In this document: positions 1-64,000 of the stretch, piece by piece
Position numbering within the stretch: position 1 is the stretch's first letter
Layout of the letters: the number at the start of each line of letters is the position of its first letter
NCBI GenBank assembly: GCA_963666285.1
Contig: OY762711.1
Length of the DNA: 64,000 bases
Strand: one strand, 5' to 3'
DNA from: Sedimentisphaerales bacterium
GTDB taxonomy: Bacteria; Planctomycetota; Phycisphaerae; Sedimentisphaerales; SM23-30
Translations under genes and position numbers: made by a program
The notes under the pieces: generated by a model
What the model was told of the DNA's origin: nothing
Database searches by the model: none
Seen by the model: only the letters and a program-made list of their open reading frames with translations

Positions 1-2077
1 TATCTGCGATCTCATCTATCAGCTTGCTCGTTGGCTTGCCGCTGCCGTGACCGGCCTTGGTCTCAATTCGGATCAGCATCGGCTCTTCACCCTTATACAC
101 ATGCTGCAATCTCGCCGCAAACTTGAACGAATGGCCCGGCACAACCCTGTCATCTGTATCAGCTGTCATCACCATCGTCGCTGGATACGCCACTTCCGGC
201 CTCAGATTATGATACGGCGAATAACTCAGCAGATATTCAAACATCTCCTTACTCTCTTTTGCACTGCCGTACTCATCCACCCAGAACCGACCCGCGGTAA
301 AATTATCAAACCGCAGCATATCCATTACACCAACCTCCGGCACCGCCGCGCCATACAGCTCAGGCCTTTGAACCATAACAGCTCCTACCAGCAGCCCGCC
401 ATTGGAACCGCCCAAAATCGCGATCTTACCGGCACTGGTATACTTCTCCTTGATCATATACTCAGCCGCCCCGATAAAATCATCAAATACATTCTGCTTC
501 TTAAACCGCTTACCGGCCTCATGCCAATCCTCGCCATACTCACCGCCGCCCCGCAGATTAACAGTTGCCACCACAAAACCATTCTCCATCAACACCTGCC
601 TGCCCAAACTATACCCCGGCTGCAGTGATATACTGAAACCACCGTAACCGTACAGCATCGTCGGGTTACTGCCGTCCCTCTTCATACCCTTCATATAAGA
701 AACAAACATCGGAACCTTTGTACCGTCCTTCGATTCAAAAAATATCTGTTCGGTCACAAACTTATCCGGATCCATCTTCGCTTTACTCTTCTCCATCAGC
801 GTAGAAGTTCCTGTCTCCATATCATACCTGAAAATTGATGGCGGTATATCATATGACGAAAAAGCATAGAACGTCTCCTTATGATATCGCCTGCCGCCGA
901 ATCCGCTGCCGGTACCAACCCCCGGCATCTTAATATCCCGTACAAACTCACCTTCCTTACTATATACCTTCACCTGAGTCGTCACATCCTTCAGATACTT
1001 GCACAAAAACTGCTCGTTTACCATATTTACGCCGTCCAGCGTCTCCTTCTCCTCCGGCACAAGCTCTATCCAGTTCTCCGGCTCCGGATGATTTACATCC
1101 ATCGCTATCACCCGCCCCATCGGTGCATCCCGGTCAGTCTGAAAATAGAATATATTATCATCATTCTCCAGCAAATAATAACTGTTCTCAAACTCACTTA
1201 CCAGGTAAGTAAACTCGCTATCCGGATTCTGCAGATCCTTATACAACACCCTGTACTTATCATCCGTCCCCACACTAATAGTAATCAGTAAATAGCGACC
1301 GTCATTTGTCTCACCCGCCCAGAAATTCCATTTCGGATTCTCCGGGTTCTCATATACCTGCCTGTCAGCCGACCGCGGCTCGCCCAGCTTATGATACATT
1401 ATCTTCTCATTCGTATTCAACGATGTAAACTTCTCGCCCTCTGCCGGCGCCGGATACTCACCATAATAAAACCCCTCTCCCTTTTGATCCCACGAAGGGC
1501 TCGTAAACTTCAGATCCTCCATCACATCCGGCAGATCCTTGCCGCTGGCAACCTCGCGTATCTTCCATGTCCGCCAGTCAGAACCGGATTCCTGGATACC
1601 ATAAGCCACATATCTGCCGTCATCACTAAACGACATCCCCGCCAGCGCTACCGTACCATCATCCGACCAGGTATTAGGATTAAATAAAACTTCCTTCTCA
1701 CCATCCAGAGATTTCATTTTATATACAATCGAATGGTTATCCATACTATGACGCACCGACTGGATATAATAGTCGCCATGCCGGCTCGGCACACCAACCT
1801 TATCATAATCCCACAGCTCGGTCAGCCGCTCTTTTATCTGCTCACGTTCCGGGATACCATCCAGGTACGCACGAGTTATCTCGTTCTGATGCTCTACCCA
1901 TTCACTCACCCGCTCGCTCTCACGCACATCTTCTTCCAGCCAGCGATACGGATCCGACACCTTTACGCCAAAATATTCATCCACCTGGTCTACCCTCTCT
2001 GCCTTCGGATATTCTATCGAAGGCGAACATGAAACACATCCAACTATCAATAATAAATATAGACTCTTCTTCAACAC
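1..2077 (-). CDS. prolyl oligopeptidase (peptidase S9A); C-terminus runs off the window start
   Basis: From my own minus-strand translation; it is absent from the ORF track because there is no stop inside the window. N-terminus VLKKSLYLLLIVGCVSC is a lipoprotein-type signal. Further motifs: DPYRWLEE, MLYGYGGFSISL, the GGSNGGLL Ser-nucleophile motif and DDRVVPGHSFKF near the end. Start is GTG 2077 or TTG 2074, preceded by AAAGGAA. The + strand ORFs at 47-2032 are antisense artefacts. Confidence 0.85.
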   Translation of the reverse strand, partial: MLKKSLYLLLIVGCVSCSPSIEYPKAERVDQVDEYFGVKVSDPYRWLEEDVRESERVSEWVEHQNEITRAYLDGIPEREQIKERLTELWDYDKVGVPSRHGDYYIQSVRHSMDNHSIVYKMKSLDGEKEVLFNPNTWSDDGTVALAGMSFSDDGRYVAYGIQESGSDWRTWKIREVASGKDLPDVMEDLKFTSPSWDQKGEGFYYGEYPAPAEGEKFTSLNTNEKIMYHKLGEPRSADRQVYENPENPKWNFWAGETNDGRYLLITISVGTDDKYRVLYKDLQNPDSEFTYLVSEFENSYYLLENDDNIFYFQTDRDAPMGRVIAMDVNHPEPENWIELVPEEKETLDGVNMVNEQFLCKYLKDVTTQVKVYSKEGEFVRDIKMPGVGTGSGFGGRRYHKETFYAFSSYDIPPSIFRYDMETGTSTLMEKSKAKMDPDKFVTEQIFFESKDGTKVPMFVSYMKGMKRDGSNPTMLYGYGGFSISLQPGYSLGRQVLMENGFVVATVNLRGGGEYGEDWHEAGKRFKKQNVFDDFIGAAEYMIKEKYTSAGKIAILGGSNGGLLVGAVMVQRPELYGAAVPEVGVMDMLRFDNFTAGRFWVDEYGSAKESKEMFEYLLSYSPYHNLRPEVAYPATMVMTADTDDRVVPGHSFKFAARLQHVYKGEEPMLIRIETKAGHGSGKPTSKLIDEIAD

Positions 2078-2150
2078 TATCCTATATTCCTTTCGAAATT
2101 ATCTCATCAATATTCAATCTCGCGTCAGCGACACAAACAACTTCTTACTT

Positions 2151-3350
2151 CTAACCTCTAACTTCTAACTTTTTGATCTCTTCATCTGTCAGATAACACG
2201 CAGGGTCCGGCTCCCACAAATCGCCGTACTTCGCTTCTGCTCTCACCCGGAAATTCCCGTTACACACATCCTGGAACCGGCATACTCCGCAGCGACCCTT
2301 CAAAAACTTCTTACGATCTTTCAGCTTCGCCATCAGTTCATCATTGGTATCGGTCCATATCTCCGAAAATTTACGCTCCCTCACATTGCCAAAAGTATAA
2401 TGTCGCCAGAACTGGTCCGCATGTACGCTGCCATCCCAGCTAACACAGCCAATACCGATACCGGTACTATTGCCGCCGTTCATCTTCAGCAGCTCCATTA
2501 CCTGCTCCGCCCGCTCGGTCTTACCTTCCGCCAGCAGCCGCAAATAAATATACGGACCGTCTGTATGGTTATCTACCGTCAGCACTTCCTTCTTCAAACC
2601 ACGATTATGCAAATCTTCTGTCCGGTCGATTATCAGGTCAACAACTTTGCGACTCTCCTCCAAGCTCAAGTCTTCCTCCATCAGCTCACTGCCGCGCCCG
2701 GCATAAACCAGGTGATAAAAACACACTCGCGGAACATCCTCCTGCTCCAGCAAATCAAATATACCCGGAACATCATGCACATTTCGCTTATTAATAGTAA
2801 ACCGTAAACCAACCTTTACACCCGCCGCCTTACAGTTTCGCATACCCGCCAACGCCTTATCATAAGCACCGGCTATCCCGCGAAACTTATCATTCGTTTC
2901 ACGCAGCCCGTCCAGGCTCACACCCACATAGCTCAAACCCAGTTCAGCAAACTGCTCGGCCTTCTCCGGCGTTATCAGTGTACCATTTGTTGAGATCACA
3001 GCACGCAATCCATTCGCCTTCGCCCTCTTTATCAGCTCCGGCAAATCCTTCCTCGTCAGCGGCTCACCGCCACTAAACAACACCACCGGCACACCAAACT
3101 CCGCCAGGTCATCCAAAAGCTTAAAACCCTCTTCGGTCGTCAGCTCATTCTCGTAATCCATATCATGCGAATGCGAATAGCAATGCACACACTTCAAATT
3201 ACAACGCCTCGTTGTATTCCAAACCACAACCGGCCGCTTATCCTTAGAAAACTGTAATAAATGGCTGGGCAGCTTGCCTGAATGGCGATTATACCTCAGT
3301 GGATCAGAGGCCTCAACGGTTCCGCAATATAATTTTGATATTCCAATCAT
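2151..3350 (-). CDS. radical SAM / SPASM-domain enzyme (AhbD/NirJ-like by N-terminal similarity from memory)
   Basis: CNLKCVHCY is a CxxxCxxC radical-SAM cluster motif. GGEPL is present. The C-terminus is Cys-rich (GRCGVCRFQDVCNGNF...PDPACY), typical of a SPASM auxiliary-cluster domain. The N-terminal ISKLYCG...LRY...LPSHLLQF string recalls heme-pathway AhbD/NirJ proteins. Confidence 0.75.
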   Translation of the reverse strand: MIGISKLYCGTVEASDPLRYNRHSGKLPSHLLQFSKDKRPVVVWNTTRRCNLKCVHCYSHSHDMDYENELTTEEGFKLLDDLAEFGVPVVLFSGGEPLTRKDLPELIKRAKANGLRAVISTNGTLITPEKAEQFAELGLSYVGVSLDGLRETNDKFRGIAGAYDKALAGMRNCKAAGVKVGLRFTINKRNVHDVPGIFDLLEQEDVPRVCFYHLVYAGRGSELMEEDLSLEESRKVVDLIIDRTEDLHNRGLKKEVLTVDNHTDGPYIYLRLLAEGKTERAEQVMELLKMNGGNSTGIGIGCVSWDGSVHADQFWRHYTFGNVRERKFSEIWTDTNDELMAKLKDRKKFLKGRCGVCRFQDVCNGNFRVRAEAKYGDLWEPDPACYLTDEEIKKLEVRG

Positions 3351-4556
3351 TGTTCTATCTTTCTGGTAACAATACTCTGATTTCTCATGGCTGGTTCTAA
3401 GTAAAGTATAGTATTATAGTAATAATTCCGCTCCGGGACTAATAATAAAACGAGCTTATCTCTATATTATTCATCCATTTGCATCATTTACCCCACTTTA
3501 ACATCTCAAATTTACTATACCTCAACAATGATCCGAAAAATCCCAATAATACAAAAGCCTGACCCTTGACTATTTCTCCAGCCGCGGCCGAACCTACGAC
3601 GGCCTGCTCTTTGTGAAAGATTAATAAATCCCAAGCCGCAACATACAAAAAAACACTATAATTACTCTAAAAACAAAATAATTATGATTACCTCAAGTGA
3701 AAATAGGTAAAATATCTCTGCTATTTTAATCTTTATCTGATAGCAAATTCTCTTATAAAATCTAATGATGTCTAACCTGTTCTGAAACCATTATTTATAT
3801 CATCTGCATGAAAATTTAACCGTTACATGTTTATCATCATTTGCAGATTTTGTCTCAATCGCTATAAGATATTTACAATTGTTTGTATGGGACAAATACA
3901 TTACCTGCGACTATTCTACCCAAACTGCTTACCCTGTATACACATATAATTCCTTGACAAAATCGGATAATAAAGTAAAATACTTTCTTGCTTCAAGAGT
4001 CGACTTTACTGGATGAAATTGATTTAATTTCTTTGTATTTCTTATTTTTATCGTTTTTGTACTACTATTAAATCTTATTGCGAATTAGTTGAGAATGTTT
4101 TTTGCAATTATCCTGGCAAAGTATGACGCGATAGAGTGATTTTATAAGGATCGGTTGAAAAGAGAATTAGACCAGGATCAAGCCTGGTCTTTAAGTCCCT
4201 GGAACGCAGGAGGCGAGGGTTTGTTTGCTTTTATCTTTCTAACTTATTCATATTAATATATGGATTATATAGGAATTTGTATTCCTGTCGTTTTTTAAAA
4301 TTGGAACCAATAGTAACATTTTTTGTAAGCATTCACAGGTGCGTTATTTGAGTCAGATTCTGTGTTTGCGGAGATTTAAAATAGTTCGCGATAAGCGAAC
4401 CTTAGCTTATTTCTTTTTACTTATATTTTATTACTGTAACCGTGTGAACGGTTACCATTTTTTTACTTGAAAGATAACCTCTTAACAGATGTTGCCTGAA
4501 TAAGTAAATTCATTTTTTAGTGTTTGAGAAGATTATCGTTTTATAGGAGTTTTCAT

Positions 4557-4817
4557 GTGGAGAAAACCAAGTATTACAATATTATTGAAGATTTTATAAT
4601 TGAGCAGTTTCTATTTGGCAGTAAAGAAGACCTTCAGAGAGATTTTTCTCTTTTGGAACAGGGAATTATTGATTCCATGGGTGTTCTGGAAATCGCCACT
4701 TACCTGGAAGATACCTTCAACATCATTATTCTCGATGATGAAGTTATACCCGAAAATCTAGACACAATAGATAATATATGTAGATTTTTGGAGACAAAGG
4801 TTAAATGTGCGGGATAG
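4557..4817 (+). CDS. acyl/aminoacyl carrier protein
   Basis: GIIDSMGVLEI contains the DSxG phosphopantetheine-attachment serine motif. The preferred start is GTG 4557, 5 nt after AGGAG (4547-4551), rather than the track's TTG 4524. The stop overlaps the next gene by 13 nt. Confidence 0.75.
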   Translation: MEKTKYYNIIEDFIIEQFLFGSKEDLQRDFSLLEQGIIDSMGVLEIATYLEDTFNIIILDDEVIPENLDTIDNICRFLETKVKCAG

Positions 4818-6772
4818 CTGGTATTTGCTGTATAAATTCTTCCGACCGGTTTGATGCTGATACAATATGCTCGATGCTGTCATCTATTCGCCATAGAGGA
4901 CCGGACGAATCAGGTATATACCTTGACAACCACGCTGCTCTGGGGCACTGCCGACTTAGCATTATTGACTTGGCCGGCGGCATCCAGCCGCTGTCCAACG
5001 AAAACGAAGACCTGTGGATAACCTATAATGGCGAGATTTTTAATTTCCCTGAATTAAAACGCTGCCTCGACAAGCATAATTTTAAAACCAGAACTGATAC
5101 TGAGGTACTCCTGCACCTTTTCGAAGACCATGGAATAGAATGTCTCGATATGCTTAACGGGCAGTTCGCCTTCGCTATCTGGAACAGCAGCAAAAAAGAA
5201 CTATTCCTGGCAAGAGATCGACTCGGAATCAGACCACTTTTTTATACTATTCAAGATAACAAAATAATTTTTGCTTCTGAAATTAAAGCTGTTTTCCAAT
5301 ATCCCAGGATCGACAGGGAACTCGACTGTATCGCACTCGATCAGATTTTCACATTCTGGACTACCCTGCCTGGCTATACAGCGTTTAAAGGTATCAGGGA
5401 ACTGCCGCCGGGCCATTACCTGCATCTTAAAAATGGTATTATCACAATTAAACAATACTGGCAAACTCCTTTATGTCGGGAAGACTCATCTGAATACTCT
5501 GATCTGAAGGAAGCATCAGAAAAGCTAAGCTGTTTAATCACCGACTCTATCAATATACGGCTGAGAGCTGATGTGCCGGTTGGCAGCTACCTCAGTGGAG
5601 GACTGGACTCTTCCGGAATAACCGCTAAAATCGTTAACAAATTTAATAACCGGTTAACTACTTTTGGCATCCGGTTTGACGATCCGGATTTCGACGAAAC
5701 GGCCTACCAGAAACATATGGTTAACCATCTCAAAACTAACCATACCGAACTGTTAGCATCAAACAATCTCATTGCGGATAACTTCGACAGGGTAATTTAC
5801 CATAGCGAAAAACCTATGACCAGAACCGCCCCCGCCCCGCTCTTCCTGCTGTCTAAAGTTGTTAGAGACTCAAACTACAAGGTGGTACTTACCGGAGAAG
5901 GGGCTGATGAATTTTTCGGCGGATATAATATATTTCGTGAGGCAAAGATAAGATACTTCTGCGCCCGCCAACCTGAGGCAACCTGGCGAACGGAGCTTTT
6001 TGGCCGCATCTATCCATATATCTTTAATAACCCAAGGATGAAAAAATCTTTACAGGCTTTTTTCACCAGGGGTATGCTCGATTTTGAAAACCCGTACTAT
6101 TCGCATTGCTTGCGATGGGCTAATACCTGCCGGATTAAATCTTTCTGGGATAAACCTTTTCAGAAATCCGTCGGACAATACGATGCTATCGGCGAACTTG
6201 ACAGCTTCTTACCTGGCGGTTTCGGTAAATGGGATATCCTTTCCAGGGCTCAATTCCTGGAAAGCAGCCTGTTCATGAGCAATTACCTGCTCTCCAGCCA
6301 GGGAGACCGGGTGGCTATGGCTCACTCACTGGAAATCCGGCTCCCATTCCTGGACTACAGACTCCTGGAGGCTCTTGCCGCTTTACCAAGACGATGGAAA
6401 ATCTCAGGCATAAAAGAAAAATTTATTCTTAGAAAAATTTTTGAAAACGATCTGCCCGCTGACATACTAAACCGCACCAAACAACCTTACAGGGCGCCCG
6501 TTATCAATGCCTTAACTGCCGATAGCAGCAGCTATTCTTCAAATATGGTCAGCGAAGATATGGTCAAAAAATCCGGCATATTTGACTATAACAAAGTATC
6601 GCTTCTGTTGAAAAAAATCAAAAACAATCGACAGCCATCTGAAATTGACAATATGGCCTTGTGCCTGATTGTGTCAACCCAGATGCTCATAGACCAGTTT
6701 ATTTGCAACCCGGTTAAAATTCCTGAACCTTATCAGGTCGATATGGTTATCGATAAAAGAAACAAAAACTGA
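4805..6772 (+). CDS. asparagine synthase-type glutamine amidotransferase (AsnB/WbpS-like)
   Basis: MCGIAG provides the N-terminal Cys nucleophile of class II glutaminases. YLSGGLDSS is a PP-loop. The protein is 655 aa. Confidence 0.85.
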   Translation: MCGIAGICCINSSDRFDADTICSMLSSIRHRGPDESGIYLDNHAALGHCRLSIIDLAGGIQPLSNENEDLWITYNGEIFNFPELKRCLDKHNFKTRTDTEVLLHLFEDHGIECLDMLNGQFAFAIWNSSKKELFLARDRLGIRPLFYTIQDNKIIFASEIKAVFQYPRIDRELDCIALDQIFTFWTTLPGYTAFKGIRELPPGHYLHLKNGIITIKQYWQTPLCREDSSEYSDLKEASEKLSCLITDSINIRLRADVPVGSYLSGGLDSSGITAKIVNKFNNRLTTFGIRFDDPDFDETAYQKHMVNHLKTNHTELLASNNLIADNFDRVIYHSEKPMTRTAPAPLFLLSKVVRDSNYKVVLTGEGADEFFGGYNIFREAKIRYFCARQPEATWRTELFGRIYPYIFNNPRMKKSLQAFFTRGMLDFENPYYSHCLRWANTCRIKSFWDKPFQKSVGQYDAIGELDSFLPGGFGKWDILSRAQFLESSLFMSNYLLSSQGDRVAMAHSLEIRLPFLDYRLLEALAALPRRWKISGIKEKFILRKIFENDLPADILNRTKQPYRAPVINALTADSSSYSSNMVSEDMVKKSGIFDYNKVSLLLKKIKNNRQPSEIDNMALCLIVSTQMLIDQFICNPVKIPEPYQVDMVIDKRNKN

Positions 6773-6797
6773 CAAGATAAATAATTATGGAATTAGT

Positions 6798-8375
6798 ATG
6801 TATGATAAATATCCAATATTAGTACATCAATGGCTCGAAAAAACTGCGTCAGAATTTCCCGACAAAACCGCACTGGTATGCGGTAAAGAAAGCATTACTT
6901 ACCGGGAACTTAATGAAAAATCTGATAATATGGCCGCAGCACTCAGACTTAATGGAATCTCTCATCAGGACAGGGTGGTTATTTTTCTCGAAAATTCTAT
7001 CGAAACAGTTATATCTCTTTACGCTGTTGCAAAGGCCGGCGCCATCTTTGTTATTGTTAACGAACAGCTCAAGGCTGCCAAGCTGGCCTATATCATCAAT
7101 AACTCACAGGCGAAATTCCTGGTCTCTTCCGGCCCCAAAATCAAGACCGTCTCTCTCGCTGTAAATGAATGCCACGGCAAACCAAAACTTATTTTCACCC
7201 GGATAAATAAGAAAGTAACCGATCAGTTCAACGATAGCCTGGCATTCGAAGAACTTACATCATCCAAACCTGATACCGCCGGAATTTCTACTGTTGTCGA
7301 AATCATTGATCAGGATCTGGCCGCTCTTATCTACACCTCCGGGTCAACTGGTGAACCAAAAGGAGTTATGTCTTCTCATCTCAATATGATTTCAGCGGCA
7401 CGAAGCATCATTCAATATACCAAACAATGCTCCGGCGATATCATCCTGAACGTATTGCCGCTGTCTTTTGACTATGGACTGTACCAGGTGATTATGAGTG
7501 TTATGTTTGGCGGCACTGTTATTCTTGAAAAATCTTTTGCCTACTTCCACCAGGTACTGTTAAAAATCAGTGAATATAAAGTCACCGGTTTCCCCATTGT
7601 GCCTACTATTGTTGCTATGATGCTAAATTTGCAGGATCTTTCCAAATACGACTTCTCCTCTCTTCGTTTTATTACCAATACCGGTGCCGCACTGCCGGTC
7701 GAACATATCAGGCGGTTCAGAAAACTCTTTCCCCGCTTGGAAATATACTCGATGTACGGCCTGACTGAATGCAAGCGGGTCAGCTATCTTCCTGTAGAAC
7801 AAATTGATATCAGACCAGATTCCGTCGGAATAGCTATGCCCAACTGCAGGGTTCTTATCGTTGACAACGATGGCAAACCGGTGAATACCGGTGAGATCGG
7901 CGAACTCATTATACAAGGTTCCAATGTTATGCCCGGCTACTGGCAGGATCCGCAACTATCAGCTAAAGTATATAAAACCGGTTACCTCAACCTGCGATAT
8001 CTCTATTCCGGAGATTTCTTCAAACAGGATAAAGATGGATATCTCTATTTCCTCGGGAGAAAAGATGATATGATAAAGACCAGGGGAGAACGAGTCAGCC
8101 CAAAGGAAATTGAAAATATTATCAGCCAATACCCGGGTGTCGCTGAAGTCGCTGTGATTGGCATACCAGAACCGATTATGAGCCAGGTTCCCAAAGCGTT
8201 TATCGTTAAAGCAAATGGATATAATCTAAACACAGATGATATACTCAAATATTCTATCGAAAATATGGAAAGGTTCATGGTGCCTGGAGCCGTTGAATTC
8301 ATAGACGCTTTACCTAAAACACCAAATGGTAAAATTGACAAAAACAAGCTTAAAGAGCAGGAACTACAAATATGA
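6798..8375 (+). CDS. AMP-forming adenylating enzyme (acyl-CoA/acyl-carrier-protein ligase family)
   Basis: ANL-superfamily core motifs are present: YTSGSTGEPKGV, YGLTE, GDFFKQDKDGYLYFLGRKDDMIKTRGERV and PKTPNGKIDK. Confidence 0.85.
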   Translation: MYDKYPILVHQWLEKTASEFPDKTALVCGKESITYRELNEKSDNMAAALRLNGISHQDRVVIFLENSIETVISLYAVAKAGAIFVIVNEQLKAAKLAYIINNSQAKFLVSSGPKIKTVSLAVNECHGKPKLIFTRINKKVTDQFNDSLAFEELTSSKPDTAGISTVVEIIDQDLAALIYTSGSTGEPKGVMSSHLNMISAARSIIQYTKQCSGDIILNVLPLSFDYGLYQVIMSVMFGGTVILEKSFAYFHQVLLKISEYKVTGFPIVPTIVAMMLNLQDLSKYDFSSLRFITNTGAALPVEHIRRFRKLFPRLEIYSMYGLTECKRVSYLPVEQIDIRPDSVGIAMPNCRVLIVDNDGKPVNTGEIGELIIQGSNVMPGYWQDPQLSAKVYKTGYLNLRYLYSGDFFKQDKDGYLYFLGRKDDMIKTRGERVSPKEIENIISQYPGVAEVAVIGIPEPIMSQVPKAFIVKANGYNLNTDDILKYSIENMERFMVPGAVEFIDALPKTPNGKIDKNKLKEQELQI

Positions 8376-9370
8376 CAAATCAAAAACCATTTAGCCCGGA
8401 CGTACTGAATATTGATTATGACCGGGAAGTTGAAAAAATCTCGGAGTATATTCGTCATTCTCTTCAGAAAGTCTTAAAGAGAAAAGGGATCGTTCTAGGC
8501 GTATCCGGTGGTATTGACAGTAGTACAACCGCGGCACTTTGTGTAAATGCTATTGGAAAGGAACGGGTATTCGGCATACTTATGCCCGAACAGGATTCAG
8601 CCGAGGAGTCCGAACAGTTCGGCAAACTGCTATGCTGCCATTTAGGAATTAAATGGTCCGAAGAAATTATCACTCCTATGTTGGAAGCTTTCGGTTGCTA
8701 CAAACGCAGAAATGATGCCATTAGAAAAGTTATCCCGGAATTCGGTAATAATTGGAAATGCAAAATCACTCTGCCCAGCGTCCTGGAAAAAGGGGCCGCT
8801 TACCGAATCTTCTCGATTGTTGTCCAGTCTCCCGACGGAAAAGAAATCAAAACCAGGCTTAACCAGGAAGCATATCTTGGAATAGTAGCGGCTACTAATT
8901 TCAAACAGAGAACACGAAAAATTATGGAATACTATAACGCTGACAGGCTTCATTATGCTGTCGCCGGAACTCCAAACCGCCTCGAATATGATCAGGGATT
9001 CTTCGTTAAAAACGGCGATGGGGCTGCTGATATCAAACCTATCGCTCACCTTTACAAAACTCAGGTTTATAAGCTCGCCGAACATCTGGGGCTGCCTCAG
9101 GAAATTGTCAAACGACCACCCACCACCGATACTTATTCGCTGCCGCAGTCTCAGGAAGAATTTTTCTTCTCGCTGCCATACGATAAAATGGACCTCTGTT
9201 TGTATGGAAAAAATAACGGGTATTCGCCACAGCAGATAGCACCTGTCGTTGAGCTCTCCGCACAACAGGTACAGTGGGTATTTGATGACATTGACCAGAA
9301 GCGAAAAACCACCAGGTATCTGCAGCTGCCGCCTTTAGTAGTTGAAAAGGTAACTGAAATTGCTGAATAA
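8372..9370 (+). CDS. NAD synthetase-like PP-loop ATP pyrophosphatase
   Basis: GVSGGIDSS is an SGGxDS PP-loop. An ATGA start/stop overlap with the ligase gene indicates translational coupling. Confidence 0.7.
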   Translation: MTNQKPFSPDVLNIDYDREVEKISEYIRHSLQKVLKRKGIVLGVSGGIDSSTTAALCVNAIGKERVFGILMPEQDSAEESEQFGKLLCCHLGIKWSEEIITPMLEAFGCYKRRNDAIRKVIPEFGNNWKCKITLPSVLEKGAAYRIFSIVVQSPDGKEIKTRLNQEAYLGIVAATNFKQRTRKIMEYYNADRLHYAVAGTPNRLEYDQGFFVKNGDGAADIKPIAHLYKTQVYKLAEHLGLPQEIVKRPPTTDTYSLPQSQEEFFFSLPYDKMDLCLYGKNNGYSPQQIAPVVELSAQQVQWVFDDIDQKRKTTRYLQLPPLVVEKVTEIAE

Positions 9371-9478
9371 TAAATTTCTGAAATTCTTCGATAATTGATA
9401 TAATAGATTTTATCGAGGGGTGCAATCTTATTGACATTTATAGTTCTAGATGCGTAAACTTCTATAGATAATACAGAT

Positions 9479-10039
9479 ATGTTAGTTCTTATCAAAAAAA
9501 TATTAAAAAAAACTTTTCACCCGACCATACTGCGCATTACCTTCTCCAATTTCATTATAAACCTGCTGCCTGATATTGAAATATGCTCGTATTTACGGGT
9601 CTGTATCGCGCGACTCCTGGGACTGACAGCCGGTTCTAATACTTCCATTAGAAAAACTGTTTACCTGGGAAACCTCAAGAATATTAAGATGGGGGCAAAA
9701 GTCAAAATAAACAGGGATGTCTTCTTTGATGCCTTCGATAAAATTACAATTGGTTCCAATGTAGGAATTGCTTTCCAGGTTTCATTTGTTACCAGCACAC
9801 ATGAAATCGGCGAAACTAAAGCTAGAGTTGGCAACATTGTCGGTAAACCTATCACTATTGAAGATGGTTGTTGGATCGGGGCTAGAGCTATTATCGGACC
9901 AGGTGTAACAATTGGCAAAAGCAGCGTAATAGCAGCCGGAGCGGTTGTTCTGCGATCAATGCCGTCAAACTCTGTTATCGCCGGCAACCCGGCCAGGGTC
10001 ATCAACCGAATAACAAACAACAACACCATCGAAGCTTAA
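9479..10039 (+). CDS. hexapeptide-repeat (left-handed beta-helix) acyl/acetyltransferase
   Basis: Imperfect hexapeptide repeats are present (IGSNVGIAFQVSF, IEDGCWIGARAIIGPGVTIGKSSVIAAGAVV). The size is typical of WcaF/LacA-like O-acetyltransferases. Confidence 0.75.
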   Translation: MLVLIKKILKKTFHPTILRITFSNFIINLLPDIEICSYLRVCIARLLGLTAGSNTSIRKTVYLGNLKNIKMGAKVKINRDVFFDAFDKITIGSNVGIAFQVSFVTSTHEIGETKARVGNIVGKPITIEDGCWIGARAIIGPGVTIGKSSVIAAGAVVLRSMPSNSVIAGNPARVINRITNNNTIEA

Positions 10040-10296
10040 ATTCTCTGGTACCGGCAAACTCTATTACAAATCACTCTATCAGCAGTTATATATCTCAACA
10101 TAAAAATTATAGGACCCTTAATTCCTTCCGAAACACTCTTGTTAATCAAAAATCTAACTTAACACACAATTAACAAGGTAATAATGGCAAAATAAAACAT
10201 TTTTTTGTAAATTTTGAATAGAGACAAATATTTCACTCTGCCTATCCTGTTTATATTGCCGAAATAATAGAGAACAAACAAATATATAACTATAAA

Positions 10297-10457
10297 GGGT
10301 ACTTCTAGAAATTGCTTTTGTTGCGAAAGTGAGGAGTTTTGTTTGCTGGCAAGAAAGATAAAATCGTGCATATTGGGCTATATTCGCGGTTTTATCTGAC
10401 GCAGACCAGCAAGCAAAAGATCCATCTTTCGCTAAAAATGAATTTTTAGAGGTACCC
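10297..10457. repeat. 161-nt imperfect palindrome (long hairpin potential)
   Basis: The arms are GGGTACTTCTAGAAATT...GCGAAAGTGAGGAGTTTTGTTTGCTGG...AGATAAAATCG and their reverse complement CGGTTTTATCT...CCAGCAAGCAAAAGATCCATCTTTCGC...AATTTTTAGAGGTACCC. Confidence 0.7.
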
Positions 10458-10575
10458 TAAATACATAAAATATATCTTTTCTTTGTTACGCCCATTGACA
10501 TACACTGGGTTGCTTCTGTATCATAAAGGACTTTCTGTTCACTAAAAACATAATAAAGCATACAGAGAACTCTAA

Positions 10576-12393
10576 ATGAGCAAAATTAAAATACATTATT
10601 CAGAGTTGCCGGTTATGAAAAAACTGCAGAAGTTTTTTTCTAAGCTCGGCTTCAAAGAAGATTCCTTACTTATTGTAATTGCACTAGTTATAGGAATATT
10701 TACTGGTATTGGATCGATTGCCTTCACTTGGCTGATCGATATTGCGCATAACTTCTGCTACGGCGGCGAAGATTTCACCGGCATATACCAGGGAAAATGG
10801 TACTTCCTCATCCTGCTGCCCGCTGTCGGAGCTTTACTCGTTGGCATTATAACCTATAATTTTGCCAGAGAAGCTCGCGGACACGGCGTCCCCGAGGTTA
10901 TGGACGCTATTGCACGTAAAAACAGCATTATTCGCGGAAGAGTAGCTATTGCCAAAGCTATTTCATCTGCTCTTACTATTGGCTCTGGTGGCTCAGCCGG
11001 TACCGAAGGACCTATTATACAAATTGGCGCTGCTCTCGGTTCCAGTATTGGCCAAAAAATCAAACTCAAAAAACACTATATGTCGATTGCTGTTGGATGC
11101 GGGGCTGCCGCAGGTATATCTGCTATTTTCCATGCACCAATTGCCGGGGTACTCTTCGCTCTAGAAGTATTCCTCAGAAACATCAAATTCAAAACTTTCT
11201 CGCCGGTCCTTATCGCTTCTGTTATGAGCTCTGTTACTGTAAGTGCCATCCTTGGCGAAAATTCCGCTATCTTCCCTGTCGTTGACTCTGCTTTCTCCTT
11301 CACCTGGCAGGAAACTTTCACTTATTTACTTCTCGGACTAGTCTGCGCCTTCCCTTCCGTTGGCTTTATAAAAATGCTTTACTTCACCGAAGACCTGTTC
11401 GAGCAAAAAATCAAAATTCACTATATCCTGAAACCAGTTGTCGGTGCAATCGCTCTTGGAGCCGTCGGCATTATCATGATCAAATTCTTCGGCGACCAAA
11501 GTCCGCACGAACCGTCGGTTTTCGGCAACAGCTATCCTATGCTCGGGCTCTTCATCGGTTCCAGCAACCATGGCGATGAAGCGATCACTCTTACTATTAT
11601 CACATTGCTCGGGCTCATATTTATGAAATCGCTCGCTACTTGCTGCACTCTCGGTTCAGGCGGTAGCGGTGGCGTCTTTGCCCCTTCCCTGTTCGTTGGC
11701 GCCTCTACCGGATACCTGTTCGGGCTGATCCTGCAAAAAACTCAGCTTATCGCAGGTGTAGCACCCGAAAACTACGCTCTCGTAGGCATGGCATCCGCGG
11801 TCGCAGCTACCACTCACGCGCCTATGGCCGCTATTATGATCGTATTTGAGATGACCAGAAATTACCAGGTTATGCTGCCGCTTATGCTCGCGGTTACTAT
11901 ATCTCTTATGATCGCACAGCTGCTGTATAAAGAATCTATCTACACCCTAAAACTCACCAGACGCGGCGTCGATTATCAGGCTCTTTCCGACAAAGCTATA
12001 CTTAGAAGCGTTTCTGTCGGAGAGGTTATGCACACCGACCTGCTCAAAATCAAATACGATACCCCGCTTATGGATGTTATCAATATGGCTATCGGCCATG
12101 ACTATGCCGACTTCATTGTAACTTCAAACGATAAATATATCGGAACCCTGAACGAACACGACCTGCGAGAAGCACTTCTCCAACCGGAAGCGGTACCGCT
12201 GCTGGTCGCTGGAGAACTCGTCCGGGAAAACGTACCGCTTATCAGTACCGAAGAATCTATGGACAGGGTACTCGACCTGTTCGCTGAACTGGGTGTCAAT
12301 TCTCTGCCGGTCGCCGAAGATGATCAGTTCATCGGCATGGTCACCAGGTCTGACCTCATGAGAAAATACCAGCAGGCACTTAATCACCGCTGA
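10576..12393 (+). CDS. ClC-family voltage-gated chloride channel/antiporter with C-terminal CBS pair
   Basis: ClC selectivity-filter motifs are present: GHGVPEV, GSGGSAGTEGP and GGVFAPSLF. There are about 10 hydrophobic segments and a soluble C-terminal region of ~140 aa of CBS-pair type. Confidence 0.85.
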   Translation: MSKIKIHYSELPVMKKLQKFFSKLGFKEDSLLIVIALVIGIFTGIGSIAFTWLIDIAHNFCYGGEDFTGIYQGKWYFLILLPAVGALLVGIITYNFAREARGHGVPEVMDAIARKNSIIRGRVAIAKAISSALTIGSGGSAGTEGPIIQIGAALGSSIGQKIKLKKHYMSIAVGCGAAAGISAIFHAPIAGVLFALEVFLRNIKFKTFSPVLIASVMSSVTVSAILGENSAIFPVVDSAFSFTWQETFTYLLLGLVCAFPSVGFIKMLYFTEDLFEQKIKIHYILKPVVGAIALGAVGIIMIKFFGDQSPHEPSVFGNSYPMLGLFIGSSNHGDEAITLTIITLLGLIFMKSLATCCTLGSGGSGGVFAPSLFVGASTGYLFGLILQKTQLIAGVAPENYALVGMASAVAATTHAPMAAIMIVFEMTRNYQVMLPLMLAVTISLMIAQLLYKESIYTLKLTRRGVDYQALSDKAILRSVSVGEVMHTDLLKIKYDTPLMDVINMAIGHDYADFIVTSNDKYIGTLNEHDLREALLQPEAVPLLVAGELVRENVPLISTEESMDRVLDLFAELGVNSLPVAEDDQFIGMVTRSDLMRKYQQALNHR

Positions 12394-12467
12394 TAACACC
12401 GAAAACCCAAATTTCATCCCATACTGCCTTTACCGACCGGCTTTCGACCAACCTGACTACCGGTAAA

Positions 12468-13451
12468 TCATACTTGCCCAACTACCAGTTCGGTAAATCG
12501 CTTGCCTATAACGCCAATATCATATTTCTCGCTTACCTTGGCCCGAGCTGCTGCACCATAAGCTGCTCGCTTTCCAACATCATCTACCAGCTCCGAGATT
12601 CTCGCCAGCCAGCTTTCATCATCGCCCGGCATAAATCCTGTCACTCCCTCTTCAACAAACTCGGCATTCAATCCCACCGCGTCCGCCACCACCGGCAAAC
12701 CTGCCGCCATATACTGCAATATCTTGAAACCGCACTTGCCGCGGGTAAACCTGTCGTCTGGCGTCGGTGCCAGCCCGATATCACCGCCGCTCAATGCCTC
12801 ATACTGACCGGACTCGCTCCATTGAACCTTCTCAACCGCCATATTATCAAGCTCAAAATAACAGTCTGCTATTATCCGCAGCACAACATTATCATATCGC
12901 CGGCCTAGCTCTTCGAAAACTGCCTTCTTCTCCTCCATAAACGGCAGCGTCGAGCTGCTCCCGATCCATACCAGCCGCACTTTTCCATCATCCAACCGCC
13001 CGGCTCCCGGCACATACCTGTCAACCTCAACCGCTGTCGGCAGCACCTCCACCCGTTTGCAATATTCTCTCCCATGACCTGCCAGATACTCATTACCGGC
13101 TATCATCACTTCCGACACGCTCGCTATCCGACCAAAACCTTTCAACCGCTTAGTGTCCACCCGCTCCGGATCGTGCGGATCATACATTATCGCATCGTCA
13201 AAATCATACACCACCGGCGGTGAATATCTCTTCAGCATAGCCGCCACTATCGGGTTCGCTATCCGCTTATGCCAAAGCAGCTGATCATATCCCTTCAGAC
13301 CGCGAAAAAACTTCAACCTCGCCAGCTCTCCGCCCGGCAATACCCGCTCAACACATTCATGCCCCCCCGCTGCCAGCTCCGGAACATAACGCTTTATACG
13401 CAAACGATAGCTCGCACTGTCAGGATCACTTGTTACTATTATTATCTTCAC
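12468..13451 (-). CDS. glycosyltransferase, GT1/GT4-like
   Basis: A C-terminal GT-B signature is present (AAGLPVVADAVGLNAEFVEEGVTGFM). I prefer the GTG start giving VKIIIVTSDP (13451) over the track's upstream ATG (13490). Confidence 0.7.
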   Translation of the reverse strand: MKIIIVTSDPDSASYRLRIKRYVPELAAGGHECVERVLPGGELARLKFFRGLKGYDQLLWHKRIANPIVAAMLKRYSPPVVYDFDDAIMYDPHDPERVDTKRLKGFGRIASVSEVMIAGNEYLAGHGREYCKRVEVLPTAVEVDRYVPGAGRLDDGKVRLVWIGSSSTLPFMEEKKAVFEELGRRYDNVVLRIIADCYFELDNMAVEKVQWSESGQYEALSGGDIGLAPTPDDRFTRGKCGFKILQYMAAGLPVVADAVGLNAEFVEEGVTGFMPGDDESWLARISELVDDVGKRAAYGAAARAKVSEKYDIGVIGKRFTELVVGQV

Positions 13452-13585
13452 CCCGACATTATAAATCAAAATCAACCAAAAGTAAATCACATCCCACCAA
13501 ATACCAAATGCAGTTCAGAACAACCACCACGCGTCAGCTTCAGACAAATTATTAACCCACATCAAACAGGCAATACCGCATACTC

Positions 13586-14587
13586 CTACTCGCTCAGCTC
13601 TTCTTCCTTCTTTCCCTTCTTATCATATTCCTTCATTACTTCTATCAGCTGACGGCCTATCTCTACCGCCTCAAATTTATCCTTTACCTTCTCACGGCCC
13701 GCCGAGCCATATTGCGAACCAATCCCCAGGTTCTCCACCATCACCGACAGACTGTTCAGCCACTGATCCTTATTCTGCGCCAGCAGCCCGGTCTCCTCAT
13801 GCACCACTACCTCGGCATTCTCACCCACCGGGCTCGCTATCACCGGCAGACCGGCAGCATACATCTGGCATACTCGGTACCCATCCACCAGCTTGGAATA
13901 CCTCCCCTCACGCATCGGCATTATCCCGATATCGCAGTCACTCAAAGCATTATACATATACGCCAGCTTATTACGCACCGGCTCTACTTCCATCTTATGC
14001 AGCTTAAAATACTTATCAGAGATCACCCGCAGCACAACTTCGCTGTATCGTTCACCTATCTCCTCCAGCACCGGCGCTATATTAATCAGATAATGCAGCG
14101 AGTCATGGTCTCCGATCCACACCAGCCGTATCTTACTGTCATAAGCGCGGTTCACCATCCGCCTGTACCGGCTCACCTCCACTCCCGTCGGCAATATCAA
14201 AGCATCCTCACAATTCTTCAGCGCCAGCGATGCCAGAAAATCATGGCTCGCCACCACCAGGTCAGAAAACTTCATCTGAACATTAAACTTATCCTCACCG
14301 CCCGCCAGCAGCTCCTTGCCTATCGACCACCCTGAAACCTCAGACACCAGCTTCTTCGCACACTTCCTCAACGCCGTCAGCTCGATAGATCCCAGCAGCA
14401 CACCGGCTAATATTACCACATCGTATTTACGCGCCTGAACATACTGCTTCAGCCGACCGGTCTTCTTATCACTCAATTCGACAAAATCTAGCTCGATATC
14501 ACTCTTCGCAAACAGGGTCTTATACCGACCTATCCGAAGGTAAAATATCTCACTATCGACATCATCTGTAAACACTAATATCCGCAT
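13586..14587 (-). CDS. glycosyltransferase, GT1/GT4-like
   Basis: N-terminus MRILVFTDD and AAGLPVIASPVGENAEVVVHEETGLL are present. It is a paralogous fold to the neighbouring glycosyltransferase. Confidence 0.7.
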   Translation of the reverse strand: MRILVFTDDVDSEIFYLRIGRYKTLFAKSDIELDFVELSDKKTGRLKQYVQARKYDVVILAGVLLGSIELTALRKCAKKLVSEVSGWSIGKELLAGGEDKFNVQMKFSDLVVASHDFLASLALKNCEDALILPTGVEVSRYRRMVNRAYDSKIRLVWIGDHDSLHYLINIAPVLEEIGERYSEVVLRVISDKYFKLHKMEVEPVRNKLAYMYNALSDCDIGIMPMREGRYSKLVDGYRVCQMYAAGLPVIASPVGENAEVVVHEETGLLAQNKDQWLNSLSVMVENLGIGSQYGSAGREKVKDKFEAVEIGRQLIEVMKEYDKKGKKEEELSE

Positions 14588-14729
14588 AACTTACATTATA
14601 CGCATACCGCCCGCCCCCGCAACTAAATTCATCCTCCACCCTCAACCTGAGTTTTCTCGCTCTGTCCCCCTCTCACTTTCACCTCTTACCTCTCACTTCT
14701 CACTTCTCTCTTTTCACTTCTCCCGCACC

Positions 14730-15081
14730 AGCTTTAAAACAAGTCGTCCTTGCCAGCGAATTATTCCTGATGTCAACGTACATCAGGACACCTTAATTTT
14801 TCATTTTTCACTATTCATTTTTCATTTAATTGCGGCCTCTGCGAGAGACAAATCTTATCAAAATCACTCTGCTTAATATCTTCCAATCTCCATCCAAACC
14901 AACATCGTTAAGGGCATAGTAGCTCAGGCATCCCTGCCTGACAATAAACCAGCCCTCGCACAAGCGACAACCTCCTTTTCTTTTTTCATTTAGCGAAGCT
15001 TGCCTTCTTCCTCCTCGCTTATCTCTCCTAACTTTTCAACCTCAATTTCACATTTTTTTTTCATCCTTCATCCTTCATCCT
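14730..15081 (-). repeat. repeat copy A, distal part (paralogue of 19780-19921)
   Basis: Read on the minus strand it begins AGGATGAAGGATGAAGGATGAAAAAAAAATGTGAAATTGAGGTTGAAAAGTTAGGAGAG, matching the + strand at 19781-19840. It shares ...CTTGTTTTAAAGCT at the far end. An A-specific insertion of ~150 nt is present. Confidence 0.8.
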
Positions 15082-15800
15082 GTCGAGTAGGCATGTCGCC
15101 TCCTTTCATTAATTTAACAAATTCTGAGTTTCATTATATTTTGTGCAAGGAAACGCATGCCCCTCACAGAACCGGACTTGAAGATTTCCCTCATCCGGCT
15201 CTTCATTAATGCTCACTTTGACGGCTACATAAGGCAAAGTAATGTGCCTTGTAGAAGTCTCCGATAGAAGACGCTGTGGAACGTTCATGGTTTCTTCCAG
15301 TTCAGTGCCTGGCCAATATCCTGTTTCGCCTTTACACATTAATGCTGACCCCTTCGAGTGCCTCAAACTTCGAAACTCAACAGGCATTACCCTGTTTACT
15401 CCTCTACTATGAGTCAGTCCGACTACCAAAATGCCATACGGCCGCGTCACGGTTTCAGCTCCTTGGCCGCTTCCTTTCGGAGCACTTCGGTTCTCCCAAG
15501 TTCCAATGCAGTCAGTTCGTTTGCCCGCTACGGACTCAGACCCCGGCTCGTCGATATATGCTCGCCGTATTTCGCATATATCGATATTGGCTTCAGGCAT
15601 ATGAAAACCCTGGCCCGGATGCGATAAGGAATAATTTCGGGGCTCAACACCTTCACTTGCGTTGTGGCTGACAAACTCCTTTCCCGGGGCTTCGTACAGT
15701 TCGTTACCTCTCTGCACGCCCGGTGCTGTAATGGGCGGGTGGCTAGCCCTTACCCATGCCGGATTGGCCGGCTTGACTACATTAGCTTCGCTTGGCGCTC
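15082..15800 (-). mobile_element. ORF-less group II intron, copy 1 (in non-coding DNA)
   Basis: The 5' end is GAGCGCC. Domain V is GAGCCGGAUGAGGGAAAUCUUCAAGUCCGGUUC (15201..15169). The domain VI helix GAGGGGCAUG/CAUGCCU-A-CUC has a bulged A 7 nt from the 3' end, and the 3' end is ...CGAC. It is absent from the paralogous site at 19776/19777. It differs from copy 2 by 2 substitutions. Confidence 0.8.
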
Positions 15801-16064
15801 TCATACCTCATCCTTCAGGTGCCGTTTCACGGCACCTGTCTGGTCTGCCCACAAATTACCAATCTCAATTTCCAGGTTAACAAACGCCTTTTAATCTTTA
15901 TTTCATACCCCCTTCCGCGCCCTCTCCGCGCTCGTTCTCAGCCCGCCGTAAGCCTCCGCGCGGCCTCCGTTGCCCGCAATTGCCCGGCGTTTAACGCCGT
16001 AAAATCGACTTTGGTACCACCAAACCCAAAATCAGCCAAAATATTTCAACTTCTTGCACACAAT
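15801..16064 (-). repeat. repeat copy A, proximal part (inverted partner of 19516-19779)
   Basis: About 264 bp are nearly identical (~4 mismatches) to the reverse complement of 19516-19779. It contains the hairpin CAGGTGCCG-TGAAA-CGGCACCTG and a GC-rich core. Confidence 0.9.
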
Positions 16065-16527
16065 CTAACCCAAACAGATTAATATATGAACCGCCTCAGG
16101 CAAGATACCAAGACACAAAAATAAACAAACCAGAAGAGATACTCACAGATAAGGAACACCCAAAATTCTCGTCAGAAAATTTCGGTTAGAAATTTGAAGT
16201 CTAAAAAACAGATGGCATAATATGGCATAATATAGAAATAGATGATGGTTAAGTAGTCGCAACCTGAGAGGAAGTATGATGGTTAAGTAGTCGCGTAATC
16301 TGGGGAAGGTATATGGAAGCAGGCTCAATATCGAGTAAATGGATAGTGGATTTGATATCAGGTAAAAGATGGTAGTAAAAGTAGTTACAGTCTCAAACTG
16401 GAAATAGAAGCAGTTGTAATATCAGGATGGATCACGGCATAGCGAAGTCTATTTAGGGCTGTTTAGAGTCAGGCATATTTGATAATATTTTACCTTAACA
16501 TATTATACAGCAATATATTAAGATCGA

Positions 16528-17880
16528 TCAGTCAGCGGATAAATCATTACTTGCGATTGGCTGCAGACCGGGCTCGGTTTTGATAAGTTCCCGGCATTGA
16601 TCCACCGCGGCATTAAGCTGGTTGTCAAGCTGCAGCAACTGGCTGCAAAGCTCTGCGGTTGTTTCATTCTCATGCTGATGCTTTTTTTCTTCTGATTTCT
16701 CGCCGTTTTCGCGGCCATGCAAAAAGTTCATAAGTTCCGCCATTTTCTGGTAGTTATCAGCGTTGAACTCAACTTTTATATCCGGTTCCACACCCCAGGT
16801 CTCGGCTCCTTCCAGCCTGTGTACGCAGTTGCCGTTGGGCAGATAATAGTAATCCGTGGTAAGTTTAACTATGCCGCGGTTGCCCGGCAGCTTAAATGTT
16901 CTCTGGACCGATCCTTTGCCCCAACTTCGCACGCCAATAACCGTGGCACGTTTGTGGTCACGCAGAGCACCGGCAACAATTTCGGAGGCTGAAGCGCTGA
17001 TCTGATCGATGAGCACTACCATATGAAATTCAGGTAAGGTATTATCAGCTTTAGCGTTATGAACCTGTTCCGGGCTATTCTCACCGCGGGTTTTCAGTAT
17101 AACACCTTGCGGTATCAGCCGGTCGATTATGCCGGTCGCCGAGTACATCAGCCCGCCCGGATTACTGCGCAAATCTAATATAAGTGCTTTCATTTCAGTA
17201 TCTAACAGCTCGGCCATGATCTTATTGAAGTCGTCAAGAGTGCTGTCAATAAACTGGCTGATACGTAGATATCCGATGCCGTTGGCTTTGTCCAGATGAT
17301 AATCCCATTCGCCGTTTTCGTCTAGCCGCCAGCCGCGTACAGAGTGCATCTGAATCTTTTCGCGTTTGATATTAAATGTCTTTAGCTCGCCGGTGCTGCC
17401 GCGGTAAATTTGCAGCTTAAGTTCTGCTCCTTCAGGACCTTCCATCTCTTTGACCGCCCTGGCAACATTCCAATCCTGGGTACTTTTATCGTCAATTTCT
17501 ACGATTACATCGCCTGATTTTATGCCGGCTTTCCTGGCAGGTGACTGCTCCAGCGGCGTGATAATGACAATGGCATCGTCTTTCTGGTCGATGCTAATGC
17601 CTATGCCGGTGAAGTTTCCGCTGGTCTGCATGTTGAACTCTTTTTCGCGAGCAGGCGGAATGTATTCCGAATATGGGTCCAGCTCGCTGAGCATGCCGTT
17701 GATAGCGTCAGTTATGATCTTGCCTTCTTCGACCTGTTTGACATACCGTTTTTCTACCAGGTCGGTAACATCGACTAGCGGATCGAAGGCGTCGGGTGTG
17801 CTGGCATTGATGATGTTAATAGCTGTAAGTCCAGCGGTAACAATAAGAAACGAGATATAGAATTTGTGGTTTTTAATCAT
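16528..17880 (-). CDS. S41 C-terminal processing peptidase (Ctp/Prc-like) with PDZ domain
   Basis: NPGGLMYSA, the SASASEIVAGAL Ser motif and WGKGSVQ Lys motif are present, with a PDZ-like GIKSGDVIVEIDD segment. There is an N-terminal membrane anchor or signal. Confidence 0.85.
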   Translation of the reverse strand: MIKNHKFYISFLIVTAGLTAINIINASTPDAFDPLVDVTDLVEKRYVKQVEEGKIITDAINGMLSELDPYSEYIPPAREKEFNMQTSGNFTGIGISIDQKDDAIVIITPLEQSPARKAGIKSGDVIVEIDDKSTQDWNVARAVKEMEGPEGAELKLQIYRGSTGELKTFNIKREKIQMHSVRGWRLDENGEWDYHLDKANGIGYLRISQFIDSTLDDFNKIMAELLDTEMKALILDLRSNPGGLMYSATGIIDRLIPQGVILKTRGENSPEQVHNAKADNTLPEFHMVVLIDQISASASEIVAGALRDHKRATVIGVRSWGKGSVQRTFKLPGNRGIVKLTTDYYYLPNGNCVHRLEGAETWGVEPDIKVEFNADNYQKMAELMNFLHGRENGEKSEEKKHQHENETTAELCSQLLQLDNQLNAAVDQCRELIKTEPGLQPIASNDLSAD

Positions 17881-18088
17881 TCTTTATGAGCTACCTGTAA
17901 GAGGTATATTTGTTATCAGTAAACGATATCCGCCGGAGGCGGCAGACAATAATCTGATATTTCTCATTTATATGTATGCAGTGTATCCAATCGCTCGAAA
18001 GGTTAATGATAATGCAATCATTTATACCACGCTCAAACGGATACTCTTAACTGTTATGGGTATATATAACTTCTTTATACTATACAGC

Positions 18089-19249
18089 TTAACCGATATC
18101 GCGTTTTCTGAACAGCATAATAGCTATAGTTAGAGCGCCTAGCGTATATGCCATGGTATAGACAGCGGTCCTGACTATATATTTACTTCTCATACTGCGT
18201 TTTTGCAGCTCTTTTTCTTGTTTTTCGGCTGAAAGTTCATGAAGTGGTTTCGGCTCATCGTAAACACCATCGGTAACAACATAAAGATTTATCGACGGTA
18301 TAACTGCCAGTCCGCCCCAGGCACAGGTTGTAGGTAAAATCTGCTTAGGCTTTTCTGTAAAATACTTTACGTAATCGCCCAACGAGACATCGACAGATAA
18401 TTTACTGTCGTCAGTGGTCGGATCAGCCTGTTTGAGGGCAGCTGTTTTTTGCTCGGTTATCTCCTTATATGGCTTCATTGCGACTGGTCCGAGCTTGTAG
18501 TGGACCATTGTGCCAAGCAGAAAAGCGACGGCACAAATTATCAGGGTAGTTACCATATTGAACCGCATGGCAGCGGTAACCGAGATTGAGCAGAACATAA
18601 TCGAGGCCAGCATAACAAGTATGACCGGACCGATGAGGTGGGCTTTGAACTGGTTGTTGGCCGGGTTGTATTTCCAGTCTCGGTCGATAAAGCATAAGAT
18701 CAATATTGACAAGGAGTAAAGGATAGTCGAAAGAAATACCGTCGAGCTGCCAAACCGCCATTTATAGAAATAGTTGCCAAGCGCAGCCAGGGCAATGGCA
18801 ATAAACGAGGAGGCGAAGCTGAAGGTTATAACTGTATAGTCCGGCTCGTCAGAGGCTGACTCGAGCACGCCATGGCGGACAGTCATAAAGTATACCAGGA
18901 TAAGGAGATATTGTGCCAGCAGCACGGCACCGGTTACGCCGAGGAATTTGCCGAGTACGAATGCCGGTCGACTGACGGTCTTGGAGATAACGGTGAGCGC
19001 TGTCTTTCGGTCGATTTCGTCGGTAACGACGGTAGAGGCAGAGAAAACGGCGATGAACAGCCCGGCGACCAGCAGGTTAGATAAACCTATATCCCACATG
19101 AGTTTATTGTCTTCACGGATAGTGAACATTACCAGTGAAGGCGTGAACAGGAAAATGATCTGGGTTGCCAGGATGATAACGATATATATCGGCTGCCGCA
19201 GAGCTTCTGTAAATGTATTTTTACAAACGACTAATGTGTTTTTGATCAT
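18089..19249 (-). CDS. ABC-2/NosY-like multi-pass membrane permease
   Basis: The N-terminus FTEALRQPIYIVIIL...DEIDRKTALTVISKTVSRPAFVLGKFLG is typical of ABC-2 type permeases. There are at least 6 hydrophobic segments. No ATPase partner is in the window. Confidence 0.55.
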   Translation of the reverse strand: MIKNTLVVCKNTFTEALRQPIYIVIILATQIIFLFTPSLVMFTIREDNKLMWDIGLSNLLVAGLFIAVFSASTVVTDEIDRKTALTVISKTVSRPAFVLGKFLGVTGAVLLAQYLLILVYFMTVRHGVLESASDEPDYTVITFSFASSFIAIALAALGNYFYKWRFGSSTVFLSTILYSLSILILCFIDRDWKYNPANNQFKAHLIGPVILVMLASIMFCSISVTAAMRFNMVTTLIICAVAFLLGTMVHYKLGPVAMKPYKEITEQKTAALKQADPTTDDSKLSVDVSLGDYVKYFTEKPKQILPTTCAWGGLAVIPSINLYVVTDGVYDEPKPLHELSAEKQEKELQKRSMRSKYIVRTAVYTMAYTLGALTIAIMLFRKRDIG

Positions 19250-19258
19250 TGTTTATCA

Positions 19259-19314
19259 GGTATTTGATATTAGGTATTAGGTATTAGGTATTAGGTATTA
19301 GGTATTAGGTATTA
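19259..19314 (+). repeat. tandem heptamer array (GGTATTA)x8, 6 perfect units
   Basis: Seen directly: GGTATTT GATATTA followed by 6 x GGTATTA. The array ends 10 nt from the permease start codon and is followed by GGGGCGGTATCGCC, the anchor motif on the opposite strand. Confidence 0.95.
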
Positions 19315-19515
19315 GGGGCGGTATCGCCTATCGGCAAGACTAATCTGATATAGCCCCGCAAACTAATTATATTAGTACGCTTTTATGTATCGGTACGCTG
19401 CTAAAATTAAATCCAATTTGGGGTCAGAATGTGCCCGTGGCAGAATATATATCTTCTGACTGAGATTATACGATGGGTGGCCGGGTTGGTTCTGTATTAA
19501 TTAGAATGGAGTAAA

Positions 19516-19921
19516 ATTGTGTGCAAGAAGTTGAAATATTTTGGCTGATTTTGGATTTGGTGGTACCAAAGTCGATTTTACGGCGTTAAACGCCGGGCAA
19601 TTGCGGGCAACGGAGGCCGCGCGGAGGCTTACGGCGGGCTGAGAACGAGCGCGGAGGGGGCGCGGAAGGGGGTATGAAATAAAGATTAAAAGGCGTTTGT
19701 TAACCTGGAAATTGAGATTGGAAATTTGTGGGCAGACCAGACAGGTGCCGTGAAACGGCACCTAAAGGATGAGGTATGAAGGATGAAGGATGAAGGATGA
19801 AAAAAAAATGTGAAATTGAGGTTGAAAAGTTAGGAGAGAGAAGCTTCGCTAGATGAAAAATGAATAATAGAAGTGAAGAATTGAGGTGTTCGCCTGGCGG
19901 CTCACGGCTTGTTTTAAAGCT
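19516..19921 (+). repeat. repeat copy B, the uninterrupted paralogue ('empty site') of copy A
   Basis: It reads the GC-rich core, then the hairpin AGGTGCCGTGAAACGGCACCT, then AAAGGATGAGGTATGA-AGGATGAAGGATGAAGGATGAAAAAAAAATG without the 719-nt insertion. Confidence 0.9.
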
Positions 19922-20195
19922 AACGCGTAGGTAAAGTTCAATCAAAATGCGGCACCTGAAGTATGAGAAGAGTTAGGTTTCGTATTTCGATCAGGACATG
20001 AGTAACGGTTTACCTATCTTGACTCTATTTTCATCTTTATCGATCTGAATATTATTTCAGTTATCACTCCACAGAAACCTCCCATAAAAGCTGAATTGAA
20101 CAATAAAAAAAATAGAAAGGCGATGGAATTGTGTTTCATACTGTCATATGGTATAAACCAAGCAAGCGGATAGTTAAAAATAGAAAATCCTATTT

Positions 20196-20348
20196 CTAAT
20201 ATTGTATTAATGCGTTCTGGATGGTGTTAAGCGGTAAAAAAGATGTAATTAACGGAAAAATAAAACAAATAATTATTCCTATTATGCTACCAATATAACA
20301 TGAAGTTAAATCAATTTTTACTTTTATTGTAAAATAGCGTTTCTTCAT
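20196..20348 (-). CDS. possible 50-aa hydrophobic peptide (below the ORF-track cutoff)
   Basis: My own translation is MKKRYFTIKVKIDLTSCYIGSIIGIIICFIFPLITSFLPLNTIQNALIQY. GGAG lies 7 nt upstream of the ATG. The ORF sits in an AT-rich island. Confidence 0.3.
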   Translation of the reverse strand: MKKRYFTIKVKIDLTSCYIGSIIGIIICFIFPLITSFLPLNTIQNALIQY

Positions 20349-20699
20349 AAATTATCTCCAAAAACAGGTATAATATTTGTTAATATCATCTGCTAAGATT
20401 TATTGAATATATTAGAAAGTACTATTGATCTTTTTTACGTAAAAAATATTTTTTACATTTACAACAACCATACCAGATTTAATGTAATCATAAAATCAGT
20501 TAAAACTTCTATGGTTTTATCTTTATCAGGCGGTTTTCATAGTCATAGAAGTATTCGTATCCCCTATGATCTATAACCATGTTTTCAGCATTATCATAAA
20601 CACATTCAATTGTGCTTGAACTATTATTGGATAGATCGTATTAATTTGTTATCTGGACATCGGCTGATAATCTAAGCAGGCACATGAAAACAACGCATC

Positions 20700-22247
20700 C
20701 TATTTAATCTCTTCCATTTTTTCGATCTTGAAAAATGACTGTGTTACTTTATAGGCATCAAGCGGGTTGCCATCTATGACAGTAGAAGTAATATAAGCAG
20801 GACATTGGCTCTGGTGCGGCCTGGTAGCATCGATTGTATACCAATTATCATTTATCCATACCTGGGTCCAGGCATGGCCGTAAAAGGCATTCTTAACCGT
20901 AGCAAACTCGTCGACATAGAAATAACCAATCGCTACCCTGGCCGGTATCCCTGCAGACAGGCACATTCCCGCAGTTAAAACCGCATGCTCGGTGCAGTCA
21001 CCAGATTTGTTTTTAGCTATATCGAGAGCAGAAGCCCAACCTGTGCTGAGATTTTTATTGTTAATATATCCATGCACAAAGGCTTCGATTTTTTTAGCTG
21101 CTTTCCACGCATCTCTTTCATCTCCTACAGCTTCCAAGGAAAGTTTCCTGATGGCCGGATCATTATATTTGAGCCAGATATTATTAGGATTGAAACATTT
21201 TTCGGCCTGCAGATATTTATGCAAGGATGCATGAGTGTTATCATTAGATTTTTTAAATGCAAGTGATGGATCAATTTCAAAAATATCTGTCGGCAGCTGC
21301 TGACTGACCGGCGGCTGATAGGGCCTGACCTCAATGGTACATTCGTCATTTAATTGTTTGGCAATTACCTGATGATCGTCCTGATAGAAATCAACATCAG
21401 CTTTAGCAAATTTCAAATGGTAACGCATAGCTTTGGCCCTGGTCGGGTCTGGTGAATCAGCAGGGGCTTTGATCGAAACATCGGCGAGGATCTCAGCGAC
21501 ACCTTCATTGGCAAGAGCTTCTTCCATTTCGGCGACGATAAACTGGAACTTCAACCCCATCATTTCGATCGAAGATATCACATCATTACCATCTTCATCA
21601 ATATAGGAGACAGTCTCGATAGCTGTTCCTTTGAGGGTAAGAATAGTAGTACATTTGTACAGCGATTCATCGTAACCGGGCAGGTTAGTCTTATCACCGA
21701 TCACAACCTTGTAATCGACTTCCGACATATCGCCAGGCGAAAAAGCTGTGCCGGTAACGGTAACACCCGGAACAATACCATCCTTCATTGCTTCCTGCAT
21801 GAGCAGTTCTGCTGGCTGGACCTTGTCAGATATTTCCATCTCAAACTTGTTAGTACTGCCACTGATAGCCTGAAGAATATCATACTTGCCCTGCAGGTTG
21901 AGACTGCCATCAACCTTAACTACCGCCGGACCAAACTCCATAGATGAATTGAAACCGCTGAGTTTATATTTAGAAGCCTGGCTGTCCCATTTGAACTCGG
22001 TAGCTTCGGATACTGCTGCGGTAATCTTTGCACCGGCCCGACCGATATTGAGTTTGACGAATTCGCGAGACTTGACAAACTCCGGTGAAGTTTCGCTTAC
22101 GTGATGAATATAGCCGGCTTTCTGGTCGTTGAGCATAACCTTAAACCATTGATCGGCAGTTTCTTCCGGCAGCTGTTCAACAGCAGCAACCGCAGTTGCA
22201 AACATAACCAATATTAGAGATGATAATAATTTTTGTCGAGTAGGCAT
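20700..22247 (-). CDS. secreted transglutaminase-like cysteine protease-fold protein. Coordinates use the intron-internal ATG; the spliced form would be join(22957..22954,22234..20700).
   Basis: The Cys-His-Asp transglutaminase core is present (SGDCTEHAVLTAGMC...GHAWTQVW...IDAT). The N-terminal signal peptide is either MPTRQKLLSSLILVMFATAVAAV (unspliced) or MKKLLSSLILVMFATAVAAV (spliced). Confidence 0.8.
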   Translation of the reverse strand: MPTRQKLLSSLILVMFATAVAAVEQLPEETADQWFKVMLNDQKAGYIHHVSETSPEFVKSREFVKLNIGRAGAKITAAVSEATEFKWDSQASKYKLSGFNSSMEFGPAVVKVDGSLNLQGKYDILQAISGSTNKFEMEISDKVQPAELLMQEAMKDGIVPGVTVTGTAFSPGDMSEVDYKVVIGDKTNLPGYDESLYKCTTILTLKGTAIETVSYIDEDGNDVISSIEMMGLKFQFIVAEMEEALANEGVAEILADVSIKAPADSPDPTRAKAMRYHLKFAKADVDFYQDDHQVIAKQLNDECTIEVRPYQPPVSQQLPTDIFEIDPSLAFKKSNDNTHASLHKYLQAEKCFNPNNIWLKYNDPAIRKLSLEAVGDERDAWKAAKKIEAFVHGYINNKNLSTGWASALDIAKNKSGDCTEHAVLTAGMCLSAGIPARVAIGYFYVDEFATVKNAFYGHAWTQVWINDNWYTIDATRPHQSQCPAYITSTVIDGNPLDAYKVTQSFFKIEKMEEIK

Positions 22248-22953
22248 GTCGCCTCCTTTCATTAATTTAACAAATTCTGAGTTTCATTATATTTTGTGCA
22301 AGGAAACGCATGCCCCTCACTGAACCGGACTTGAAGATTTCCCTCATCCGGCTCTTCATTAATGCTCACTTTGACGGCTACATAAGGCAAAGTAATGTGC
22401 CTTGTAGAAGTCTCCGATAGAAGACGCTGTGGAACGTTCATGGTTTCTTCCAGTTCAGTGCCTGGCCAATATCCTGTTTCGCCTTTACACATTAATGCTG
22501 ACCCCTTCGAGTGCCTCAAACTTCGAAACTCAACAGGCATTACCCTGTTTACTCCTCTACTATGAGTCAGTCCGACTACCAAAATGCCATACGGCCGCGT
22601 CACGGTTTCAGCTCCTTGGCCGCTTCCTTTCGGAGCACTTCGGTTCTCCCAAGTTCCAATGCAGTCAGTTCGTTTGCCCGCTACGGACTCAGACCCCGGC
22701 TCGTCGATAGATGCTCGCCGTATTTCGCATATATCGATATTGGCTTCAGGCATATGAAAACCCTGGCCCGGATGCGATAAGGAATAATTTCGGGGCTCAA
22801 CACCTTCACTTGCGTTGTGGCTGACAAACTCCTTTCCCGGGGCTTCGTACAGTTCGTTACCTCTCTGCACGCCCGGTGCTGTAATGGGCGGGTGGCTAGC
22901 CCTTACCCATGCCGGATTGGCCGGCTTGACTACATTAGCTTCGCTTGGCGCTC
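22235..22953 (-). mobile_element. ORF-less group II intron, copy 2 (inside codon 2 of the transglutaminase-like gene)
   Basis: The same 719-nt element as 15082-15800, with domain V at 22354..22322. Both copies share the 5' exon flank TATGA and the first 3' exon base A. Confidence 0.8.
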
Positions 22954-23057
22954 TCATAATGATATACCTTTGGCTGTATTAGTAAACTTTTGCCGTTTTT
23001 AAGTTGCAAAAACAGCGAAAGTTAACGTGTATATTTCAGAGAGCAATACAGCATTTG

Positions 23058-23086
23058 ATTATATGCGATGAGATATGTTTCTGCAA
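23058..23086 (-). promoter_or_regulatory. sigma-70-like promoter TTGCAG-17 nt-TATAAT
   Basis: On the minus strand, TTGCAG is at 23086..23081 and TATAAT at 23063..23058, about 100 nt upstream of the exon-1 ATG (22957). Confidence 0.5.
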
Positions 23087-23121
23087 GATAAGAGATATAG
23101 GCTGGGCGGTCGGAAATGATT

Positions 23122-24210
23122 TTATTTTCTTCTAACTGAAGAAGCCAGTTTCCCGCAGAATTGCCTGAACTGCAACTCAACTTCACCGGTAGGTTCAGTA
23201 ATATACGATTGGAACAGTTCATACCCGGCCCTGGCACTCCAAAGCCTGGTCTGCGAATAGAGTTCATGTGCATCGCGCAGTTCGGCTGATAATTGCAGGT
23301 TACCGGAAACGGCATCGCTATAGATAGCGGTGTAACCCTTGCGATATATGCCGTATTCATATTCGAACATAAACCTGGCCAAAGCGTAGAGGTGGGCATA
23401 ATAAGAAGATATAATAAGCTCTTTTTGCTGGTCAGATATATTGGACATTGTATCTAAAATCGAACCGGGATCTGACCGGACCAGTTTAGATATCGGGAAT
23501 GATATACCTGCCTGCATGGTACGTTTCAGGTCCCAAAGCCTGTTGAGATTGTGGCGGGGAGAAAATTTTAGTCCGTCTGAATCCCAGATGAAAGATTCAA
23601 GATACACCGCCGACGATTCCGCGAGCCAGCTCGGCAATGTGTCGGCCATATTCAACCCGCAATACTGATGCCAGGCTTCATGGGTAAGAACGGAAAAATC
23701 TGCGGCACGATTGATCTGCCAGGCTACGCAGACATCCTGATAGCAATATGCCCCGGAATGAATTTTTTCGAAGGTAGATGCCTGCCGTCCGGAAAAATGT
23801 TTTGTAAAGGAGAGCCACTGGTCACGATTTTTAAAGTAATATATCGTACCGACCTGCTCATTTTTGACCGGGGCATACAGCTTAAAATTCTGATATGCAG
23901 ATTCCAGCAGCATAGGAAGCCGTCGAAGAATGAGGCGGTCGGTCGAAGTTGTATGGATGGTATAATGCGCAGTAACAATAGTCAGAGCGTCATAAGAAAT
24001 ATCATCAAAGGCGATATTCGACTTTTCAACTGAACGAACGGTAGGCAGCAAACGAATCATTTCCAAGCGATCGGTCGAATCGGGCCGGAGGGATTTTGTG
24101 GAAGGTAAGCAGCCGCAAATGATCATTAACGGCAGCAACAAAAAGAAAATGCCGAATTGCAGATATCCCATGATATTTGAGCATCTCATCAATTCACTAT
24201 TCTTCTTCAT
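23122..24210 (-). CDS. putative zinc metallopeptidase lipoprotein (HExxH)
   Basis: LTHEAWHQY contains the HExxH motif. The N-terminal signal ends in a lipobox-like LMIICGC. From memory it resembles planctomycete DUF1570-type proteins; that assignment is low confidence. Confidence 0.5.
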   Translation of the reverse strand: MKKNSELMRCSNIMGYLQFGIFFLLLPLMIICGCLPSTKSLRPDSTDRLEMIRLLPTVRSVEKSNIAFDDISYDALTIVTAHYTIHTTSTDRLILRRLPMLLESAYQNFKLYAPVKNEQVGTIYYFKNRDQWLSFTKHFSGRQASTFEKIHSGAYCYQDVCVAWQINRAADFSVLTHEAWHQYCGLNMADTLPSWLAESSAVYLESFIWDSDGLKFSPRHNLNRLWDLKRTMQAGISFPISKLVRSDPGSILDTMSNISDQQKELIISSYYAHLYALARFMFEYEYGIYRKGYTAIYSDAVSGNLQLSAELRDAHELYSQTRLWSARAGYELFQSYITEPTGEVELQFRQFCGKLASSVRRK

Positions 24211-24475
24211 CGTCCTGGTTATTCTGCCCGGCTTCTATAACAGGAATCATATCGAGCTTGAGTTTTTCTATCTTTTCACGTAACTGCTGCGGGCTGGTAA
24301 TCTGGGAATTGACCCTTATCTCCAGCTGGGCAATTTCCTTTTCCAGCCGCTTCTGTTCTTCCTGGAGAAGTATCATTTTGTTTACTGCCTGAATATGTAC
24401 AGTCTGCAGATGGACCATAAACAGGCCAATTGCAGTTGCCAGCAGTATCAGGTAGATTATTTTTCTGCTATCCAT
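24197..24475 (-). CDS. FtsL/DivIC-like small bitopic coiled-coil protein
   Basis: The 92-aa protein has one transmembrane segment (IIYLILLATAIGLFMV) followed by a coiled coil (LLQEEQKRLEKEIAQLEIRV). Its position is downstream of rsmH. Confidence 0.5.
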   Translation of the reverse strand: MDSRKIIYLILLATAIGLFMVHLQTVHIQAVNKMILLQEEQKRLEKEIAQLEIRVNSQITSPQQLREKIEKLKLDMIPVIEAGQNNQDDEEE

Positions 24476-24606
24476 CTTTCCTGGTTTGGTAATAACTCAA
24501 ACTGACCAATGGCCGTTTTGAGAAGACTTAAAAATTCAACAGGCATCCTTAAAAAAAGCCTGAAGAAAAGCTTCAGGCTGATTAAGAATTTGTTATGAAG
24601 TTTGTA

Positions 24607-25536
24607 TTAGTTTGGCAGTTTTATCTTCATGCCCGGCCTTAGAGTGTTTTCGTCACTAAGTATCCTGGCATTCAATTTTGTGATCTCATGATACCTGGCA
24701 CCATTGCCCAGCTCCTTAGCGGCAATCTTCCAGAGAGAATCATCTTCTTTAACAACATAGATTTTGTATTTTTCGCTGTTATTGCTCCTGGCAGCAGTAC
24801 CGGCCGCAGCTGAATATCCGGCAGGCTGACTGACTTCTACACCCGGCAATGACGGGATATTCAGTCTTTGACCAACTTTCAGGTCAGACATAGAAGAGAG
24901 TATATCTTTATTGGCTTCAAAGATCTTTTCGATATTGGCAAGCTTGTTGCCTTCGTTTTTGCCATAATATTTGATTGCTATTTTAGTAAGATTGTCACCC
25001 TTGGCAACGGTATGAATTACTTTTTTAGCCTTAACAGCAGGTTTAGTATTTTCTGCCGGTTTTGGAGTATTGATATTATTTTGAATTGCATTATTTTGAA
25101 CACGATCAGTATTCAAGGCATCATTCATTGAATTGATAGCCCTTTGAACCTGTCCGGTAGGAGGAGTTGTTCTGATACTGGTTCCAATGTCAGTACTGCC
25201 CGGCAAAGACTGGCGATACCGAATTGTGCCGGTTGCCCCCGGCGCCGATGAATGATCATTATTCACCTGGCTGACACTACCTGCCTGGCCGCCGGCATTT
25301 GCCGGAGCAGCAGATTGCGCCTGGTTTGGCTGACGGGCAGGCTGCGGACGATCGTCAGCAAGTGCCTGAACCGCAGAAGATAGGTTATTGTTGGTAATTG
25401 GAGATTCATCAACAACCATGATATCATCTGTAGCTGTGTTGTTACCGTCCTGGTGAACACTTCGCAAAATCACAGCGAGCGCTACGATAAATACCAGACT
25501 GAATAATAAACCGATTTTAGCTTCCTTGCTCATCAT
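24607..25536 (-). CDS. membrane-anchored protein with two LysM domains
   Basis: An N-terminal transmembrane segment is followed by a low-complexity linker. Two LysM-like modules are present (HTVAKGDNLTKIAIKYYG... and YVVKEDDSLWKIAAKELGNGARYHEITKLN...). Confidence 0.75.
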   Translation of the reverse strand: MMSKEAKIGLLFSLVFIVALAVILRSVHQDGNNTATDDIMVVDESPITNNNLSSAVQALADDRPQPARQPNQAQSAAPANAGGQAGSVSQVNNDHSSAPGATGTIRYRQSLPGSTDIGTSIRTTPPTGQVQRAINSMNDALNTDRVQNNAIQNNINTPKPAENTKPAVKAKKVIHTVAKGDNLTKIAIKYYGKNEGNKLANIEKIFEANKDILSSMSDLKVGQRLNIPSLPGVEVSQPAGYSAAAGTAARSNNSEKYKIYVVKEDDSLWKIAAKELGNGARYHEITKLNARILSDENTLRPGMKIKLPN

Positions 25537-25602
25537 ATCAAACTACCTTTGGTCCTGAAAACATTTGACCAACGGCCAAATACTACCTTAAAATAATTTT
25601 GC

Positions 25603-26616
25603 CTAAAGTTCCTGTTGCTTTCTCGCTACCCGCAATTTAGCACTGCGGCTGCGATCATTTAAAGCTATTTCAGCTTCATTAGCAGTTATCGGTTTTTTTG
25701 TTAAAATATCATAAATATTATTGGTTTTATTTTCGCGAAAATTATATTTCACGATTCTATCTTCCAAACTATGGAAACTTATGATTGCTATCATACCGCT
25801 GGGCGCGAGCAGCTCCGGCGCTGCATTGAGCAGTTTTTCCAGCTGGCCCAGCTCATCATTCACAGCGATCCGCAAAGCCTGGAATGTCCTGGTGGCCGGA
25901 TGAATAGGTTTACGCCTGTGATGCTTTGATCTGGGCGGAAACCCAATAGCCTTTACGATCAGTTCAGCGAGCTGACCGGTAGTTTCTATTTTTTTCTTTC
26001 TGCGGGCCTCTACAACAGCAGAAGCAATCCGGCGGCTCTTTCGCTCTTCGCCATACTGATAGATCAGATCTGCAAGTTCTTTTTCCCTGGTCTGATTGAT
26101 GATATCAGCGGCGGTAGTCTGAGATCCGGAATAAGGCAGCGAATCATCGCCGGCCAGCCGCATATCAAGTGGGCCATCCTTCATGAAACTTATGCCGCGG
26201 TCGGCATCGGCTATCTGGGCCGAGCAAAAGCCCAGGTCAGCCAGTATCACATTGGCCGATCCAAAATTTTCATCTTTTGAAAGAGCTGCTATATCCCCAA
26301 AGTTGCAGCGAAATGTGCGAGTTTTGCATTGCACAGATTTGAGATTCTCGCGTGCAACAGTAAGAGAATCGCTATCAACATCCAATCCAATAATTGTACC
26401 ATCAGGGCCAAGCCTTTGGCCGAGGGCAACGGAATGACCGGCCTGGCCAAGAGTACAATCAATAATTGTTCCATTTTCAGGAAACTGAAGAATATCCAGT
26501 ATAGGCTCCAGCAGGACAGGTATATGGCCGGCCTGGTAATTATCATTTTCTGAATCCGATCCTTGCGAACCAGATACCGAGTCCGGACTATATTCGTAAG
26601 GTGGATTTTTTGCCAC
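25603..26616 (-). CDS. rsmH: 16S rRNA (cytosine1402-N4)-methyltransferase
   Basis: HIPVLLEPILD, DCTLGQAGHS, ADLGFCSAQ, ISFHSLEDRIVK and the C-terminal NDRSRSAKLR are present, with synteny next to mraZ. Confidence 0.9.
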   Translation of the reverse strand: MAKNPPYEYSPDSVSGSQGSDSENDNYQAGHIPVLLEPILDILQFPENGTIIDCTLGQAGHSVALGQRLGPDGTIIGLDVDSDSLTVARENLKSVQCKTRTFRCNFGDIAALSKDENFGSANVILADLGFCSAQIADADRGISFMKDGPLDMRLAGDDSLPYSGSQTTAADIINQTREKELADLIYQYGEERKSRRIASAVVEARRKKKIETTGQLAELIVKAIGFPPRSKHHRRKPIHPATRTFQALRIAVNDELGQLEKLLNAAPELLAPSGMIAIISFHSLEDRIVKYNFRENKTNNIYDILTKKPITANEAEIALNDRSRSAKLRVARKQQEL

Positions 26617-26860
26617 GATCAGACCGCTGCTTTACTTCCTGAACTTCAGTTCCGGGGTGCGACGAACTGTTATCAATACTATTAATAACATCGTTCATAT
26701 ACGGTGAAAAATCAACTTCACGAAAATTACCGCCGAAACTTCGAACTTTTCTAAGTTTCTCCTGCAGCCTTGAAACGTATTCTTTTAATTCCTGGTTTAT
26801 AGTTTCGTTTTCAATTGCTTCCTGCAACTGATCAATTTTATTGATTTTTTTATCTTCCAT
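26588..26860 (-). CDS. hypothetical small coiled-coil protein
   Basis: A 90-aa ORF lies between mraZ and rsmH. It has heptad-like, charged sequence and overlaps the annotated rsmH start by 29 nt. Confidence 0.35.
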   Translation of the reverse strand: MEDKKINKIDQLQEAIENETINQELKEYVSRLQEKLRKVRSFGGNFREVDFSPYMNDVINSIDNSSSHPGTEVQEVKQRSDRGKKSTLRI

Positions 26861-26975
26861 GTCAAGCCTGCCGGTCGCTATTTGAATATCATTTAAACAT
26901 AAATAACAGCTGCAGGTTGGCCTCCCTGCCTTCCTGTTACTGTCTGTATGCTATTGTGTCCCCAGTAATCAAAGA

Positions 26976-27452
26976 TTACCTGGACTGCTCCTGCCGCAAT
27001 AGCTCTACTCTGGCGTCCATAAGCATTTTTTCGTGAGATGCCATATTTTGTTCCACAAAACGCTCCCACCGCTCAGGCTGCCATATTTCCAAATGATCCC
27101 TGGAACCAGTCAGCGTCACCCTTTCGGATTCGGATAGTCCGGCACGACTAAGTGCTTTTTCGGGAAGTAGCACTCGTCCCTGCCGATCCAGCTCAACCTT
27201 GCCGGCCAGAGCAAAATTGACACGCTCGAAGGCGATCAACTCGTCTGGGGCCGCCGTCCCTGGGGCCACGACAAGGGCGATGCGCTGATAATACTTCTCA
27301 GGGTATAAGCTTAATATCCTGTTAGCACCGGGCACCAGGTAGAAACCTGTACCCAGATCCTCATCAGGAATCTGATCGCGAACCTTGGCCGGTATAGCAA
27401 GACGGTTCTTGCTATCGAGAGAAAGTTCAAATTCTCCGGTCAATAGCATCAT
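26976..27452 (-). CDS. mraZ: transcriptional regulator MraZ
   Basis: Two SpoVT/AbrB-like repeats are present (LDSKNRLAIPAKVR and LDRQGRVLLPEKAL). The gene is first in the dcw cluster. Confidence 0.9.
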   Translation of the reverse strand: MMLLTGEFELSLDSKNRLAIPAKVRDQIPDEDLGTGFYLVPGANRILSLYPEKYYQRIALVVAPGTAAPDELIAFERVNFALAGKVELDRQGRVLLPEKALSRAGLSESERVTLTGSRDHLEIWQPERWERFVEQNMASHEKMLMDARVELLRQEQSR

Positions 27453-27597
27453 AATTCATCATTTTGGCATCTTATAAACGTTCAACAGCCAAAAATCCTT
27501 TTTCAGGCTATAAAACGCAGACATAACCAAATAATAATGCAGAAATTCGCAATTAATAAGCTTAGTTGAATTAACTAGTACTGATAGCGGCACCAGC

Positions 27598-27632
27598 CAC
27601 CACCAACACCCATAATCTACCACATTATCCCA
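27598..27632 (-). promoter_or_regulatory. candidate MraZ operator: four TGGNN boxes with exact 10-nt phasing
   Basis: The minus strand reads TGGGA-N5-TGGTA-N5-TGGGT-N5-TGGTG. The + strand complements are at 27628-32, 27618-22, 27608-12 and 27598-602. The array lies ~150-180 nt upstream of mraZ. Confidence 0.6.
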
Positions 27633-28065
27633 CACAAAACAAAAGAAAATTAAAGAATTTTTTCTATTCTAACGACAATCTTGCCGGGCTTCAATATATT
27701 GAATAAACCCATAAGTAAAAGCACAATATATAGAATGGGGCATTGTGGGGAATTTTTAACACTTATCAGACTTTTAGAAAATTATCGGTCTGTTTTATGT
27801 TAATTATTAACAACCTGATTTTCTATAAATCCTGAAATTGGGGCTTTTAATACTGTTAACTGGTTTTATACTATTACTTTACCAGCTTTTCCACAAGTTT
27901 TCCACAGATGTAATTTTTTATTAACAGTCTGGGCAGTCCCAGAGCACCACTCCGCCACACCACCGCCCCACAAGCTAAGAAAAAAGACAAAGCCCAATTG
28001 TAGTCCGCCAACCAAGTTGGCCAACTTCGCCAAAAGATGGCCAACACCATCCGCGCGTACATTAA

Positions 28066-28155
28066 CCGCAAAAAGTTGATTTCAGACTTTTTTGCGGTCT
28101 TTTCAAATTTCTCTCAATTTTCTTATTAAAATCTCAAAAATAAAAGATTTTGAGA
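28066..28155 (-). terminator. two stem-loops downstream of the last gene of the prophage minus-strand arm
   Basis: The stem UCUCAAAA/UUUUGAGA (28132-28155) is followed by UUUUAAU on the minus strand. A second stem, CCGCAAAAA/UUUUUGCGG (28066-28097), could terminate in both directions. Confidence 0.6.
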
Positions 28156-28164
28156 AATATCCAA

Positions 28165-30252
28165 TTATTTCACTGACAGCCTAACATCTCTGGTCATAAC
28201 TTGCAGCTGCTGGGTGTCGCCCTGGAAAGTTACCTTAGCAACTTCCGGGTACTTGGTAGTACCATCAGAATCAACTCCCAACTCAAAAGTTCTGCCAGTT
28301 ATTCGCTCAAGAAGATCACCAGGCTTTATCATGACGCCGCCACTGTCCCACCACAGGAAGTCCAGGACGAACCGGCCAGAGGTGGCCTTGTCCTGATTCG
28401 CCTTACGGATCTGCGAGATGTGGCTATCCAGAGCTGTCTGCAAATTAAGATCGTCTGATGGGTAGCTATCACTGTAGACACTAATTTGTCGAAGCTGAAA
28501 AGGATACCTGTCTGATAAGTCATATACAGATTGATGTTTAAAAAGACTTCCTCCACCATTAGCTGATGGATTACTGATAAGGCGTTGATCCATCTCAACT
28601 GTACAGGTGATCCTACATCTAGTGTGCCAGCCCGCAGTCCAGTCTATTCCTATCAGCTTATCTCTACATAATGACGTCCAATAGTTAAGAGCTATGCCGT
28701 CAAGAGTTCCGCCTGAAATAGTGTCATTGTCAGAAATATAGATATCTGACAGATTTGGCTGTGTGATTAAGATGCCAAGTTCATCCGGCAATGCTTCGAC
28801 GAGTCCATCTAGTTTATGCCAGGTAGCGCCGCCATCAAAAGAGAATTCTAGTTTAACTGGAAGCCTATTACCTTTTGTTGAAAACTCGTTAACATAGCTT
28901 AAACATTGCTTTAAACGCCTAGTAAATGGAGCATAATTCGGCTGTCCGCTAGAGGTAACATAGCTACTACCGATCACAGTAGAAAAATCAAACACATCTC
29001 CACGATTGGCAGCACCTGAATATTTGCCAGATTCGTTCAGGGCCCAACGTCTACCAACAAATGGCCTAAATCTGTCTCCTCTTGAATGATACAGCTGGTA
29101 GAACGTATAAGCATTTGGATCAGTCGCTTGCTTAAGTTCCTTTTCAGTAAAAAATAAATTGCTAATATCCGGAACCAGGTTACTATCTAGCCAGCCTGGC
29201 ACCAACTCTAGTGTAACCTCAAATTTATGTACGCCGCCAAGACCAACCGGCTGGTTGATCACGGGTGTAATATCTTCTGTCATTTCCATTGCGGCTAGAA
29301 TCTTATCGCCACGAGTGATAGCATCAAGGATTGACTCAGAAGCATTAGCCGCATAAAACTCGTGTGAAGTTGAATGCGTACAGGAACTGCCTCTTTTGAA
29401 GAATACTAATTTGTCCCCTCCGGTTGTTTGATCCCAGTCAATTCTGAATGACCAGCCGAGTTGCCTACATATCGTGTCTATTGCTTCCAGCATGTTCATA
29501 CCATCGACGCTAACAGAAGCAAGCTCGGTATCAAAGTCAGAGTGATCTAATCCCATATCAGCAAATGAAGCTGTTAATAAATAAGGAAAATACGAATATG
29601 AGAGGCTAGAACTCTTCAGAATATAATCTATCATCCTGCGTGCAGTCCAATACTCCGCCTGAGACTCAATTGCTGTAAATACCGGCATATGGATGTAATT
29701 ACTATTGTATGTAAATATTTGTGCCGTGTTGACATCTTTATTCGGCCTGCCGCCATCATTAAAAATACACCGCCTCCCAAGTAACCAGGCTGCAGGTGTC
29801 GGTGTAGTTGTTACGGTAGCTAAAGGTACTGTTTTCATATCATTTTGATACGCAGAAGCAAGCCTGGCGTATTGTCCAAAGACAACTTGCGAAACTGCCA
29901 TCAGCCAGCGAATGTCCTGAATATCAGTTGAGAGATGCTGTTTGCAAGAATCCTGGTTGCCGCTGAAACCTCTATCCATCTTAGCAGAGATGCCGGAGAA
30001 TAGAATCGTATTACCAGCTTTGACTCTCACCTTATCACACCTTCCTACAGGTGAGATATGCCAGTCTATCGCCGGAAAGCTTATAACGGCTCTTGACGGC
30101 ATTATACCCATATCATAGACAATAGAGTCTACCTTGCAGCCTGCGATAGGTGTCCACTCTCCCCAGGTAACAGGGCTGCCGGCAACAGCGGTTGCAACCT
30201 CAACTGTCAATGTTGTTGCTATGCGTTCTAAATTATAGCGTTGTGTTGTCAT
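28165..30252 (-). CDS. large virion structural protein (tail/host-interaction candidate)
   Basis: The ORF is 695 aa from ATG 30252, 8 nt after the previous stop; the track's upstream start overlaps. It is the last gene of the structural arm. No motif was recognised. Confidence 0.5.
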   Translation of the reverse strand: MTTQRYNLERIATTLTVEVATAVAGSPVTWGEWTPIAGCKVDSIVYDMGIMPSRAVISFPAIDWHISPVGRCDKVRVKAGNTILFSGISAKMDRGFSGNQDSCKQHLSTDIQDIRWLMAVSQVVFGQYARLASAYQNDMKTVPLATVTTTPTPAAWLLGRRCIFNDGGRPNKDVNTAQIFTYNSNYIHMPVFTAIESQAEYWTARRMIDYILKSSSLSYSYFPYLLTASFADMGLDHSDFDTELASVSVDGMNMLEAIDTICRQLGWSFRIDWDQTTGGDKLVFFKRGSSCTHSTSHEFYAANASESILDAITRGDKILAAMEMTEDITPVINQPVGLGGVHKFEVTLELVPGWLDSNLVPDISNLFFTEKELKQATDPNAYTFYQLYHSRGDRFRPFVGRRWALNESGKYSGAANRGDVFDFSTVIGSSYVTSSGQPNYAPFTRRLKQCLSYVNEFSTKGNRLPVKLEFSFDGGATWHKLDGLVEALPDELGILITQPNLSDIYISDNDTISGGTLDGIALNYWTSLCRDKLIGIDWTAGWHTRCRITCTVEMDQRLISNPSANGGGSLFKHQSVYDLSDRYPFQLRQISVYSDSYPSDDLNLQTALDSHISQIRKANQDKATSGRFVLDFLWWDSGGVMIKPGDLLERITGRTFELGVDSDGTTKYPEVAKVTFQGDTQQLQVMTRDVRLSVK

Positions 30253-30260
30253 AATTAAAT

Positions 30261-33200
30261 CTAAACCGTATTGGATATTATTGTGGCAGAAGACCACGTG
30301 CCAGGATAATTGCCTATGTCACTCCAATATCTAACCCTATAACTAATAGATTGAGTTTCATCTTTAAATGTTGCCGACGCATATGAGGCTGAGGGTAAGC
30401 TTACTACCGATGTTCCGGCAGAGTCTGTAATTTCCAGCTCATATGTTAGCGAATCTTGATACCACGGCACCTTAAATGTAAGCATATCCTGAAAATTAAT
30501 ACTGTCCGATGTAATCCTGGCAGCGGTTGCTATCACCGCCTGGTGCGGGAAAAACATCGTCTCTTCAGATAACGCCAGGTTGTCGGAATTAACCACATCG
30601 CTGTAATTATCCGGATATGCTCCACCCGAAACAGAACCGTAATTATCATGCGCCACGCAGGTCATATATATCGCAGAATAATCATGGAACGCTTCTACCT
30701 GCCATAGCGTCTGGCTGCCGTCCAGGGACTTATCATAAAGATAAGTCTCATCATCTTCATCCATCGCCGTTAGCCAGGCAGACAGACCGGTCACACCGGT
30801 TTCATCGACAACCGTTTCCAAAGTAAAATCATACAGGGTCCCATGTCCGGCCTCATCCTGGACCAGAGTTACCCAGGCCCTGATTCTCCAATCAGGTTCA
30901 TAATTCTCATCCTCATAGTCACTATGTCCCATTCCTGCATATACAAGATTAGCATCACACAGCTCAGGACCTCTCACAAATTTAAGATCAGGGACAGGCG
31001 GTTCTGAATCTATTAGGTCTCCAAAAACTAAATCACATCTCTCATATAATCTTTTAAAAGAGCAATTGTTATATAAAGACCAGTCCACCTCGGCATATAA
31101 AGGCTGATTGACAACTTCTAGCTCCATATGCCATATACAAACAGGGACATCATCAATCCCGTTAACTCCTGACTGAGGACCTAACTGATTAGGATTCCCC
31201 CAGGGAGGAAGGAATTCAATTACATTACAAGTCTCTCCACTTATCTCAACTGTCCCTGTTATATTTGAAGCTTGCAAAGGAACTGATACATATTCTGTAG
31301 GTCTTTCTATAATTCCATTTGTTCCACCTTCAAGGTGTTCATATAAATATTCAGTTCCATAACTTGAACCATCTCTGAAGAGAAAAACAGGGTCATGTGC
31401 CTGCTGTTCAAAGTTACTATATATCCCTGTCCCAGTATCATAGTCTGAAGTTACTGAGATTAGTCCGGCGTTATTAGCAGTTAGAGCCAGTAAAACATAA
31501 GTTGTATAACCAGCCTCAAAGGGACTAATCCCTAATACATCTTGGTAAGTGTTGACATCAACAACCATACCTGCTCTCTCTATACAGACTCCTCCTTTCC
31601 AGTAACCACTATAACTATCAATGTAAGCTTTCCATCCTTGCCCTACTCCCTCTATCGATCCGGTGGTTATCCAGTCTTCCATACCATCAGGATAATTTGT
31701 CGCATACCAGCTCTGTTGATTAGCAAACATAATTGCTAGAGCCTCTTCTTTTGTTGCAGAGGTTGGTATGCTCGTCCACACCCAGCTATAGGCATCTCCG
31801 AAACTGCTCTTATCAAGACTAGCCTGAATGCTGCGAATTAATTTATGATAAGTAAATTCGCATTGGGCGCAAGTTAACAGGTTAAGAATTTCTCTGCAAT
31901 GATTCAGGATCCTGTAAACTCTATCGTAATATGCAGGAGTCGCGAAGTCTCCAAAGTGCCGTTCATTTATCTGTGTATCACAATATAGCGTGCCGGTCGG
32001 CACTGCATCAAGTAAAACAAAAGTTTTCCCAGCCGTAGAATCATATCTCCTAGTCTTGACGGTATAGACCGTTGTAACCGCATCGATTGCATGATCTGAA
32101 CCTGTGAAGCTCCATATCTTATAGCCCGGTCTGGGTGTTGCCTGCTCGCCACTGAACGATATCAAAGCCCCGCTTTCAACGGTATAAGAGGGCAACGCCG
32201 TTCCAAAATCTGTAATCGCCGGTATACTCATTGCCTCCGCCGATGTATCCTGTTGTGGTGCGTTTGATCTCGATGTGTCTAAAATACTCCTGCCCGGCAT
32301 GCGAACATCGCGACTATTAGAATCGAACCAGTAAGTTTGCATTCCGCAAGGATCTGCACTGCTTCCATCTATTCTGATATCTTCATAATGTCCCAAGGTA
32401 TATTTCCATGTTCTCCGCCAGGTGCCTTCAACAACAGGATAGCATGCTTCCGCAAAATCTGTCCAATTATCTAAACCTGTTACACTATTACAACTAGATG
32501 ACTCATTATATGTCCCTGTGTCCTGTTTTATCTCCCAGCGTTCATCCATAATCTGCTTCCAGGTCCATTTAGTATCTGACTTATCGAATACCCAATCATA
32601 GTAGTCAGAGCCTAATTTTTTTAATAGCAATTCAATTGCAGATTCATTCTCTCCCCAAAAAACATCATCAAGAGCAGCCCACTGTTTTTGAGAAGGATTC
32701 AGTTTAGGGAGCCATGCTTTTGAAGTTCCTCCCCAATCTAAAATATCCCCATAGGTAGTGTAGGAACTAGGCATAGAATACTTGGATTCCAGATACCCTC
32801 TGTGAGCAACTGGAGCAGTTGTGTTCTCATGATACCAAAGCCAGTTGTCTATATAGTCTTCATCAGGCTTCATAACCCAGGTCCTGCCTGAGAAACCTGA
32901 AGAAAAATCATAACCAGAAACACCATCAAAACTCATAGTTGTTACTTGTTTCTGGGCTATGAGTTCAATCATATTTTGAACAGCTCCGTTAAACTTTCCT
33001 TGGCTCCATTTGTCCTCCCATTTTGATGTATAGTGTTGAGATGGAAACCAGCCAGCCTCTCCGTGATATCCCATGGAGCCTATCTCAACTTGATGTATTT
33101 CTTGATACTGTTTAGACCAGCTTGCTCCATGGTGGTCTGAATCACCTGTCCCAGTTGAATAGCCTGTCTCCATACAACTATCATAAGGACCTAGTGAATC

Positions 33201-34385
33201 AGGGTCTGTAATCTGTAGCGGGTCTATTTGAACCTTACTCTTATATTTCCACTTAGACCCCAAATCTCCTAAATAAAACTTAGGTTCAATGATCTCTTTT
33301 GGGTCAGTTGGGAATGGGAGGTAATCAGAAACAGGAAAGACTGCTGTATAAAAATCATACTCCCCCAGTGTCCTGCTCCCGGCAAAATCTCCATAGGTCA
33401 TAAACCTATGAGAGTTAGTATCAAAACAATGATATACAGAAGCATTAAACCCTCTCACCCAGTCCCCATTATAATCAACTGCTAATATTCCTCCTGTTGG
33501 AGGTCTTCCATCATTAGGACCTCTTAGAACATCAGGACCATCAAGAGGATACCTGTGATACATATCTTTGTTGCTCCACCATCTTCCTGTCCTGTATGAG
33601 TCATATCCTAAATCAGAAATATTAGCCAAGTCAGCATGTAAATCTCCATTAGTTCCATTATACGCACTTCCTGATGAACCGTGGTTACCCCTGAATATCC
33701 ACCAGTCTCCCCCAAAGTCACATATAGCATCAACTTCTGAGAATCCTGAACATGATGTTAATTGAACACTGTTTCCCTCTAAATCAGTTGGAGTTATATA
33801 TAAATAACTTCCTGAGACCCTTAATGAACCAACTCTGTAAAAACCATTGTTGACTTGTTCCCAATTAGAAGAAGTTGAATTAATTTTAAATGGAGTCCCT
33901 ATTCTGAAATCATCTTGAACAGCATACCATTGCTCTGTTCCTGATGTAGGAGAAATAGTTGAACCTGTTTGAGTGAATAACCCATAAGAGCTTATTTGGG
34001 AACCTAATGAAAATTTAAATTCTCCCAAGGGATTAGTAGAAGTATCTACTTCTAATACTTCATAACTGAAATTATATTCATACCAGCATGAAATTGAGCC
34101 AGGTTTAATACTCGCCCAATCAATATTATGAAGCTTATCAGTTGTGTCATAAACAATATCAGAAGTTGGATAAGGAAGAAGCATATCTTCCCAATTATTT
34201 AAATAATTCTGGGAAGTTATATAAGGATTTCCTGAAAAAGAGCTATGAATGGCTGGCTTGCCAAAGCCAATAGAAGCAAGATAAATAAACCTTCTTATGT
34301 CTTCGTGATTCAGATGATGGATTACATCACCAGGCACGATTGGCCATTGACCTAATTTCCAGATTGCTTCAGATTGATTAGACAT
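30261..34385 (-). CDS. giant (1374-aa) virion structural protein, function unknown
   Basis: The ORF is uninterrupted and its start directly abuts the upstream stop. It is rich in W/Y/G/S/T, as in fibre or adhesin proteins. No catalytic motif was recognised. Confidence 0.55.
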   Translation of the reverse strand: MSNQSEAIWKLGQWPIVPGDVIHHLNHEDIRRFIYLASIGFGKPAIHSSFSGNPYITSQNYLNNWEDMLLPYPTSDIVYDTTDKLHNIDWASIKPGSISCWYEYNFSYEVLEVDTSTNPLGEFKFSLGSQISSYGLFTQTGSTISPTSGTEQWYAVQDDFRIGTPFKINSTSSNWEQVNNGFYRVGSLRVSGSYLYITPTDLEGNSVQLTSCSGFSEVDAICDFGGDWWIFRGNHGSSGSAYNGTNGDLHADLANISDLGYDSYRTGRWWSNKDMYHRYPLDGPDVLRGPNDGRPPTGGILAVDYNGDWVRGFNASVYHCFDTNSHRFMTYGDFAGSRTLGEYDFYTAVFPVSDYLPFPTDPKEIIEPKFYLGDLGSKWKYKSKVQIDPLQITDPDSLGPYDSCMETGYSTGTGDSDHHGASWSKQYQEIHQVEIGSMGYHGEAGWFPSQHYTSKWEDKWSQGKFNGAVQNMIELIAQKQVTTMSFDGVSGYDFSSGFSGRTWVMKPDEDYIDNWLWYHENTTAPVAHRGYLESKYSMPSSYTTYGDILDWGGTSKAWLPKLNPSQKQWAALDDVFWGENESAIELLLKKLGSDYYDWVFDKSDTKWTWKQIMDERWEIKQDTGTYNESSSCNSVTGLDNWTDFAEACYPVVEGTWRRTWKYTLGHYEDIRIDGSSADPCGMQTYWFDSNSRDVRMPGRSILDTSRSNAPQQDTSAEAMSIPAITDFGTALPSYTVESGALISFSGEQATPRPGYKIWSFTGSDHAIDAVTTVYTVKTRRYDSTAGKTFVLLDAVPTGTLYCDTQINERHFGDFATPAYYDRVYRILNHCREILNLLTCAQCEFTYHKLIRSIQASLDKSSFGDAYSWVWTSIPTSATKEEALAIMFANQQSWYATNYPDGMEDWITTGSIEGVGQGWKAYIDSYSGYWKGGVCIERAGMVVDVNTYQDVLGISPFEAGYTTYVLLALTANNAGLISVTSDYDTGTGIYSNFEQQAHDPVFLFRDGSSYGTEYLYEHLEGGTNGIIERPTEYVSVPLQASNITGTVEISGETCNVIEFLPPWGNPNQLGPQSGVNGIDDVPVCIWHMELEVVNQPLYAEVDWSLYNNCSFKRLYERCDLVFGDLIDSEPPVPDLKFVRGPELCDANLVYAGMGHSDYEDENYEPDWRIRAWVTLVQDEAGHGTLYDFTLETVVDETGVTGLSAWLTAMDEDDETYLYDKSLDGSQTLWQVEAFHDYSAIYMTCVAHDNYGSVSGGAYPDNYSDVVNSDNLALSEETMFFPHQAVIATAARITSDSINFQDMLTFKVPWYQDSLTYELEITDSAGTSVVSLPSASYASATFKDETQSISYRVRYWSDIGNYPGTWSSATIISNTV

Positions 34386-34865
34386 CTATACCCACACCGC
34401 CACTATATGACCTGTTTCGCTGTTATGCCTGAACGATGATGTACTTTCTCCGCCGACATATTTTAACGGCTCATCCAGATACCATATCGTATCAGCTTCA
34501 GCCGCATCCCATCTTGATACTATTCTGACAATTGATCCAACTTTAAACCAGGGCAGCCAATTTCTGATATCGGTTGCATTAGCGTCATACCCCTCGTATC
34601 CCAATGCTCGGTCGATAGTAATATTAGTTCCATCACCAACCCAGGCACCGGAAGTATTAACCGACGCCTTCTGCACGGTATAATGATCGGCGGTCGCCGA
34701 ATCGTATTCCGGGATCTCGGTTACAATTGCCCATTGGAGAGAAGCCGCCCCTCCGCCTTCAGGACGCACCGCCTGCTCCGCCTGGATCATGATCGCTCCG
34801 TCCGGAGTGCCTGTTCGTTCCAGCGATGCTTTACGTGCTATATTGTCTCGTAGTAATTGACTCAT
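34386..34865 (-). CDS. hypothetical phage structural protein
   Basis: A 159-aa ORF with a 4-nt overlap with the upstream gene, in the structural arm. Confidence 0.5.
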   Translation of the reverse strand: MSQLLRDNIARKASLERTGTPDGAIMIQAEQAVRPEGGGAASLQWAIVTEIPEYDSATADHYTVQKASVNTSGAWVGDGTNITIDRALGYEGYDANATDIRNWLPWFKVGSIVRIVSRWDAAEADTIWYLDEPLKYVGGESTSSFRHNSETGHIVAVWV

Positions 34866-35473
34866 TCGCTCTTCAATACTCCGTTAATCTTATCTTGGAT
34901 CAGAGCTGTAACATCATCAACCTTTTCGAGTGCTGCATCTATCAAGGCTCCGCTGCCGTGAATCGTAACACTCTTGGCAAAAGCAAACAACAATCTAAAC
35001 TTACCTCGTTTCCCATTCCTTCGTCCAAATAATAACTGCCCGCCGCTACGAACAAAAAAACCATCTTCCACCTGGCGAGGTGAGGTAAAGCGAGGTACTC
35101 CGCTCGGCGTAAAATTTTCGCCTGCTGGAATTGCCAGGTATTTACTTTTTTTAGGTGTGATAGTGACAGTCTCATCGCCAAGCAGCCATTTATATTGATC
35201 AACATTACTGCCGTCAGGTATTCCGATTGACACACTGTTAGCATTCTGCTGCCAGCTCATCACAGCTGCCGACAGCATACCTGTCCGCCGTTTGAGATAT
35301 TGACCGCTTAGATATTCAGTTACCAGGTGACCGGCGATCATCTGGCCGCCTTCGGCCAGGCCTTCGCTAGCAGCATCAAAAATAGACCTGCCTCGCCCGA
35401 TCATATCCTGCTCGAACGTCCGCCAGCCACTACCAAGTTCTATCATCAACTGCATCGAAAACCTTAAATACAA
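34862..35473 (-). CDS. neck/tail-completion protein candidate (HK97 gp10 / virion-morphogenesis-like)
   Basis: It lies after the head-tail connector. The ...VSIGIP...ITPKKSKYLAIP... pattern recalls gp10-like proteins; this is weak similarity from memory. Confidence 0.35.
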   Translation of the reverse strand: MYLRFSMQLMIELGSGWRTFEQDMIGRGRSIFDAASEGLAEGGQMIAGHLVTEYLSGQYLKRRTGMLSAAVMSWQQNANSVSIGIPDGSNVDQYKWLLGDETVTITPKKSKYLAIPAGENFTPSGVPRFTSPRQVEDGFFVRSGGQLLFGRRNGKRGKFRLLFAFAKSVTIHGSGALIDAALEKVDDVTALIQDKINGVLKSE

Positions 35474-36063
35474 AAACCTGCGGGGTTCCTAAATAATTCC
35501 AACACTTTCAACACTTCCGGCAAAAACGGCTTCAGCGTATGCAGCTGACTATCGCCACCGTCAAAGCTCTCGCCTTTACTACCGGGATTATTCCGCCTGG
35601 TCAGCTCACAGATGCATTGCTTGATCGCCGCACCACGCAGCGACTCCGGCACCACCTTCTCTCCATCGCCAGGCGTATCACCAGCCGCCGTATACCCGCC
35701 GCGATAGATCACCTGTACGCTATCAGCCTGTTTCGGCCAGTCACAATCAAGTCGCTGTAAAACGCCGTTTAACCCGGCTTTAACAATACGATAATCCGAA
35801 TTTGCCGTAAGGGCAGCAGCACTATCGAAATCATAGGCACAGGACTCCTTAACGCTAACAACAGACACTATCGGCCAGGCATTCACGTGCAGCACATTCC
35901 CCGGCCCCTGGTGATACTCCGTATAATCGCCAACAATAAATTTACGCTGACAATATTCCTCGAACTGTGCCGTCACGCTCTTGGCAATTTCCAGTAGCAC
36001 AGCATCATCGCCGCTGCCGGTTTCGCCCATAATTGTTTTAATTTGTGCTACAGTACAAAGCAT
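35464..36063 (-). CDS. head-tail connector (gp6-like / DNA-packaging QLRG-type) protein
   Basis: The N-terminus MLCTVAQIKTIMGETGSGDDAVLLEIAKSVTAQFEEYCQRKF is typical of gp6-like connector proteins. Confidence 0.55.
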   Translation of the reverse strand: MLCTVAQIKTIMGETGSGDDAVLLEIAKSVTAQFEEYCQRKFIVGDYTEYHQGPGNVLHVNAWPIVSVVSVKESCAYDFDSAAALTANSDYRIVKAGLNGVLQRLDCDWPKQADSVQVIYRGGYTAAGDTPGDGEKVVPESLRGAAIKQCICELTRRNNPGSKGESFDGGDSQLHTLKPFLPEVLKVLELFRNPAGFCI

Positions 36064-36071
36064 ATCTTCAC

Positions 36072-38225
36072 CTATGGATAAACTGTCTTGACATTAGATT
36101 TATTAAGCTCTGTATTCCCATAATGTGTCACTGAATCCGGATACAAACTTTCTATGTCGTTTGCCGTTAAGCTACCAACGTATAACTGAGGGTCTGCAAT
36201 ATACACTTCGACGTCTTCATTGTCGTACGAACTATTGGAATCAGGGTAGAAGAATATGTCGTCATCTGTTGGGCTGGCTGCACAAAATCCTGTTGCGATA
36301 AATGGAATCCACTGCCCTTTCTTTAGAGCGTAGTAATCACTTCGCTGTGTACGTGATTCGTTGCCTGGTATAAACTGAAGGTGGAAATATGGCGATAGCA
36401 TATCTGGATTAGTATTGGTATCTTCACCTATATAAACCATATAGACAACCGTTACCACTTGTCCTGCATACTCGGCCACTTGTCCTGCTGTTAACTTAAG
36501 CTGGAACCCTGAAGGAAGTATGCCAGATACGCCTGCTTTCTTGCAAGAATTGTATCTTATAGCCTCAGTATATTTATCTTCAGGTATTCCCGAAGTAACT
36601 ATATTCCAGATGGCATAACCATCTAATGTGAAAGTAATATCTTTCCCATCAACAGATATTGTTTCACCCTTTTGGAAAACTCCAGAAAGGGCATCGATAC
36701 GGAATCTACCAACCAAATCACCTCCTGCAAGAGAACCGCTTACAGTCGTGACAGTACCATCGAGAGTCAATGTTGCTCCTGAAGTCTGTCCGGTCATAGT
36801 GTCATTATCTGCAAAGCTATCCGTTCCAGAACCACTAGTAAATGTCATCGTCTGTTCAGAATTATACCCGGAAGTTACAATTTGATCTGCAATCGCGGTA
36901 GCAGTTATTATATTCCGCTTATGTGGGTAATGCCCGCAAATATGACTTGTGATATTGACCCAAACATCACCAGTCTCATCTATGCAACGATCCCCATAAG
37001 GGGGTCGGAGCATGGCAATACATTCTCCATTCCATTCGATGAACGGAGAATATAATGTGTGACTACTGTTGTCCGAATAACGAACGACATCAGTACCTAC
37101 CCGCAAGGCTAAATTGATTTCATCTGTTGCCGGGTCAACGGCATATATCTCAAATACACCATCATTATCCTCTAACCAAGCAGAAGTTCCTGAATAACTG
37201 GCAGTGGACACATAAATTAACCCATTACCGCCAAGAGCAGGGTCAGAATAATGCCCATAAAAACCTGTATTCTTAATATTCTCATCCTTTAGTAGAGTTA
37301 TTGTTCCACCCGGCGAATCAGCAGTATCGCCCATATCAAGCTTATATATCTTCTGAGAATCTCCTCCGCCAAGTAATTGATAAGGTGGAGAATCACTCAT
37401 AAAATAAGCTACAGAGCCATTAGTTGGCAGGTCAACGATTCTCCAATCCTGAGCATTACCGGCAACTATATAATCGGAAATAACTTTGTCACTGGTCCAT
37501 GCGCTTCTTGCTCCTGAACCCAAGGCCCATCGAGTGAACCATGTTGAAGGGGAATCAATCAGACTAGGTATGTCTGCCTCTGCACAGAACAGAATAGAAC
37601 TGGCCTCATCAGTATCACCGGTGTACACATACAGACCTTTGCCCTCAACGTAGGTAGCTCCATGTACATGCGTAACAGCAGCAAGATCAACGCCGAATAG
37701 ATCATCCCAATTACCATTATCACCACAAGCAGCATCGGTCGCAACTGAACTAACGTAAACCCTGTCATGGAAAGCTCCGCCTACATCACCGGGGACAGAA
37801 CGAGCGAAATACAATAGAATCCTACGCTCCGCAGAACCACCTGCACCACCAGTTGTATCTAGGGTTACTGTATGTCTACCTAGATCGACTAAAGACCTGC
37901 CAAGAGAGTTTTTAGCGTCTGGGATGTCCGCAAGTTTCGTAAACGCAGTAGTGCCGTCAGGAGATTTCATAAGACATGAATTGTCTGATGTGTCACCATA
38001 GTTAATGAATAAACCTACTCCGTTAATACCCCATGCTCTGGCTATGTAGTTGTTAGCAACCAGACTTCCACACAAAGTGCCTGTGCCTTCATAGTCTATC
38101 ATCACCAGAGAATTGTTGGAATCTCCTGCATCCCATTTTTCGCCGCAAACTATTGAATCGCCAAACCTGCACCAGGGAGCGTAAATTTTAGAAGCTACAG
38201 TGTCATTAAATGTCCATTGTTTCAT
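36072..38225 (-). CDS. 717-aa structural protein of unknown function, between capsid accessories and connector
   Basis: The ORF is uninterrupted and Gly/Asp/Thr-rich, with a repetitive strand-like pattern that could fit a beta-propeller or fibre. Confidence 0.5.
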   Translation of the reverse strand: MKQWTFNDTVASKIYAPWCRFGDSIVCGEKWDAGDSNNSLVMIDYEGTGTLCGSLVANNYIARAWGINGVGLFINYGDTSDNSCLMKSPDGTTAFTKLADIPDAKNSLGRSLVDLGRHTVTLDTTGGAGGSAERRILLYFARSVPGDVGGAFHDRVYVSSVATDAACGDNGNWDDLFGVDLAAVTHVHGATYVEGKGLYVYTGDTDEASSILFCAEADIPSLIDSPSTWFTRWALGSGARSAWTSDKVISDYIVAGNAQDWRIVDLPTNGSVAYFMSDSPPYQLLGGGDSQKIYKLDMGDTADSPGGTITLLKDENIKNTGFYGHYSDPALGGNGLIYVSTASYSGTSAWLEDNDGVFEIYAVDPATDEINLALRVGTDVVRYSDNSSHTLYSPFIEWNGECIAMLRPPYGDRCIDETGDVWVNITSHICGHYPHKRNIITATAIADQIVTSGYNSEQTMTFTSGSGTDSFADNDTMTGQTSGATLTLDGTVTTVSGSLAGGDLVGRFRIDALSGVFQKGETISVDGKDITFTLDGYAIWNIVTSGIPEDKYTEAIRYNSCKKAGVSGILPSGFQLKLTAGQVAEYAGQVVTVVYMVYIGEDTNTNPDMLSPYFHLQFIPGNESRTQRSDYYALKKGQWIPFIATGFCAASPTDDDIFFYPDSNSSYDNEDVEVYIADPQLYVGSLTANDIESLYPDSVTHYGNTELNKSNVKTVYP

Positions 38226-38226
38226 C

Positions 38227-38616
38227 TTAATACCCCTTCACAACAGTTATTGTTTTAGCACCAGATACTACTTCAACAGAAAGATATCGATTCGTTATTG
38301 TCACAGAGCCACTAGCAGTATTAGCTTCGACCAGCAGCCAAACATCATTGTCTGCCGTTGGAATCTGAACACCTGCCGTCCCTGCCTCTATTGACTCAAT
38401 AGCAGTTTGTATATCTGCCAAACTAGCACCTTCTAACCTTAAAACATTATTTTGAATCAGTCCTTTTGTGCTTTCAGTAGTAATAACTGTACAATAACTA
38501 TCAGTCATCTCCGCAACGTAAACATCGTCAATATGATAGAACTCTCCCTCATTATAAACTCTACCATCGCTTGTCTTGTAAGTTCGCTTCATATATACAA
38601 ATTTAAACATGAGCAC
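38227..38616 (-). CDS. hypothetical phage protein
   Basis: A 129-aa ORF abutting its neighbours. Confidence 0.45.
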   Translation of the reverse strand: MLMFKFVYMKRTYKTSDGRVYNEGEFYHIDDVYVAEMTDSYCTVITTESTKGLIQNNVLRLEGASLADIQTAIESIEAGTAGVQIPTADNDVWLLVEANTASGSVTITNRYLSVEVVSGAKTITVVKGY

Positions 38617-38994
38617 CTACGCTTTCTTTTCCGGTTCGACAGTGTGATACGTACCTGGAGCAAGTTTTTCAGCATTATAGCAATGCTGCCACTTGCCCTT
38701 GCCGTTCTGGTATGCATAGCCAACCTGACCTCGCTTAGTAACTAGCCGCTGGATTTCCTTCAGCTTAGCTTCTGGTAGCGGATCCAGTTTACCATCACCA
38801 CTATTATTTTTAGGCTCAGCTTTTTTGTTTTTATCGCTGCGTTCCTTCAGCGGTTTGCCCGCTACGTCAAGTACTCTATAGCTGTTTTTTGGTAGCTGCT
38901 TGACCATAGATTGACCAAGCTCATAGGTCATATTACGATAATATTGGCCCATGATACCTGCCAGCCTTACTGTTCGTTTCATTTGAATTTTCAT
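38617..38994 (-). CDS. hypothetical basic phage protein
   Basis: A 125-aa Lys-rich ORF abutting its neighbours. Confidence 0.45.
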   Translation of the reverse strand: MKIQMKRTVRLAGIMGQYYRNMTYELGQSMVKQLPKNSYRVLDVAGKPLKERSDKNKKAEPKNNSGDGKLDPLPEAKLKEIQRLVTKRGQVGYAYQNGKGKWQHCYNAEKLAPGTYHTVEPEKKA

Positions 38995-39077
38995 TTTATT
39001 ATCCTCAAAGTTGCGGAGCTCTCCAAAGAGAGCCCCGCCTCAGAAATAACATTTGGCCTATCGCCGTTGTTTTTACT

Positions 39078-39533
39078 TTACGCCTTGACCAGCTCTTCCA
39101 GGCCCATAGCCGCTGCAGTTTCTTCAAGCACACCTTCGCCCTTTGATAGGACGGCATAGGCACACATATTTGCACCTGTTGCGCCGTCACCGGCTGTTGG
39201 CGCATTGAATCTTACGTAACGCTTACCGGCATGACGCATATTCAGATGGATCGCAAACAGCTTATTATCTTCGGTAGCTGCAATCGCATCAGCCAGAGCG
39301 GCACCATCGATATCAGTGTATACACCATCGACTGTATCACATTCTTCCAGCTTCAGAGCTGCAGACGCCGTCGTCGAGCCGATAGTAGTATCAAGAGCTC
39401 CTACACCAAAAACAAACAAACCTTCACGAAAACCAGCGGTATCAGCCGCACCATTATTAGCAAAGGCACCATTATCTTTAAGTTGAGGTGGCACCAGACT
39501 AACTACTTTTATTTTTCCAAGTAAATCGTGCAT
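39078..39533 (-). CDS. capsid-associated protein candidate (decoration/cement?)
   Basis: A 151-aa Ala/Gly-rich ORF immediately downstream of the major capsid gene. Confidence 0.4.
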   Translation of the reverse strand: MHDLLGKIKVVSLVPPQLKDNGAFANNGAADTAGFREGLFVFGVGALDTTIGSTTASAALKLEECDTVDGVYTDIDGAALADAIAATEDNKLFAIHLNMRHAGKRYVRFNAPTAGDGATGANMCAYAVLSKGEGVLEETAAAMGLEELVKA

Positions 39534-39634
39534 TTTTTATATCTCCGTTAAAAGAGTTTTAATCATATATTAAAGAGTGTTTTCTCCCTGCCGGGATAGT
39601 TTCAAAACAATCACCAAATTTAAGCCGCTGTCAA

Positions 39635-41002
39635 CTATCCAATATCGCCCAGCAGACCGACATAAGCACCGGCAGCTAACGTATCAGTATCTTCGATAGA
39701 CTTCTGACCATGAATCGTAATAGTTGACCTTTGAGTCCCAAGCAGAGTTACCTGGCCAATAGTAAACTTAACATGATCACTGCGAGCAATACCACGTTTA
39801 CGCAGCTCGCCAAGTTTGGCAGCCTGTTTCAAATCGCCCAGGATAACCGGTATATGATCAGCTGCAGGCTTAACCTTTGGCATAACATGAGTCGTCTGCA
39901 CTGGATAACCATGGAACATCTTCTGGCGGCCACGCAGGCCTTCTATCATTTCTGTCAGAGTTGTGCCGCCCATATTAGAGGCAATATTCAACATCACACT
40001 ATAATAGAAATTACGATGACAGAAATACTTGGTATCGCCAGTATCAGCAAAGTCAGGCAAACGACCTTCAATACCAAGAAAATCTTTTTCAACCATCGCA
40101 GTCCAGTCACCAGCAGTCTTCTGGATCTGAATACCAGGATTATCAGAAGGGCTTTCTGTAACTCCCAGCAGCGACGGGATCAAACCCATAATATTGAAAT
40201 AGCTCAAGGTGCCATCACCCATAAAACCGATCTGATCTTCTTTCTTCGCAAACGCCCTGGCAAACTGCTGCATAATAATTGGAGCCAGTGCAATTGCTGA
40301 ATCTTCCATCAGATCTTTACCAACAAACATCAGCGACATCCAGGTCAAAGCCTGCAGCCCTATACTGGCAGCCTTCAAATCAGCATCAGCCGGCTCAATG
40401 CCAAGAGCCGGACAATACACCGGCAGATCGCCCATCAGCGACGGTGCAGACCCTTCCGGAGAACTCATCGGCCAGACAGTCGTATTAGCACGAAACGCAC
40501 CGTAACTTTCCTGTAAGGCGATCAGTGTATTTATAAACTGGTCCGGCACAAAATATCCGCCGGTAATATTATCGCCGCCATCCATAGCCTTAAGCTCAAC
40601 ACCACGACTATCAAGAGTTTTGATAATACTATCTCTTCTTGACATCTGACCCATAGCTTCCTTGGCAATTGCCAGGACAGACAAACCAAATGCTTCAGCA
40701 GCATCAGTTGAGCCAAACATCTTACAAGAACTGACAAGATGACTTGAACTGCTCATCAGATGTTTAATCTGCTTACGCATAACACCGAGAGCCTCTTCAG
40801 CTTCTTTAACCTGCATTTCGGTTTCGGTCAGTTTCTTATTAAGTTCATTCTCACTATCAGCCATCAGCTCCTGCAGGAACTTTTCAGAAAACTCCTTCAG
40901 GCCATCCTGCATTTCATTTTTGGTAACATGGCCTTTAGAATACTGTTCCATAATCAGTTCAATTTTTTCTTCAATATCTAATTCATCAAACTTCTTTGAC
41001 AT
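39635..41002 (-). CDS. major capsid protein, HK97 fold, with N-terminal coiled-coil (delta/scaffold-like) region
   Basis: GGYFVPDQFINTLIALQESYGAFRANTTVWPMSS is typical of the HK97 MCP family. I prefer ATG 41002, preceded by AGGAG, over the track start 41056. Confidence 0.8.
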   Translation of the reverse strand: MSKKFDELDIEEKIELIMEQYSKGHVTKNEMQDGLKEFSEKFLQELMADSENELNKKLTETEMQVKEAEEALGVMRKQIKHLMSSSSHLVSSCKMFGSTDAAEAFGLSVLAIAKEAMGQMSRRDSIIKTLDSRGVELKAMDGGDNITGGYFVPDQFINTLIALQESYGAFRANTTVWPMSSPEGSAPSLMGDLPVYCPALGIEPADADLKAASIGLQALTWMSLMFVGKDLMEDSAIALAPIIMQQFARAFAKKEDQIGFMGDGTLSYFNIMGLIPSLLGVTESPSDNPGIQIQKTAGDWTAMVEKDFLGIEGRLPDFADTGDTKYFCHRNFYYSVMLNIASNMGGTTLTEMIEGLRGRQKMFHGYPVQTTHVMPKVKPAADHIPVILGDLKQAAKLGELRKRGIARSDHVKFTIGQVTLLGTQRSTITIHGQKSIEDTDTLAAGAYVGLLGDIG

Positions 41003-41042
41003 AATATAACTCCTGTTATTTAATTTACTATTCAAGCTGTTG

Positions 41043-41828
41043 TTAATCAGCAGCACGCTGTTTGGCTATAATACTATCAATAGCCGAAATATAATCATTC
41101 ACACCGCCTTTACCATTTGTGCCATCAGAATCATCAGCTTCGAATTCGTCGTCGGTGTCATCGTCGCCTTCGACCAGTGAATCTGGATCACAAATCAACA
41201 TCTTCAATTCTTCAAATTTCTCTTCAAATCTCTGCTCAAGTTTACTCACCCTCTCATCTATCAGCTGACTAATACTACCTTCATTCTCCTGGGCATCCAG
41301 TGCCTTCTGCAATGCCTGGCGATTGGCCGGGACCGCTACACAGCTGATCTCTACCAGCTCTATCTCGGTAATAACATAAACCTTAACACCTCTGACAGTT
41401 TCCACGACAGCATCTCTAACATAAAATCCAATCGATACTGCCCGCATATGCTTCTGGCTATAAAGTTTGAAATACTCCTCAGCCAGCTCAACATCTTTTG
41501 CAAATATCAAATCCATTTCTGAGTAGGTTTTATAACGCTTATAACTGTCAGTATCCCAGCTGCCAACAACCGTAGATCTCCCGGTCGAACTGCTATGCAG
41601 ATGCACCGCCAGGCTAACCGGATTAGCTGAAAAATCTTTAATAGACTTCTCGACGGCATCCTGCTTAACAATCTCGCCATGACGGTCAACCTTCTCTGAA
41701 GATATAACAAATCTGATACGACGTTCATCTTCAGATTCCGGCTGCTCTTTCGCCAAATAGCCAGCTGTATAAATCTTACTATTGATCAGCTCTTCAACGC
41801 TTTTGAATTTTTCTGTAGCTAAAACCAT
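41043..41828 (-). CDS. prohead protease (S78/HK97-type) with acidic C-terminal tail
   Basis: SSEKVDRHGEIVKQDAVEKSIKDFSANPVSLAVHLH matches the N-terminal pattern of caudoviral prohead proteases. The gene lies between portal and capsid. Confidence 0.6.
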   Translation of the reverse strand: MVLATEKFKSVEELINSKIYTAGYLAKEQPESEDERRIRFVISSEKVDRHGEIVKQDAVEKSIKDFSANPVSLAVHLHSSSTGRSTVVGSWDTDSYKRYKTYSEMDLIFAKDVELAEEYFKLYSQKHMRAVSIGFYVRDAVVETVRGVKVYVITEIELVEISCVAVPANRQALQKALDAQENEGSISQLIDERVSKLEQRFEEKFEELKMLICDPDSLVEGDDDTDDEFEADDSDGTNGKGGVNDYISAIDSIIAKQRAAD

Positions 41829-44233
41829 TATGCAGCCTTTCTTTCCATCGAATCAGCCAGTTGCTTAATACTTATCATCTTACCTTGCCTGTTAACATGC
41901 GGCACCGCCACACACCTGCAGTGGATAACATTCCCGGCAGATCCAGATGGATCGCCAGGATACATTAGTTTCTCACCGCCAACTACAAAAGCTTCGCCAA
42001 CCTTAACTATTTGATTATTCGCCTTATGATGTGCATCACGCACAACGGTATCACCACTAGTCAGCCATCGTTTCTCTTTCACCCCAGACACCTTCATCGC
42101 CTGCTGACGGCCACTGGAAACAGCTCCGGAAGTTTGTGTCCTGGCAATACTCAAAGCTCGCTTGCGATTATCACCCAACTTATCTGAAATCTTATCAGCT
42201 ATCTGCTGGACAGAATTACCGGCACGAATAGAATCTGTCAGAGTCTTCTCGATAACTTTTTTCGTGTGCTGGTTGATCTTGCCGATTTTAGTATTACTGA
42301 CAACGAGTTTACTTTGAATATATTTAGATCCGGTAACTTTATCAGCCAGCTCTTTAGCGACCTCACTCTCACCTATCTCGTTTGCGATCTGCCTGGCACC
42401 CAGCTCCGCACCCTGAACAAAGAAAGTTCGGTTTATAACTCGCAGCTTATCGTTCTCAACTTTCAGATCAAAAACAATCCTCATCACCACATCATCTGCC
42501 ACATCTTTAGTCAGGCACTTTTGTTTAGGATCATATTGATAATCCTTCAGCAGCTTCTTAACCTGCTTAATAACACTGTTAGATTGACCTACCATATAAC
42601 CACGAATTTTATTCTTATAGGCTTTCTCCAAACCAGCCCAGCTCTTTACCCAGCCATTCCAGTATCTTACTGCCTGCTGATCTTCCTCTTTTTTACGACG
42701 GCCCAAAATGTCATCTGCGATAGATTTTATCAATTCCTTCCTTTGCTCTATTTCTTCTTTACGCTCTGAATATATCCTTTGAGATTCAGCCACAGAATGT
42801 TTATATAGTTTCTCGCCCTCATCTTCACCATCTTCATCATCTGGCTCCTGCCCTTCAGGGAGCTGCTCCTCAGCGGGACCGCCATTAGCCTCATCTTCCA
42901 TAAGCTGCTTATAGCTAACCTTTAGCCCATTAGCCCACGCATCATCACCCCATTTAACATGTTCAAACGGCAGATCATAAGCATCGATCAACTGGTTAAG
43001 AGGCACACCAGAATCAGAAAACTTCAGAACCTTTTCCGCCGTCTCCTGCATAAGCTGCTGCATAGTCGGATGCTCTTCAGCTGCAAACCAGACATACATC
43101 TGATTACCGTCATTTACCGCATCTCTCTTAGCTGCCTTATAGCTTCTAAGATCAACCATCTTCTTAAGGCCAACTTTTGTATCAACTACCTTACTGCGAA
43201 CATGCCTGGTTGATACCGACGCCAACCTGGCAACCGGCCCATGAGTCAAAGACATACCGATAGTATTCAAAATCGGCAACACCGTATTAGCTATCAGTCT
43301 CTGCTGAGCCGGGCCATGGGCATATTGAGCCTCAGAGCTAAGCCCCACACATTCAGGCGGCACATTAAATAACGCACATATCCCTTTAGCTGTGAAGTTA
43401 CTGAGATTGATCATATCAAGTTCGACCATCGTTTGTGCTATAGCCGATATCTTAGCACCGCCAGATAATACCGCTGTCTTACCGGCATTATTAGCACCGG
43501 CATGATATGCATCAAACTGATTGCGTAAATACAGCTTCTGGTCATTAGTCATACTACCAGGTACTTCAACGACATTACCAACCTTACCGCCATTACGCAG
43601 TGCCGCTTCATTTAGCTGTTCTGCCTGGCGTGCCGTTGAGATCAGCAGCTCACCAGCTTTAACAGCCGGTACCGAAATCCAGGGCTGCAGCATATTAGGA
43701 TTGAACCGACATTGAACATGAATCTCTTCCGGGCTATATTGCTGCTGCTGTCCATAATCATCAGTCAACACCCAATAGCCTATCTCATTACCAACAAACT
43801 CAGGCCGCAGATGCAGCGGCGAAGCAACTATAAATGATTTAGGCCTCATCCCGACCATATCGGTATATACCAGGTAGTAACAGCGAAACAAAGCCAGATA
43901 CCCAGCCATCTCTTCAAGCTTCTGAACCCACTTCATCTTGTCACGATATAGTAGATCTATAACCGGCCCAGCTTCGACAACTTCATCGTTAGCCGTACTG
44001 ACCATCATCGGAATAGAATTACAAGCATCCAGAATAGCATTAATACAAATAAACACCCAGTCACTTTGCGAATACGGATCACTCACCAGATTAGCTTCAC
44101 TACCGCCAGACTGAGCTGCCTGAATAACCCTCTGCAATGATTCATTACTCTTTATCTCAAGCGAGCCGTCACCGGCAGCTTGAATGTCACTTGTAATTAT
44201 TGTCGATGTATAATCGTTCATTATTAAATGCAT
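41828..44233 (-). CDS. portal protein fused to a Mu F / SPP1 gp7-like head-morphogenesis domain
   Basis: The N-terminal two thirds look like a portal (NGGKVGNVVEVPGSMTNDQK...NAGKTAVLSGGAKISA...FNVPPECVG). The C-terminus is MuF-like (RTQTSGAVSSGRQQA...WLTSGDTVVRDAHH...GNVIHCRCV). Confidence 0.75.
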   Translation of the reverse strand: MHLIMNDYTSTIITSDIQAAGDGSLEIKSNESLQRVIQAAQSGGSEANLVSDPYSQSDWVFICINAILDACNSIPMMVSTANDEVVEAGPVIDLLYRDKMKWVQKLEEMAGYLALFRCYYLVYTDMVGMRPKSFIVASPLHLRPEFVGNEIGYWVLTDDYGQQQQYSPEEIHVQCRFNPNMLQPWISVPAVKAGELLISTARQAEQLNEAALRNGGKVGNVVEVPGSMTNDQKLYLRNQFDAYHAGANNAGKTAVLSGGAKISAIAQTMVELDMINLSNFTAKGICALFNVPPECVGLSSEAQYAHGPAQQRLIANTVLPILNTIGMSLTHGPVARLASVSTRHVRSKVVDTKVGLKKMVDLRSYKAAKRDAVNDGNQMYVWFAAEEHPTMQQLMQETAEKVLKFSDSGVPLNQLIDAYDLPFEHVKWGDDAWANGLKVSYKQLMEDEANGGPAEEQLPEGQEPDDEDGEDEGEKLYKHSVAESQRIYSERKEEIEQRKELIKSIADDILGRRKKEEDQQAVRYWNGWVKSWAGLEKAYKNKIRGYMVGQSNSVIKQVKKLLKDYQYDPKQKCLTKDVADDVVMRIVFDLKVENDKLRVINRTFFVQGAELGARQIANEIGESEVAKELADKVTGSKYIQSKLVVSNTKIGKINQHTKKVIEKTLTDSIRAGNSVQQIADKISDKLGDNRKRALSIARTQTSGAVSSGRQQAMKVSGVKEKRWLTSGDTVVRDAHHKANNQIVKVGEAFVVGGEKLMYPGDPSGSAGNVIHCRCVAVPHVNRQGKMISIKQLADSMERKAA

Positions 44234-44240
44234 CCTTGCA

Positions 44241-45569
44241 TTAACCGCACATTAAAAGCTCTACCTCGCAGCCGCAATCGCTGGCCATCAGAGCCAGGGC
44301 ACCTGCCCAGAATCTATCGGCATGACCATCCTTGGTCCGCTCAGCATCAAACCGCACATTATTAGCGGCGGTCACTAATTTCTTAACACTATGTAAATCA
44401 TCTCTCAAAACTCTGTCATTCGGAATCCTTACAAGCCTGTCCTCAAACTTGCGTTTCATCCTGCCAGCCAAATCCTGCTTGGACGGATTAGTAAACTTGA
44501 CACCTTCAGCTCGGCTCTCACCCAAAAAGTCAACAACATCTTCTGCCAGGTTATCGCCAAGTCCGGTGCTATCGATACAGATCCTTTCAATATTCCATTT
44601 CTTCATGACCTGGAATATCACCGCCTTCTGGTCTTTATACTTAACCTTAGGCAGCGTCAGGATCAGCCTGGTCCAGAACACATCACCGATTTGTTCCATA
44701 ACCCACAAGACTGCTCTATCTCGAACACGGCCAACATCGTAACCAGCATAAAGCGGACCGTGCGGAGTGAAGTTATAAAGATCAATATCAAAATCTTCAT
44801 ATTCGATCTCGTGAGGCAGCTGTATATCGTAACAATGTTCGATCAGGTCATAAGTCAGCCAGGCAGAGGCATCATCAATAAACAGACATTCAAACTCCTG
44901 CTGCCAGGCATCGGCATCGTCGATACCTTTTTTAAGCTCATCAATGTTATGCTCAACGCCATCTTTAACAGCCTGGTAAATGTCAACGAAATGCTTACTC
45001 CATCCGTTATCATTATTCCATAGGCTGGCAAACTTATTACCCTTGCCCTGCGGTGTTGACACAACCCTAACCTTGTAACCCTTGGAGACGGTCGGAAACA
45101 TCGCACGCCAGATCGCATCAGAATCCTTGTGGAACGCAAACTCGTCCAGAATAACATTAGCGGTAAAGCCACGAGCTGTATCCGGATTCGCTGGCAGGCC
45201 AATAATCCTGGCACCATTCGGCAGCCACGCTGTCAGCATAGTGAGCTTGGTATCCTCGAAGTAATCGATCTCCATGCTTTCAGCCGCCATGCCGCACGCC
45301 TTTAAATGAGCGTTGACCTTTGCCATCAGCTCTTTGCTCTGACGCTCACCGGCACTGAGCAGCACCCAGTCATTTCCAGTTTCAATCGCATCCAGTACAG
45401 CCTCAAGCGAAACCGCAAAGCTCTTACCGATCTGACGACACATCAGCCCGATCTTAAACCTGCTATCATCAGCCAGCCATCGCTCCTGATAGCCGTACAA
45501 GCCAACCGCACCTTTTTTCTTTCTCAAAGGTTTTACAGGCTCGCTAAGATCTCCGGCAGGTACAATCAT
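44241..45569 (-). CDS. terminase large subunit
   Basis: YQERWLADDSRFKIGLMCRQIGKSF is Walker A-like and VILDEFAF is Walker B. The C-terminal half is nuclease-like. Confidence 0.85.
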   Translation of the reverse strand: MIVPAGDLSEPVKPLRKKKGAVGLYGYQERWLADDSRFKIGLMCRQIGKSFAVSLEAVLDAIETGNDWVLLSAGERQSKELMAKVNAHLKACGMAAESMEIDYFEDTKLTMLTAWLPNGARIIGLPANPDTARGFTANVILDEFAFHKDSDAIWRAMFPTVSKGYKVRVVSTPQGKGNKFASLWNNDNGWSKHFVDIYQAVKDGVEHNIDELKKGIDDADAWQQEFECLFIDDASAWLTYDLIEHCYDIQLPHEIEYEDFDIDLYNFTPHGPLYAGYDVGRVRDRAVLWVMEQIGDVFWTRLILTLPKVKYKDQKAVIFQVMKKWNIERICIDSTGLGDNLAEDVVDFLGESRAEGVKFTNPSKQDLAGRMKRKFEDRLVRIPNDRVLRDDLHSVKKLVTAANNVRFDAERTKDGHADRFWAGALALMASDCGCEVELLMCG

Positions 45570-45599
45570 TAAGGTGTCAATCCTCTATTCACTTGTTAA

Positions 45600-45872
45600 T
45601 TATGCCGGGTAAAATTCCAAAAACTTGTCATCTAAAACACTGTGTTTTGGTATTTCCACCGAACGTTCTTCTATCTTATTTTCAAATAGATTCCAGTCGC
45701 TAGCTAAATATTGACGACGAAACTCATCCATATCCAAGTTCTCTCTAATCTCTTCTGCAATACTTTTCCCATTACCAACAGGCTTAATAAATATCGCATC
45801 AGCAGGCGCAGCTGCAATTGCTCTGGCAGTTTTACCGACTGATCTTGATTCAACTTTAATCAACGATGCCAT
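45600..45872 (-). CDS. hypothetical phage protein
   Basis: A 90-aa ORF between the gp27-like gene and TerL. Confidence 0.4.
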   Translation of the reverse strand: MASLIKVESRSVGKTARAIAAAPADAIFIKPVGNGKSIAEEIRENLDMDEFRRQYLASDWNLFENKIEERSVEIPKHSVLDDKFLEFYPA

Positions 45873-46419
45873 AGATCTGCTCCTTAATAGCCTTCAATAC
45901 TTCAGGACTGATTTCTTTCTTATATGTTTTTTCAATCTTCTCTGCCGCCGCCTTCGCCTTCTCCTCCACCTGCTGCCTGACATACTTATCAGAAGCAATC
46001 GCAACCTGCGTGCATTCTTTGGCACACCTGGCAATATCTTTCAGCTCCAGGGCACTAAAGCTATCAGCATCGCTCACCAGCTCAATCAGGTGAGCTGTTA
46101 TCATCTCAGCTGCCGCCTTTTGTGTCTGGCTGGCCTTCTCACCGTCCATCCCCTTCATCGTCTCACGAGCGATCAGCCCGGCGTTCCTCATCCTGGTCAA
46201 AGCTTTAACCCGCTGACCGTACCTGCCCATCGCAGATTCTGAGATCTTATGCCCTTTAAGCTCGCAATAATTTACGCAATCGATATAGCGAGGCTTACCG
46301 ATCCAGTCATCATCCGGACAGAACCCATCCGGCCAGACACCATCAATCAGCATATCATCGATAGTTGTCTTAACCTCAACTGGCAGCTTTTCAATTGTAG
46401 AATGTGTTCTTCTGCTCAT
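45856..46419 (-). CDS. Mu gp27-like (DUF3486) protein, probable small terminase/DNA-recognition subunit
   Basis: The N-terminus RRTHSTIEKLPVEVKTTIDDML and a coiled-coil C-terminus are present. Its position directly upstream of TerL matches Mu-like phages. Confidence 0.6.
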   Translation of the reverse strand: MSRRTHSTIEKLPVEVKTTIDDMLIDGVWPDGFCPDDDWIGKPRYIDCVNYCELKGHKISESAMGRYGQRVKALTRMRNAGLIARETMKGMDGEKASQTQKAAAEMITAHLIELVSDADSFSALELKDIARCAKECTQVAIASDKYVRQQVEEKAKAAAEKIEKTYKKEISPEVLKAIKEQIYGIVD

Positions 46420-46425
46420 GGGTGC

Positions 46426-46683
46426 TTATATCTCCAACGCCGGATCATCGATCAAGTCATCTGCAATTTCCTTCCCTTTAGCGGTCAGGATATACAGCTT
46501 CTCACCGTAAACATCGATCTCCCTTACATACCCCTTATCGACCAGGTACGCCAGGTCGCGGTTAAGCAAGTCATGGCTATAACCGTGCGGGTCAAGCTCG
46601 ATCATAGTCCTATAGATTATGTTCTTCTTCACCCTCGCCGGGTAAGCATCGTTAAGTGCCGCCAGTAGATCGTTTCGGGCCAT
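46426..46683 (-). CDS. small winged-helix-like protein
   Basis: The sequence is MARNDLLAALNDAYPARVKK...LAYLVDKGYVREIDVYGEKLYILTAKG. I prefer ATG 46683 (TAAGATG junction with the upstream stop). Confidence 0.45.
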   Translation of the reverse strand: MARNDLLAALNDAYPARVKKNIIYRTMIELDPHGYSHDLLNRDLAYLVDKGYVREIDVYGEKLYILTAKGKEIADDLIDDPALEI

Positions 46684-46684
46684 C

Positions 46685-47038
46685 TTAATTTTTTTTCGAT
46701 TGTCCATTCCAGTCCTTAACCTCATCTAAGACGTTCTTGGTTATCTCACCAACCATCCGAGGCAGCTTCTCGAATAGTCCAACACTTGTTTTAATTTCTG
46801 TTAGAGTCTCCTGCAGCTTCTGCATCGCCTGTCGGTTAATCGCCGCCTCGCGCAGATACTGTTCAATGCCGACGAAATTCTCGTTACAGTTCAGACGACA
46901 TTGAGCCTGAGCTTTATCCAGCTCATTGGTTCTATCTTCAACTCGTGTTATCCTGGCATCCATTTTCTTAATCTGCCAGATAATCACTCCGCCGACAACG
47001 CCGGATATTATCGATGGTAACAACGTCACAAAATCCAT
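46685..47038 (-). CDS. bitopic membrane coiled-coil protein (DUF2730-like / i-spanin-like candidate)
   Basis: An N-terminal transmembrane segment (LLPSIISGVVGGVIIWQI) is followed by a long coiled coil. Confidence 0.45.
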   Translation of the reverse strand: MDFVTLLPSIISGVVGGVIIWQIKKMDARITRVEDRTNELDKAQAQCRLNCNENFVGIEQYLREAAINRQAMQKLQETLTEIKTSVGLFEKLPRMVGEITKNVLDEVKDWNGQSKKN

Positions 47039-47040
47039 AC

Positions 47041-47100
47041 ATTCGTGCCTATTCGTGTGAACCCTGCACTGTACGGTGCAAGGGGATTCGTGGTTAAAAT
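47041..47100 (+). repeat. 60-nt 'TTCGTG-hairpin-TTCGTGGT' element, copy 1
   Basis: The sequence is ATTCGTGCCTATTCGTGTGAACCCTGCACTGTACGGTGCAAGGGGATTCGTGGTTAAAA. It has the same architecture as 52838-52900 and 53680-53742. Confidence 0.85.
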
Positions 47101-47178
47101 TTCTTGCCGTTCAAACAAAATTTGGCGGAGCAGCAACAAGCTACCCCGCCTCGAAAGGATCTTCAACAGAAAAAGATA

Positions 47179-47862
47179 TTATGCTGTATTGGGAGTAGCC
47201 GTCGATAGCTTAACCGCCTGGACCTTATTCTCTCTCACCAGTGCCTCGGTACCCGCCGTCTGGTTCGCTTTCTGGTAATCCTTGAACCGATCGACCAACG
47301 CCGAATATCCGCTCTGTTCCAGCTCTGCAATAAACCCGTCATTAGCCTGCACAACTTCCTTAACCGCCGTCGCCGCCTGGCCGGCTTTCTTAACTGCTGT
47401 AACTATCCCACTGCTGCCCTTGAGCACCCCGGCTCCGACAAGAGCCATCGCCAGTGATCCGACCACACCTAGTCCCTGCTCAACCTGTTCGACAACCTCT
47501 TGCGTCTTTGGTCGCTGTGCAGCATCAAATTCCGCCTGTGCCGTTACCGTTTCATTCGTTAAAATATCTATATTTGATGTGTCGGGAATCGTCTCCGGCG
47601 GCCCGTAATACGTGACAATCGCATCAGCCTGTCTTTCCGCATTATCAGCCAGCCTTCCTGATATTGGAGGCAGCTTTTCTCCTGCAACCAGCTTGCCGAT
47701 CTGTCCGGCCAAAGCTTCAACAGTTTTCTTGTGAATTACCGCTGATTCCTTTTGAGCCTCGGTTGGTGCCAGACGCAATTTGTCACCGCAACCGCTAAGA
47801 AATACCAGGGAAATAATGCATACCAGCATCAATAGAAATGAGCCAAAACCCGTTTTAATCAT
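47179..47862 (-). CDS. phage lipoprotein, function unknown
   Basis: A signal peptide with lipobox (LVFLSGCG) is present and AAAAGGAG is a likely RBS. It is the first gene after the candidate late promoter. Confidence 0.55.
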   Translation of the reverse strand: MIKTGFGSFLLMLVCIISLVFLSGCGDKLRLAPTEAQKESAVIHKKTVEALAGQIGKLVAGEKLPPISGRLADNAERQADAIVTYYGPPETIPDTSNIDILTNETVTAQAEFDAAQRPKTQEVVEQVEQGLGVVGSLAMALVGAGVLKGSSGIVTAVKKAGQAATAVKEVVQANDGFIAELEQSGYSALVDRFKDYQKANQTAGTEALVRENKVQAVKLSTATPNTA

Positions 47863-47928
47863 AGCTTAAACTCCTTTTTAAGCAATGTTAAAGCAGCATC
47901 ATGCCGCCGTTTAACGGGCTGTAAACAT

Positions 47929-47977
47929 AAAAAAAAGCCCGTATGCTAAAGTTAATATCAACTCAGTCACACGGGCT
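47929..47977 (-). terminator. terminator-like hairpin plus U8 inside the 5' leader of the structural operon
   Basis: On the minus strand, AGCCCGU...ACGGGCU (47977..47936) is followed by UUUUUUUU (47936..47929). Confidence 0.4.
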
Positions 47978-48041
47978 GTATTGCCGTAAAAAATTAAATT
48001 GTTTTGAGCTAGGCCGTCACGCCATCATCGCTCGACATATA

Positions 48042-48071
48042 CCATTATCGGCTATCCCACCGAATTGTCAA
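48042..48071 (-). promoter_or_regulatory. sigma-70-like promoter TTGACA-18 nt-TAATGG
   Basis: On the minus strand, TTGACA is at 48071..48066 and TAATGG at 48047..48042. The promoter is immediately preceded by TCCGTGGTTAAG-A9. Confidence 0.45.
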
Positions 48072-48288
48072 CACCTTTTTTTTTCTTAACCACGGATGAA
48101 CGCAGACTCACACTGACACACAGAGGATCCAGCAGAAGTAGTGCATTACTAAGCATTATATCACTGCCGGCCAGGAACCGACTGATAATTGACCGATTAA
48201 CCCCGGATAACTTCTCAAGCTCTCTATAGCTGACCTCGTGCACTTCAAGCTGCTCTTTAACTAATTGCCTGATCTCTTCTATATCCAT
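48052..48288 (-). CDS. XRE-type helix-turn-helix protein
   Basis: The sequence is MDIEEIRQLVKEQLEVHEVSYRELEKLSGVNRSIISRFLAG. I prefer ATG 48288. The upstream extension in the track covers a terminator hairpin and a TTCGTGGT motif. Confidence 0.55.
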   Translation of the reverse strand: MDIEEIRQLVKEQLEVHEVSYRELEKLSGVNRSIISRFLAGSDIMLSNALLLLDPLCVSVSLRSSVVKKKKGVDNSVG

Positions 48289-48368
48289 TTTTTTCACCAC
48301 GAATAAAAACGCCCCGGCACCGTCGCGCCAGGGCAAAAAAACCTGTACCGCATGGCACAAGGGAAAGG

Positions 48369-48710
48369 TCACTTTTTTTCTCGCTCGAGCTGAAACAGCA
48401 CGTTACTGTACATTGCTCTTGTCTGCGGAGTGTTAGCCAGCTCCACTCTCTCTAGCCACCGGAAGTAGATTTCCGCTGTTCCAGTGCATATATACGGCAT
48501 CTGCCCGGCTTCTGATAATAGTTCGGCGATTCGGTCGAACATCTGGCAATGTATCTCATAGGGCATCTCGTCAGCATCGCTGTAAACAGCGTTATAATCG
48601 TTCTCGCTCTGCCAGTGGACAATTGGAATAACGGTAGGACTGCCGCCTTGTTTGGCGACAACCCCCATAATATAATCAAATCGCTCTTGAGCTAACTGTT
48701 CAATGTTCAT
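48369..48710 (-). CDS. hypothetical phage protein
   Basis: A 113-aa ORF packed against its neighbours. Confidence 0.45.
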   Translation of the reverse strand: MNIEQLAQERFDYIMGVVAKQGGSPTVIPIVHWQSENDYNAVYSDADEMPYEIHCQMFDRIAELLSEAGQMPYICTGTAEIYFRWLERVELANTPQTRAMYSNVLFQLEREKK

Positions 48711-48711
48711 A

Positions 48712-49023
48712 TCACTCTCCTGTCATCTTATTCCATAAGCCTCGTTTGGCGGTATTCTCTTTGTTTGTCACGCCATCTTTCCAGGCATCATAATCGCAGC
48801 CGCAATCGATGAAGCTTGCCAGCTCAGCTTTAAGTCTATCTTTTTTGTTTTGTTCGTTAGGGTAAGAGAAGCCGCCATTTACGAATAAGTCGAAGTATAT
48901 ATTAATTCTGCGATCATCTAGTTCTGGGCCGCCAATTAATAAGTTGTTATCGGCTTCTACGGTTTTAACAAAATTTAATTCTTCGCTATATCTTTTTTGG
49001 AACTCGTTCATTTTTATCTCCAT
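48712..49023 (-). CDS. hypothetical phage protein
   Basis: A 103-aa ORF whose stop lies 1 nt from the next start. Confidence 0.45.
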   Translation of the reverse strand: MEIKMNEFQKRYSEELNFVKTVEADNNLLIGGPELDDRRINIYFDLFVNGGFSYPNEQNKKDRLKAELASFIDCGCDYDAWKDGVTNKENTAKRGLWNKMTGE

Positions 49024-49068
49024 TATTTCAAAAAAAAATTATGCCCCGGCTAACCAGGGCTTGAATTG

Positions 49069-49362
49069 TTAGTTAATAATTCTACCTTGCTCACCTGACC
49101 ATGCAAACCTGTCACTGTTGGCTTTTGCAGCTTCAATAACGGCAACAGGAATAGCTTCGACGACGAAGTCAGGACAAACTGCCATATTAACACCGTTGTG
49201 CACCATAGGCCTGTCATTAGCATCAAGCATGACTTTATTGCGTTTACCAGCTTTAAATTCTTCTGCGATTCTGTTCCATGTTCTTGTCTTGGTTGTTTTT
49301 TTCATTTTCTTACCTTTCCGGCCCGTCGGCCATTTTGTTTTTTCTGAGGCCCCTTGCCTCAT
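49069..49362 (-). CDS. hypothetical phage protein (start uncertain; internal MKKTTKT start at 49305 is possible)
   Basis: The ORF comes from the track and has a basic N-terminus. Confidence 0.4.
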   Translation of the reverse strand: MRQGASEKTKWPTGRKGKKMKKTTKTRTWNRIAEEFKAGKRNKVMLDANDRPMVHNGVNMAVCPDFVVEAIPVAVIEAAKANSDRFAWSGEQGRIIN

Positions 49363-49540
49363 CTACCTATAATATACCACAGTGGTTGTGTCAATGCAAC
49401 CATAAAAGCAAAAAATATTTTCCCCATTCGTGCATATTCGTGTTAATTCGTGGTTAAATAAAGACTTACACTGCAAAACTTTTTCGTAAAATTTCGTGGC
49501 TTCTGTTTCTTAACCACGGATGAACGCAGATTCACACTGA

Positions 49541-50347
49541 TCAAAAATCTACAGAAGACTCCAACGCCTTTTTATGATCTAGTTCTACCCAGAGCTTAGC
49601 CCCAGCAAAATCATATCGAAAAAAATAACTTGATCGCTTATATCTTACGCTATTGTGAGGGTAAGACCTATCATTCCATCTTTTTGTGCTTTCGACCCAT
49701 AAATTATATTCATTCGGAAAGATATCCAATGCAACTCTTGCTGCATCTTCCGTTTTACAATTAGCCCACATGAATCCCATGTGATCTAAAACAAGCCCCA
49801 TTCCAGTGCCGTCCATCTTCCAAAAGCTAAAGACTTTGCAGCCATTATCGGCCTCGAAATCGAGCCTAACAGTGCCGATACAATCTTTGTTAACATTATA
49901 ACCCTTTGATTCAACATGCCGCTTGAACTCATTGTAACTCATGTAAACAGGTTCGGTCGATGGCAAAGCTGTCCAGCCAACATCATAAATAGAAATACTG
50001 CCATTATAGATGCTTTGTCGCAATTCATCATAGCTTAATTTCAACAGATCAACCTTACTGGTTGTCGATTCTAGTATCACTCTATTGCTTGATTCAACAA
50101 GTTCCTGGTTTATCTCTTGCAAGGCCTTTACTTGCTTCATGCGGTGTTTATCCCCAAATTGAAACCCGGCAATACTGCCAACCAGAAGAGTAATTATAGC
50201 AATGATAACAACCATACCCGAATTGCTCTTTTTGCCTCCTGGAACAATATTTTCAATCTCGCAAACCGGGCATTTCAGAGACTGCCCAACCAAAGATTCA
50301 GGTGCTTCCATCTGCTCTTTACAGCGTTTACACTTAAAATATACCAT
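49541..50347 (-). CDS. zinc-ribbon, single-pass membrane protein with a C-terminal domain of unknown function
   Basis: MVYFKCKRCKEQMEAPESLVGQSLKCPVCE has two CxxC pairs. A transmembrane segment (VVIIAIITLLVGSIAGF) follows, then a domain of ~180 aa. Confidence 0.55.
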   Translation of the reverse strand: MVYFKCKRCKEQMEAPESLVGQSLKCPVCEIENIVPGGKKSNSGMVVIIAIITLLVGSIAGFQFGDKHRMKQVKALQEINQELVESSNRVILESTTSKVDLLKLSYDELRQSIYNGSISIYDVGWTALPSTEPVYMSYNEFKRHVESKGYNVNKDCIGTVRLDFEADNGCKVFSFWKMDGTGMGLVLDHMGFMWANCKTEDAARVALDIFPNEYNLWVESTKRWNDRSYPHNSVRYKRSSYFFRYDFAGAKLWVELDHKKALESSVDF

Positions 50348-50663
50348 AACTCACACCTCATTTTCTGTTAAAATCTATATAATTTAATAACTCAGAAATA
50401 TTTTTTAGAAATTTTCTGCCTTATTATATATCGGCAGTATCTTTATCAATACTGATATCAAAATTATTATCAGACCTGCAAGCACTCACATAATAAATTG
50501 TAAAATATATACTTGTGTTGCATTAAAAAAACATTAAAGTTTTTATATCTGGACTAAAATGATTCACTCATGAAAAGTTGGGGGTTTGCTATGGAAAAAA
50601 TTGAAACTAATACAGACGTAAAAAAACATAAACATTACGATCTAGTAAAAGAGCTAATCAAAC

Positions 50664-50912
50664 CTATAGCTCTCCAGATTCTTTTAGATCTAAAATCACC
50701 TGCCGTACTAAAGGCACAAGAGAATTCGAGTCATCAAAACCGCCAGCCATAAGTGCTGTCTGAACCTCAGCAGGTAATTTAATCCAAAACTTTGCAGCTC
50801 CCTCAACAGCTCTTTTTTTTATATAGCCACGTTCTTCAACCTGGAGATCAAACGCTTTTATCACCTCAACGTCAATATCTCCACCAAAGTTTTTCTTTTT
50901 TTTTCCTGTCAT
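50664..50912 (-). CDS. ribbon-helix-helix-like DNA-binding protein (prophage repressor candidate)
   Basis: A basic N-terminus is followed by a beta-strand/two-helix pattern (GGDIDVEVIKAFDLQVEERGYIKKRAVEGAAKFWIKL). The gene is divergent from the early operon. Confidence 0.4.
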   Translation of the reverse strand: MTGKKKKNFGGDIDVEVIKAFDLQVEERGYIKKRAVEGAAKFWIKLPAEVQTALMAGGFDDSNSLVPLVRQVILDLKESGEL

Positions 50913-51069
50913 ATCTTAATTATTCTCAAGTTCTTATGAGTTTTCAACGCATTTATCCTTGAGTTTTCTTGATTTTTCTTGATGTTTACGTTTGACACAT
51001 TCCGATAAGGGTGTTAATATTCACTCAAGATTACTCAAGATTTCTTGATAATTAAATATAGAGATCAAT
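50913..51069. promoter_or_regulatory. divergent switch region with phased TCTTGA/TCAAGA operator-like repeats
   Basis: TCCTTGAG, TTCTTGAT and TTCTTGAT start at 50956, 50966 and 50976 (10-bp phase). ACTCAAGA x2 is at 51023-30 and 51033-40, followed by an inverted TTTCTTGAT at 51041-49. Confidence 0.6.
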
Positions 51070-51267
51070 ATGGCAAGAGCAAAAACAGTAAAAGCTATCA
51101 CATTATCAAGCAACGTCTATCCAGAATTGATAGAACTGGCTAACGAAGCTGCCAGGGCTGAAGAGCGTTCCGTTCACGATCTTGCAAATCGTATTCTCAC
51201 GGCAGAATTTCAGAATATTATCAACGCCCATCGTCAATCTATCACTAACAAGAAATCAGCGAGTTAA
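51070..51267 (+). CDS. ribbon-helix-helix (CopG/Arc-like) protein
   Basis: KAITLSSNVYPELIELANEAARAEERSVHDLANRIL shows the RHH strand-helix-helix pattern. Confidence 0.5.
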   Translation: MARAKTVKAITLSSNVYPELIELANEAARAEERSVHDLANRILTAEFQNIINAHRQSITNKKSAS

Positions 51268-51270
51268 TTT

Positions 51271-51450
51271 ATGTCAGACGAATATGTAAAATCCGTCAGC
51301 TTCAACCACGATACAGACCCCGGCATCATCGCCCTGGCCAACGAAGGTGCCAGGTCCGCCGGTTGCAGTGTCGCTGAATTCGTCCGCCGCGTCCTGACAG
51401 CCGAGCTGCCTCGCTACGCACCAAATAGTAATATCAACTCAGTCCTATAG
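51271..51450 (+). CDS. second ribbon-helix-helix paralogue (59 aa, below the ORF-track cutoff)
   Basis: My own translation is MSDEYVKSVSFNHDTDPGIIALANEGARSAGCSVAEFVRRVLTAELPRYAPNSNINSVL. It has the same pattern as the preceding gene. Confidence 0.45.
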   Translation: MSDEYVKSVSFNHDTDPGIIALANEGARSAGCSVAEFVRRVLTAELPRYAPNSNINSVL

Positions 51451-51956
51451 CGGCTGAGTAAAAAACACCAGGCAGCGTCACCTGCCTGGCATAAATATAA
51501 CCGGGCACGGATAGCCCGCAAAAATAATTACGGAAGGACTTGTTATGACCGCAAAAAACTTAAAACGCATCGGCATCGCCGAAACCATAACTCTTCACTC
51601 TTCACTCTTAGTTCTTCACCCAGCAAGGTTTCATCCTTCATAATTCATAATTCATTCGAATCTGCCTCCCCCGGTTCTTGCCGGAACGATTTAAAGCAGG
51701 CAGGGCAACTGGCGAGCTTGCCACATCCGTTCGCCACATATAGTAACTAACTTTGACAAGTAAATATAGACAGGTTCCAGTAGCCAGGTTTCAGGTTCCA
51801 GTGAAGACATAAAATCAGCTTCGCCGAAGGCGAGACCTTCCCTAACACCTAATACCCAATACCTAACACCTGTTAAATCGACCTCCTTTTTCAAAGCGGC
51901 GAGCTCAACGCACTCGCCGGTAAACGTGGGGCCGGGGCGGCAGGGACGCTGCTCAA

Positions 51957-52412
51957 ATGGTTAAGGACGACCGCCCGGCCAATTTTATTATCCTGGCAGC
52001 TGACAGCTCATCGCTCGAAGCTAATCAAAACTTAAAACAGATTTTCAAAGAACAATACAACTATAGCACCGGCAGTTTATGCCGGGTAGATAAAAATAGA
52101 ATGAATTTTATACCGTACATGATAATCACAATTATTACAACAGACCAAATCGGAGCGGTAGCCTTCGAGCTAGTCGAAAGACAGACCATGTCGGCTGCAG
52201 ATGCTATACAGCAAATCCAGGCAGTCGCCCTCGTAGGCAGCTCCGATTCTTTAGATCTCGACTCAATCGAGGCGATGTTGGCAGAGACTTACTCCGGTCA
52301 ACGGGCAAACAACGATCACTCCTCAGGCCAACCGCCTCACTTTGTTAATAACGTGACAATGCACACATTTTTGGATATCACAACTCAATGGCTCAAGCTC
52401 GCTCCGGATTAG
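51957..52412 (+). CDS. hypothetical phage early protein
   Basis: A 151-aa ORF from the track, with no recognised motif. Confidence 0.4.
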   Translation: MVKDDRPANFIILAADSSSLEANQNLKQIFKEQYNYSTGSLCRVDKNRMNFIPYMIITIITTDQIGAVAFELVERQTMSAADAIQQIQAVALVGSSDSLDLDSIEAMLAETYSGQRANNDHSSGQPPHFVNNVTMHTFLDITTQWLKLAPD

Positions 52413-52600
52413 CTGCCTGCCAGTAACCTTATGACGATCAAATTAAGATGAGCGATAGCGACAACCGGCCCTTATGCCTTATCCCTTATCCCTCATCCCT
52501 GAATTCATTAACCATGTTACTATTGTTAAACATTAAGTATAAGCCGCTGTCGGCGGCGTAGCCGACAGCTTTTTTCAAAAACACTAAACCACAGATAAAC

Positions 52601-52831
52601 ATGCCAGAAATAAAAAATGGACAACCGATCAGAATCGACGATCTATCAGAAGTATTATCTGTATATCTTGCGATCAACGTAGGTTTAACAAGCAGAGGCG
52701 AACCAATGTGTAACACTTGCGGAGCAATAGCCAAAAGAAAAAAAGGCAATCATTTCAAAGATGTCTCACATGCCAAAGGTTGTTCCGCTATCAAGGCGGT
52801 AGAAATCGCAAAGATCCTTGACGAATTATAA
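52601..52831 (+). CDS. hypothetical small Cys/His-containing protein
   Basis: A 76-aa ORF containing CNTCG...H...H..C, a possible zinc site. Confidence 0.4.
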   Translation: MPEIKNGQPIRIDDLSEVLSVYLAINVGLTSRGEPMCNTCGAIAKRKKGNHFKDVSHAKGCSAIKAVEIAKILDEL

Positions 52832-52837
52832 ATTAAT

Positions 52838-52900
52838 AATCCGTGTTAATCCGTGTGAACCCTGCACCGGATGGTGCAAGGGGATTCGTGGTCCAAAAAA
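52838..52900 (+). repeat. 60-nt TCCGTG-hairpin-TTCGTGGT element, copy 2
   Basis: The sequence is AATCCGTGTTAATCCGTGTGAACCCTGCACCGGATGGTGCAAGGGGATTCGTGGTCCAAAAAAAC. Confidence 0.85.
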
Positions 52901-52932
52901 ACAATCATCAAAGAACAGGAAACTTAAAACAA

Positions 52933-53205
52933 ATGTTACACGCAAGCGACAAATATAATGGCCGCATTATCGACAAGGAAGGATTGATCCCGGCTGATGA
53001 ACCGGTGTTCTTGTTACGAGCGCAGGACCCATTATCGATCGATCTACTCGAAGACTATATCGAGAAACTGGAACAGGAACTGGACGAGCGGGTACCTAAC
53101 ATTACAGATGACAACGTACAGAAGCTGGACGATCTCAGACCTCACCTTGACCGTTTTCGAGATTGGCAAGCATTGCACCCTGATAAGGTAAAACTTCCAG
53201 ACTAA
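52933..53205 (+). CDS. hypothetical phage early protein
   Basis: I prefer ATG 52933 (MLHASDKYNG...). The track's N-terminal extension is a translation of the repeat element. Confidence 0.45.
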   Translation: MLHASDKYNGRIIDKEGLIPADEPVFLLRAQDPLSIDLLEDYIEKLEQELDERVPNITDDNVQKLDDLRPHLDRFRDWQALHPDKVKLPD

Positions 53206-53209
53206 TATT

Positions 53210-53473
53210 ATGAGCAAATTCAACAAAATGAAATCAGATTTTCAAAACTGGATGGACAACAAACTAGAATCCAGGCAGCTGAAAAACCTTAACCGGCATA
53301 CTTCTATCTGCCTCGACCTGGAACGCAAGGAACCGTTCAAGATCAAACAGATAAAGCCTGATTCGATTTGCAGCTCTGAAACCAGTATCAGTTTCAACGA
53401 AGCAACCGCTAAACAGCTTTACGATTTCCTGGAAGAGCTATTCAGAGAAGAGGAGGTCAGCAATGGCAAATGA
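53210..53473 (+). CDS. hypothetical phage early protein
   Basis: An 87-aa ORF from the track. Confidence 0.4.
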   Translation: MSKFNKMKSDFQNWMDNKLESRQLKNLNRHTSICLDLERKEPFKIKQIKPDSICSSETSISFNEATAKQLYDFLEELFREEEVSNGK

Positions 53474-53687
53474 TATTATTTCAGATGACGCTTGGCTATA
53501 TTTTATCGATAGATGGTTGCATCCGAGTAGGCCAACGACTGCCCTGGTGTACAGAATGATGATCCTTGAAAATAAAACATATAAACATGATTGGAAAATC
53601 CCATCATTGTCAACCATGTACAGGTTAATCGAAAATCGTATTTCAAAAAAAACTCAGAAATATTTCCGTAAAGGAATTTATTCGTGA
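53463..53687 (+). CDS. hypothetical phage early protein
   Basis: A 74-aa ORF with an 11-nt overlap with the previous gene. Confidence 0.4.
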   Translation: MANDIISDDAWLYFIDRWLHPSRPTTALVYRMMILENKTYKHDWKIPSLSTMYRLIENRISKKTQKYFRKGIYS

Positions 53688-53742
53688 CCATTCGCGTGAA
53701 CCCTGCACCGGATGGTGCAAGAGAATTCGTGGTCCAAAAAAA
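53680..53742 (+). repeat. 60-nt TTCGTG-hairpin-TTCGTGGT element, copy 3
   Basis: The sequence is ATTCGTGACCATTCGCGTGAACCCTGCACCGGATGGTGCAAGAGAATTCGTGGTCCAAAAAAAC. The following 35 nt up to the ATG are also conserved with copy 2. Confidence 0.85.
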
Positions 53743-53769
53743 CAATCATTAAAGAACAGGAAACTCAAA

Positions 53770-53961
53770 ATGAAAGGACTATTAACAATAACAATATGTA
53801 TCGCACTCGCCTGGCTGCTGGCAGCTATCGGGGTATGGCTGAACATATGTAAAAGAGACTTTACCGTAACCGGCATGATAGTAATCTTATGCCTCATCGG
53901 CATCGCCTGGGACCTGACATGCAGCAAGAGCAGCGACAACCAAGAGACTACTGGCCGATAA
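53770..53961 (+). CDS. small two-TM membrane protein
   Basis: The sequence is MKGLLTITICIALAWLLAAIGVWLN...GMIVILCLIGIAW. It has the same leader as the gene at 52933. Confidence 0.45.
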   Translation: MKGLLTITICIALAWLLAAIGVWLNICKRDFTVTGMIVILCLIGIAWDLTCSKSSDNQETTGR

Positions 53962-54167
53962 TCAACCGGCTCTACGCTGCCGGTAAGCAACTGACCTGGC
54001 CGGAGCAATGCTTCATCAGCCAGTGCAATATAGCCCGCCAGACATACGGTCATGCCATGCAGCTCAGCGATAAGCAGTTTGACTGGCTCGACAGATTAAA
54101 AGAAAAATACGAACACTTAATAAAGGATCATCATGATAAACCTGGAACTAACAAACGATCAGTTTAA
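53919..54167 (+). CDS. hypothetical protein (start uncertain)
   Basis: The track ORF is 53889-54167 and overlaps the preceding ORF. No motif was recognised. Confidence 0.3.
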   Translation: MQQEQRQPRDYWPIINRLYAAGKQLTWPEQCFISQCNIARQTYGHAMQLSDKQFDWLDRLKEKYEHLIKDHHDKPGTNKRSV

Positions 54168-54309
54168 CACAATCATGCTCGCCTTAAAGAGCGAGCTGAA
54201 TCAGCACATGCGGTCAGGCAATATGCCGAAATCCGAGCAGGTTGTAGTAGATGTAATAGACACAATCGAGCAACAGGTAAAAGCTCAGGTAGAAGCAGCC
54301 GCAGCTTAA
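54133..54309 (+). CDS. possible 58-aa protein (below the ORF-track cutoff)
   Basis: My own translation is MINLELTNDQFNTIMLALKSELNQHMRSGNMPKSEQVVVDVIDTIEQQVKAQVEAAAA. Confidence 0.3.
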   Translation: MINLELTNDQFNTIMLALKSELNQHMRSGNMPKSEQVVVDVIDTIEQQVKAQVEAAAA

Positions 54310-54379
54310 TTCGTGACCATTCGTGGTCAAAAATATTCCCAGCAAGGACGCTGGCATAACTAATAGGAACGGACGCCTT

Positions 54380-54868
54380 ATGTTAGATAAGGACACAATT
54401 GAAGTGAGTGACGATCATCTACTACTGAGCAATAAGCTGGAAGAACATAATATCACAGTCCAGCAGCTTTCAAACATGACAGGGCGTGCCTGCTCAACCT
54501 TATATAGATATTTGATGGGCGGGCAAACTATTCCGTCAATCGTCTGGCGTGTTATATACCAGAAAACCAAAGACCAGGAGATCTTAAAACTTATCACTGG
54601 CGATCTGCCATTAGTAATAGCTGACATGTCGGAGATCCTGGACCCGAATTTCGGTATCCCGGAGCTCCGCAAGATCATGGAGATGCGACAGGCCCAGCTC
54701 GACAGTGAACAGAACATCGTTAACATTCTAGCCGATGGTAAGATAGACGCCAGCGACCGGAAAGAGATCGAGGAATATCGCAAAAACATCAAACAGCAGC
54801 TCCGCACCGAATACCAGATATATCTAACCATCGACCGTTTATACGAAAAGGCTATAAGAAATGCTTGA
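54380..54868 (+). CDS. helix-turn-helix DNA-binding protein upstream of the transposase (Ner/Cro-position)
   Basis: ITVQQLSNMTGRACSTLYRYLMGGQTIP is an HTH. I prefer ATG 54380. The track extension covers TTCGTG repeats. Confidence 0.5.
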   Translation: MLDKDTIEVSDDHLLLSNKLEEHNITVQQLSNMTGRACSTLYRYLMGGQTIPSIVWRVIYQKTKDQEILKLITGDLPLVIADMSEILDPNFGIPELRKIMEMRQAQLDSEQNIVNILADGKIDASDRKEIEEYRKNIKQQLRTEYQIYLTIDRLYEKAIRNA

Positions 54869-55283
54869 ACAATATAATGACATTAACATACCTTGTCCAG
54901 TGGAAGATTGCGACGGGCACCTGACAGAGCCGCTCATCTGGAACAATGAAATAATTACAGGCACCGCCCCAACCCGCCGGGTTTTCGGCTCTTGTAATTG
55001 TTGCGGCTGCGACATCAACCTGGAGCAATATCAGGCCCACCACCGCTGGTTCATCAGCCGCTATTATATCAGCGGCGAGATGGACGGCACCGGTCAGATG
55101 CCAAGCGACACTACCTGGCATGATATTCAGCCGGTCCCGAAGACCGCTGTGCTGATCCCGGTCGAAGCTTTCGAGCGGGTAGAACGTCAGCGTGAGCTTA
55201 CCAAAGACCAGATCACAAATCTTTTGGACACCTTTAAACAGACATTAACAGACATTCAAAGACTAATCAAAAATAATTTATAA
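54861..55283 (+). CDS. Cys-rich hypothetical protein
   Basis: CPVEDCDGH...CNCCGC suggests possible zinc binding, followed by a C-terminal coiled coil. Confidence 0.4.
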   Translation: MLEQYNDINIPCPVEDCDGHLTEPLIWNNEIITGTAPTRRVFGSCNCCGCDINLEQYQAHHRWFISRYYISGEMDGTGQMPSDTTWHDIQPVPKTAVLIPVEAFERVERQRELTKDQITNLLDTFKQTLTDIQRLIKNNL

Positions 55284-55381
55284 CGGAGATAAAATGAGCC
55301 ATCAGCGAAATATCAAATCAGCCCCGCCCCAGGCGGCACCTTCCCTGATGCCTTATCCCTTATCCCTTATCCCTGTATAAC

Positions 55382-57376
55382 ATGAAATACTTAACCGTAA
55401 AACAAGCAGCCGAAAAGCTGAAATTGAACGAAGGCCACATACGCAGGCTATGTGCGTCCGGCGACCTCCTGGGAGCAGCACGCAAGGGTAAAAGCTGGCA
55501 GATCCCGGTATCTGCTCATCCGGATCTGCGCGGAGCCCTGGCACCGGCAGTCAAAGACGATCCAGAAGAACTGCTCAAGGTACCGCTGCCGAAACGTCAG
55601 CAGGCAACAGAGCGGCTCGGCCTGTTAAAACAGATGGAGAAATATATCGGCGGCTATCTAAACCACGGCGGCAACCGTACAGACGCTATCGCCTGTTTCG
55701 CTGACATGCAAGGCTGCTCGGTCCGGTCGCTTACCAGATGGTCCAAGCGATATCGAGAGCAGGGCATACTTGGCCTTGTTGATGCCAGGGGCGGCAGAAC
55801 CGACGACGATTCAATTAGTCCGGAAGCCTGGGATATATTCAAGGACATGTGGCTCGACCAGCGTCGACTGAGCGTACCGACCTGCTATAAGAATTTGGTA
55901 TATCTTAACCACTCGCAGCAGCAAAACTGGCAGCTCCCATCCGAGCGAAACATGTATCGTCTCATCCATGAGCGGATCCCGATGCCGGCCCAGGTATTGC
56001 ATCGGGAGGGCATGGAAGCCTACAACGCCAAGTGTGCCCCTTACATAATAACAGACAGAGAGGCGATCGAACCGGGCAGCGTCTGGATCGGCGACCATCA
56101 TCAATGTAACTGCTGGGTGCGAAATCAGGGCCGATGGATAAGGCCATGGCTAACAGCTTGGGAAGATATGCGTAGCCGTGCATTGGTCGGCTATTGCGTT
56201 ACAGCCAGCCCTAACCAATCAACCATCATGCTCGCCTTCAGGAAAGGCTGCCAGGACTACGGCCCGCCCGAATCGGTAAAGATCGATAACGGTAAAGATT
56301 ACGATTCCCAGATGTGGACCGGCACCACAAAAAAACAACGCCAGAAAAAACGCGGCAAGGTTTTGGACGACCAGCAATGCCAGGCGATCATCGGTTTGTA
56401 CGCTATGATGAATATCGACGTAAGCTTCTCGATTCCTTACCACCCTCAGAGCAAGGCAATCGAGCGGTTCTTCGACAGCTTCGACCGTCAGCTCATCAAG
56501 TCATTTGACACTTATTGCGGCAAAGGCACCCACGCCAAACCGGACACTCTCAACGACTACCTGAAAACGGACAAGGCCATCGCCGCCGCCGACGATCTCG
56601 AGAGCTTCGCCGCCAAGGTCGACCGATATCTAAAGGTATATAACTCTCAGCCGCACTCCGCGAACAAAGGCCAAACCCCGGCATCTGTCATGTCAACCCG
56701 TCAGAGCCGCCGTGTTATAGCCGACGGAACAATGGACCTTCTCTTACAGGTCTGGTCTGGCGAACTGACAATTGGCAAAAACGGCGTCAAGTTCGAAGGC
56801 AACTGGTACGGCCAGTTCAACCCTGAACTATTAAGACGTCAAGGCCAGAAAGTTCGGGTAAGCTACGATCCAGACGACATCACAGAGGTCCGGGTCTTCA
56901 CCAAGGATTTCGAATTTATCACAACCGCAACCCAGCACGAACTGGAGCAGTATGGCAAAGTACACCAGTCAAGCTTGCGAGAAGCTATGAAGCAGAAACG
57001 CAAAGCTGCTAAGGATATGAAGTCATATCGCAAGACAACCAGGATCGCCAACATGCGGCTATCAGATCTGACAATCGAAGCAGCAGAGCACGCCGCTCAA
57101 CTAACAGAGCAAGATCAGCAGCAGCGAACACCACAGCCGCCAACTATCAAGCCGGTCCAGACCCCGCTCGACAACGCGGTAACAGATGTTAAACGTAAAG
57201 AACAACAACAGCAGCTACGGAAAGCTGTCGGAGCAGACACCGTCTCGGCTATCGATCTGGATTTAGATAGCCTGACCCAGCCGGTCAGCTCCTCGGAAAA
57301 CTCGTTTAGCTTTAACCTATCGGCTTTAGAGCCGAACGAAGAGCCGACCATAAGGCTTTTCGAAAATGGACAATAA
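55382..57376 (+). CDS. Mu A-like DDE transposase
   Basis: An N-terminal MerR/excisionase-type HTH is present (LTVKQAAEKLKLNEGHIRRLCASG). The rve-type DDE core is WIGDHHQCN (D), KIDNGKDY (D), HPQSKAIERFF (E). A C-terminal Mu-transposase-like beta-barrel region follows. Confidence 0.85.
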   Translation: MKYLTVKQAAEKLKLNEGHIRRLCASGDLLGAARKGKSWQIPVSAHPDLRGALAPAVKDDPEELLKVPLPKRQQATERLGLLKQMEKYIGGYLNHGGNRTDAIACFADMQGCSVRSLTRWSKRYREQGILGLVDARGGRTDDDSISPEAWDIFKDMWLDQRRLSVPTCYKNLVYLNHSQQQNWQLPSERNMYRLIHERIPMPAQVLHREGMEAYNAKCAPYIITDREAIEPGSVWIGDHHQCNCWVRNQGRWIRPWLTAWEDMRSRALVGYCVTASPNQSTIMLAFRKGCQDYGPPESVKIDNGKDYDSQMWTGTTKKQRQKKRGKVLDDQQCQAIIGLYAMMNIDVSFSIPYHPQSKAIERFFDSFDRQLIKSFDTYCGKGTHAKPDTLNDYLKTDKAIAAADDLESFAAKVDRYLKVYNSQPHSANKGQTPASVMSTRQSRRVIADGTMDLLLQVWSGELTIGKNGVKFEGNWYGQFNPELLRRQGQKVRVSYDPDDITEVRVFTKDFEFITTATQHELEQYGKVHQSSLREAMKQKRKAAKDMKSYRKTTRIANMRLSDLTIEAAEHAAQLTEQDQQQRTPQPPTIKPVQTPLDNAVTDVKRKEQQQQLRKAVGADTVSAIDLDLDSLTQPVSSSENSFSFNLSALEPNEEPTIRLFENGQ

Positions 57377-58526
57377 CAACAACAACGACAATGAGCTTGA
57401 ATATCTAAAAAAAGGATTGTCATTAGAGCAGAATCTAATTTTGGAAAGGATTCCAAAAGTGTTCACAGAAGAAAACACAGCAAAAGCAATAGCCAACATA
57501 AGATCGTTTATGAAGGACCATTCCTTCACCAACAAGCAGCTCGCCGACCGTTGCGGCTTCAGCCAGACAACAGTCAGCCAACTAATCAACGGCAAATATC
57601 CAGGCGACACACCAAAAGCGTTAACAACTATTATTAAGTTCATGAACGCTCACTGTCGCAATAAGCTGCACCACAACGAAATGCCCGAATATGTCGAGAC
57701 CTCAGTCGCTCGTGAGATCGGAGCACTCATCACCAACACCACATCCTTCAGCCAGAGCGAAGGCAAAATCGGCCTGGTTATTGGAGATGGCGGCCACGGC
57801 AAAACCCACTGCCTGCAAGCCTGGTGCAAAGTCAACCCGCACAACTATTATATCAGGCTGCATTCCTGCATGACCAACAAGGATATCATGGTAGCGATCG
57901 CTAAAACAGTCGGCAGCGATTATTCCGGCAGCATCGCTTACATAATAGATAAGCTCGCAGCGGAACTGGCCGACCGGTTTGCTGTCATAATTATTGATGA
58001 GGCCAGCAACCTCAAGGTCAAAACTCTTGACCTGCTCCGCCAGGCTATATGCCTGGAATGCGGCTGCCCGATGATTCTGTCAGGCAACGCCGCTCTAATA
58101 AAAACAATCCACAAAGATTCAGCTCGCAGCGGCTACGAATCAATCGATCAGTTTAACAGCAGAGTTATGCGAACCTTGAACCTTGACCTGGCCGCCTCAA
58201 CCAGCACAGACCCGAACACAGGTCTCTATACCGAAAAGGATATTATCGATTTATATCAATATCAGGGTATCGGACTGGCCAAAGATGCCGTCGATACCCT
58301 GCGTAAGATCTGCCAGACCCCACACTCCGGCAGATTGCGTGTCTGTGCCGATATCATCAAAGCCCTGCACACCAGCCCAGACATATACAAAGCTCAACTG
58401 ATCACAGGCCAAAACATAATCACAGCTATTCGCATGCTGCAGCTTCCATTCGCCGACCGGCTGCCGGTCACAGTTGTCAAACCAAAACATCAAACATCCA
58501 GCCAGCAGGCCAAAGCCACAGCATAA
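57366..58526 (+). CDS. Mu B / TniB-like AAA+ transposition ATPase with N-terminal HTH
   Basis: FTNKQLADRCGFSQTTVSQLINGKY is an HTH. Walker A is GDGGHGKT and Walker B is VIIIDEAS. The gene overlaps the transposase by 11 nt. Confidence 0.8.
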   Translation: MDNNNNNDNELEYLKKGLSLEQNLILERIPKVFTEENTAKAIANIRSFMKDHSFTNKQLADRCGFSQTTVSQLINGKYPGDTPKALTTIIKFMNAHCRNKLHHNEMPEYVETSVAREIGALITNTTSFSQSEGKIGLVIGDGGHGKTHCLQAWCKVNPHNYYIRLHSCMTNKDIMVAIAKTVGSDYSGSIAYIIDKLAAELADRFAVIIIDEASNLKVKTLDLLRQAICLECGCPMILSGNAALIKTIHKDSARSGYESIDQFNSRVMRTLNLDLAASTSTDPNTGLYTEKDIIDLYQYQGIGLAKDAVDTLRKICQTPHSGRLRVCADIIKALHTSPDIYKAQLITGQNIITAIRMLQLPFADRLPVTVVKPKHQTSSQQAKATA

Positions 58527-58538
58527 CAGAGGTTTAAC

Positions 58539-59033
58539 ATGCCATTAAACTATAAAAAAGTACAGCTCTTACAAATCGCTATGAAAGCAGCCGGCCTGCG
58601 TAAACCGGAACGTACCGAAGCGAGCGAAGCTCAGTACCTGTTCTACCTGGCCCAGTTCAAAGACAGTAAGGGCAGCCCCATCACCAGCAGCAAATATCTG
58701 TCGAACGCCCAGATGGACACCATCCTGGAAACATGCGAGGAGCTCGGCTGGCGAAATCCAAACAAGAGCCGCCGCAACTACCACGGCGAGATCAGCCAGG
58801 CAATGATAGATGGTATCAATGCCCTGGCCGGAGATCTCGGCTGGCAGCCTCACCAGCTATCAGGCATGGTCCGGAGGATGACCAGGCAAACCCAATCAGA
58901 TCCCAGCGAGCTGACAGTTGCCGAAGGCCGCAAGGTAATCGAAGCAATGAAAGCTATGCTCAAGAGACACAACCCGGACATCACCGGCAATAACTTAACC
59001 GACATTCAACAGAAATTTGAATTTAATTCATAA
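58539..59033 (+). CDS. GemA / Mu gp16-like (DUF1018) protein
   Basis: KKVQLLQIAMKAAGL...SSKYLSNAQMDTILETCEELGW matches the gp16 family pattern as I remember it. The gene lies after the B-like gene. Confidence 0.55.
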   Translation: MPLNYKKVQLLQIAMKAAGLRKPERTEASEAQYLFYLAQFKDSKGSPITSSKYLSNAQMDTILETCEELGWRNPNKSRRNYHGEISQAMIDGINALAGDLGWQPHQLSGMVRRMTRQTQSDPSELTVAEGRKVIEAMKAMLKRHNPDITGNNLTDIQQKFEFNS

Positions 59034-59047
59034 CGAAAGGAAGTATT

Positions 59048-59797
59048 ATGGGCATAAATGAACGCAGAAAAACAAAATATACGCCATCACCTTGGCTAAT
59101 AGCTGAAGATGTATTCGATAAAGAAAAGTTTTTAGATTTTTGTGAGAGCGTTTGGGATGCTACTCAATCTAACGGGAACCTTTCAGATACATTTAAGGTG
59201 ATACAAACTTCTGAAGAGACAGGTTCTCTTACTATAGCTGTGATTGGAAATGGACCTCAATCAGAAGGAAACTCAAAGCTAATTGCTTCAGCTCCGGAAC
59301 TTCTAAGAATGCTAGATAAAACATCTGCCTACATTGCAAGAGGTAGTGATCCTGCATCGCTTCTTGATGAGATTGCAAAAGTCATGAGTAAAGCAACTGG
59401 CGTAACTATCACACTTCATCGTAATGCACCATCTGGTCAGGTCGATTTAGATTCATTAGAATGCTTTCTGGATGAGCTGGGTCGCGGACTGTTAAACACT
59501 ATTTGCAATGTTATCAATTCCCTCGTTAACAGTGCAGCAAATAATAAAATACACCACGCTGTCAAAGTTGCCGACAACTGGGAAAGTCCAGATATTAAAG
59601 CAATCATCAACTACAACCGAGAGAGCGACATCGAAAAGAATCTAAGCGAAATCAGCCAGAATATCAGAATCCACTGGAAAAATTATTTCGAACACAACTA
59701 TAAAAACATAATCAGTAAATATCCCGGCCTGACAGACAAATCGGTAGCGTCAGACCAGACATTAGATACTGGCTCTAGTAACTGTCCGGATGAATAA
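59048..59797 (+). CDS. hypothetical phage protein
   Basis: A 249-aa ORF with no recognised motif. Confidence 0.45.
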   Translation: MGINERRKTKYTPSPWLIAEDVFDKEKFLDFCESVWDATQSNGNLSDTFKVIQTSEETGSLTIAVIGNGPQSEGNSKLIASAPELLRMLDKTSAYIARGSDPASLLDEIAKVMSKATGVTITLHRNAPSGQVDLDSLECFLDELGRGLLNTICNVINSLVNSAANNKIHHAVKVADNWESPDIKAIINYNRESDIEKNLSEISQNIRIHWKNYFEHNYKNIISKYPGLTDKSVASDQTLDTGSSNCPDE

Positions 59798-59873
59798 ATC
59801 CGTGGTTCAAAGATTAAATTATTCGTGTCTATTTGTGTCCATCCGTGGTTCAAACAGACAAGGAGTAAATGAA

Positions 59874-60011
59874 ATGATAACCTCAAAAGACTATCATATA
59901 AAACCGGCCACCGCCGACCAGACCAAAAACACCCAGCAAGCCGCCGCTCGCCGGGTATTACTCGAACATAACCGCCAGAAGCAACAGCGTAAAACTGGCC
60001 GTGAGCGATAG
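59874..60011 (+). CDS. possible 45-aa basic protein
   Basis: ATG 59874 lies after AAGGAG. The upstream part of the track ORF is made of TCCGTGGT repeats. Confidence 0.3.
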   Translation: MITSKDYHIKPATADQTKNTQQAAARRVLLEHNRQKQQRKTGRER

Positions 60012-60099
60012 CGAACACCTTAACTATTAGTTTTTAGTTATTAACTATTAACTTGCCAGGCGTGATGGACCACGCCGCAGCATAGAACGGAGTCTTATT

Positions 60100-60603
60100 A
60101 TGGCAAAACGCACCAAATCTAAAACCGACCTGATCCAGATCGAAACCTTCGATCAGGCTGACAAGCTATTAAAAAGAGCTAGCGAACTACAAGCCTCTAT
60201 CGATCAGGCAAACAACGAACTGACCGCCATGATCGACCAGCTAAAATCCCATACCAAAGATACAGTCGGGCCTCTCCAGCTTGAGATCGACAAGATTACT
60301 AAATCCCTTCAGGCATACTGCACCGCCAACAAACAAGAATTTGGTAACGCCCAGAGCAAAAAACTAAACCACGGAAAGTTAGGTTGGCGCAGATCTTCCA
60401 GTATCACCGTCAGAAATGACACTTTAGACCTCATTAAACAGCTATTCAAACCTGCCTTAAAAAAGGTTTGTATCGTTGTTAAAGAGACCGTCAGCAAAGA
60501 TGCCCTGGCAGATCTAACCGATGACCAGCTCACCGACATCAACGCCAGGCGTAACCACAAAAACATATTTTTCATCGAACCGGAAAAGGTTGAGATTAAA
60601 TAA
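60100..60603 (+). CDS. gam: Gam-like host-nuclease inhibitor
   Basis: An N-terminal coiled coil (ADKLLKRASELQASIDQANNELTAMIDQLK) is present, with ...KLNHGKLGWRRSSSITV... and a Mu Gam family-like length and layout. Confidence 0.65.
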   Translation: MAKRTKSKTDLIQIETFDQADKLLKRASELQASIDQANNELTAMIDQLKSHTKDTVGPLQLEIDKITKSLQAYCTANKQEFGNAQSKKLNHGKLGWRRSSSITVRNDTLDLIKQLFKPALKKVCIVVKETVSKDALADLTDDQLTDINARRNHKNIFFIEPEKVEIK

Positions 60604-60872
60604 TGGACAAACACGAAATAGCAGCAAAACTATTTCCCCAGCTCGAAGAGTTGCGAGAAATCATCGAAACCAGAATCGCGGTAGTATCGGACAATTATCC
60701 ATGCGAGCCGACCTGTTTTTGGATGGTCATCCGCAACAAAGAGCTTATCTGTGTCTGGTCCAGGAATCTGGCAAAAGATGATAAAAAGATAATCAGACTC
60801 TGGGACCCGGCCAAAGGATTGACCTGGCACCAATGGTACCAGCTATGGCTGGCCTGCCATGAATATTTATAA
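60603..60872 (+). CDS. hypothetical phage protein
   Basis: An 89-aa ORF with an ATAATG junction with gam. Confidence 0.4.
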   Translation: MDKHEIAAKLFPQLEELREIIETRIAVVSDNYPCEPTCFWMVIRNKELICVWSRNLAKDDKKIIRLWDPAKGLTWHQWYQLWLACHEYL

Positions 60873-60955
60873 TTAAGCGTGAGCGGAGCGAACACCGCCC
60901 CTAACACCTAACACCTAATACCAAATACCTTTTATAGCGACAAAGGATTGAAGCT

Positions 60956-61336
60956 ATGAAACACTCAAAACCAATCACAACCCCATCACAGCAATCCGAA
61001 CTGCTGCACATCCTGCAGGCAGCCGCCGAGCCTGCGCCCGCAATCGACCTGGCCAACACCGCAGGTCTGTCCGGATCCCACGAATCCAAACGCCGCAAGG
61101 TACGTGATCTCATCAAAAAACTCCGAGACAATGGCCACTGGATAGTTGCGACGATCCAGGGCGGCTACTGGCTCACTAAAGACAAATATTTATGGCAGCA
61201 ATACAACGAGCATAGATCAATCGACGCCAAGGTTATCCTGGCTGATATCTCCCGCCGCAAACAGGCTCAGCGTGACCAGCCTCAGGGCATGCTCTTCGAC
61301 GTAACTAATTTAAACGCTATAGCAGGAGGATTTTAA
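60956..61336 (+). CDS. winged-helix-like DNA-binding protein (middle/late regulator candidate)
   Basis: SKRRKVRDLIKKLRDNGHWIVATIQGGYWL shows a wHTH-like pattern. The gene lies just before the tail genes. Confidence 0.35.
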   Translation: MKHSKPITTPSQQSELLHILQAAAEPAPAIDLANTAGLSGSHESKRRKVRDLIKKLRDNGHWIVATIQGGYWLTKDKYLWQQYNEHRSIDAKVILADISRRKQAQRDQPQGMLFDVTNLNAIAGGF

Positions 61337-61551
61337 TGGCAGGTCATATCCAAACAGATTACATGCACATTGATGGTACCCCGATCATTCTATCACAAGG
61401 CTTAAATCCAAATAGCGGCGAATGGCGTGCATACAAAAAGAACAACCTTACAAAGATCGCGGCCATCAAGCCCGGCACAGTTGATTTCTGTAATCGGCAG
61501 ATGGCAGAAGGCAAAAGCAGAGTCATTATCCCTAAAGGAGCGAAGAAATGA
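61336..61551 (+). CDS. hypothetical phage protein
   Basis: A 71-aa ORF with start/stop overlaps on both sides. Confidence 0.35.
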   Translation: MAGHIQTDYMHIDGTPIILSQGLNPNSGEWRAYKKNNLTKIAAIKPGTVDFCNRQMAEGKSRVIIPKGAKK

Positions 61552-62042
61552 GTAATATATATACTGATTGTGCCAACGCCGCCATCGCCGCCGCAACAGC
61601 CCTGGAATTCACCGAAGGCGTTGCACTCTTTAAGACCGTCGAATTCTGGAACTCACAGTTTGACGCTTCTGTCGGCGGCATGAGCAGCTTCGACCGACTC
61701 GCTCCGTTTTTCTTTATCGAACCGGCAGCAGACGGCGGCAGGCGTGCCGGTGACGGAGATCTGAACGCGCCGGTAAACTTAAATATTATGATCGGCCAGA
61801 GCATGACCGGCAGAAGCGATAACGTCAAGGTCGGTGATGCCTATAACCCCGGCATCTTTGACATGCTCGAAAAGGTTATGCAAACCTTCGACATTTGGCA
61901 TCCAAACAGCGTCGATGGCTTCAGCGGTATTACTGTAGATGAATTCCGCTATCAGGCATCCTACGAACAGGCCGACGAAAAATGTAAACGGGCATTATAC
62001 CAGATAACTTTCACTAGTAACTACATAGTACCAAGGAGTTAA
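61548..62042 (+). CDS. tail-completion/terminator candidate
   Basis: A 164-aa ORF directly upstream of the tube-like gene. The call rests on position only. Confidence 0.3.
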   Translation: MSNIYTDCANAAIAAATALEFTEGVALFKTVEFWNSQFDASVGGMSSFDRLAPFFFIEPAADGGRRAGDGDLNAPVNLNIMIGQSMTGRSDNVKVGDAYNPGIFDMLEKVMQTFDIWHPNSVDGFSGITVDEFRYQASYEQADEKCKRALYQITFTSNYIVPRS

Positions 62043-62047
62043 ATTAA

Positions 62048-62941
62048 ATGGCTAACCAAAGAACCCACAAGGCCCAGGCCGCTACTATCAACGGAGTTTC
62101 GGCAGGCGGCCTTACCACCGTTAACATAACTAAAGGATACGACAACGTTATCTCGTCCGAAGCTGACGGACTTGAGATCCCGCTCGTCGATAAAGAGATC
62201 CAGTTCTGTCGCGGCAGCGTTACCACCCAGGACATCACCCAGGCAATCAATCTTTTAACCGGCGAAGTAGGCACCTTCGTCTTTTATGAAATGGAATCAG
62301 GTGTAGCTACTTATGTCAAGCATACCATCACCAACCCGGTCATCCACCAGGTAAGTTTTAATATCGCCAAGGGCGGCTACGCTACCTGCAGCTTTAATTT
62401 CGAATGCAAAGCCGCCGACGCCACCAAAGGTTTCGCCGACATGCATACTGTCCTACGCGAACAGGCATCCCCGGATTATGTCGCAGCTAATCGCGGCGGC
62501 CACCGTGTCAAAACTCTGGCCTTATCTACTGTCAACATCCTGCATGTTACCGGCATTTCATTCTCACTGGCTCTGGAACTCAGCCGGGCCTGTAACGATA
62601 GCGATATTGGTTACACCGTTGTCGATGCTATCCTGCAGGGCTATCAGCCGGGCGGTAGTATCGCTTTCGAAGATTCCGGCCCAACCGCCGCCCAGGACTT
62701 ATCAGCCGACATCCTGTCAGCTGCTCGCGGCAGCCTGGTAGCTACAATCGCAATGGCCCAGGGAGCCACTGACAAAGTTATCACAATCGCCGGCGTCGAG
62801 TCCACCCAATGCAGCCAAAGCTCCTCTTCGTCCGGCGGCTTTACTACTTATGAAGGTAGTTATATAGTAACAAACAACACCATGACGCCGTTAACCCTGG
62901 CAGGTACCAACAAGATCATCACTATCGCTAACGCGGCATAA
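62048..62941 (+). CDS. major tail (tube) protein candidate
   Basis: A 297-aa Thr/Ala/Gly-rich ORF with two similar halves, immediately upstream of the tape measure gene. Confidence 0.4.
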   Translation: MANQRTHKAQAATINGVSAGGLTTVNITKGYDNVISSEADGLEIPLVDKEIQFCRGSVTTQDITQAINLLTGEVGTFVFYEMESGVATYVKHTITNPVIHQVSFNIAKGGYATCSFNFECKAADATKGFADMHTVLREQASPDYVAANRGGHRVKTLALSTVNILHVTGISFSLALELSRACNDSDIGYTVVDAILQGYQPGGSIAFEDSGPTAAQDLSADILSAARGSLVATIAMAQGATDKVITIAGVESTQCSQSSSSSGGFTTYEGSYIVTNNTMTPLTLAGTNKIITIANAA

Positions 62942-62953
62942 TAAGGTAATATT

Positions 62954-64000
62954 ATGGGCAAAGACCTAAACATTGAAATAACCGCAACCGGCGTTAATGT
63001 CACCAACGAAAAATTAAAAGGGCTCGGCAAGACCGGCAAGAAGGTCGGCGAAGAAATCCAGCAAGGCAGCCAAAAAGGCAAAGAAGGTTTAGAAGGACTT
63101 GACCAGCAAAGCAAAAAAACAGAGAGAGGTCTAGGTTCATTTGTCAAATCTATAGGAGACTTTAAGACCAAAATCTTTTCTGCAGTTGGTATCATTACCA
63201 CCCTGATCGGCATACTCAAAATATGGCTTGACTATCTTAACAAAATCGCCGCCGCCCAGCGTGAAATCGCCGAACAGGCTAAAAGCCTGGATTCCGCTGC
63301 CAAAGCTCTTGCCTCCCAGGCCGGTATCATGAGCACCGAAGGGGGGATCGCCGCTTCCAGGGAACAAATAATTAAAATAATGCAGGGCGGCAACCTTTCA
63401 GACGTCGGGCTCGCCGAAGGCATCGCCGTTTCCACCCATTCAGCTTTTGGCACAAAAGGCCAGGCTTTGACCGACTCGCAGGTTGGTATCGCTTCAACTG
63501 TAGCTGACTTTGCTCAGCGTAAAGGCATCAGTGCCTCCGGAGCTGACCAGCTCTTCAAAGTCTTAGCCGCTATGGATGTCTCCGACCAGGCGTCAGCTCA
63601 ATCGGCTATCCAAAAGATATCCTCCGTCCAGCAAGCATCCAAAGCCAAAACTTTCGAGCAGTTCATTACCGGCGGTGTAAAATCTCTAATCCCGGCCATG
63701 GCAATGGGAGCCTCCCCGGAGCGAGCCCTGGCAGATTTTGCAACTACCCTTAACGCTTCATCCTCCGCCGAAGAAGGTGCCACAACGGCCAGCCAGCTCT
63801 CCAGGTTATTACAAAGCCCTGACGCGATCGCCGGTATGACAGCAGGCACCGGCCTCTCTGAAGTACAATTCCGCAACCTGCCCTACGATCAAAAGATGGG
63901 CATGCTCGACCAATTTCTTAAAGGAAACTCTTCTACCGGTGAAGGGCAGATGTACCTGCAAAGTTTAGGCCTGACCGAAGAGCAAATGAAGGCAGCCGTA
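62954..64000 (+). CDS. tail tape measure protein, N-terminal part (runs off the window end)
   Basis: My own translation from ATG 62954 is MGKDLNIEITATGVNVTNEKLKGLGKTGKK...IITTLIGILKIWLDYLNKIAAAQREIAEQAKSLDSAAKALASQAG... It is Ala/Gln-rich and helical, with a TP901-type core feel. There is no stop before 64000. Confidence 0.7.
   Translation, partial: MGKDLNIEITATGVNVTNEKLKGLGKTGKKVGEEIQQGSQKGKEGLEGLDQQSKKTERGLGSFVKSIGDFKTKIFSAVGIITTLIGILKIWLDYLNKIAAAQREIAEQAKSLDSAAKALASQAGIMSTEGGIAASREQIIKIMQGGNLSDVGLAEGIAVSTHSAFGTKGQALTDSQVGIASTVADFAQRKGISASGADQLFKVLAAMDVSDQASAQSAIQKISSVQQASKAKTFEQFITGGVKSLIPAMAMGASPERALADFATTLNASSSAEEGATTASQLSRLLQSPDAIAGMTAGTGLSEVQFRNLPYDQKMGMLDQFLKGNSSTGEGQMYLQSLGLTEEQMKAAV

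Follow-up and report, generated by a model that had tools for sequence, protein, structure and literature searches.

A group II intron without an ORF, inserted directly after the ATG-A of a transglutaminase-like gene, and the translation-start sites of its relatives

A 2015 review recognised three target specificities for bacterial group II introns, namely homing sites, terminators and attC sites, and called ORF-less bacterial introns rare. A lineage of group IIB1 introns is associated with start or stop codons (Michel et al., 2007, as cited by Gomes et al., 2025, PMC12584367), with Avi.groEL and EcKTE56.groEL as examples. According to Gomes et al., all of these introns have an insertion of 300-700 nt in 5'-subterminal position, at the base of domain I, and each homes to one particular housekeeping gene, the route of colonisation being called unknown; in the groEL introns, the stop codon is replaced on insertion and the host reading frame stays usable (PMC12584367).

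The element described here, copy A, is a group II intron that interrupts a transglutaminase-like gene one base after the start codon. It lies in a window of 64,000 nucleotides (the whole stretch of Sedimentisphaerales DNA that was analysed), together with a second copy, copy B. The best-named homologues and the most similar introns likewise point to an organism near Sedimentisphaerales. We consider it likely, with a probability of roughly 0.8, that the element is an ORF-less deletion derivative of a mobile group II lineage that targets the translation start, and that the host gene is expressed either by splicing or from an SD and AUG within the intron.

The intron and its host gene

Two Rfam models matched copy A on the minus strand: RF02005 (group-II-D1D4-6) at 22684-22920, with 112.2 bits (threshold 49) and model positions 1-225 covered, and RF00029 at 22235-22356, with 52.3 bits (threshold 40). 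The RF02005 match represents the domains I-IV architecture; its domain I model begins 33 nt from the intron 5' end, and domain V begins at nt 600. Copy A also has a domain V hairpin with the catalytic triad; in domain VI, the branch A is bulged and stands 7 nt before the intron 3' end, and the predicted fold of this domain has an energy of -47.2 kcal/mol (z -7.0). Copies A and B differ at 2 of 719 bases, which suggests recent movement, and an uninterrupted paralogue of the target of copy B is present in the window in inverted orientation (repeat arms 15801-16069/19511-19779 and 15017-15081/19780-19844). This empty site fixes the ends of copy B and, through the constant offset of 7153 between the copies, sets copy A at 22235-22953, with base-exact ends 5' GAGCG... 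and 3' ...CUCGAC. A group II intron with exactly these boundaries had been proposed from the sequence, and Rfam and the empty site agree with that proposal. Insertion was exact, both junctions being fixed by the empty site, and the 5' exon pairs with EBS1 (see below). When compared with the group II consensus ends, 5' GUGYG and 3' AY, the intron ends in AC and starts with GAGCG, as do copy B and the relatives L095 and L116; most relatives start with GUGCG. GAGCG also starts a well-studied self-splicing yeast mitochondrial intron. At copy B, the ORF following ATGA reads MKDEG and then stops; of the two window copies, only copy A is in a gene. The features are collected in Table 1.

Table 1. Positions of the intron copies, their target sites and the elements of the host gene (a slash marks the insertion junction)
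Feature	Position	Strand	Basis
ORF-less group II intron, copy A, 719 nt	22235..22953	-	Rfam matches; ends set via copy B and the empty site
Domain V, catalytic hairpin with AGC triad	22322..22354	-	RF00029 alignment and fold
Extended domain VI rod, branch-point A at 22241	22235..22318	-	Fold
SD AAAGGAGG inside the intron, pairing with UUUCCUU in the domain VI fold	22252..22259	-	Sequence, fold
ATG inside the intron, 13 nt upstream of the 3' splice site, in phase with host ATGA	22245..22247	-	Sequence; P0001 starts here
EBS1 loop UUUUCAUAU	22752..22760	-	Rfam structure alignment; covariation in relatives
Candidate EBS2 UAUUCCUU, anti-SD-like, directly 3' of GAGCCCCGAAA	22779..22786	-	Complementarity tests
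IBS1 TTATGA, including the native ATG (22957-22955) and the first base of codon 2	22954..22959	-	Equivalent ATG is the start in the orthologues
Host SD-like AAAGGTATA, candidate IBS2	22963..22971	-	Complementary to intron UAUUCCUU
Promoter-like TTGCAG-17-TATAAT of the transglutaminase-like gene	23058..23086	-	Direct reading; kept in L001 and L002
Exon 2, rest of the secreted transglutaminase-like ORF to the stop codon	20700..22234	-	ORF list, Pfam, homologues
Intron copy B, 2 mismatches, non-genic GGTATGA/AGGATGA site	15082..15800	-	Repeat comparison with copy A
Uninterrupted paralogue of the copy B target, ..GAGGTATGA/AGGATGAAGG.., junction 19779/19780	19770..19789	+	

Copy A has no RT ORF within its 719 nt and thus lacks the RT/maturase in domain IV that autonomous mobility calls for. 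No maturase was found in the window, in which the Rfam search gave only the two ORF-less copies. Full-length relatives are introns of 1.93-2.07 kb with a 440-aa YADD RT (339 bits against TIGR04416), and a cognate RT, the 443-aa RT/maturase P0339 with an intact YADD, appears to be encoded elsewhere in the source genome. The RT of the lineage lies at much the same distance from the solved IIC, IIA and IIB RTs, and the solved structures do not discriminate its class.

In both window copies, one frame of 231 codons is open from the host ATG to a TAA that overlaps an in-frame ATG (TAATG). The 231-aa protein called from it (P0117, with more than 250 related database entries) is false and represents an intron pseudo-ORF. 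A read-through frame maintained by selection was considered and was not supported: the frame entered from the host ATG stops after about 30 codons in most relatives, the substitutions lack codon periodicity (0.17, 0.23 and 0.20 for the three codon positions), and antisense open stretches are equally long (96 vs 103 codons on average). The frame nevertheless has fewer derived stop codons, and its ORFs abut each other.

The flanks of copy A read ...CATTATGA/intron/AAAAATTATTA, and the exons, once joined, code for MKKLLSSLILVMFATAVAAVEQ..., which runs on into the ORF ending at 20700. Splicing would thereby give back an N-terminus that resembles a signal peptide, MKKLL..., in agreement with the original prediction that removal of the intron rebuilds a signal peptide. 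The transglutaminase core read in the same ORF was also recovered, as a match to Pfam Transglut_core (4.8e-17) that includes the catalytic Cys/His/Asp region. Exon 2 is an intact frame of 511 codons, 62% identical to orthologues over 100% of its length. Judging from these orthologues, the exon-1 ATG is the ancestral start of the gene: P0002 and P0003, which are 62% identical, syntenic and intron-less, begin with MHKYII... and MHKKII..., respectively, at the equivalent position, and their starts are preceded by the same promoter and a CCAAAGG-type SD. The promoter-like element consists of TTGCAG at 23086-23081 and TATAAT at 23063-23058 with a 17-nt spacer between them; it was not among the sites returned by a simple consensus promoter scan, and the pattern CTTGC(A/C)G-N17-TATAATCAAA is kept in both orthologous loci (L001 and L002). 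The claims that the exon-1 ATG is the native start and that a TTGCAG-17-TATAAT promoter precedes it both held up in this comparison. Two details came out differently. An in-frame TAA said to lie 7 codons upstream is present, but it is the eighth codon before the ATG, with 7 codons in between; and the intron-less orthologues have the expected equivalent start, but with the sequence ATGCATAAA rather than ATGAAAAAATTA. A search of metagenomes for an intron-less allele, using the exact 26-mer of the ligated exons, gave no match.

Possible translation signals in domain VI

Relatives of the intron were collected with two scans, whose members are phylogenetically related to one another: a genome scan with a 23-nt pattern, which gave at least 112 loci and whose flank counts come from the matches listed, and an independent metagenome scan anchored solely on the intron 5' end, with 107 sites among the matches listed. 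In this lineage, domain VI ends with SD-N8-AUG(C/U)CUACUCGAC/, the AUG being in phase with the host ATGA. ATG(C/T)CTACTCGAC/ stands at the end of domain VI in 110/112 relatives among the matches listed. Among the relatives listed, domain VI has a distal part of anything from 22 to 118 nt, yet the SD-AUG module is kept, and an SD-like motif lies 4-11 nt before the AUG (peak at 8) in 82 of the 89 unique domain VI sequences, against a background of 15-17% at other internal ATGs. No stop codon intervenes from this AUG up to the splice site. Initiation at the intron ATG would give MPTRQKLL..., and it seems from the sequence that unspliced mRNA could still yield this product. MPTRQKLL had been raised before as the alternative to MKKLL, and the conserved module in domain VI explains it.

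In the folded domain VI, the SD pairs with UUUCCUU and the AUG with GGGGCAU in the basal helix, so that both are sequestered; domain VI should therefore either fold as part of the ribozyme or be loaded by a ribosome, but not both at once. The AUG and the sequence following it belong to the branch-point helix, whose conservation is expected for catalysis anyway, and the SD lies in a stem, whose structure could account for part of the purine richness of the SD. That the AUG and the host are in phase has a prior of 1 in 3.

Possibly, the intron depends on splicing only, the SD-like motif and the AUG being untranslated by-products of the ribozyme and the host gene relying wholly on removal of the intron. 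The pairing of both elements within domain VI is consistent with this, as is the fact that AUGYCUACUCGAC holds the branch A and the 3' splice site and is constrained regardless, and a match in phase has a 1-in-3 chance. We nevertheless find this explanation unlikely, because the SD-like motif recurs at 4-11 nt in those 82 of 89 domain VI variants although they differ distally, because the stretch from the AUG to the splice site is free of stop codons, and because gene callers consistently place host starts at this AUG, as in the public call P0001 and in a prepilin-type gene of Sedimentisphaera salicampi.

Insertion sites and exon pairing

Among the matches listed in the genome scan, ATGA closes 38 of the 43 unique 5' flanks (ATGT, ATGG and GTGA occur once each), with an SD-like 4-mer 3-12 nt upstream in 34/43. 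The first base of the 3' exon is A in 100/112, and a downstream ORF of at least 60 codons is in phase in 65/101, vs 8 and 14 in the other frames. The metagenome scan gave the same picture among the matches listed: the 5' flank ends in ATGA at 88 of 107 sites, in GTGA at 11 and in ATGG at 4, NTG occupies positions -4 to -2 in 104/107, an SD-like motif is found in 78/107, and the ORF is in phase in 11/14 (other frames, 0 and 0). By chance, ATGA is expected at about 0.4% of sites. Upstream Gs peak at -13/-12 in the flanks of the lineage; the enrichment of SD upstream may partly reflect that the targets are real gene starts. In the complete genome of S. salicampi (CP021023.1), one copy follows the ATGA of the prepilin-type gene, with the spliced reading MKNKAFTLIELLVV, and another follows the ATGA of IS3 orfA. 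As read from these flanks, insertion after the ATG-A of a translation start is the norm for this intron lineage, which occupies the starts of many unrelated genes across more than 10 phyla. The original prediction had regarded an insertion within codon 2 as uncommon, a view that does not hold for this lineage.

The preference for ATG-A is explained by base pairing with EBS1. In copy A, EBS1 UCAUA pairs with exon UAUGA, and the U just 5' of it could form a pair with the A at which exon 2 begins. Compensatory changes of EBS1 and exon were found in relatives (ACAU with ATGT/, CCGUG with CACGG/, UCAC with GTGA/ and CCAU with ATGG/), and EBS1 covaries with the exon at -1, -4, -5 and -6. Position -5 is paired in 65/86, compared with 38.0 ± 4.3 for permuted partners, and position -6 in 59/86, compared with 44.3 ± 3.3; in neither case did any of 5000 permutations reach the observed number. 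The candidate EBS2, UAUUCCUU, forms 7 Watson-Crick pairs and one U-U with host AAAGGTATA. Its mean best run across relatives, 4.69, exceeds that of permuted partners (4.36 ± 0.12; 7/2000 reach 4.69) and of shuffled exons (3.64 ± 0.11; 0/1000). Covariants that are not SD-like occur in L032, L016 and L061, the last being a retargeted copy with matching changes in both EBS1 and EBS2. The intron-specific covariation of the EBS2-SD pairing is modest, with register shifts of 1-3 nt, and the anti-SD-like segment probably serves as EBS2.

Insertion could also be broad, with survival only at gene starts, where the intron is harmless. The SD and AUG of domain VI would render insertions at starts the least harmful, and about two thirds of the sites listed are real gene starts. 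This explanation is improbable in view of the EBS1-exon covariation at the four positions, of L061, in which EBS1 and EBS2 have changed to match, and of the occupation of ATGA sites that are not gene starts (copy B; and L008, which has a 6-codon ORF only). We hold it still less probable that the transglutaminase-like gene has been inactivated and is a decaying pseudogene: an ORF-less intron requires a maturase in trans and the window encodes none, but exon 2 keeps its 511 codons with 62% identity over the full length, its catalytic Cys/His/Asp region matches Pfam, the intron is young (the copies differ at 2 positions), there is an in-frame SD-AUG, and the cognate RT is apparently in the genome. 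An accidental one-off insertion into codon 2, which is near the framing of the original prediction and would suit a single window copy of two being in a gene, is hardly credible when ATGA precedes 88/107 and 38/43 sites among the matches listed against about 0.4% by chance.

We favor, then, a non-autonomous deletion derivative of a mobile group II intron lineage that has the translation start site as its target. EBS1 5'-UCAU-3', with 1-2 additional variable bases, would pair with NN-AUG-A at the end of the 5' exon; the A that begins the 3' exon would have its partner in the U beside EBS1 or in an equivalent base; and the U(A/C)UCCUU segment, about 25 nt upstream of the EBS1 loop, would probably pair with the SD region at about -16 to -8. 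Reverse splicing would put the intron directly after ATGA and so split codon 2 behind its first base, typically as ATG A/AA. Copy A would have entered the transglutaminase-like gene by such pairing, and copy B a look-alike non-genic site, in what seems a recent movement, presumably driven in trans by the 443-aa RT/maturase that is apparently elsewhere in the genome. We infer that copy A splices in vivo; maturase-assisted splicing would restore ATG AAA AAA TTA... and with it MKKLL.... On unspliced RNA, the SD AAAGGAGG and the AUG would initiate MPTRQKLL..., which would keep a basic n-region before the same signal peptide.

More tentatively, and at somewhat less than even odds, the lineage may read initiation signals by ribosome-like pairing, the CAU of EBS1, an initiator-anticodon sequence, with the start codon and the anti-SD-like EBS2 with the SD. 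It would supply its own SD and AUG so that host genes stay expressed without splicing, and one clade may express its RT from the host ribosome-binding site through a relay of abutting ORFs, which would lead from the host ATG through a 30-codon ORF and an ORF of about 124 codons to the RT.

Relation to known intron families

No account of start-codon targeting combined with an SD/AUG in domain VI turned up in a full-text literature search, which did not extend to Michel et al. (2007) or Simon et al. (2008). If our reading is correct, generic SD-ATG-A targeting would be a fourth strategy beside homing sites, terminators and attC sites, and would explain how a retroelement can reside in many cellular genes, in more than 10 phyla, at little cost. 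Small introns of this kind would have been overlooked, as the 23-nt pattern alone gives at least 112 loci, vs the "rare" of the 2015 review. They also cause annotation errors, since the intron yields the false 231-aa protein (P0117) and shifts annotated host starts to the intron AUG (P0001; the S. salicampi prepilin-type gene). Non-polar targetron insertions might be designed after an intron of this kind, which brings a start signal in phase with the host gene.

Like the ORF-less families served in trans, TeI3 of Thermosynechococcus elongatus and the dnaN introns of Trichodesmium, the present lineage appears to have ORF-less and RT-encoding copies in one genome and to have multiplied recently. 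In those families, the introns have spread by divergence to many different homing sites or are located within a gene; they are not known to be bound to start codons or to bring translation signals at the 3' end.

Group IIC introns, which are directed to terminators or attC sites, resemble the present lineage in recognising, by means of a very short IBS1, a generic signal that recurs throughout the genome instead of a single long homing site, and in having a compact RT of about 420-450 aa without an endonuclease domain. In contrast, the present target lies within coding sequence instead of following a gene, there is probably an EBS2-like pairing, and the ribozyme is about 600-700 nt long. IIC ribozymes are much smaller. 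Terminator targeting of the IIC type was rejected for copy A, as 22150-23250 contains no terminator-like site and the flanks are SD-ATGA.

The IIB1 start/stop-codon introns, as characterised by Gomes et al. (2025), are alike in being bacterial group II introns tied to start or stop codons, copy A lying one base after the ATG. Unlike those introns, the present one is 719 nt in all, without the 300-700-nt insertion in domain I, and its lineage is found at the starts of many unrelated genes, with an SD and AUG in domain VI.

Intron copies in the window and the native start of the host gene

Two group II introns were found in the window with Rfam, both on the minus strand, each with one match to RF02005 (domain I-IV; 112 and 116 bits) and one to RF00029 (domain V-VI; 52 and 56 bits). 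Copy A, in the transglutaminase-like gene, and copy B differ at 2 positions over 719 nt; TATGA lies directly 5' and A directly 3' of both, and neither holds a reverse transcriptase (RT) ORF. Domain V is canonical, and domain VI folds as a long rod (-47.2 kcal/mol, z = -7.0) in which an A is bulged 7 nt before the 3' end. The sequence of about 335 nt split by copy B recurs, inverted and uninterrupted, at 19511-19844, where the repeat arms join exactly between 19779 and 19780. Because of this internal empty site, both intron ends are fixed to the base (5' GAGCG..., 3' ...CUCGAC). The original prediction had given copy A the same ends, and its observation of an intron at the start of the transglutaminase-like gene was confirmed.

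Features of the two intron copies
Feature	Position	Strand	Extent or source
Intron copy A	22235-22953	-	719 nt
Intron copy B	15082-15800	-	719 nt
231-codon open frame, copy A	22262-22957	-	host ATG to TAA
231-codon open frame, copy B	15109-15804	-	preceding ATG to TAA
Intron-borne SD, AAAGGAGG	22259-22252	-	window copy
Intron-borne AUG	22247	-	window copy

The inverted ~335-nt sequences (15017-16069, holding intron B, and 19511-19844) are 98% identical and enclose a 3.4-kb segment with an S41 peptidase gene and an ABC-2 permease gene. The repeat includes a perfect hairpin, GGTGCCG-TGAAA-CGGCACC, and (AAGGATG)n, codes for no more than a 5-codon ORF where the intron sits, and adjoins a (GGTATTA)n tandem run (19270-19316). 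Three 91-nt repeats (at 47041, 52839 and 53680) each carry a GTGAACCCTGCACC..GGTGCAAGGG hairpin.

Joining 22954 to 22234 gives ATG AAA AAA TTA..., translated MKKLLSSLILVMFATAVAAVEQ..., and a spliced product of 512 aa with a Transglut_core domain (4.8e-17). The two closest homologues, 62% identical over their full length, begin MHKYIIAILTLAIFSTISAQQLP and MHKKIISILIFALSCTTLFAQQLP and lie in syntenic loci (rsmH-like, LysM, two small or unknown genes, then the transglutaminase-like gene), neither of which holds an intron. An upstream CTTGC(A/C)G-N17-TATAATCAAA is common to the host gene and both homologue loci, and a CCAAAGG motif ahead of the ATG is common to the host gene and one of them, L002. 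Judged from the homologue starts and the shared upstream motifs, the ancestral start is the ATG of exon 1, at 22957, and codon 2 is split by the intron. The ATG before the intron had been proposed as native, and the comparison with the two intron-less orthologues, which start equivalently behind the same upstream arrangement, bears this out. In the public annotation (P0001, 515 aa), translation is instead taken to begin at an intron-internal ATG, and the product reads MPTRQKLL.... An exact search of metagenomes for the ligated-exon 26-mer found no intron-less allele of the host gene.

Start codons as insertion sites across the lineage

The spurious 231-aa ORF of the intron had 252 database "protein" matches, which are relatives of the intron, and every relative fetched was preceded by an SD-like motif and then ATGA. 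We scanned one genome per species with a 23-nt pattern from the domain V/VI junction, obtaining at least 112 loci in Planctomycetota, Verrucomicrobiota, Kiritimatiellota, Lentisphaerota, Omnitrophota, Spirochaetota, Bacillota, Fibrobacterota and others. Among the genome-scan matches listed, 38 of the 43 unique mappable 5' flanks ended in ATGA (one each in ATGT, ATGG and GTGA), 34 of the 43 had an SD-like 4-mer 3-12 nt upstream, and A was the first 3'-exon base in 100/112; the frame set by the start was open for at least 60 codons in 65/101, against 8 and 14 for the other frames. In an independent second scan, metagenome contigs were searched with only the intron's first 22 nt as the anchor. 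The matches listed gave 107 unique flanks (ATGA 88, GTGA 11, ATGG 4), with NTG at -4 to -2 in 104, an SD-like motif in 78 and a G peak at -13/-12; an in-phase ORF followed in 11/14, against 0 and 0 for the other frames. In the complete genome of a named species, Sedimentisphaera salicampi (CP021023.1), a full-length copy stands after CAGGAGaacaaATGA in a prepilin-type gene whose spliced reading is MKNKAFTLIELLVV, and a second follows the ATGA of an IS3 orfA. We conclude that the window intron is one member of a large group II lineage that targets start codons and carries a putative replacement translation start; this lineage has apparently not been described before. The first reading of the insertion was correct as far as it went and understated the matter, the start-codon position being typical of the lineage.

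The Rfam alignment places UUUUCAUAU in the EBS1 hairpin loop, the UCAU of which is complementary to AUGA. Compensatory EBS1/exon pairs occur in relatives: ACAU with exons ending ATGT, UCAC with GTGA, CCAU with ATGG and, in a copy retargeted to a site without ATG, CCGUG with CACGG. The two loop bases that come after UCAU paired with exon position -5 in 65/86 (permuted partners, 38.0 +/- 4.3) and with -6 in 59/86 (44.3 +/- 3.3); 0/5000 permutations matched the observed pairing at either position. The 6-8 nt directly 3' of GAGCCCCGAAA (UAUUCCUU in the window, UAUCCUU or UCUCCUU in many relatives) are complementary to the exon at about -16 to -8. The mean best run of this candidate EBS2 was 4.69, compared with 3.64 +/- 0.11 for shuffled exons (reached in 0/1000) and 4.36 +/- 0.12 for permuted partners (7/2000), and non-SD covariants were found (UAAAAU with AUUUUA, UUAUCC with GGAUAA, UAUUCUU with AAGAAUA). 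The segment is probably EBS2, SD-complementary in most members, and is graded only as probable because the pairing register shifts by 1-3 nt. Survival after insertion could by itself yield a start-codon position; however, non-genic ATGA sites, including those of window copy B and locus L008, are occupied too, which argues for recognition and not survival alone.

A full-length copy from an uncultured Pirellulales (L061) lies at a non-ATG site, after ..AAGAATAggaCACGG; its EBS1 (CCGUG) and candidate EBS2 (UAUUCUU) are both changed to match, and it looks like a naturally retargeted member.

Putative translation signals and open frames within the intron

In 110/112 of the genome-scan matches listed, the intron 3' end was ATG(C/T)CTACTCGAC. 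With these 13 nt, the domain VI AUG falls in the same codon phase as the host ATG-A, and no stop codon intervenes. Of 89 unique domain VI sequences, 82 had an SD-like 4-mer 4-11 nt before this AUG (most often at 8), against a background of 15-17% at other intron positions and other internal ATGs; the motif was kept despite a distal part varying from 22 to 118 nt. We infer that host protein could still be obtained from unspliced mRNA via the domain VI start, M-(S/P)-T-R-Q replacing M-K; in the window this would give MPTRQKLL..., keeping the basic n-region. Both SD and AUG of the window copy are base-paired in the folded rod, and ribozyme folding and ribosome loading would compete at domain VI. 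The SD and AUG may also be a structural coincidence, since the AUG is part of the branch-point helix.

At least nine full-length copies in the Planctomycetia MAG MFD00082.bin.2.49 (L022, L028, L038, L085, L091, L100, L108, L117, L119) have a domain VI without a clear SD (..ctgaaagaccatattATG).

The stop of the 231-codon frame, stored in databases as protein P0117, overlaps an in-frame ATG (TAATG) five bases ahead of the domain VI SD. A selected read-through frame is not supported: the read-through is specific to the window copies, and the frame of most relatives ends after ~30 codons. Full-length introns (S. salicampi L128/L129, 2517-4332; L041, L052, L054, L059, L061, L071, L083, L090) carry abutting ORFs, a host-ATG ORF of 30-35 codons and then ORF2 of ~124-131 codons. 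GAGGAGG stands 8-9 nt ahead of the ORF2 ATG in many copies, and ORF2 ends -14 to +22 nt relative to the RT start codon. The ORF-less forms L003, L030 and L044 have an ORF2 that stops 11-14 nt short of the domain VI ATG; for the window read-through ORF the distance is 14 nt. Derived stop sites numbered 6 in the ORF2 frame and 15 and 24 in the other frames; no coding periodicity was seen in the ORF2 frame. The chain may be a translational relay that borrows the host ribosome-binding site.

Mobility and comparison with known introns

The 1.93-2.07 kb relatives code for an RT/maturase (~440 aa; 339 bits against TIGR04416) that has YADD, lacks an endonuclease domain and is about as far from the solved IIC RTs as from the IIA and IIB ones. 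The window intron matches these RT-encoding relatives at ~80% identity from nt 3 to nt 458 and from the start of domain V on, and is therefore, on this alignment, a domain IV deletion derivative of them. The source genome also appears to encode an intact RT of the family, P0339 (443 aa; 11 cluster members): its contig is recorded at 6,153,384 bp, a length shared with the contig recorded for the host gene and P0117. P0117 has 7 cluster members on the source contig. Given this candidate RT, trans-mobilisation and trans-maturase splicing of the window intron are plausible, and the near-identity of copies A and B suggests recent movement.

Locus L084 holds, at ~700, two tandem introns, the 3' end ..CTACTCGAC directly abutting the 5' end GTGCGCCAAGTTAAGC... 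Loci L008/L011 and L009/L012/L014 share one intron and an identical or near-identical 5' exon (gtggagcaaaaATGA), joined to three different 3' exons; this is suggestive of recombination among copies of the intron or of chimeric assembly at the repeat.

A 2015 review gives three target specificities for bacterial introns (homing sites, terminators and attC sites) and calls ORF-less bacterial introns rare. Full-text literature searches found no description of start-codon targeting with a domain VI SD/AUG; older papers may already name the lineage. Gomes et al. (2025; PMC12584367) summarise a IIB1 lineage that Michel et al. were the first to describe; in their account every member has a domain I insertion of 300-700 nt, and they call the mechanism of colonisation unknown. 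In contrast, the lineage of the window intron lacks the domain I insertion, occurs in many unrelated genes and carries the domain VI SD/AUG; it is therefore not placed in that IIB1 lineage as the summary describes it.

Follow-up and report, generated by a model that had tools for sequence, protein, structure and literature searches.

The window (the whole 64,000-nucleotide stretch of DNA analysed here, from a Sedimentisphaerales bacterium) contains a 719-nt ORF-less group II intron placed directly after ATG-A of a gene for a secreted transglutaminase-like protein, and domain VI of this intron carries an SD sequence followed by an AUG in frame with the host gene. We slightly favour the explanation that the intron belongs to a lineage homing into start codons, that it would bring its host a replacement start site, and that this site would be reached by a relay of translation through the intron RNA. 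The host protein could then probably be made even from unspliced RNA. An earlier note had called the intron translationally ‘transparent’ on account of an open frame from the host ATG, a TAATG restart, and an SD-preceded AUG in domain VI. All of these are present (Table 1) and the SD–AUG is conserved in the clade, but the open frame did not arise as a device for the host protein and the TAATG is specific to the lineage of the window intron.

Table 1. Positions of the intron, its exons and its putative translation signals in the window
Feature	Position	Strand	Basis or remark
Second intron copy (copy A)	15082..15800	−	2 differences over 723 compared positions
Exon 2, secreted transglutaminase-like protein	20700..22234	−	Pfam PF01841 and orthologs
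ORF-less group II intron	22235..22953	−	Rfam matches; ends set by comparison with copy A and some 50 full-length relatives
Extended domain VI stem-loop	22237..22319	−	MFE −29.6 kcal/mol; anti-SD 22306..22300; branch-point A 22241
SD and AUG, AAAGGAGG-CGAC-AUG	22245..22259	−	13 nt from the 3′ splice site, in the phase of the exon-1 ATGA
TAATG, where the 231-codon frame stops and an overlapping ATG opens in the host frame	22260..22264	−	Window lineage only
231-codon open frame, host ATG through domains I–V into domain VI	22262..22957	−	ATG to TAA
Domain V, GAGCCGGAUGAGGGAAAUCUUCAAGUCCGGUUC, with AGC triad	22322..22354	−	Rfam search and fold
EBS1 core UCAUA in a domain I terminal loop	22753..22757	−	Pairs with exon-1 UAUGA
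CAG where relatives have the ORF1 stop	22865..22867	−	Comparison with relatives
Exon 1 end: weak SD-like AAAGG, spacer, host ATG (22957..22955), A (22954)	22954..22971	−	

The intron matches RF02005 (domains I–IV) at 22920..22684 with 112.2 bits (gathering threshold 49), the alignment being collinear with the 5′ part of the intron from nt 34, and RF00029 (domains V and VI) at 22356..22235 with 52.3 bits (gathering threshold 40). Refinement of the boundaries with the second copy and the relatives placed the 5′ end at GAGCG (22953) and the 3′ end at CUCGAC (22235), between an exon 1 that terminates in …TTATGA (22954) and an exon 2 that starts with AAAAATT. In the predicted fold the branch-point A22241 is unpaired, 7 nt from the terminal …CUCGAC. 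GAGCG departs from the GUGYG consensus at the second position (U2A) and was found in the window copies and at one related locus (L145); most relatives have GUGCG or GUGUG, and GAGUG or GAGCG starts were also seen in other lineages. Being common to dispersed copies, the GAGCG variant is probably compatible with mobility, and a scan of viral contigs gave no match to this 5′ end. The second copy is intergenic and its exon 2 yields only MKDEG*. Additional copies exist in the same genome, and relatives carry intact intron-encoded proteins (IEPs). That copies at separate sites are nearly identical points to recent mobility, and hence to an intron presumably able to splice.

Splicing would give the host protein an N-terminus of MKKLLSSLILVMFATAVAAV… and a length of 512 aa. 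The orthologs P0128 and P0129 (512 and 509 aa, both starting with MHK…) agree with this length, and their N-termini fit the spliced form. The genome annotation begins the protein at the domain VI AUG (P0127, 515 aa, MPTRQ…), and at L145 the gene, called at 908, likewise has its start placed inside domain VI. Since gene callers set the host start within the intron, N-termini are mis-annotated and such introns are overlooked. Weak SD sequences prevail in the host genome.

The comparison set comprised about 145 related loci. The domain V pattern used in the metagenome scan was not specific to the subclade, and the broad superfamily that it brought up was taken as the control set; L090, with a mis-assigned 5′ boundary and a composite 5′ region, was excluded. 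The results showed that the window intron, with UAUGA as IBS1 at the end of exon 1, belongs to one clade in which EBS1 UCAU pairs with AUGA, so that clade members occupy the start codons of genes. Of 18 full-length ATG-type introns, 17 have an exon 1 ending with ATGA or ATGG, an SD-like motif upstream of it, and UCAU in the EBS1 loop. The UCAU(A/U/G) loops complement (U/A/C)AUGA exons, and the loop nucleotides flanking UCAU covary across loci with the exon nucleotides upstream of AUGA. Sister clades have different EBS1/IBS1 pairs (for example, GCUUUG/CAAAGC and UCUCCA/UGGAGA), and none of the 32 introns listed for the ACG and other sister lineages shows a start-codon pattern at its 5′ junction. 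On the downstream side, 23 of 27 sites have an exon 2 that stays open for 30 codons or more in the predicted phase, compared with 4 and 7 in the other phases, and the predicted N-termini at those sites resemble signal or TAT peptides.

Full-length relatives measure about 1930–1990 nt, have no 5′ insertion, and encode a 444-aa IEP that matches TIGR04416 (reverse transcriptase/maturase) over residues 39–409 and nothing beyond; this IEP is about equidistant from the LtrA, E.r./R.i., GsI-IIC, and TeI4h reverse transcriptases. Their hosts include Planctomycetota, Nitrospirae, Marinimicrobia, and delta-proteobacteria, among others. In a neighbour-joining tree the ATG-type introns are monophyletic, and the association of AUG and SD with start-codon homing thus formally appears as one maintained origin rather than several. 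Independent origins of this association were rejected on the basis of this tree.

In domain VI of the window intron the SD sequence (22259..22252) is followed by CGAC and then by ATG (22247..22245), in frame with exon 2. The spacing of only 4 nt lies within the 4–7 nt seen in the clade, and a distance of 13 nt to the splice site puts the AUG in the host phase. In the basal helix of domain VI the AUG belongs to the 3′ strand, and the anti-SD CGUUUCCUU (22306..22300) pairs with the SD in the extended stem (ΔG −29.6 kcal/mol, z = −5.3). SD and AUG are therefore predicted to be base-paired, and hence hidden, in the folded ribozyme. Across 12 relatives 94% of the cells in this helix are paired; one compensatory pair lies inside the SD, three relatives having GGUGG in place of GGAGG together with a compensating partner.

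The AUG at −13 and the SD have been retained through three domain VI architectures that differ in insert length (67, 87, or about 122 nt), and the earlier proposal of an SD–AUG embedded in domain VI is supported by this comparison. The median SD duplex energy is −9.3 kcal/mol in the ATG type (−7 or lower in 22 of 31) compared with −2.1 in the ACG sisters (none of 23), and two ATG-type introns, L093 and L023, are almost without an SD. Sister clades that home elsewhere, with the same domain VI architecture, have ACG and no SD. In these the 5′ strand reads CGU instead of CAU, and since the ACG is thereby compensated the AUG/ACG difference is structurally neutral. The earlier note had regarded loss of the SD–AUG in diverged relatives as telling against its proposal; the start-codon clade retains the module, and the lineages without an SD are the ACG sisters.

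Immediately upstream, the TAA (22264..22262) that closes the 231-codon frame overlaps an ATG (22262..22260) opening a 520-aa ORF, MKGGDMPTRQKLL…, in frame with exon 2. From the frame stop to the SD-preceded AUG the distance is 14 nt, and this geometry recurs in relatives, which have TGA or TAA 14 nt before the domain VI AUG but no overlapping ATG. Conservation among relatives therefore extends across the clade for the SD–AUG but not for the TAATG, which is present as described only in the window lineage. In IEP-containing start-codon introns the IEP stop lies about 50 nt upstream of domain VI and about 100 nt from its AUG, so that no tight coupling to this AUG is seen there.

The 231-codon frame contains no internal stop; the two remaining sense frames have 15 and 20. 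It was open in 0 of 20,000 dinucleotide shuffles, and its composition-based probability is 5 × 10−6. Length and stop avoidance of the frame noticed earlier are thus borne out, whereas its continuity from the host ATG is limited to the window lineage and L145. In 14 of the 15 other ATG-clade relatives the host-ATG frame ends exactly at or close to codon 30 (at codon 30 itself in 13, at 28 in L019, and at 35 in L141). The stop of this ORF1 (UGA or UAA) is followed by GGAGG-N9-AUG/GUG and a second ORF runs on, which reaches domain VI in the six ORF-less type-a relatives; in L008 and L023 the ORF2 start codon (nt 103) is replaced by ACG or AAG. Comparison of the sequences indicates that the 231-codon frame is a fusion of the 30-codon ORF1 with the leader ORF2 of about 195 codons found in relatives, and that loss of the ORF1 stop, now CAG, is part of this fusion in the window lineage.

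The part of the frame in domains I–III is open in 40 of 50 related introns. These include clades away from start codons, and most of the frame therefore needs no host-related explanation. It has been lost in 10 of the 50, six of which are ORF-less. Among 30 introns no alignment column has a derived stop in the frame, compared with 21 and 23 in the control frames; the corresponding figures in the ORF-less subclade are 0 compared with 23 and 26, including 10 each in domains IV–VI. In this subclade the frame stays open through domain V into domain VI and its stop always comes just before the SD. Such a course fits the idea of ribosome transit. Stops in more diverged relatives, which had been named as evidence against the proposal, are absent as derived stops from the leader frame of those 30 introns but occur near codon 30 of the host-ATG frame in most start-codon relatives. 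The frame evolves without constraint at the protein level, dN/dS being 0.65 compared with 1.04 and 0.78 in the shifted frames and diversity at the three codon positions 0.27, 0.32, and 0.33.

In three lineages of full-length relatives the ORF2 stop overlaps the IEP start (TAATG, TGATG, or ATGA) or lies no more than about 11 nt away. Because it ends on the reverse-transcriptase start codon, the leader frame looks like a coupled leader ORF of the reverse transcriptase, and this arrangement suggests that it may deliver ribosomes to that start. The leader frame is real, being non-random, ancestral, and selected against stops without protein-level constraint, but it did not arise as a device for the host protein.

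The following mechanism would account for these findings. Homing into the first codon, with insertion after AUG-A specified by EBS1 UCAU and exon 2 starting with A, parts the host start codon from its ORF, and the 3′ end of the intron would supply the replacement translation start. Ribosomes would load at the host SD and AUG and translate ORF1 up to its stop at codon 30, after which comes GGAGG-N9-AUG; for the window lineage, translation of ORF1 and of the following ORF would be fused into a single frame. ORF2 would be translated next, in the ORF-less subclade through domain V and the anti-SD 5′ strand of domain VI. Ribosomes would thereby melt domain VI, terminate 14 nt before its AUG, and restart there, the TAATG of the window intron acting as a second restart. 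The unspliced product would be the host protein with MPTRQ- replacing MK-, and the spliced mRNA would give the native MKK…. Several observations stand against the relay, among them the short SD–AUG spacing of the window intron, the weak SDs of the host genome, the near-absence of an SD in L093 and L023, the altered ORF2 start codons of L008 and L023, and the intergenic place of copy A. The SD tract, being a strand of a conserved helix, may have a structural role only, and passing ribosomes would unfold the ribozyme, in competition with its splicing.

A broader reading, which we put forward tentatively and with somewhat less than even confidence, is that the intron superfamily is built for being translated through. 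A leader ORF across domains I–III, free of stops but without other constraint, would hand ribosomes to the reverse-transcriptase gene through an overlap of stop and start codons. The start-codon clade would capture host initiation by a relay (host AUG, 30-codon ORF, leader ORF, IEP) and return a masked domain VI SD–AUG. In ORF-less copies the relay would lead without interruption from the AUG of the host to its ORF. A given transcript would be either folded and spliced or unfolded and translated, with the insertion nearly neutral in both cases.

Alternatively, splicing alone may account for host expression: a maturase acting in trans would remove the intron, the host protein would come solely from spliced mRNA (MKKLLSS…), the purine tract and AUG of domain VI would be a structural helix strand, and the long frame would be an inherited leader ORF without a role in the ORF-less copy. 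The full pairing of SD and AUG in a conserved helix, with GGAGG/GGUGG covarying with its partner, is consistent with this alternative, as are the ancestral leader frame tied to the IEP start in full-length relatives, the splicing competence implied by recently mobile copies, the orthologs that agree with the spliced N-terminus, and the single origin of the ATG clade. However, SD and AUG are specific to the start-codon clade while sisters of the same architecture have a compensated ACG without an SD; the module survives three remodellings of domain VI; and the ORF-less frame is stop-free through domains IV–VI though the IEP is gone, always ending just before the SD. We consider this explanation unlikely, though to be reckoned with. 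The signals might instead serve the intron itself, ribosome traffic over the leader and loading at domain VI protecting the long untranslated RNA from Rho termination or RNase or timing its folding, with host expression incidental. The leader frame kept open in clades away from start codons is in line with this, and for the Ll.LtrB intron protection from RNase E by associated ribosomes has been reported (PMC3851717; see also PMC12584367). Such a role leaves unexplained the restriction of AUG and SD to the start-codon clade, the placing of the AUG in the host phase at 13 nt from the splice site, and the end of the ORF-less frame a short way before that AUG, and we regard it as rather improbable.

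A functional protein overlapping the ribozyme is suggested by 252 database ORFs that share the frame, many of them 195 or 131 aa long, and by the strong stop avoidance. The 195-aa ORFs had seemed in a protein alignment to start at the host ATG, a reading that was rejected because the DNA shows their start about 100 nt inside the intron and in another frame. The dN/dS ratio (0.65 compared with 0.78–1.04 in the shifted frames), the near-equal diversity at the three codon positions, the different local frames in which different lineages read the same RNA segment, the lack of a match to any Pfam or NCBIfam family, and the match of the sequence to two Rfam ribozyme models make such a protein very improbable; the 231-codon ORF as a real protein was rejected on the codon statistics. 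It could also be supposed that a GC-balanced structured RNA is stop-free in one frame by chance and that the other features coincide with it, given that an initial scan favours such coincidences and each phase match has a probability of 1/3. This explanation is effectively refuted by the shuffles, none of which was open, and by the absence of derived-stop columns compared with 21–26 in the control frames among independently sampled relatives; the SD–AUG kept across the clade also speaks against it.

With transcription and translation coupled, bacterial group II introns are regarded as either keeping out of genes or needing efficient splicing. The present findings suggest a third strategy, in which insertion exactly at the start codon is combined with a conditionally masked spare start, so that the host gene would be expressible spliced or unspliced. 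A stop-free leader through the ribozyme, linked with the reverse-transcriptase gene via ATGA or TAATG overlaps, would be a bacterial counterpart of organellar exon-fused intron ORFs. The system also offers a direct way into the competition between ribosomes and ribozyme folding.

No description of an SD–AUG replacement-start module in a group II intron was found in the searchable literature, and an earlier account may exist. Group II introns of another lineage that are specialised for start and stop codons are known from PMC12584367, which summarises a specialised IIB1 clade at such sites (Avi.groEL and EcKTE56.groEL; Michel et al., 2007). According to that text, insertion of the groEL introns regenerates the disrupted signal (UAA to UAG), so that unspliced RNA encodes the full protein; the clade of the window intron would do for the start codon what these introns do for the stop codon. 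Homing into a host translation signal is common to both, and the window intron lies at the initiation codon. The IIB1 clade is described there as proteobacterial, with a 300–700-nt subdomain Ia at the base of domain I; the window intron, 719 nt in total, has no such insertion. EcKTE56.groEL is a 3228-nt intron of the IIB1/CL1 lineage, longer than the full-length relatives reported here, and the accessible parts of PMC12584367 do not mention an SD–AUG in domain VI for the IIB1 start/stop-codon clade.

Organellar intron ORFs share with the present introns a frame through domains I–III by which upstream host translation signals reach the intron-encoded protein. They yield one fusion protein that is then processed, whereas here the leader ORF is separate, unconstrained, and joined to the IEP by a stop/start overlap, and the ORF-less window copy has no IEP at all. 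In group IIC-attC introns, which have internal outward promoters (PMC3001079), signals of a mobile intron likewise keep a downstream host gene expressed; those signals are transcriptional and belong to IIC elements at attC sites, whereas the SD and AUG in domain VI are translational and in the host phase. Like the window intron, the Clostridium tetani group II intron C.te.I1 (PMC3919590) lacks an ORF and lies in a gene whose product is secreted or located at the cell surface. Start codons are treated there as annotation removed by splicing, expression is ascribed to alternative splicing to an upstream ORF, and neither a conserved SD–AUG module nor start-codon homing is described. The opposite arrangement is found in phage group I introns, which block ribosome entry by an early in-frame stop directly following the 5′ splice site (PMC3073962); the window lineage is stop-free for 231 codons, and its relatives would pass ribosomes from ORF to ORF.

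All three features described in the earlier note, an open frame running from the host ATG through the intron, a putative TAATG restart and an SD-AUG in domain VI (D6), are present at the locus, where a 231-codon and a 520-codon ORF overlap at TAATG. Rfam identified the RNA as a group II intron (RF02005, D1-D4, 112 bits; RF00029, D5-D6, 52 bits; both above gathering) and located a second copy, copy A. Two of 723 positions distinguish the copies, whose similarity is bounded by T-ATGA/GAGCG... on the 5' side and ...CUCGAC/A on the 3' side. The sense frame from the ATG contains no stop in 231 codons, compared with 15 and 20 in the remaining two sense frames, and the open frame was reproduced in 0 of 20000 dinucleotide shuffles, showing that base composition does not account for it. 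Because the 64-kb window lacks a reverse transcriptase gene, a maturase acting on its two ORF-less introns would have to be supplied from elsewhere in the genome. The window also carries a prophage-like block, probably spanning ~28000..50000.

Coordinates of features in the window
Feature	Coordinates	Strand	Basis
231-codon ORF	22262..22957	-	
520-codon ORF	20700..22262	-	
SD-AUG, AAAGGAGG-CGAC-ATG	22259..22245	-	sequence
P0127, annotated host protein (515 aa, MPTRQ...)	20700..22247		genome's own annotation
Copy A	~15082..15804		Rfam
Prophage-like block	~39600..45600	-	
Prophage major capsid	within ~39600..45600	-	PF05065
Prophage prohead protease	within ~39600..45600	-	PF04586
Prophage portal + Mu F-like protein	within ~39600..45600	-	PF04860/PF04233
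Prophage large terminase	within ~39600..45600	-	PF03237/PF17289

Relatives were collected by a protein search with the 231-codon ORF (252 matches), a genome scan with a D3 23-mer (19 loci, in Nitrospirae, Phycisphaerae, Sedimentisphaerales, Marinimicrobia, delta-proteobacteria, Spirochaetales, Cytophagia and others) and a metagenome scan with a D5 pattern (120 loci). Their introns begin with canonical GUGCG or GUGUG, and exon 1 ends in ATGA (ATGG twice), 5-9 nt downstream of an AGGAG-like motif. A D1 terminal loop carries UCAU plus 1-2 nt matching the exon bases that precede AUGA, and sister lineages have other complementary loop/exon pairs, e.g. GCUUUG/CAAAGC and UCUCCA/UGGAGA; this matching identifies EBS1/IBS1 and places the ATG in the exon. 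Joined to ATGA, exon 2 stayed open for 30 codons or more at 23 of 27 sites, compared with 4 and 7 in the other phases and with roughly 15-35% in control lineages, and the predicted spliced N-termini are plausible (e.g. MKNVLNRRDFLR... and MKKNIAVFILMFWGC...). These comparisons indicate that the clade of the window intron inserts at start codons systematically. The spliced window gene, which encodes a transglutaminase-like domain, is predicted to yield a 512-aa product, MKKLLSSLILVMFATAVAAV...; its two closest orthologs (62% identity) have 512 and 509 aa and start MHK..., and their starts and the spliced start are equidistant from a conserved QLP motif.

Copy A (within 15082..15900, minus strand) is intergenic, lying 16 nt downstream of a terminator-like hairpin (CAGGUGCCGUGAAACGGCACCUG) in a run of AGGATGA-like repeats (GAAGGATGAGGTATGA/intron/AGGATGAAGGATGAAGGATGA). 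Its spliced frame would encode only MKDEG before a stop, implying that non-gene sites containing AUGA are used too.

In all members of the start-codon clade the intron ends ...AUG(C/U)CUACUCGAC; this AUG sits at the top of the basal D6 helix and, 13 nt before the splice site, shares the phase of the exon ATGA. An SD-like tract lies 4-7 nt upstream of this AUG in three distinct D6 architectures (67-80, 87 and ~122 nt). D5 and even the 122-nt D6 insert also occur in sister lineages, which have other homing sites and an exon 2 starting with C; in these lineages ACG replaces AUG, CGU replaces CAU in the 5' strand as compensation, and there is no SD (ACG-type). The median anti-SD duplex energy was -9.3 kcal/mol in ATG-type introns versus -2.1 kcal/mol in the sisters (Mann-Whitney p = 3e-9), with values of -7 kcal/mol or lower in 22 of 31 and 0 of 23, respectively. 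AUG-type introns form one clade in the D1-D3 neighbour-joining tree, indicating a single origin of AUG and SD kept through 20-30% divergence rather than repeated convergence. In the predicted fold of the window D6 (dG -29.6 kcal/mol, z = -5.3) CGUUUCCUU is the pairing partner of the SD, and CAU that of the AUG. The D6 stem is 94% paired across 12 relatives, and the only doubly changed pair of the main SD/anti-SD stem lies within the SD, where GGAGG/GGUGG covary with U/A. Taken together, sequence comparison and folding indicate that the D6 module is conserved, confined to this clade, in phase and hidden once the ribozyme folds, which gives the D6 SD-AUG claim comparative support.

A frame over D1-D3 is open in 40 of 50 full-length relatives, including lineages away from start codons; of the ten relatives without one, six are ORF-less. 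In an alignment of 30 introns (100-110 codon columns), the control frames had five majority stops plus 21 and 23 derived-stop columns, about three per sequence, and the leader frame had stops of neither kind. In relatives containing an IEP (the intron-encoded reverse transcriptase/maturase; TIGR04416, 444 aa, the match ending at residue 409 with nothing beyond), the leader frame ends on the IEP start, through TAATG or TGATG in ACG lineages, through ATGA in another lineage and L085, and, in the start-codon lineage, with a TGA 11 nt past the ATG. A protein under selection was also considered, with no sign in its favour: dN/dS was 0.65 versus 1.04 and 0.78 in shifted frames, diversity at the codon positions was 0.27/0.32/0.33, the local frame in which a given RNA segment is read varies between lineages, and the product matched nothing in Pfam or NCBIfam. 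The simplest reading is a translated leader ORF that would be coupled to the IEP and constrained only to stay open. The eight sequences of the window intron's ORF-less subclade (77-92% identical) keep the frame free of stops, including the D4-D6 remnant left after IEP loss, and it always ends between anti-SD and SD; variable stop columns number 23 and 26 in the control frames, ten each in the D4-D6 part. This lends comparative support to the idea of ribosome transit.

The exact layout of the window intron is not general. In six ORF-less relatives chosen independently of ORFs (L001, L010, L036, L045, L053, L078), the host-ATG frame stops at codon 30 in all six, and a second frame, starting at nt 58 or 97, is open for 192-211 codons and ends with TGA/TAA in apical D6, 14 nt before the D6 AUG. 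Of the 15 members of the start-codon clade outside the window, 14 have the stop of the first frame (ORF1) at or near codon 30 (13 at 30, L019 at 28, L141 at 35); immediately after this UGA or UAA come GGAGG, a 9-nt spacer and, at nt 103, an AUG or GUG codon (ACG in L008, AAG in L023). ORF1 and the leader frame (ORF2) are fused only in the window lineage and L145 (P0002), which is 84% identical in nucleotides to the window intron and also starts GAGCG, and TAATG occurs only in the window lineage, relatives reading AAAUUGAAG or AAAUUAAAG. The 231-codon host-ATG frame and the TAATG are real but lineage-specific, having been elaborated, as the alignments indicate, from an ancestral leader ORF.

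The intron frame is present in additional copies in the 6.15-Mb source genome (P0001 cluster). In P0123 (288 aa) an upstream ORF with an RHS/YD-repeat-like tail continues into the frame (...YYLHDHLNSPAALAE...EGRY/MRAPSE), and in a related assembly one copy is frameshift-split into 118 + 113 aa (P0124, P0125). Gene callers start the host gene at the D6 AUG (P0127; L145, 908..1054); clade-wide, host N-termini are systematically annotated within the intron, and the intron itself as "hypothetical protein". Seven ACG-type, IEP-containing introns (L034, L067, L097, L123, L134, L139, L144) occupy near-alike sites, tGTGGwGACAAAAtGGAGA/CAtAAAGTCACCtgaaaatc, and another ACG-type sublineage sits in ...ACAAAGC/CAATTT; both patterns suggest that a conserved repeat or gene is the homing target. 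The 'GCUAUGGGCUCUACUCGAC' lineage (L027, L037, L048, L064, L068, L100, L105, L113, L118, L119 and others) starts GCGCGCC instead of GUGCG and adjoins CGCGGAT/CACGGAT-type repeats, with two tandem copies ~700 nt apart in L060. In L090 a second start (...GAAGGAGAATGACCATGA/GCAGCGCCAAG) comes after ~100 nt of 5' end and target site of the ACG-lineage type; this intron, possibly nested or composite, was left out of counts.

We propose that ribosomes entering at the host SD/AUG would translate ORF1 and then restart at ORF2, or, in the window intron, would pass through without a break. D5 and the D6 5' strand would thereby be unwound, and termination 14 nt before the unmasked SD-AUG would permit restart there, TAATG possibly serving as an additional restart site in the window; the host protein made in this way would carry a few added residues in front of its signal peptide. 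If the RNA folded first, the SD-AUG would be hidden and splicing would yield the native form. In full-length relatives, ribosomes would be passed on to the IEP by this relay. At -11.6 kcal/mol, the window intron's D6 SD is stronger than those of all 21 upstream regions of long window ORFs. Several points weigh against this relay: the clade has a single origin, the SD doubles as a helix strand, the SD-AUG spacing in the window is only 4 nt, host genes mostly use weak or no SDs (about +0.9 to -8 kcal/mol for those 21 ORFs), some members lack the SD or the nt-103 start, and folding and translation would compete.

The observation is confirmed and its reading as translational transparency partly supported, and a start-codon intron with a D6 SD-AUG is worth experimental follow-up. 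Neither a D6 SD-AUG restart module nor a leader ORF coupled to a bacterial IEP was found described in the searchable literature. In organelles, D1-D3 frames use host translation signals, with exon-fused ORFs and 'core creep' (PMC3073962, PMC8393795), and in prokaryotic introns ribosomes are usually excluded by an early stop (PMC3073962). The downstream cassette is served by outward promoters within IIC-attC introns (PMC3001079), and annotated start codons in D5/D6 of C.te.I1 were not considered functional (PMC3919590). According to PMC12584367, start/stop-codon-specialised group II introns form a proteobacterial IIB1 clade with a 300-700-nt subdomain Ia, whose groEL introns turn UAA into UAG on insertion (citing Michel et al. 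2007). The strategy is common to both clades, but the present one lacks subdomain Ia, and its RT and hosts look different.

Follow-up and report, generated by a model that had tools for sequence, protein, structure and literature searches.

The prophage that begins at 27999 in the 64,000-nucleotide stretch of DNA analysed here (the window) is very probably a single Mu-type transposable siphovirus of ~37.5 kb, reaching to ~65.55 kb and rearranged relative to its family as described below. An earlier note had claimed one Mu-like transposable prophage with its head genes on one strand and its early and tube/TMP genes on the other, and this is upheld. The window departs from the canonical family layout in that the tail block follows P126 and the X genes are absent.

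The early arm and the region from which it diverges contain the following features.

50913-51450, no strand: divergent intergenic region and first plus-strand small ORFs (65 aa, 51070-51267; 59 aa, 51271-51450)
51957-55283, plus strand: early small genes, including P74 and P181, kept in relatives
53463-53687, plus strand: P74, a stand-alone MuA I-gamma-type HTH protein (Pfam HTH_Tnp_Mu_2, E 5e-9)
55382-61336, plus strand: transposition/replication block (MuA, MuB-like, GemA, 249 aa, 73 aa, Gam, 89 aa, P126)
55382-57376, plus strand: MuA (Pfam Mu-transpos_C, E 1.7e-13; DDE_2, 3e-11; HTH_Tnp_Mu_2, 3e-8)
57366-58526, plus strand: MuB-like AAA+ protein (Pfam AAA_22, E 1.5e-12; N-terminal Cro/C1-type HTH)
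58539-59033, plus strand: GemA (Pfam)
60100-60603, plus strand: Gam (Pfam, E 1e-27)

Pfam agrees with the earlier placement of A, B, gemA and gam on the plus strand at 55382-60603. MuA is a DDE transposase with Mu end-binding HTH domains, as in Mu-like phages (saltoviruses), and it is at most ~27% identical to that of isolated phages, the best match being Bacillus phage BalMu-1. The MuB-like ORF follows immediately, its start overlapping the 3' end of MuA. P126 lies behind Gam in 30+ loci, always ahead of the late genes of the early arm, and by position is possibly an activator; Mor/C middle and late activators have no Pfam or PHROG match in the prophage, and neither lysis genes nor a repressor were identified in it. 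The 50913-51450 region is presumed to be the lysis-lysogeny switch. The RHH switch claimed for 50.4-51.5 kb is not confirmed, as the lone match there is a weak one of the 59-aa ORF to a NikA-like (RHH-fold) protein (E 0.038).

The head arm occupies the minus strand.

46426-50912, minus strand: P99, P117, P227, four small ORFs, P268 and P82, the upstream late arm, in an order kept in relatives
39635-46419, minus strand: whole head module, capsid to gp27-like, including a 90-aa ORF (Pfam)
45856-46419, minus strand: gp27-like protein (Pfam/PHROG)
44241-45569, minus strand: TerL (Pfam/PHROG)
41828-44233, minus strand: portal + MuF fusion (Pfam/PHROG)
41043-41828, minus strand: S78 protease (Pfam/PHROG)
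39635-41056, minus strand: HK97-type capsid (Pfam/PHROG)
38227-39533, minus strand: small head-completion/connector genes (129, 125, 66 and 151 aa; P151 matches phrog_5707)
36072-38225, minus strand: 717-aa protein with no assigned function, in the second variable slot (P151 to adaptor)
35464-36063, minus strand: head-tail adaptor (phrog_442, E 3e-16)
34862-35473, minus strand: P203, neighbour of the adaptor
30261-34865, minus strand: two-gene tail-tip/host-specificity cassette (159 aa, 34386-34865; 1374 aa, 30261-34385), in the variable slot after P203
28165-30297, minus strand: P710, baseplate hub/tail-tip protein, Tal/gp44/VgrG-like (AF2 pLDDT 79, Foldseek)

Pfam and PHROG bear out the gp27-like, TerL, portal-MuF, protease, capsid and connector genes claimed for this strand. 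Lysis genes would be expected at 46426-50912, where the genes have no family matches. P151 is kept in 46 loci, and the adaptor and P203 in >30 relatives, there directly upstream of P164-tube. Three large genes of this arm had been called structural. The AF2 model of P710 matches the Mu gp44 baseplate hub in Foldseek (E 9e-9) as well as VgrG, the T5 tail tip (pb3) and Tal; full-length orthologues, 33-40% identical, occur in 15+ loci, and in canonical relatives P710 comes after TMP and P121. The 159- and 1374-aa cassette has no homologue among ~160 family loci. Homologues of the 1374-aa protein outside the family are 1200-1440 aa long, and in L166 a pair of 173 + 1366 aa closes the tail module of an integrase-type prophage (siphophage), the 159- and 173-aa proteins being 39% identical (E 7e-31). 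The 717-aa protein has no Pfam, PHROG or PDB match and no homologue in any related locus; in relatives the corresponding slot measures 0.6 to 3.7 kb.

The remaining tail genes form a relocated block at the end of the early arm.

61336-64000 and beyond, plus strand: relocated tail block (71-aa ORF, P164, tube, TMP-like; P121 outside the window)
61548-62042, plus strand: P164, named tail completion by position
62048-62941, plus strand: double-domain tail tube (AF2 pLDDT 84, Foldseek)
62954-64564, plus strand: TMP-like protein of 536 aa, running past the window edge and completed via locus L001 (position, length, homology)
64631-64996, plus strand: P121, outside the window (sequence available to 65401)

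The tube-like gene of the earlier note is confirmed by fold as being of the T5/P74-26 type. Its Foldseek matches are the tail tubes of T5 (pb6), DT57C, P74-26 and SH-Ab15497 (E 3e-9 to 2e-6), with TM 0.51-0.56 over ~300 columns and prob 1.00 against 8xan_A, 7qg9_G and 8ed0_A. Two tube-fold domains are fused in one chain, as in T5 pb6 and P74-26 tubes (~300-460 aa). The Pfam Phage_tube_2 match is weak in the window (E 0.004) and is recorded for several homologues. The next gene is tape-measure-like, judging by its position, its length and its homology to the gene after the tube in relatives. The tail-completion label of P164 is unverified, since its product has no family match. The placement of tail genes on the plus strand stands for the tube and TMP; the hub (710 aa) and the tail-tip cassette (159 + 1374 aa) belong to the head strand.

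The analysis covered ~150 related loci, with detailed maps for ~45 large ones; the named host records are Planctomycetota MAGs. These loci make up a large, undescribed family of Mu-type transposable siphoviruses associated with Planctomycetota. In ~30 of them GemA, MuB and MuA read away on one side, MuA nearest the centre, and on the other side gp27, TerL, portal, protease and capsid are followed by adaptor, P203, P164, tube, TMP, P121 and P710. The arms diverge at 50.9-51.07 kb in the window and likewise in these ~30 relatives. The opposite-strand arms had been regarded as unusual, but divergence is the norm here and a usual trait of B3-type phages (PMC8705779); the one rare feature is the move of the tube/TMP block. 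P164-tube-TMP-P121 is on the head strand in ~45 relatives, and the block takes the X-gene position only in the window, its sister prophage and one MAG. Gam/P126 is followed by X300 in 30 loci and by the tube in one (L058), while searches with X300, X465 and X247 profiles gave no match in positions 1-65401 (E > 1).

The left terminus defines where the element begins.

27999-28051, no strand: left phage terminus, where 5'-TG at 27999-28000 opens a 25-nt terminal site, read outward TGGCCAACTTGGTTGGCGGACTACA

The boundary is at 27999 rather than at ~28100, as had been proposed, and the host flank is CCAAT (27994-27998). Further copies of TGGCCAWYT at 28018, 28023 and 28043 are candidate MuA-binding sites. 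About 105 nt at this end are kept in the sister prophage, where conservation stops at ...ACTACA, and the 25-mer terminal architecture recurs at the termini of relatives. The sister lies in a closed 4.59-Mb genome, with the same gene order on both arms and 48-71% protein identity; the genome carrying the window prophage is 6.15 Mb, and its relatives point to Planctomycetota. The sister termini are ...GGCGAACTACA|GTAAG and ...GTCATATTACA|CTTAC. The two pentamers are reverse complements, so that a 35,400-bp unit with 5'-TG...CA-3' ends and both arms inside is bounded by the 5-bp duplication GTAAG; CTTAC after CA is expected ~0.05 times by chance in the 870 nt searched. The sister terminus is 737 nt past P121. 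By homology the right terminus of the window prophage would be at ~65.55 kb, ~1.5 kb past the window, with CCAAT as the predicted flank; the sequence was followed to 65401, and this terminus and the predicted target duplication would lie beyond. TG...CA ends with inverted subterminal sites are seen at the left end of the window prophage, with a copy at 65391, and at both termini of the sister. Of the features that the earlier note could not identify, terminal sites are found at the window left end and at both sister ends, and the 5-bp duplication in the sister, the window right end being placed by homology.

It could be argued that a tail-less Mu-like prophage at 28-61.4 kb adjoins, or is nested with, what remains of another phage's tail module, from ~61.5 kb. 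The position of the tail block is anomalous, as ~45 relatives have it on the head strand; the 215 bp between P126 and P164 hold only an unsupported 71-aa ORF, and a Logan contig breaks at 61628-61657. This break carries no meaning, since contigs of the same set are also interrupted within genes, at 29043, 34432 and 44036. The Logan contigs of SRR34447564, built separately from the window assembly, are identical to the window over 50956-65401, and the P126-71aa-P164 junction is inside one of them. Each gene from P126 to the tube abuts or overlaps its neighbour at the start and stop codons. In the sister P126 directly abuts P164, and the two arms together lie within a single pair of TG...CA ends flanked by one 5-bp duplication. 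L058 independently joins Gam to P203-tube by overlapping codons. In the 65.4 kb, TGGCCAWYT occurs only in the left-end copies and at 65391, being absent from 28.05-65.39 kb, and each conserved gene is present once. The two-element reading is largely refuted by the sister ends and duplication, the missing internal end motif and the absence of duplicated genes, and is very improbable. If the sister is a guide, the prophage ends ~1.5 kb beyond the window edge, so that no second head module would follow to the right. The shared TYCGTGGT elements from which one phage had been argued are indeed enriched, with 13 matches against 2.2 expected, 12 of the 13 in 42.6-60.4 kb.

The rearrangement also involves the ends of the element. 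The type A end (...ACTACA) is at the X/early-arm end in L092, L002 and L123, and in the window and sister it marks the hub end. The type B end (...GTCAYRTTACA), of which there are two examples only, is on the hub side in L057 and at the tail-block end in the sister. In comparison with canonical relatives, each of the head and early arms is, as far as these few termini indicate, inverted relative to two unlike transposon ends. Since the head arm keeps the hub gene, no single inversion turns the canonical order into that of the window. The cargo of both variable slots differs between window and sister.

Separation of head and tail blocks is already described in Leptospira prophages, and the window is a further variant of such layouts. 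The predicted Leptospiraceae transposable prophages of groups NN and TG2 have a MuA-type transposase, an ATPase and gam, two opposed arms from a regulatory region, and TerS-TerL-portal-protease-capsid-adaptors apart from a tail module at the genome end, in ~37-39 kb with no recognisable Mor/C (PMC8705779). They are of the myovirus type, with sheath and baseplate wedge genes, whereas the window prophage is of the siphovirus type with a T5/P74-26-like double-domain tube; its hub is split from tube/TMP and its host phylum is different. The layout is stable within each Leptospiraceae group, whereas that of the window is a rare variant in a well-sampled family. BcepMu and KS10 of Burkholderia are likewise transposable, with an early/left region inverted relative to Mu and transposase-binding repeats at both ends (PMC2628397), but these myoviruses carry head and tail genes on a single strand, and their similarity to the window is limited to family domains. 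MuA/MuB/GemA/Gam, the gp27-like protein, the MuF domain, TG...CA ends and, as seen in the sister, the 5-bp duplication are shared with B3, D3112 and Mu, and the arms are opposed from the regulatory region as in the bidirectional B3 (PMC8705779). The window differs from these phages in having an HK97-type portal (PF04860) fused to MuF and late genes on both arms, with no invertible fibre segment.

The insertion borders the cell-division gene mraZ (26976-27452), whose product is 85% identical to a PF02381 MraZ. The boundary had been put within ~500 bp of the mraZ operator, in the dcw promoter region; mraZ is confirmed, and the terminus is 546 bp upstream of it. The flank of the type A end adjoins mraZ in all three evaluable cases, with mraZ transcribed away from the phage and its ATG 546 bp (window), 465 bp (sister) or 115 bp (L123) from the terminus. 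A Mu-like phage that transposes freely would not be expected to occupy the mraZ site repeatedly, and the recurrence points either to targeting of the insertion or to inheritance by descent from ancient times. It is tentatively proposed that the phage lineage does not insert at random and places its type A end upstream of mraZ, at the dcw promoter, in fixed orientation, in distant planctomycete hosts, or else has been carried vertically with its genes intact.

It is possible, although we would not lean on it, that the family or its lysogenic integration step selects the mraZ upstream region. Besides the three flanks, L123 has the canonical, opposite internal layout and the same end toward mraZ, its MraZ is only 54% identical to that of the window, random insertion there has a ~1e-4 chance per event, and the MuB-like protein carries an N-terminal Cro/C1-type HTH. 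Tn7 inserts at attTn7 downstream of glmS, and is similar in being a DDE transposon whose target selector is a MuB-like AAA+ protein and in recurring next to a single conserved housekeeping gene with its ends in fixed orientation. Unlike in Tn7, no TnsD-like selector was identified in the window, the mraZ distances vary (115 vs ~465-546 bp) and targeting is a hypothesis. The sample is three, of which window and sister may be one event, and the 5-bp flanks are unlike (GTAAG, ATTGG, GACGT). Family metagenome contigs stop at or just past termini (e.g. L092, 31 nt past), which fits many different flanks, i.e. non-specific transposition, and no mraZ is within 5.7-6 kb on the hub side of L055-L058 and L060, though this is the other end.

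One ancestral insertion by mraZ may instead have passed to the window and sister hosts, rearranged in place and kept intact by selection, which would imply domestication or a lasting benefit, a reading to which we give somewhat less than an even chance. The two share locus, orientation and rare architecture, all their ORFs are intact, Mu-type prophages do not excise, and the 48-71% identity of the phage proteins is in the same range as that of host MraZ (85%), RsmH (66%) and a LysM protein (45%). On the other hand, cargo was swapped in both variable slots, the immediate flanks and candidate duplication are not alignable, and L123 needs a much older or independent insertion. A domesticated prophage or gene transfer agent would be inherited vertically at a fixed locus and would have lost mobility and its replication/integration genes; the locus is common to two genomes, yet intact MuA, MuB and end sites favour an active transposon over a relic.

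In this family a central, presumed switch drives two divergent arms. The early arm comprises the small genes, MuA, MuB, GemA, Gam and P126, and the late arm gp27-like, TerL, portal-MuF, protease, capsid and connectors, normally followed by P164, tube, TMP, P121 and hub. In the window lineage the four-gene block P164-tube-TMP-P121 takes the place of the conserved X genes at the early-arm end, and the hub is kept at the head-arm end behind an acquired tail-tip cassette. Integration and replication probably proceed by MuA/MuB transposition from the TGGCCAWYT-type end sites. The promoter that reads the X genes of relatives may drive late expression of the relocated tail genes, and virions would be built from products of both arms.

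Random transposition and a conserved gene order are classically exemplified by Mu-type phages. Here a large, unstudied transposable siphophage family in Planctomycetota carries late genes on each arm, with a fused, T5-like tube and two cargo hot slots; its tail-tube module can move to the other arm, and its arms can flip relative to unlike ends, with all ORFs intact. The window layout helps define what constrains synteny in Mu-type phages. If targeting is true, it would offer a case, open to testing, of a MuA/MuB machine choosing its site, and a Tn7-like safe-harbour strategy in a phage, with the prophage directly against the dcw promoter. If vertical carriage is true, the element would have been at mraZ since before its hosts diverged, with every gene kept intact.

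The prophage carries a Mu-type early arm on the + strand and a head (late) arm on the - strand, and the genes named in the earlier note are borne out by ORF listing together with Pfam and PHROG scans.

Prophage genes assigned by Pfam/PHROG scans
55382-57376, + strand, MuA (Mu-transpos_C, DDE_2, HTH_Tnp_Mu_2)
57366-58526, + strand, MuB-like AAA+ protein with an N-terminal HTH
58539-59033, + strand, GemA
60100-60603, + strand, Gam
45856-46419, - strand, Mu gp27-like protein
44241-45569, - strand, TerL
41828-44233, - strand, HK97-type portal fused to a MuF domain
41043-41828, - strand, S78 protease
39635-41056, - strand, capsid
35464-36063, - strand, head-tail adaptor

Among isolated phages, Bacillus phage BalMu-1 has the closest MuA, at ~27% identity, and the element is therefore distant from all characterised phages. 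The window has no tRNA, and no Rfam family falls within the prophage. A 74-aa stand-alone protein (53463-53687, + strand) consists of an HTH of the MuA I-gamma type (PF09039, E 5e-9) and is kept upstream of MuA in relatives, making it a candidate regulator that binds the ends or the operator.

Alignments of the portal, hub, tube and MuA, used to scan IMG/VR, JGI metagenomes and GTDB genomes, brought up ~150 related loci. When the capsid or the tape-measure-like protein (TMP) was the only query, scans of viral contigs returned nothing. Where the host record is named, it is a Pirellulales, Phycisphaerales, Anaerohalosphaeraceae, Sedimentisphaerales or 'Planctomycetes' MAG. A tblastn synteny map gives one canonical layout, in which P- and X-names denote conserved proteins and the hub is a 710-aa protein. 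One strand reads MuA, MuB, GemA, Gam, P126, X300..X465, X247; the other reads P82..P227..P99, gp27, TerL, portal, protease, capsid, P151.., adaptor, P203, P164, tube, TMP, P121, hub. Divergent arms are thus the norm for this family, as they typically are in B3-type phages (PMC8705779). A few of the loci from the MuA scan belong to a separate, collinear Mu type. Six metagenome contigs (L130, L139, L148, L153, L155 and L162) form a group apart, with related MuA/MuB (43-49% identity) and with the protease and capsid on the MuA/MuB strand, a collinear Mu-type layout.

The + strand genes after Gam had been read as tail genes, and the fold of a 297-aa protein and a TMP counterpart in relatives agree with this. 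The AlphaFold model of the 297-aa protein (62048-62941; pLDDT 84, built from 53 homologues) matches the tail tubes of T5 (pb6), DT57C, P74-26 and SH-Ab15497 with Foldseek E values of 3e-9 to 2e-6, and the protein is a tube protein with two domains fused in one chain. From 62954 runs the next gene, of 536 aa, read through on L001, a Logan contig that is 100% identical to the window in the overlap and extends the sequence to 65401. By position and a weak sequence match, it is the counterpart of the tape-measure-sized gene 3' of the tube in relatives. P164 (61548-62042) and P121 (64631-64996) have no family matches and are named solely by their conserved places, before the tube and after the TMP. 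The hub, a 717-aa and a 1374-aa protein are the products of the three large - strand genes. The predicted fold of the 710-aa hub (pLDDT 79) resembles baseplate hub and tail tip proteins (Mu gp44, VgrG, T5 pb3, Tal).

The canonical layout has two variable slots. The first, between P151 and the adaptor, holds a 717-aa gene in the window, whose product has no Pfam, PHROG or PDB sequence match. The second, between P203 and P164, holds genes for 159 and 1374 aa that have no counterpart within the phage family. Their homologues, of 173 and 1366 aa, are the final two tail genes of a siphophage prophage of the integrase type, which lies in another genome. Together the two genes make up a tail-tip or host-specificity cassette that was acquired. 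The 159-aa protein was also considered as an X247 homologue (BLAST E 0.17), and a profile search gave no support. Searching PDB sequences gave no match for the tube, the 1374-aa protein or the 717-aa protein, and matches at chance level (E 0.27-0.96) for the hub. P164, MraZ and the hub also had no match when looked up as exact proteins, with two alternative start codons tried for MraZ and for the hub.

The earlier note had regarded the opposition of head genes to early and tail genes as the oddity of this phage; that holds for the relocated tail-tube block and not for the divergent arms. Gam/P126 is followed by X300 in 30 loci and by the tube in one other locus, L058. In the window, P126 is followed by the four-gene block P164-tube-TMP-P121, the hub remains at the end of the head arm, and profile searches for X300, X465 and X247 match nothing. 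L058, from a Pirellulales MAG (contig CAYOTO010000001.1), has another rearrangement, in which Gam overlaps P203 and P164, tube, TMP, P121 and hub follow. The phenomenon has precedent, since Leptospiraceae transposable prophages, like the window, have the head block separated from the tail module (PMC8705779), and phage KS10 has an inverted early region (PMC2628397).

It could be that arm-swapping recombination takes place through inverted homologous sequences on the two arms. A canonical relative (L144, 10401-10781) has a P164 paralogue (30% identity, E 1e-10) among the X genes of its early arm. A viral contig (L081, 7106-19400) has the two ends of a canonical genome, hub and X, joined convergently: P121 leads into the hub and, after ~660 nt, the X genes, P126, Gam, MuB and MuA follow in the opposite orientation. 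A convincing inverted repeat was looked for at this junction and not found. A chimeric assembly might account for the contig, as might one more rearranged variant or a genome in circular or tandem form.

A sister prophage, found by tube and hub searches (60-62% identical proteins) in a closed 4.59-Mb genome, has the window's architecture (L164 and L165): P164 directly adjoins P126, and the early and head arms end in the tail block and the hub, respectively. In its slot after P203 (L165, 5556-10008) lie five genes, including MptE-like, Methyltransf_24 and Glyco_transf_9 genes, which suggests glycan-modifying cargo and not a fibre cassette. The window's ends are resolved only through this sister; set directly against 64997-65401, the left end yields no more than weak co-linear matches (blastn E 0.18). 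The sister's termini, ...GGCGAACTACA followed by GTAAG and ...GTCATATTACA followed by CTTAC, define TG...CA ends and a 5-bp duplication round a 35,400-bp unit. Between the hub stop and mraZ, the window and the sister share a ~105-nt conserved block that stops at ...ACTACA, and the corresponding left terminus of the window is 27999. The sequence TGGCCAWYT occurs in the 65.4 kb only at 28018, 28023, 28043 and 65391. By homology with L164, the right terminus would lie ~150 nt past 65401, giving a prophage of ~37.5 kb with no room for the second head module that the earlier note had associated with tandem or nested phages. It is very unlikely that two phages are present instead of one, since both arms lie inside a single 5-bp-duplication unit in the sister, and the reading as one prophage is supported.

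Near the right end, a small hydrophobic 42-aa ORF points inward (65100-65230; L001 3444-3572, - strand), and the DNA around it appears by eye to be conserved in the sister (L164, ~13180-13290). Breaks of Logan contigs were considered as phage ends or as borders of an invertible segment; they also fall inside genes and are thus uninformative, and the ends of a 3.8-kb Logan contig considered as such a segment are not inverted repeats.

In a small sample of termini, the terminal 25-mers are of two kinds. Type A (...CNACTACA) is at the X or early-arm end in the canonical loci L092, L002 and L123, and at the hub end in the window and the sister. Type B (...GTCAYRTTACA) is on the hub side of the canonical L057 and at the tail-block end in the sister. 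Measured against the two unlike ends, the window's lineage therefore has its head and early arms inverted, with the tail block still linked to type B. No one inversion accounts for where the hub gene lies. In IMG/VR contig 3300030616_000061, the X-side terminus lies 127 nt in from one end; at the opposite end, no type-B terminus was recognised in the ~900 nt past the hub gene, and the two ends share no inverted repeat. A collinear relative outside the synteny map (L154) has a type-A-like terminus ~600 nt after MuB.

The TYCGTGGT element noticed earlier is real, with 13 matches against 2.2 expected. It is part of a longer intergenic element, present on both arms, in which ATYCGTG repeats flank a hairpin (CCCTGCACC..GGTGCAAGGG).

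ATYCGTG hairpin elements
47041-47131, copy
52839-52929, copy
53680-53770, copy
48077-48116, shorter related copy
49501-49540, shorter related copy
59825-59862, shorter related copy

Three ATCCGTG cores (as CACGGAT) are also found between genes just after the hub gene of L058 (15225-15265). This distribution speaks for one shared regulon across 42.6-60.4 kb. The 'RHH' label given to the switch region could not be confirmed, the match being weak and NikA-like. The + arm alone has further elements, in which 3-4 tandem 7-nt repeats (CCTAACA/CCTTATC) come after a GC-rich hairpin. They lie 0-100 nt upstream of the starts of a 151-aa gene, MuA and P126, and also after P121. A translational or antitermination signal is possible.

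Hairpin and 7-nt-repeat elements
51812-51882
52464-52504
55315-55385
60871-60941
~65030-65085, on L001

Left of the dcw genes, the host DNA has two copies of a group II intron (15082-15767 and 22235-22920, - strand; Rfam group-II-D1D4-6 112-116 bits, Intron_gpII 52-56 bits), the second adjoined by a 520-aa ORF (20700-22262, - strand). GC skew is strongly negative (-0.27 to -0.43) over - strand host ORFs at 1-3000 and 12000-15000, where Rfam finds no rRNA.

The insertion lies beside mraZ, as first proposed, with 546 bp between terminus 27999 and the gene. The sister has 465 bp between its hub-side terminus and mraZ, followed by an ftsL-sized gene, rsmH and a LysM gene, and the window has the identical gene order. 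Between the two, host proteins are 45-85% identical and phage proteins 48-71%. In the canonical L123, a type-A terminus lies 115 bp upstream of mraZ, whose product is 54% identical to the window's MraZ. All three evaluable type-A flanks have mraZ transcribed away from the phage. At no other locus is mraZ seen, though almost none of the remaining type-A flanks extends far enough for a verdict; few flanks can be scored because the general terminal motif is not findable in most relatives. For a randomly inserting Mu-type phage, such a neighbour in three of three flanks is very unlikely to arise by chance. Ancient vertical inheritance with retention of function and targeted, oriented insertion are both plausible explanations, if short of probable ones. 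Of all the results, the recurrence of this position next to mraZ is the one that surprises most.
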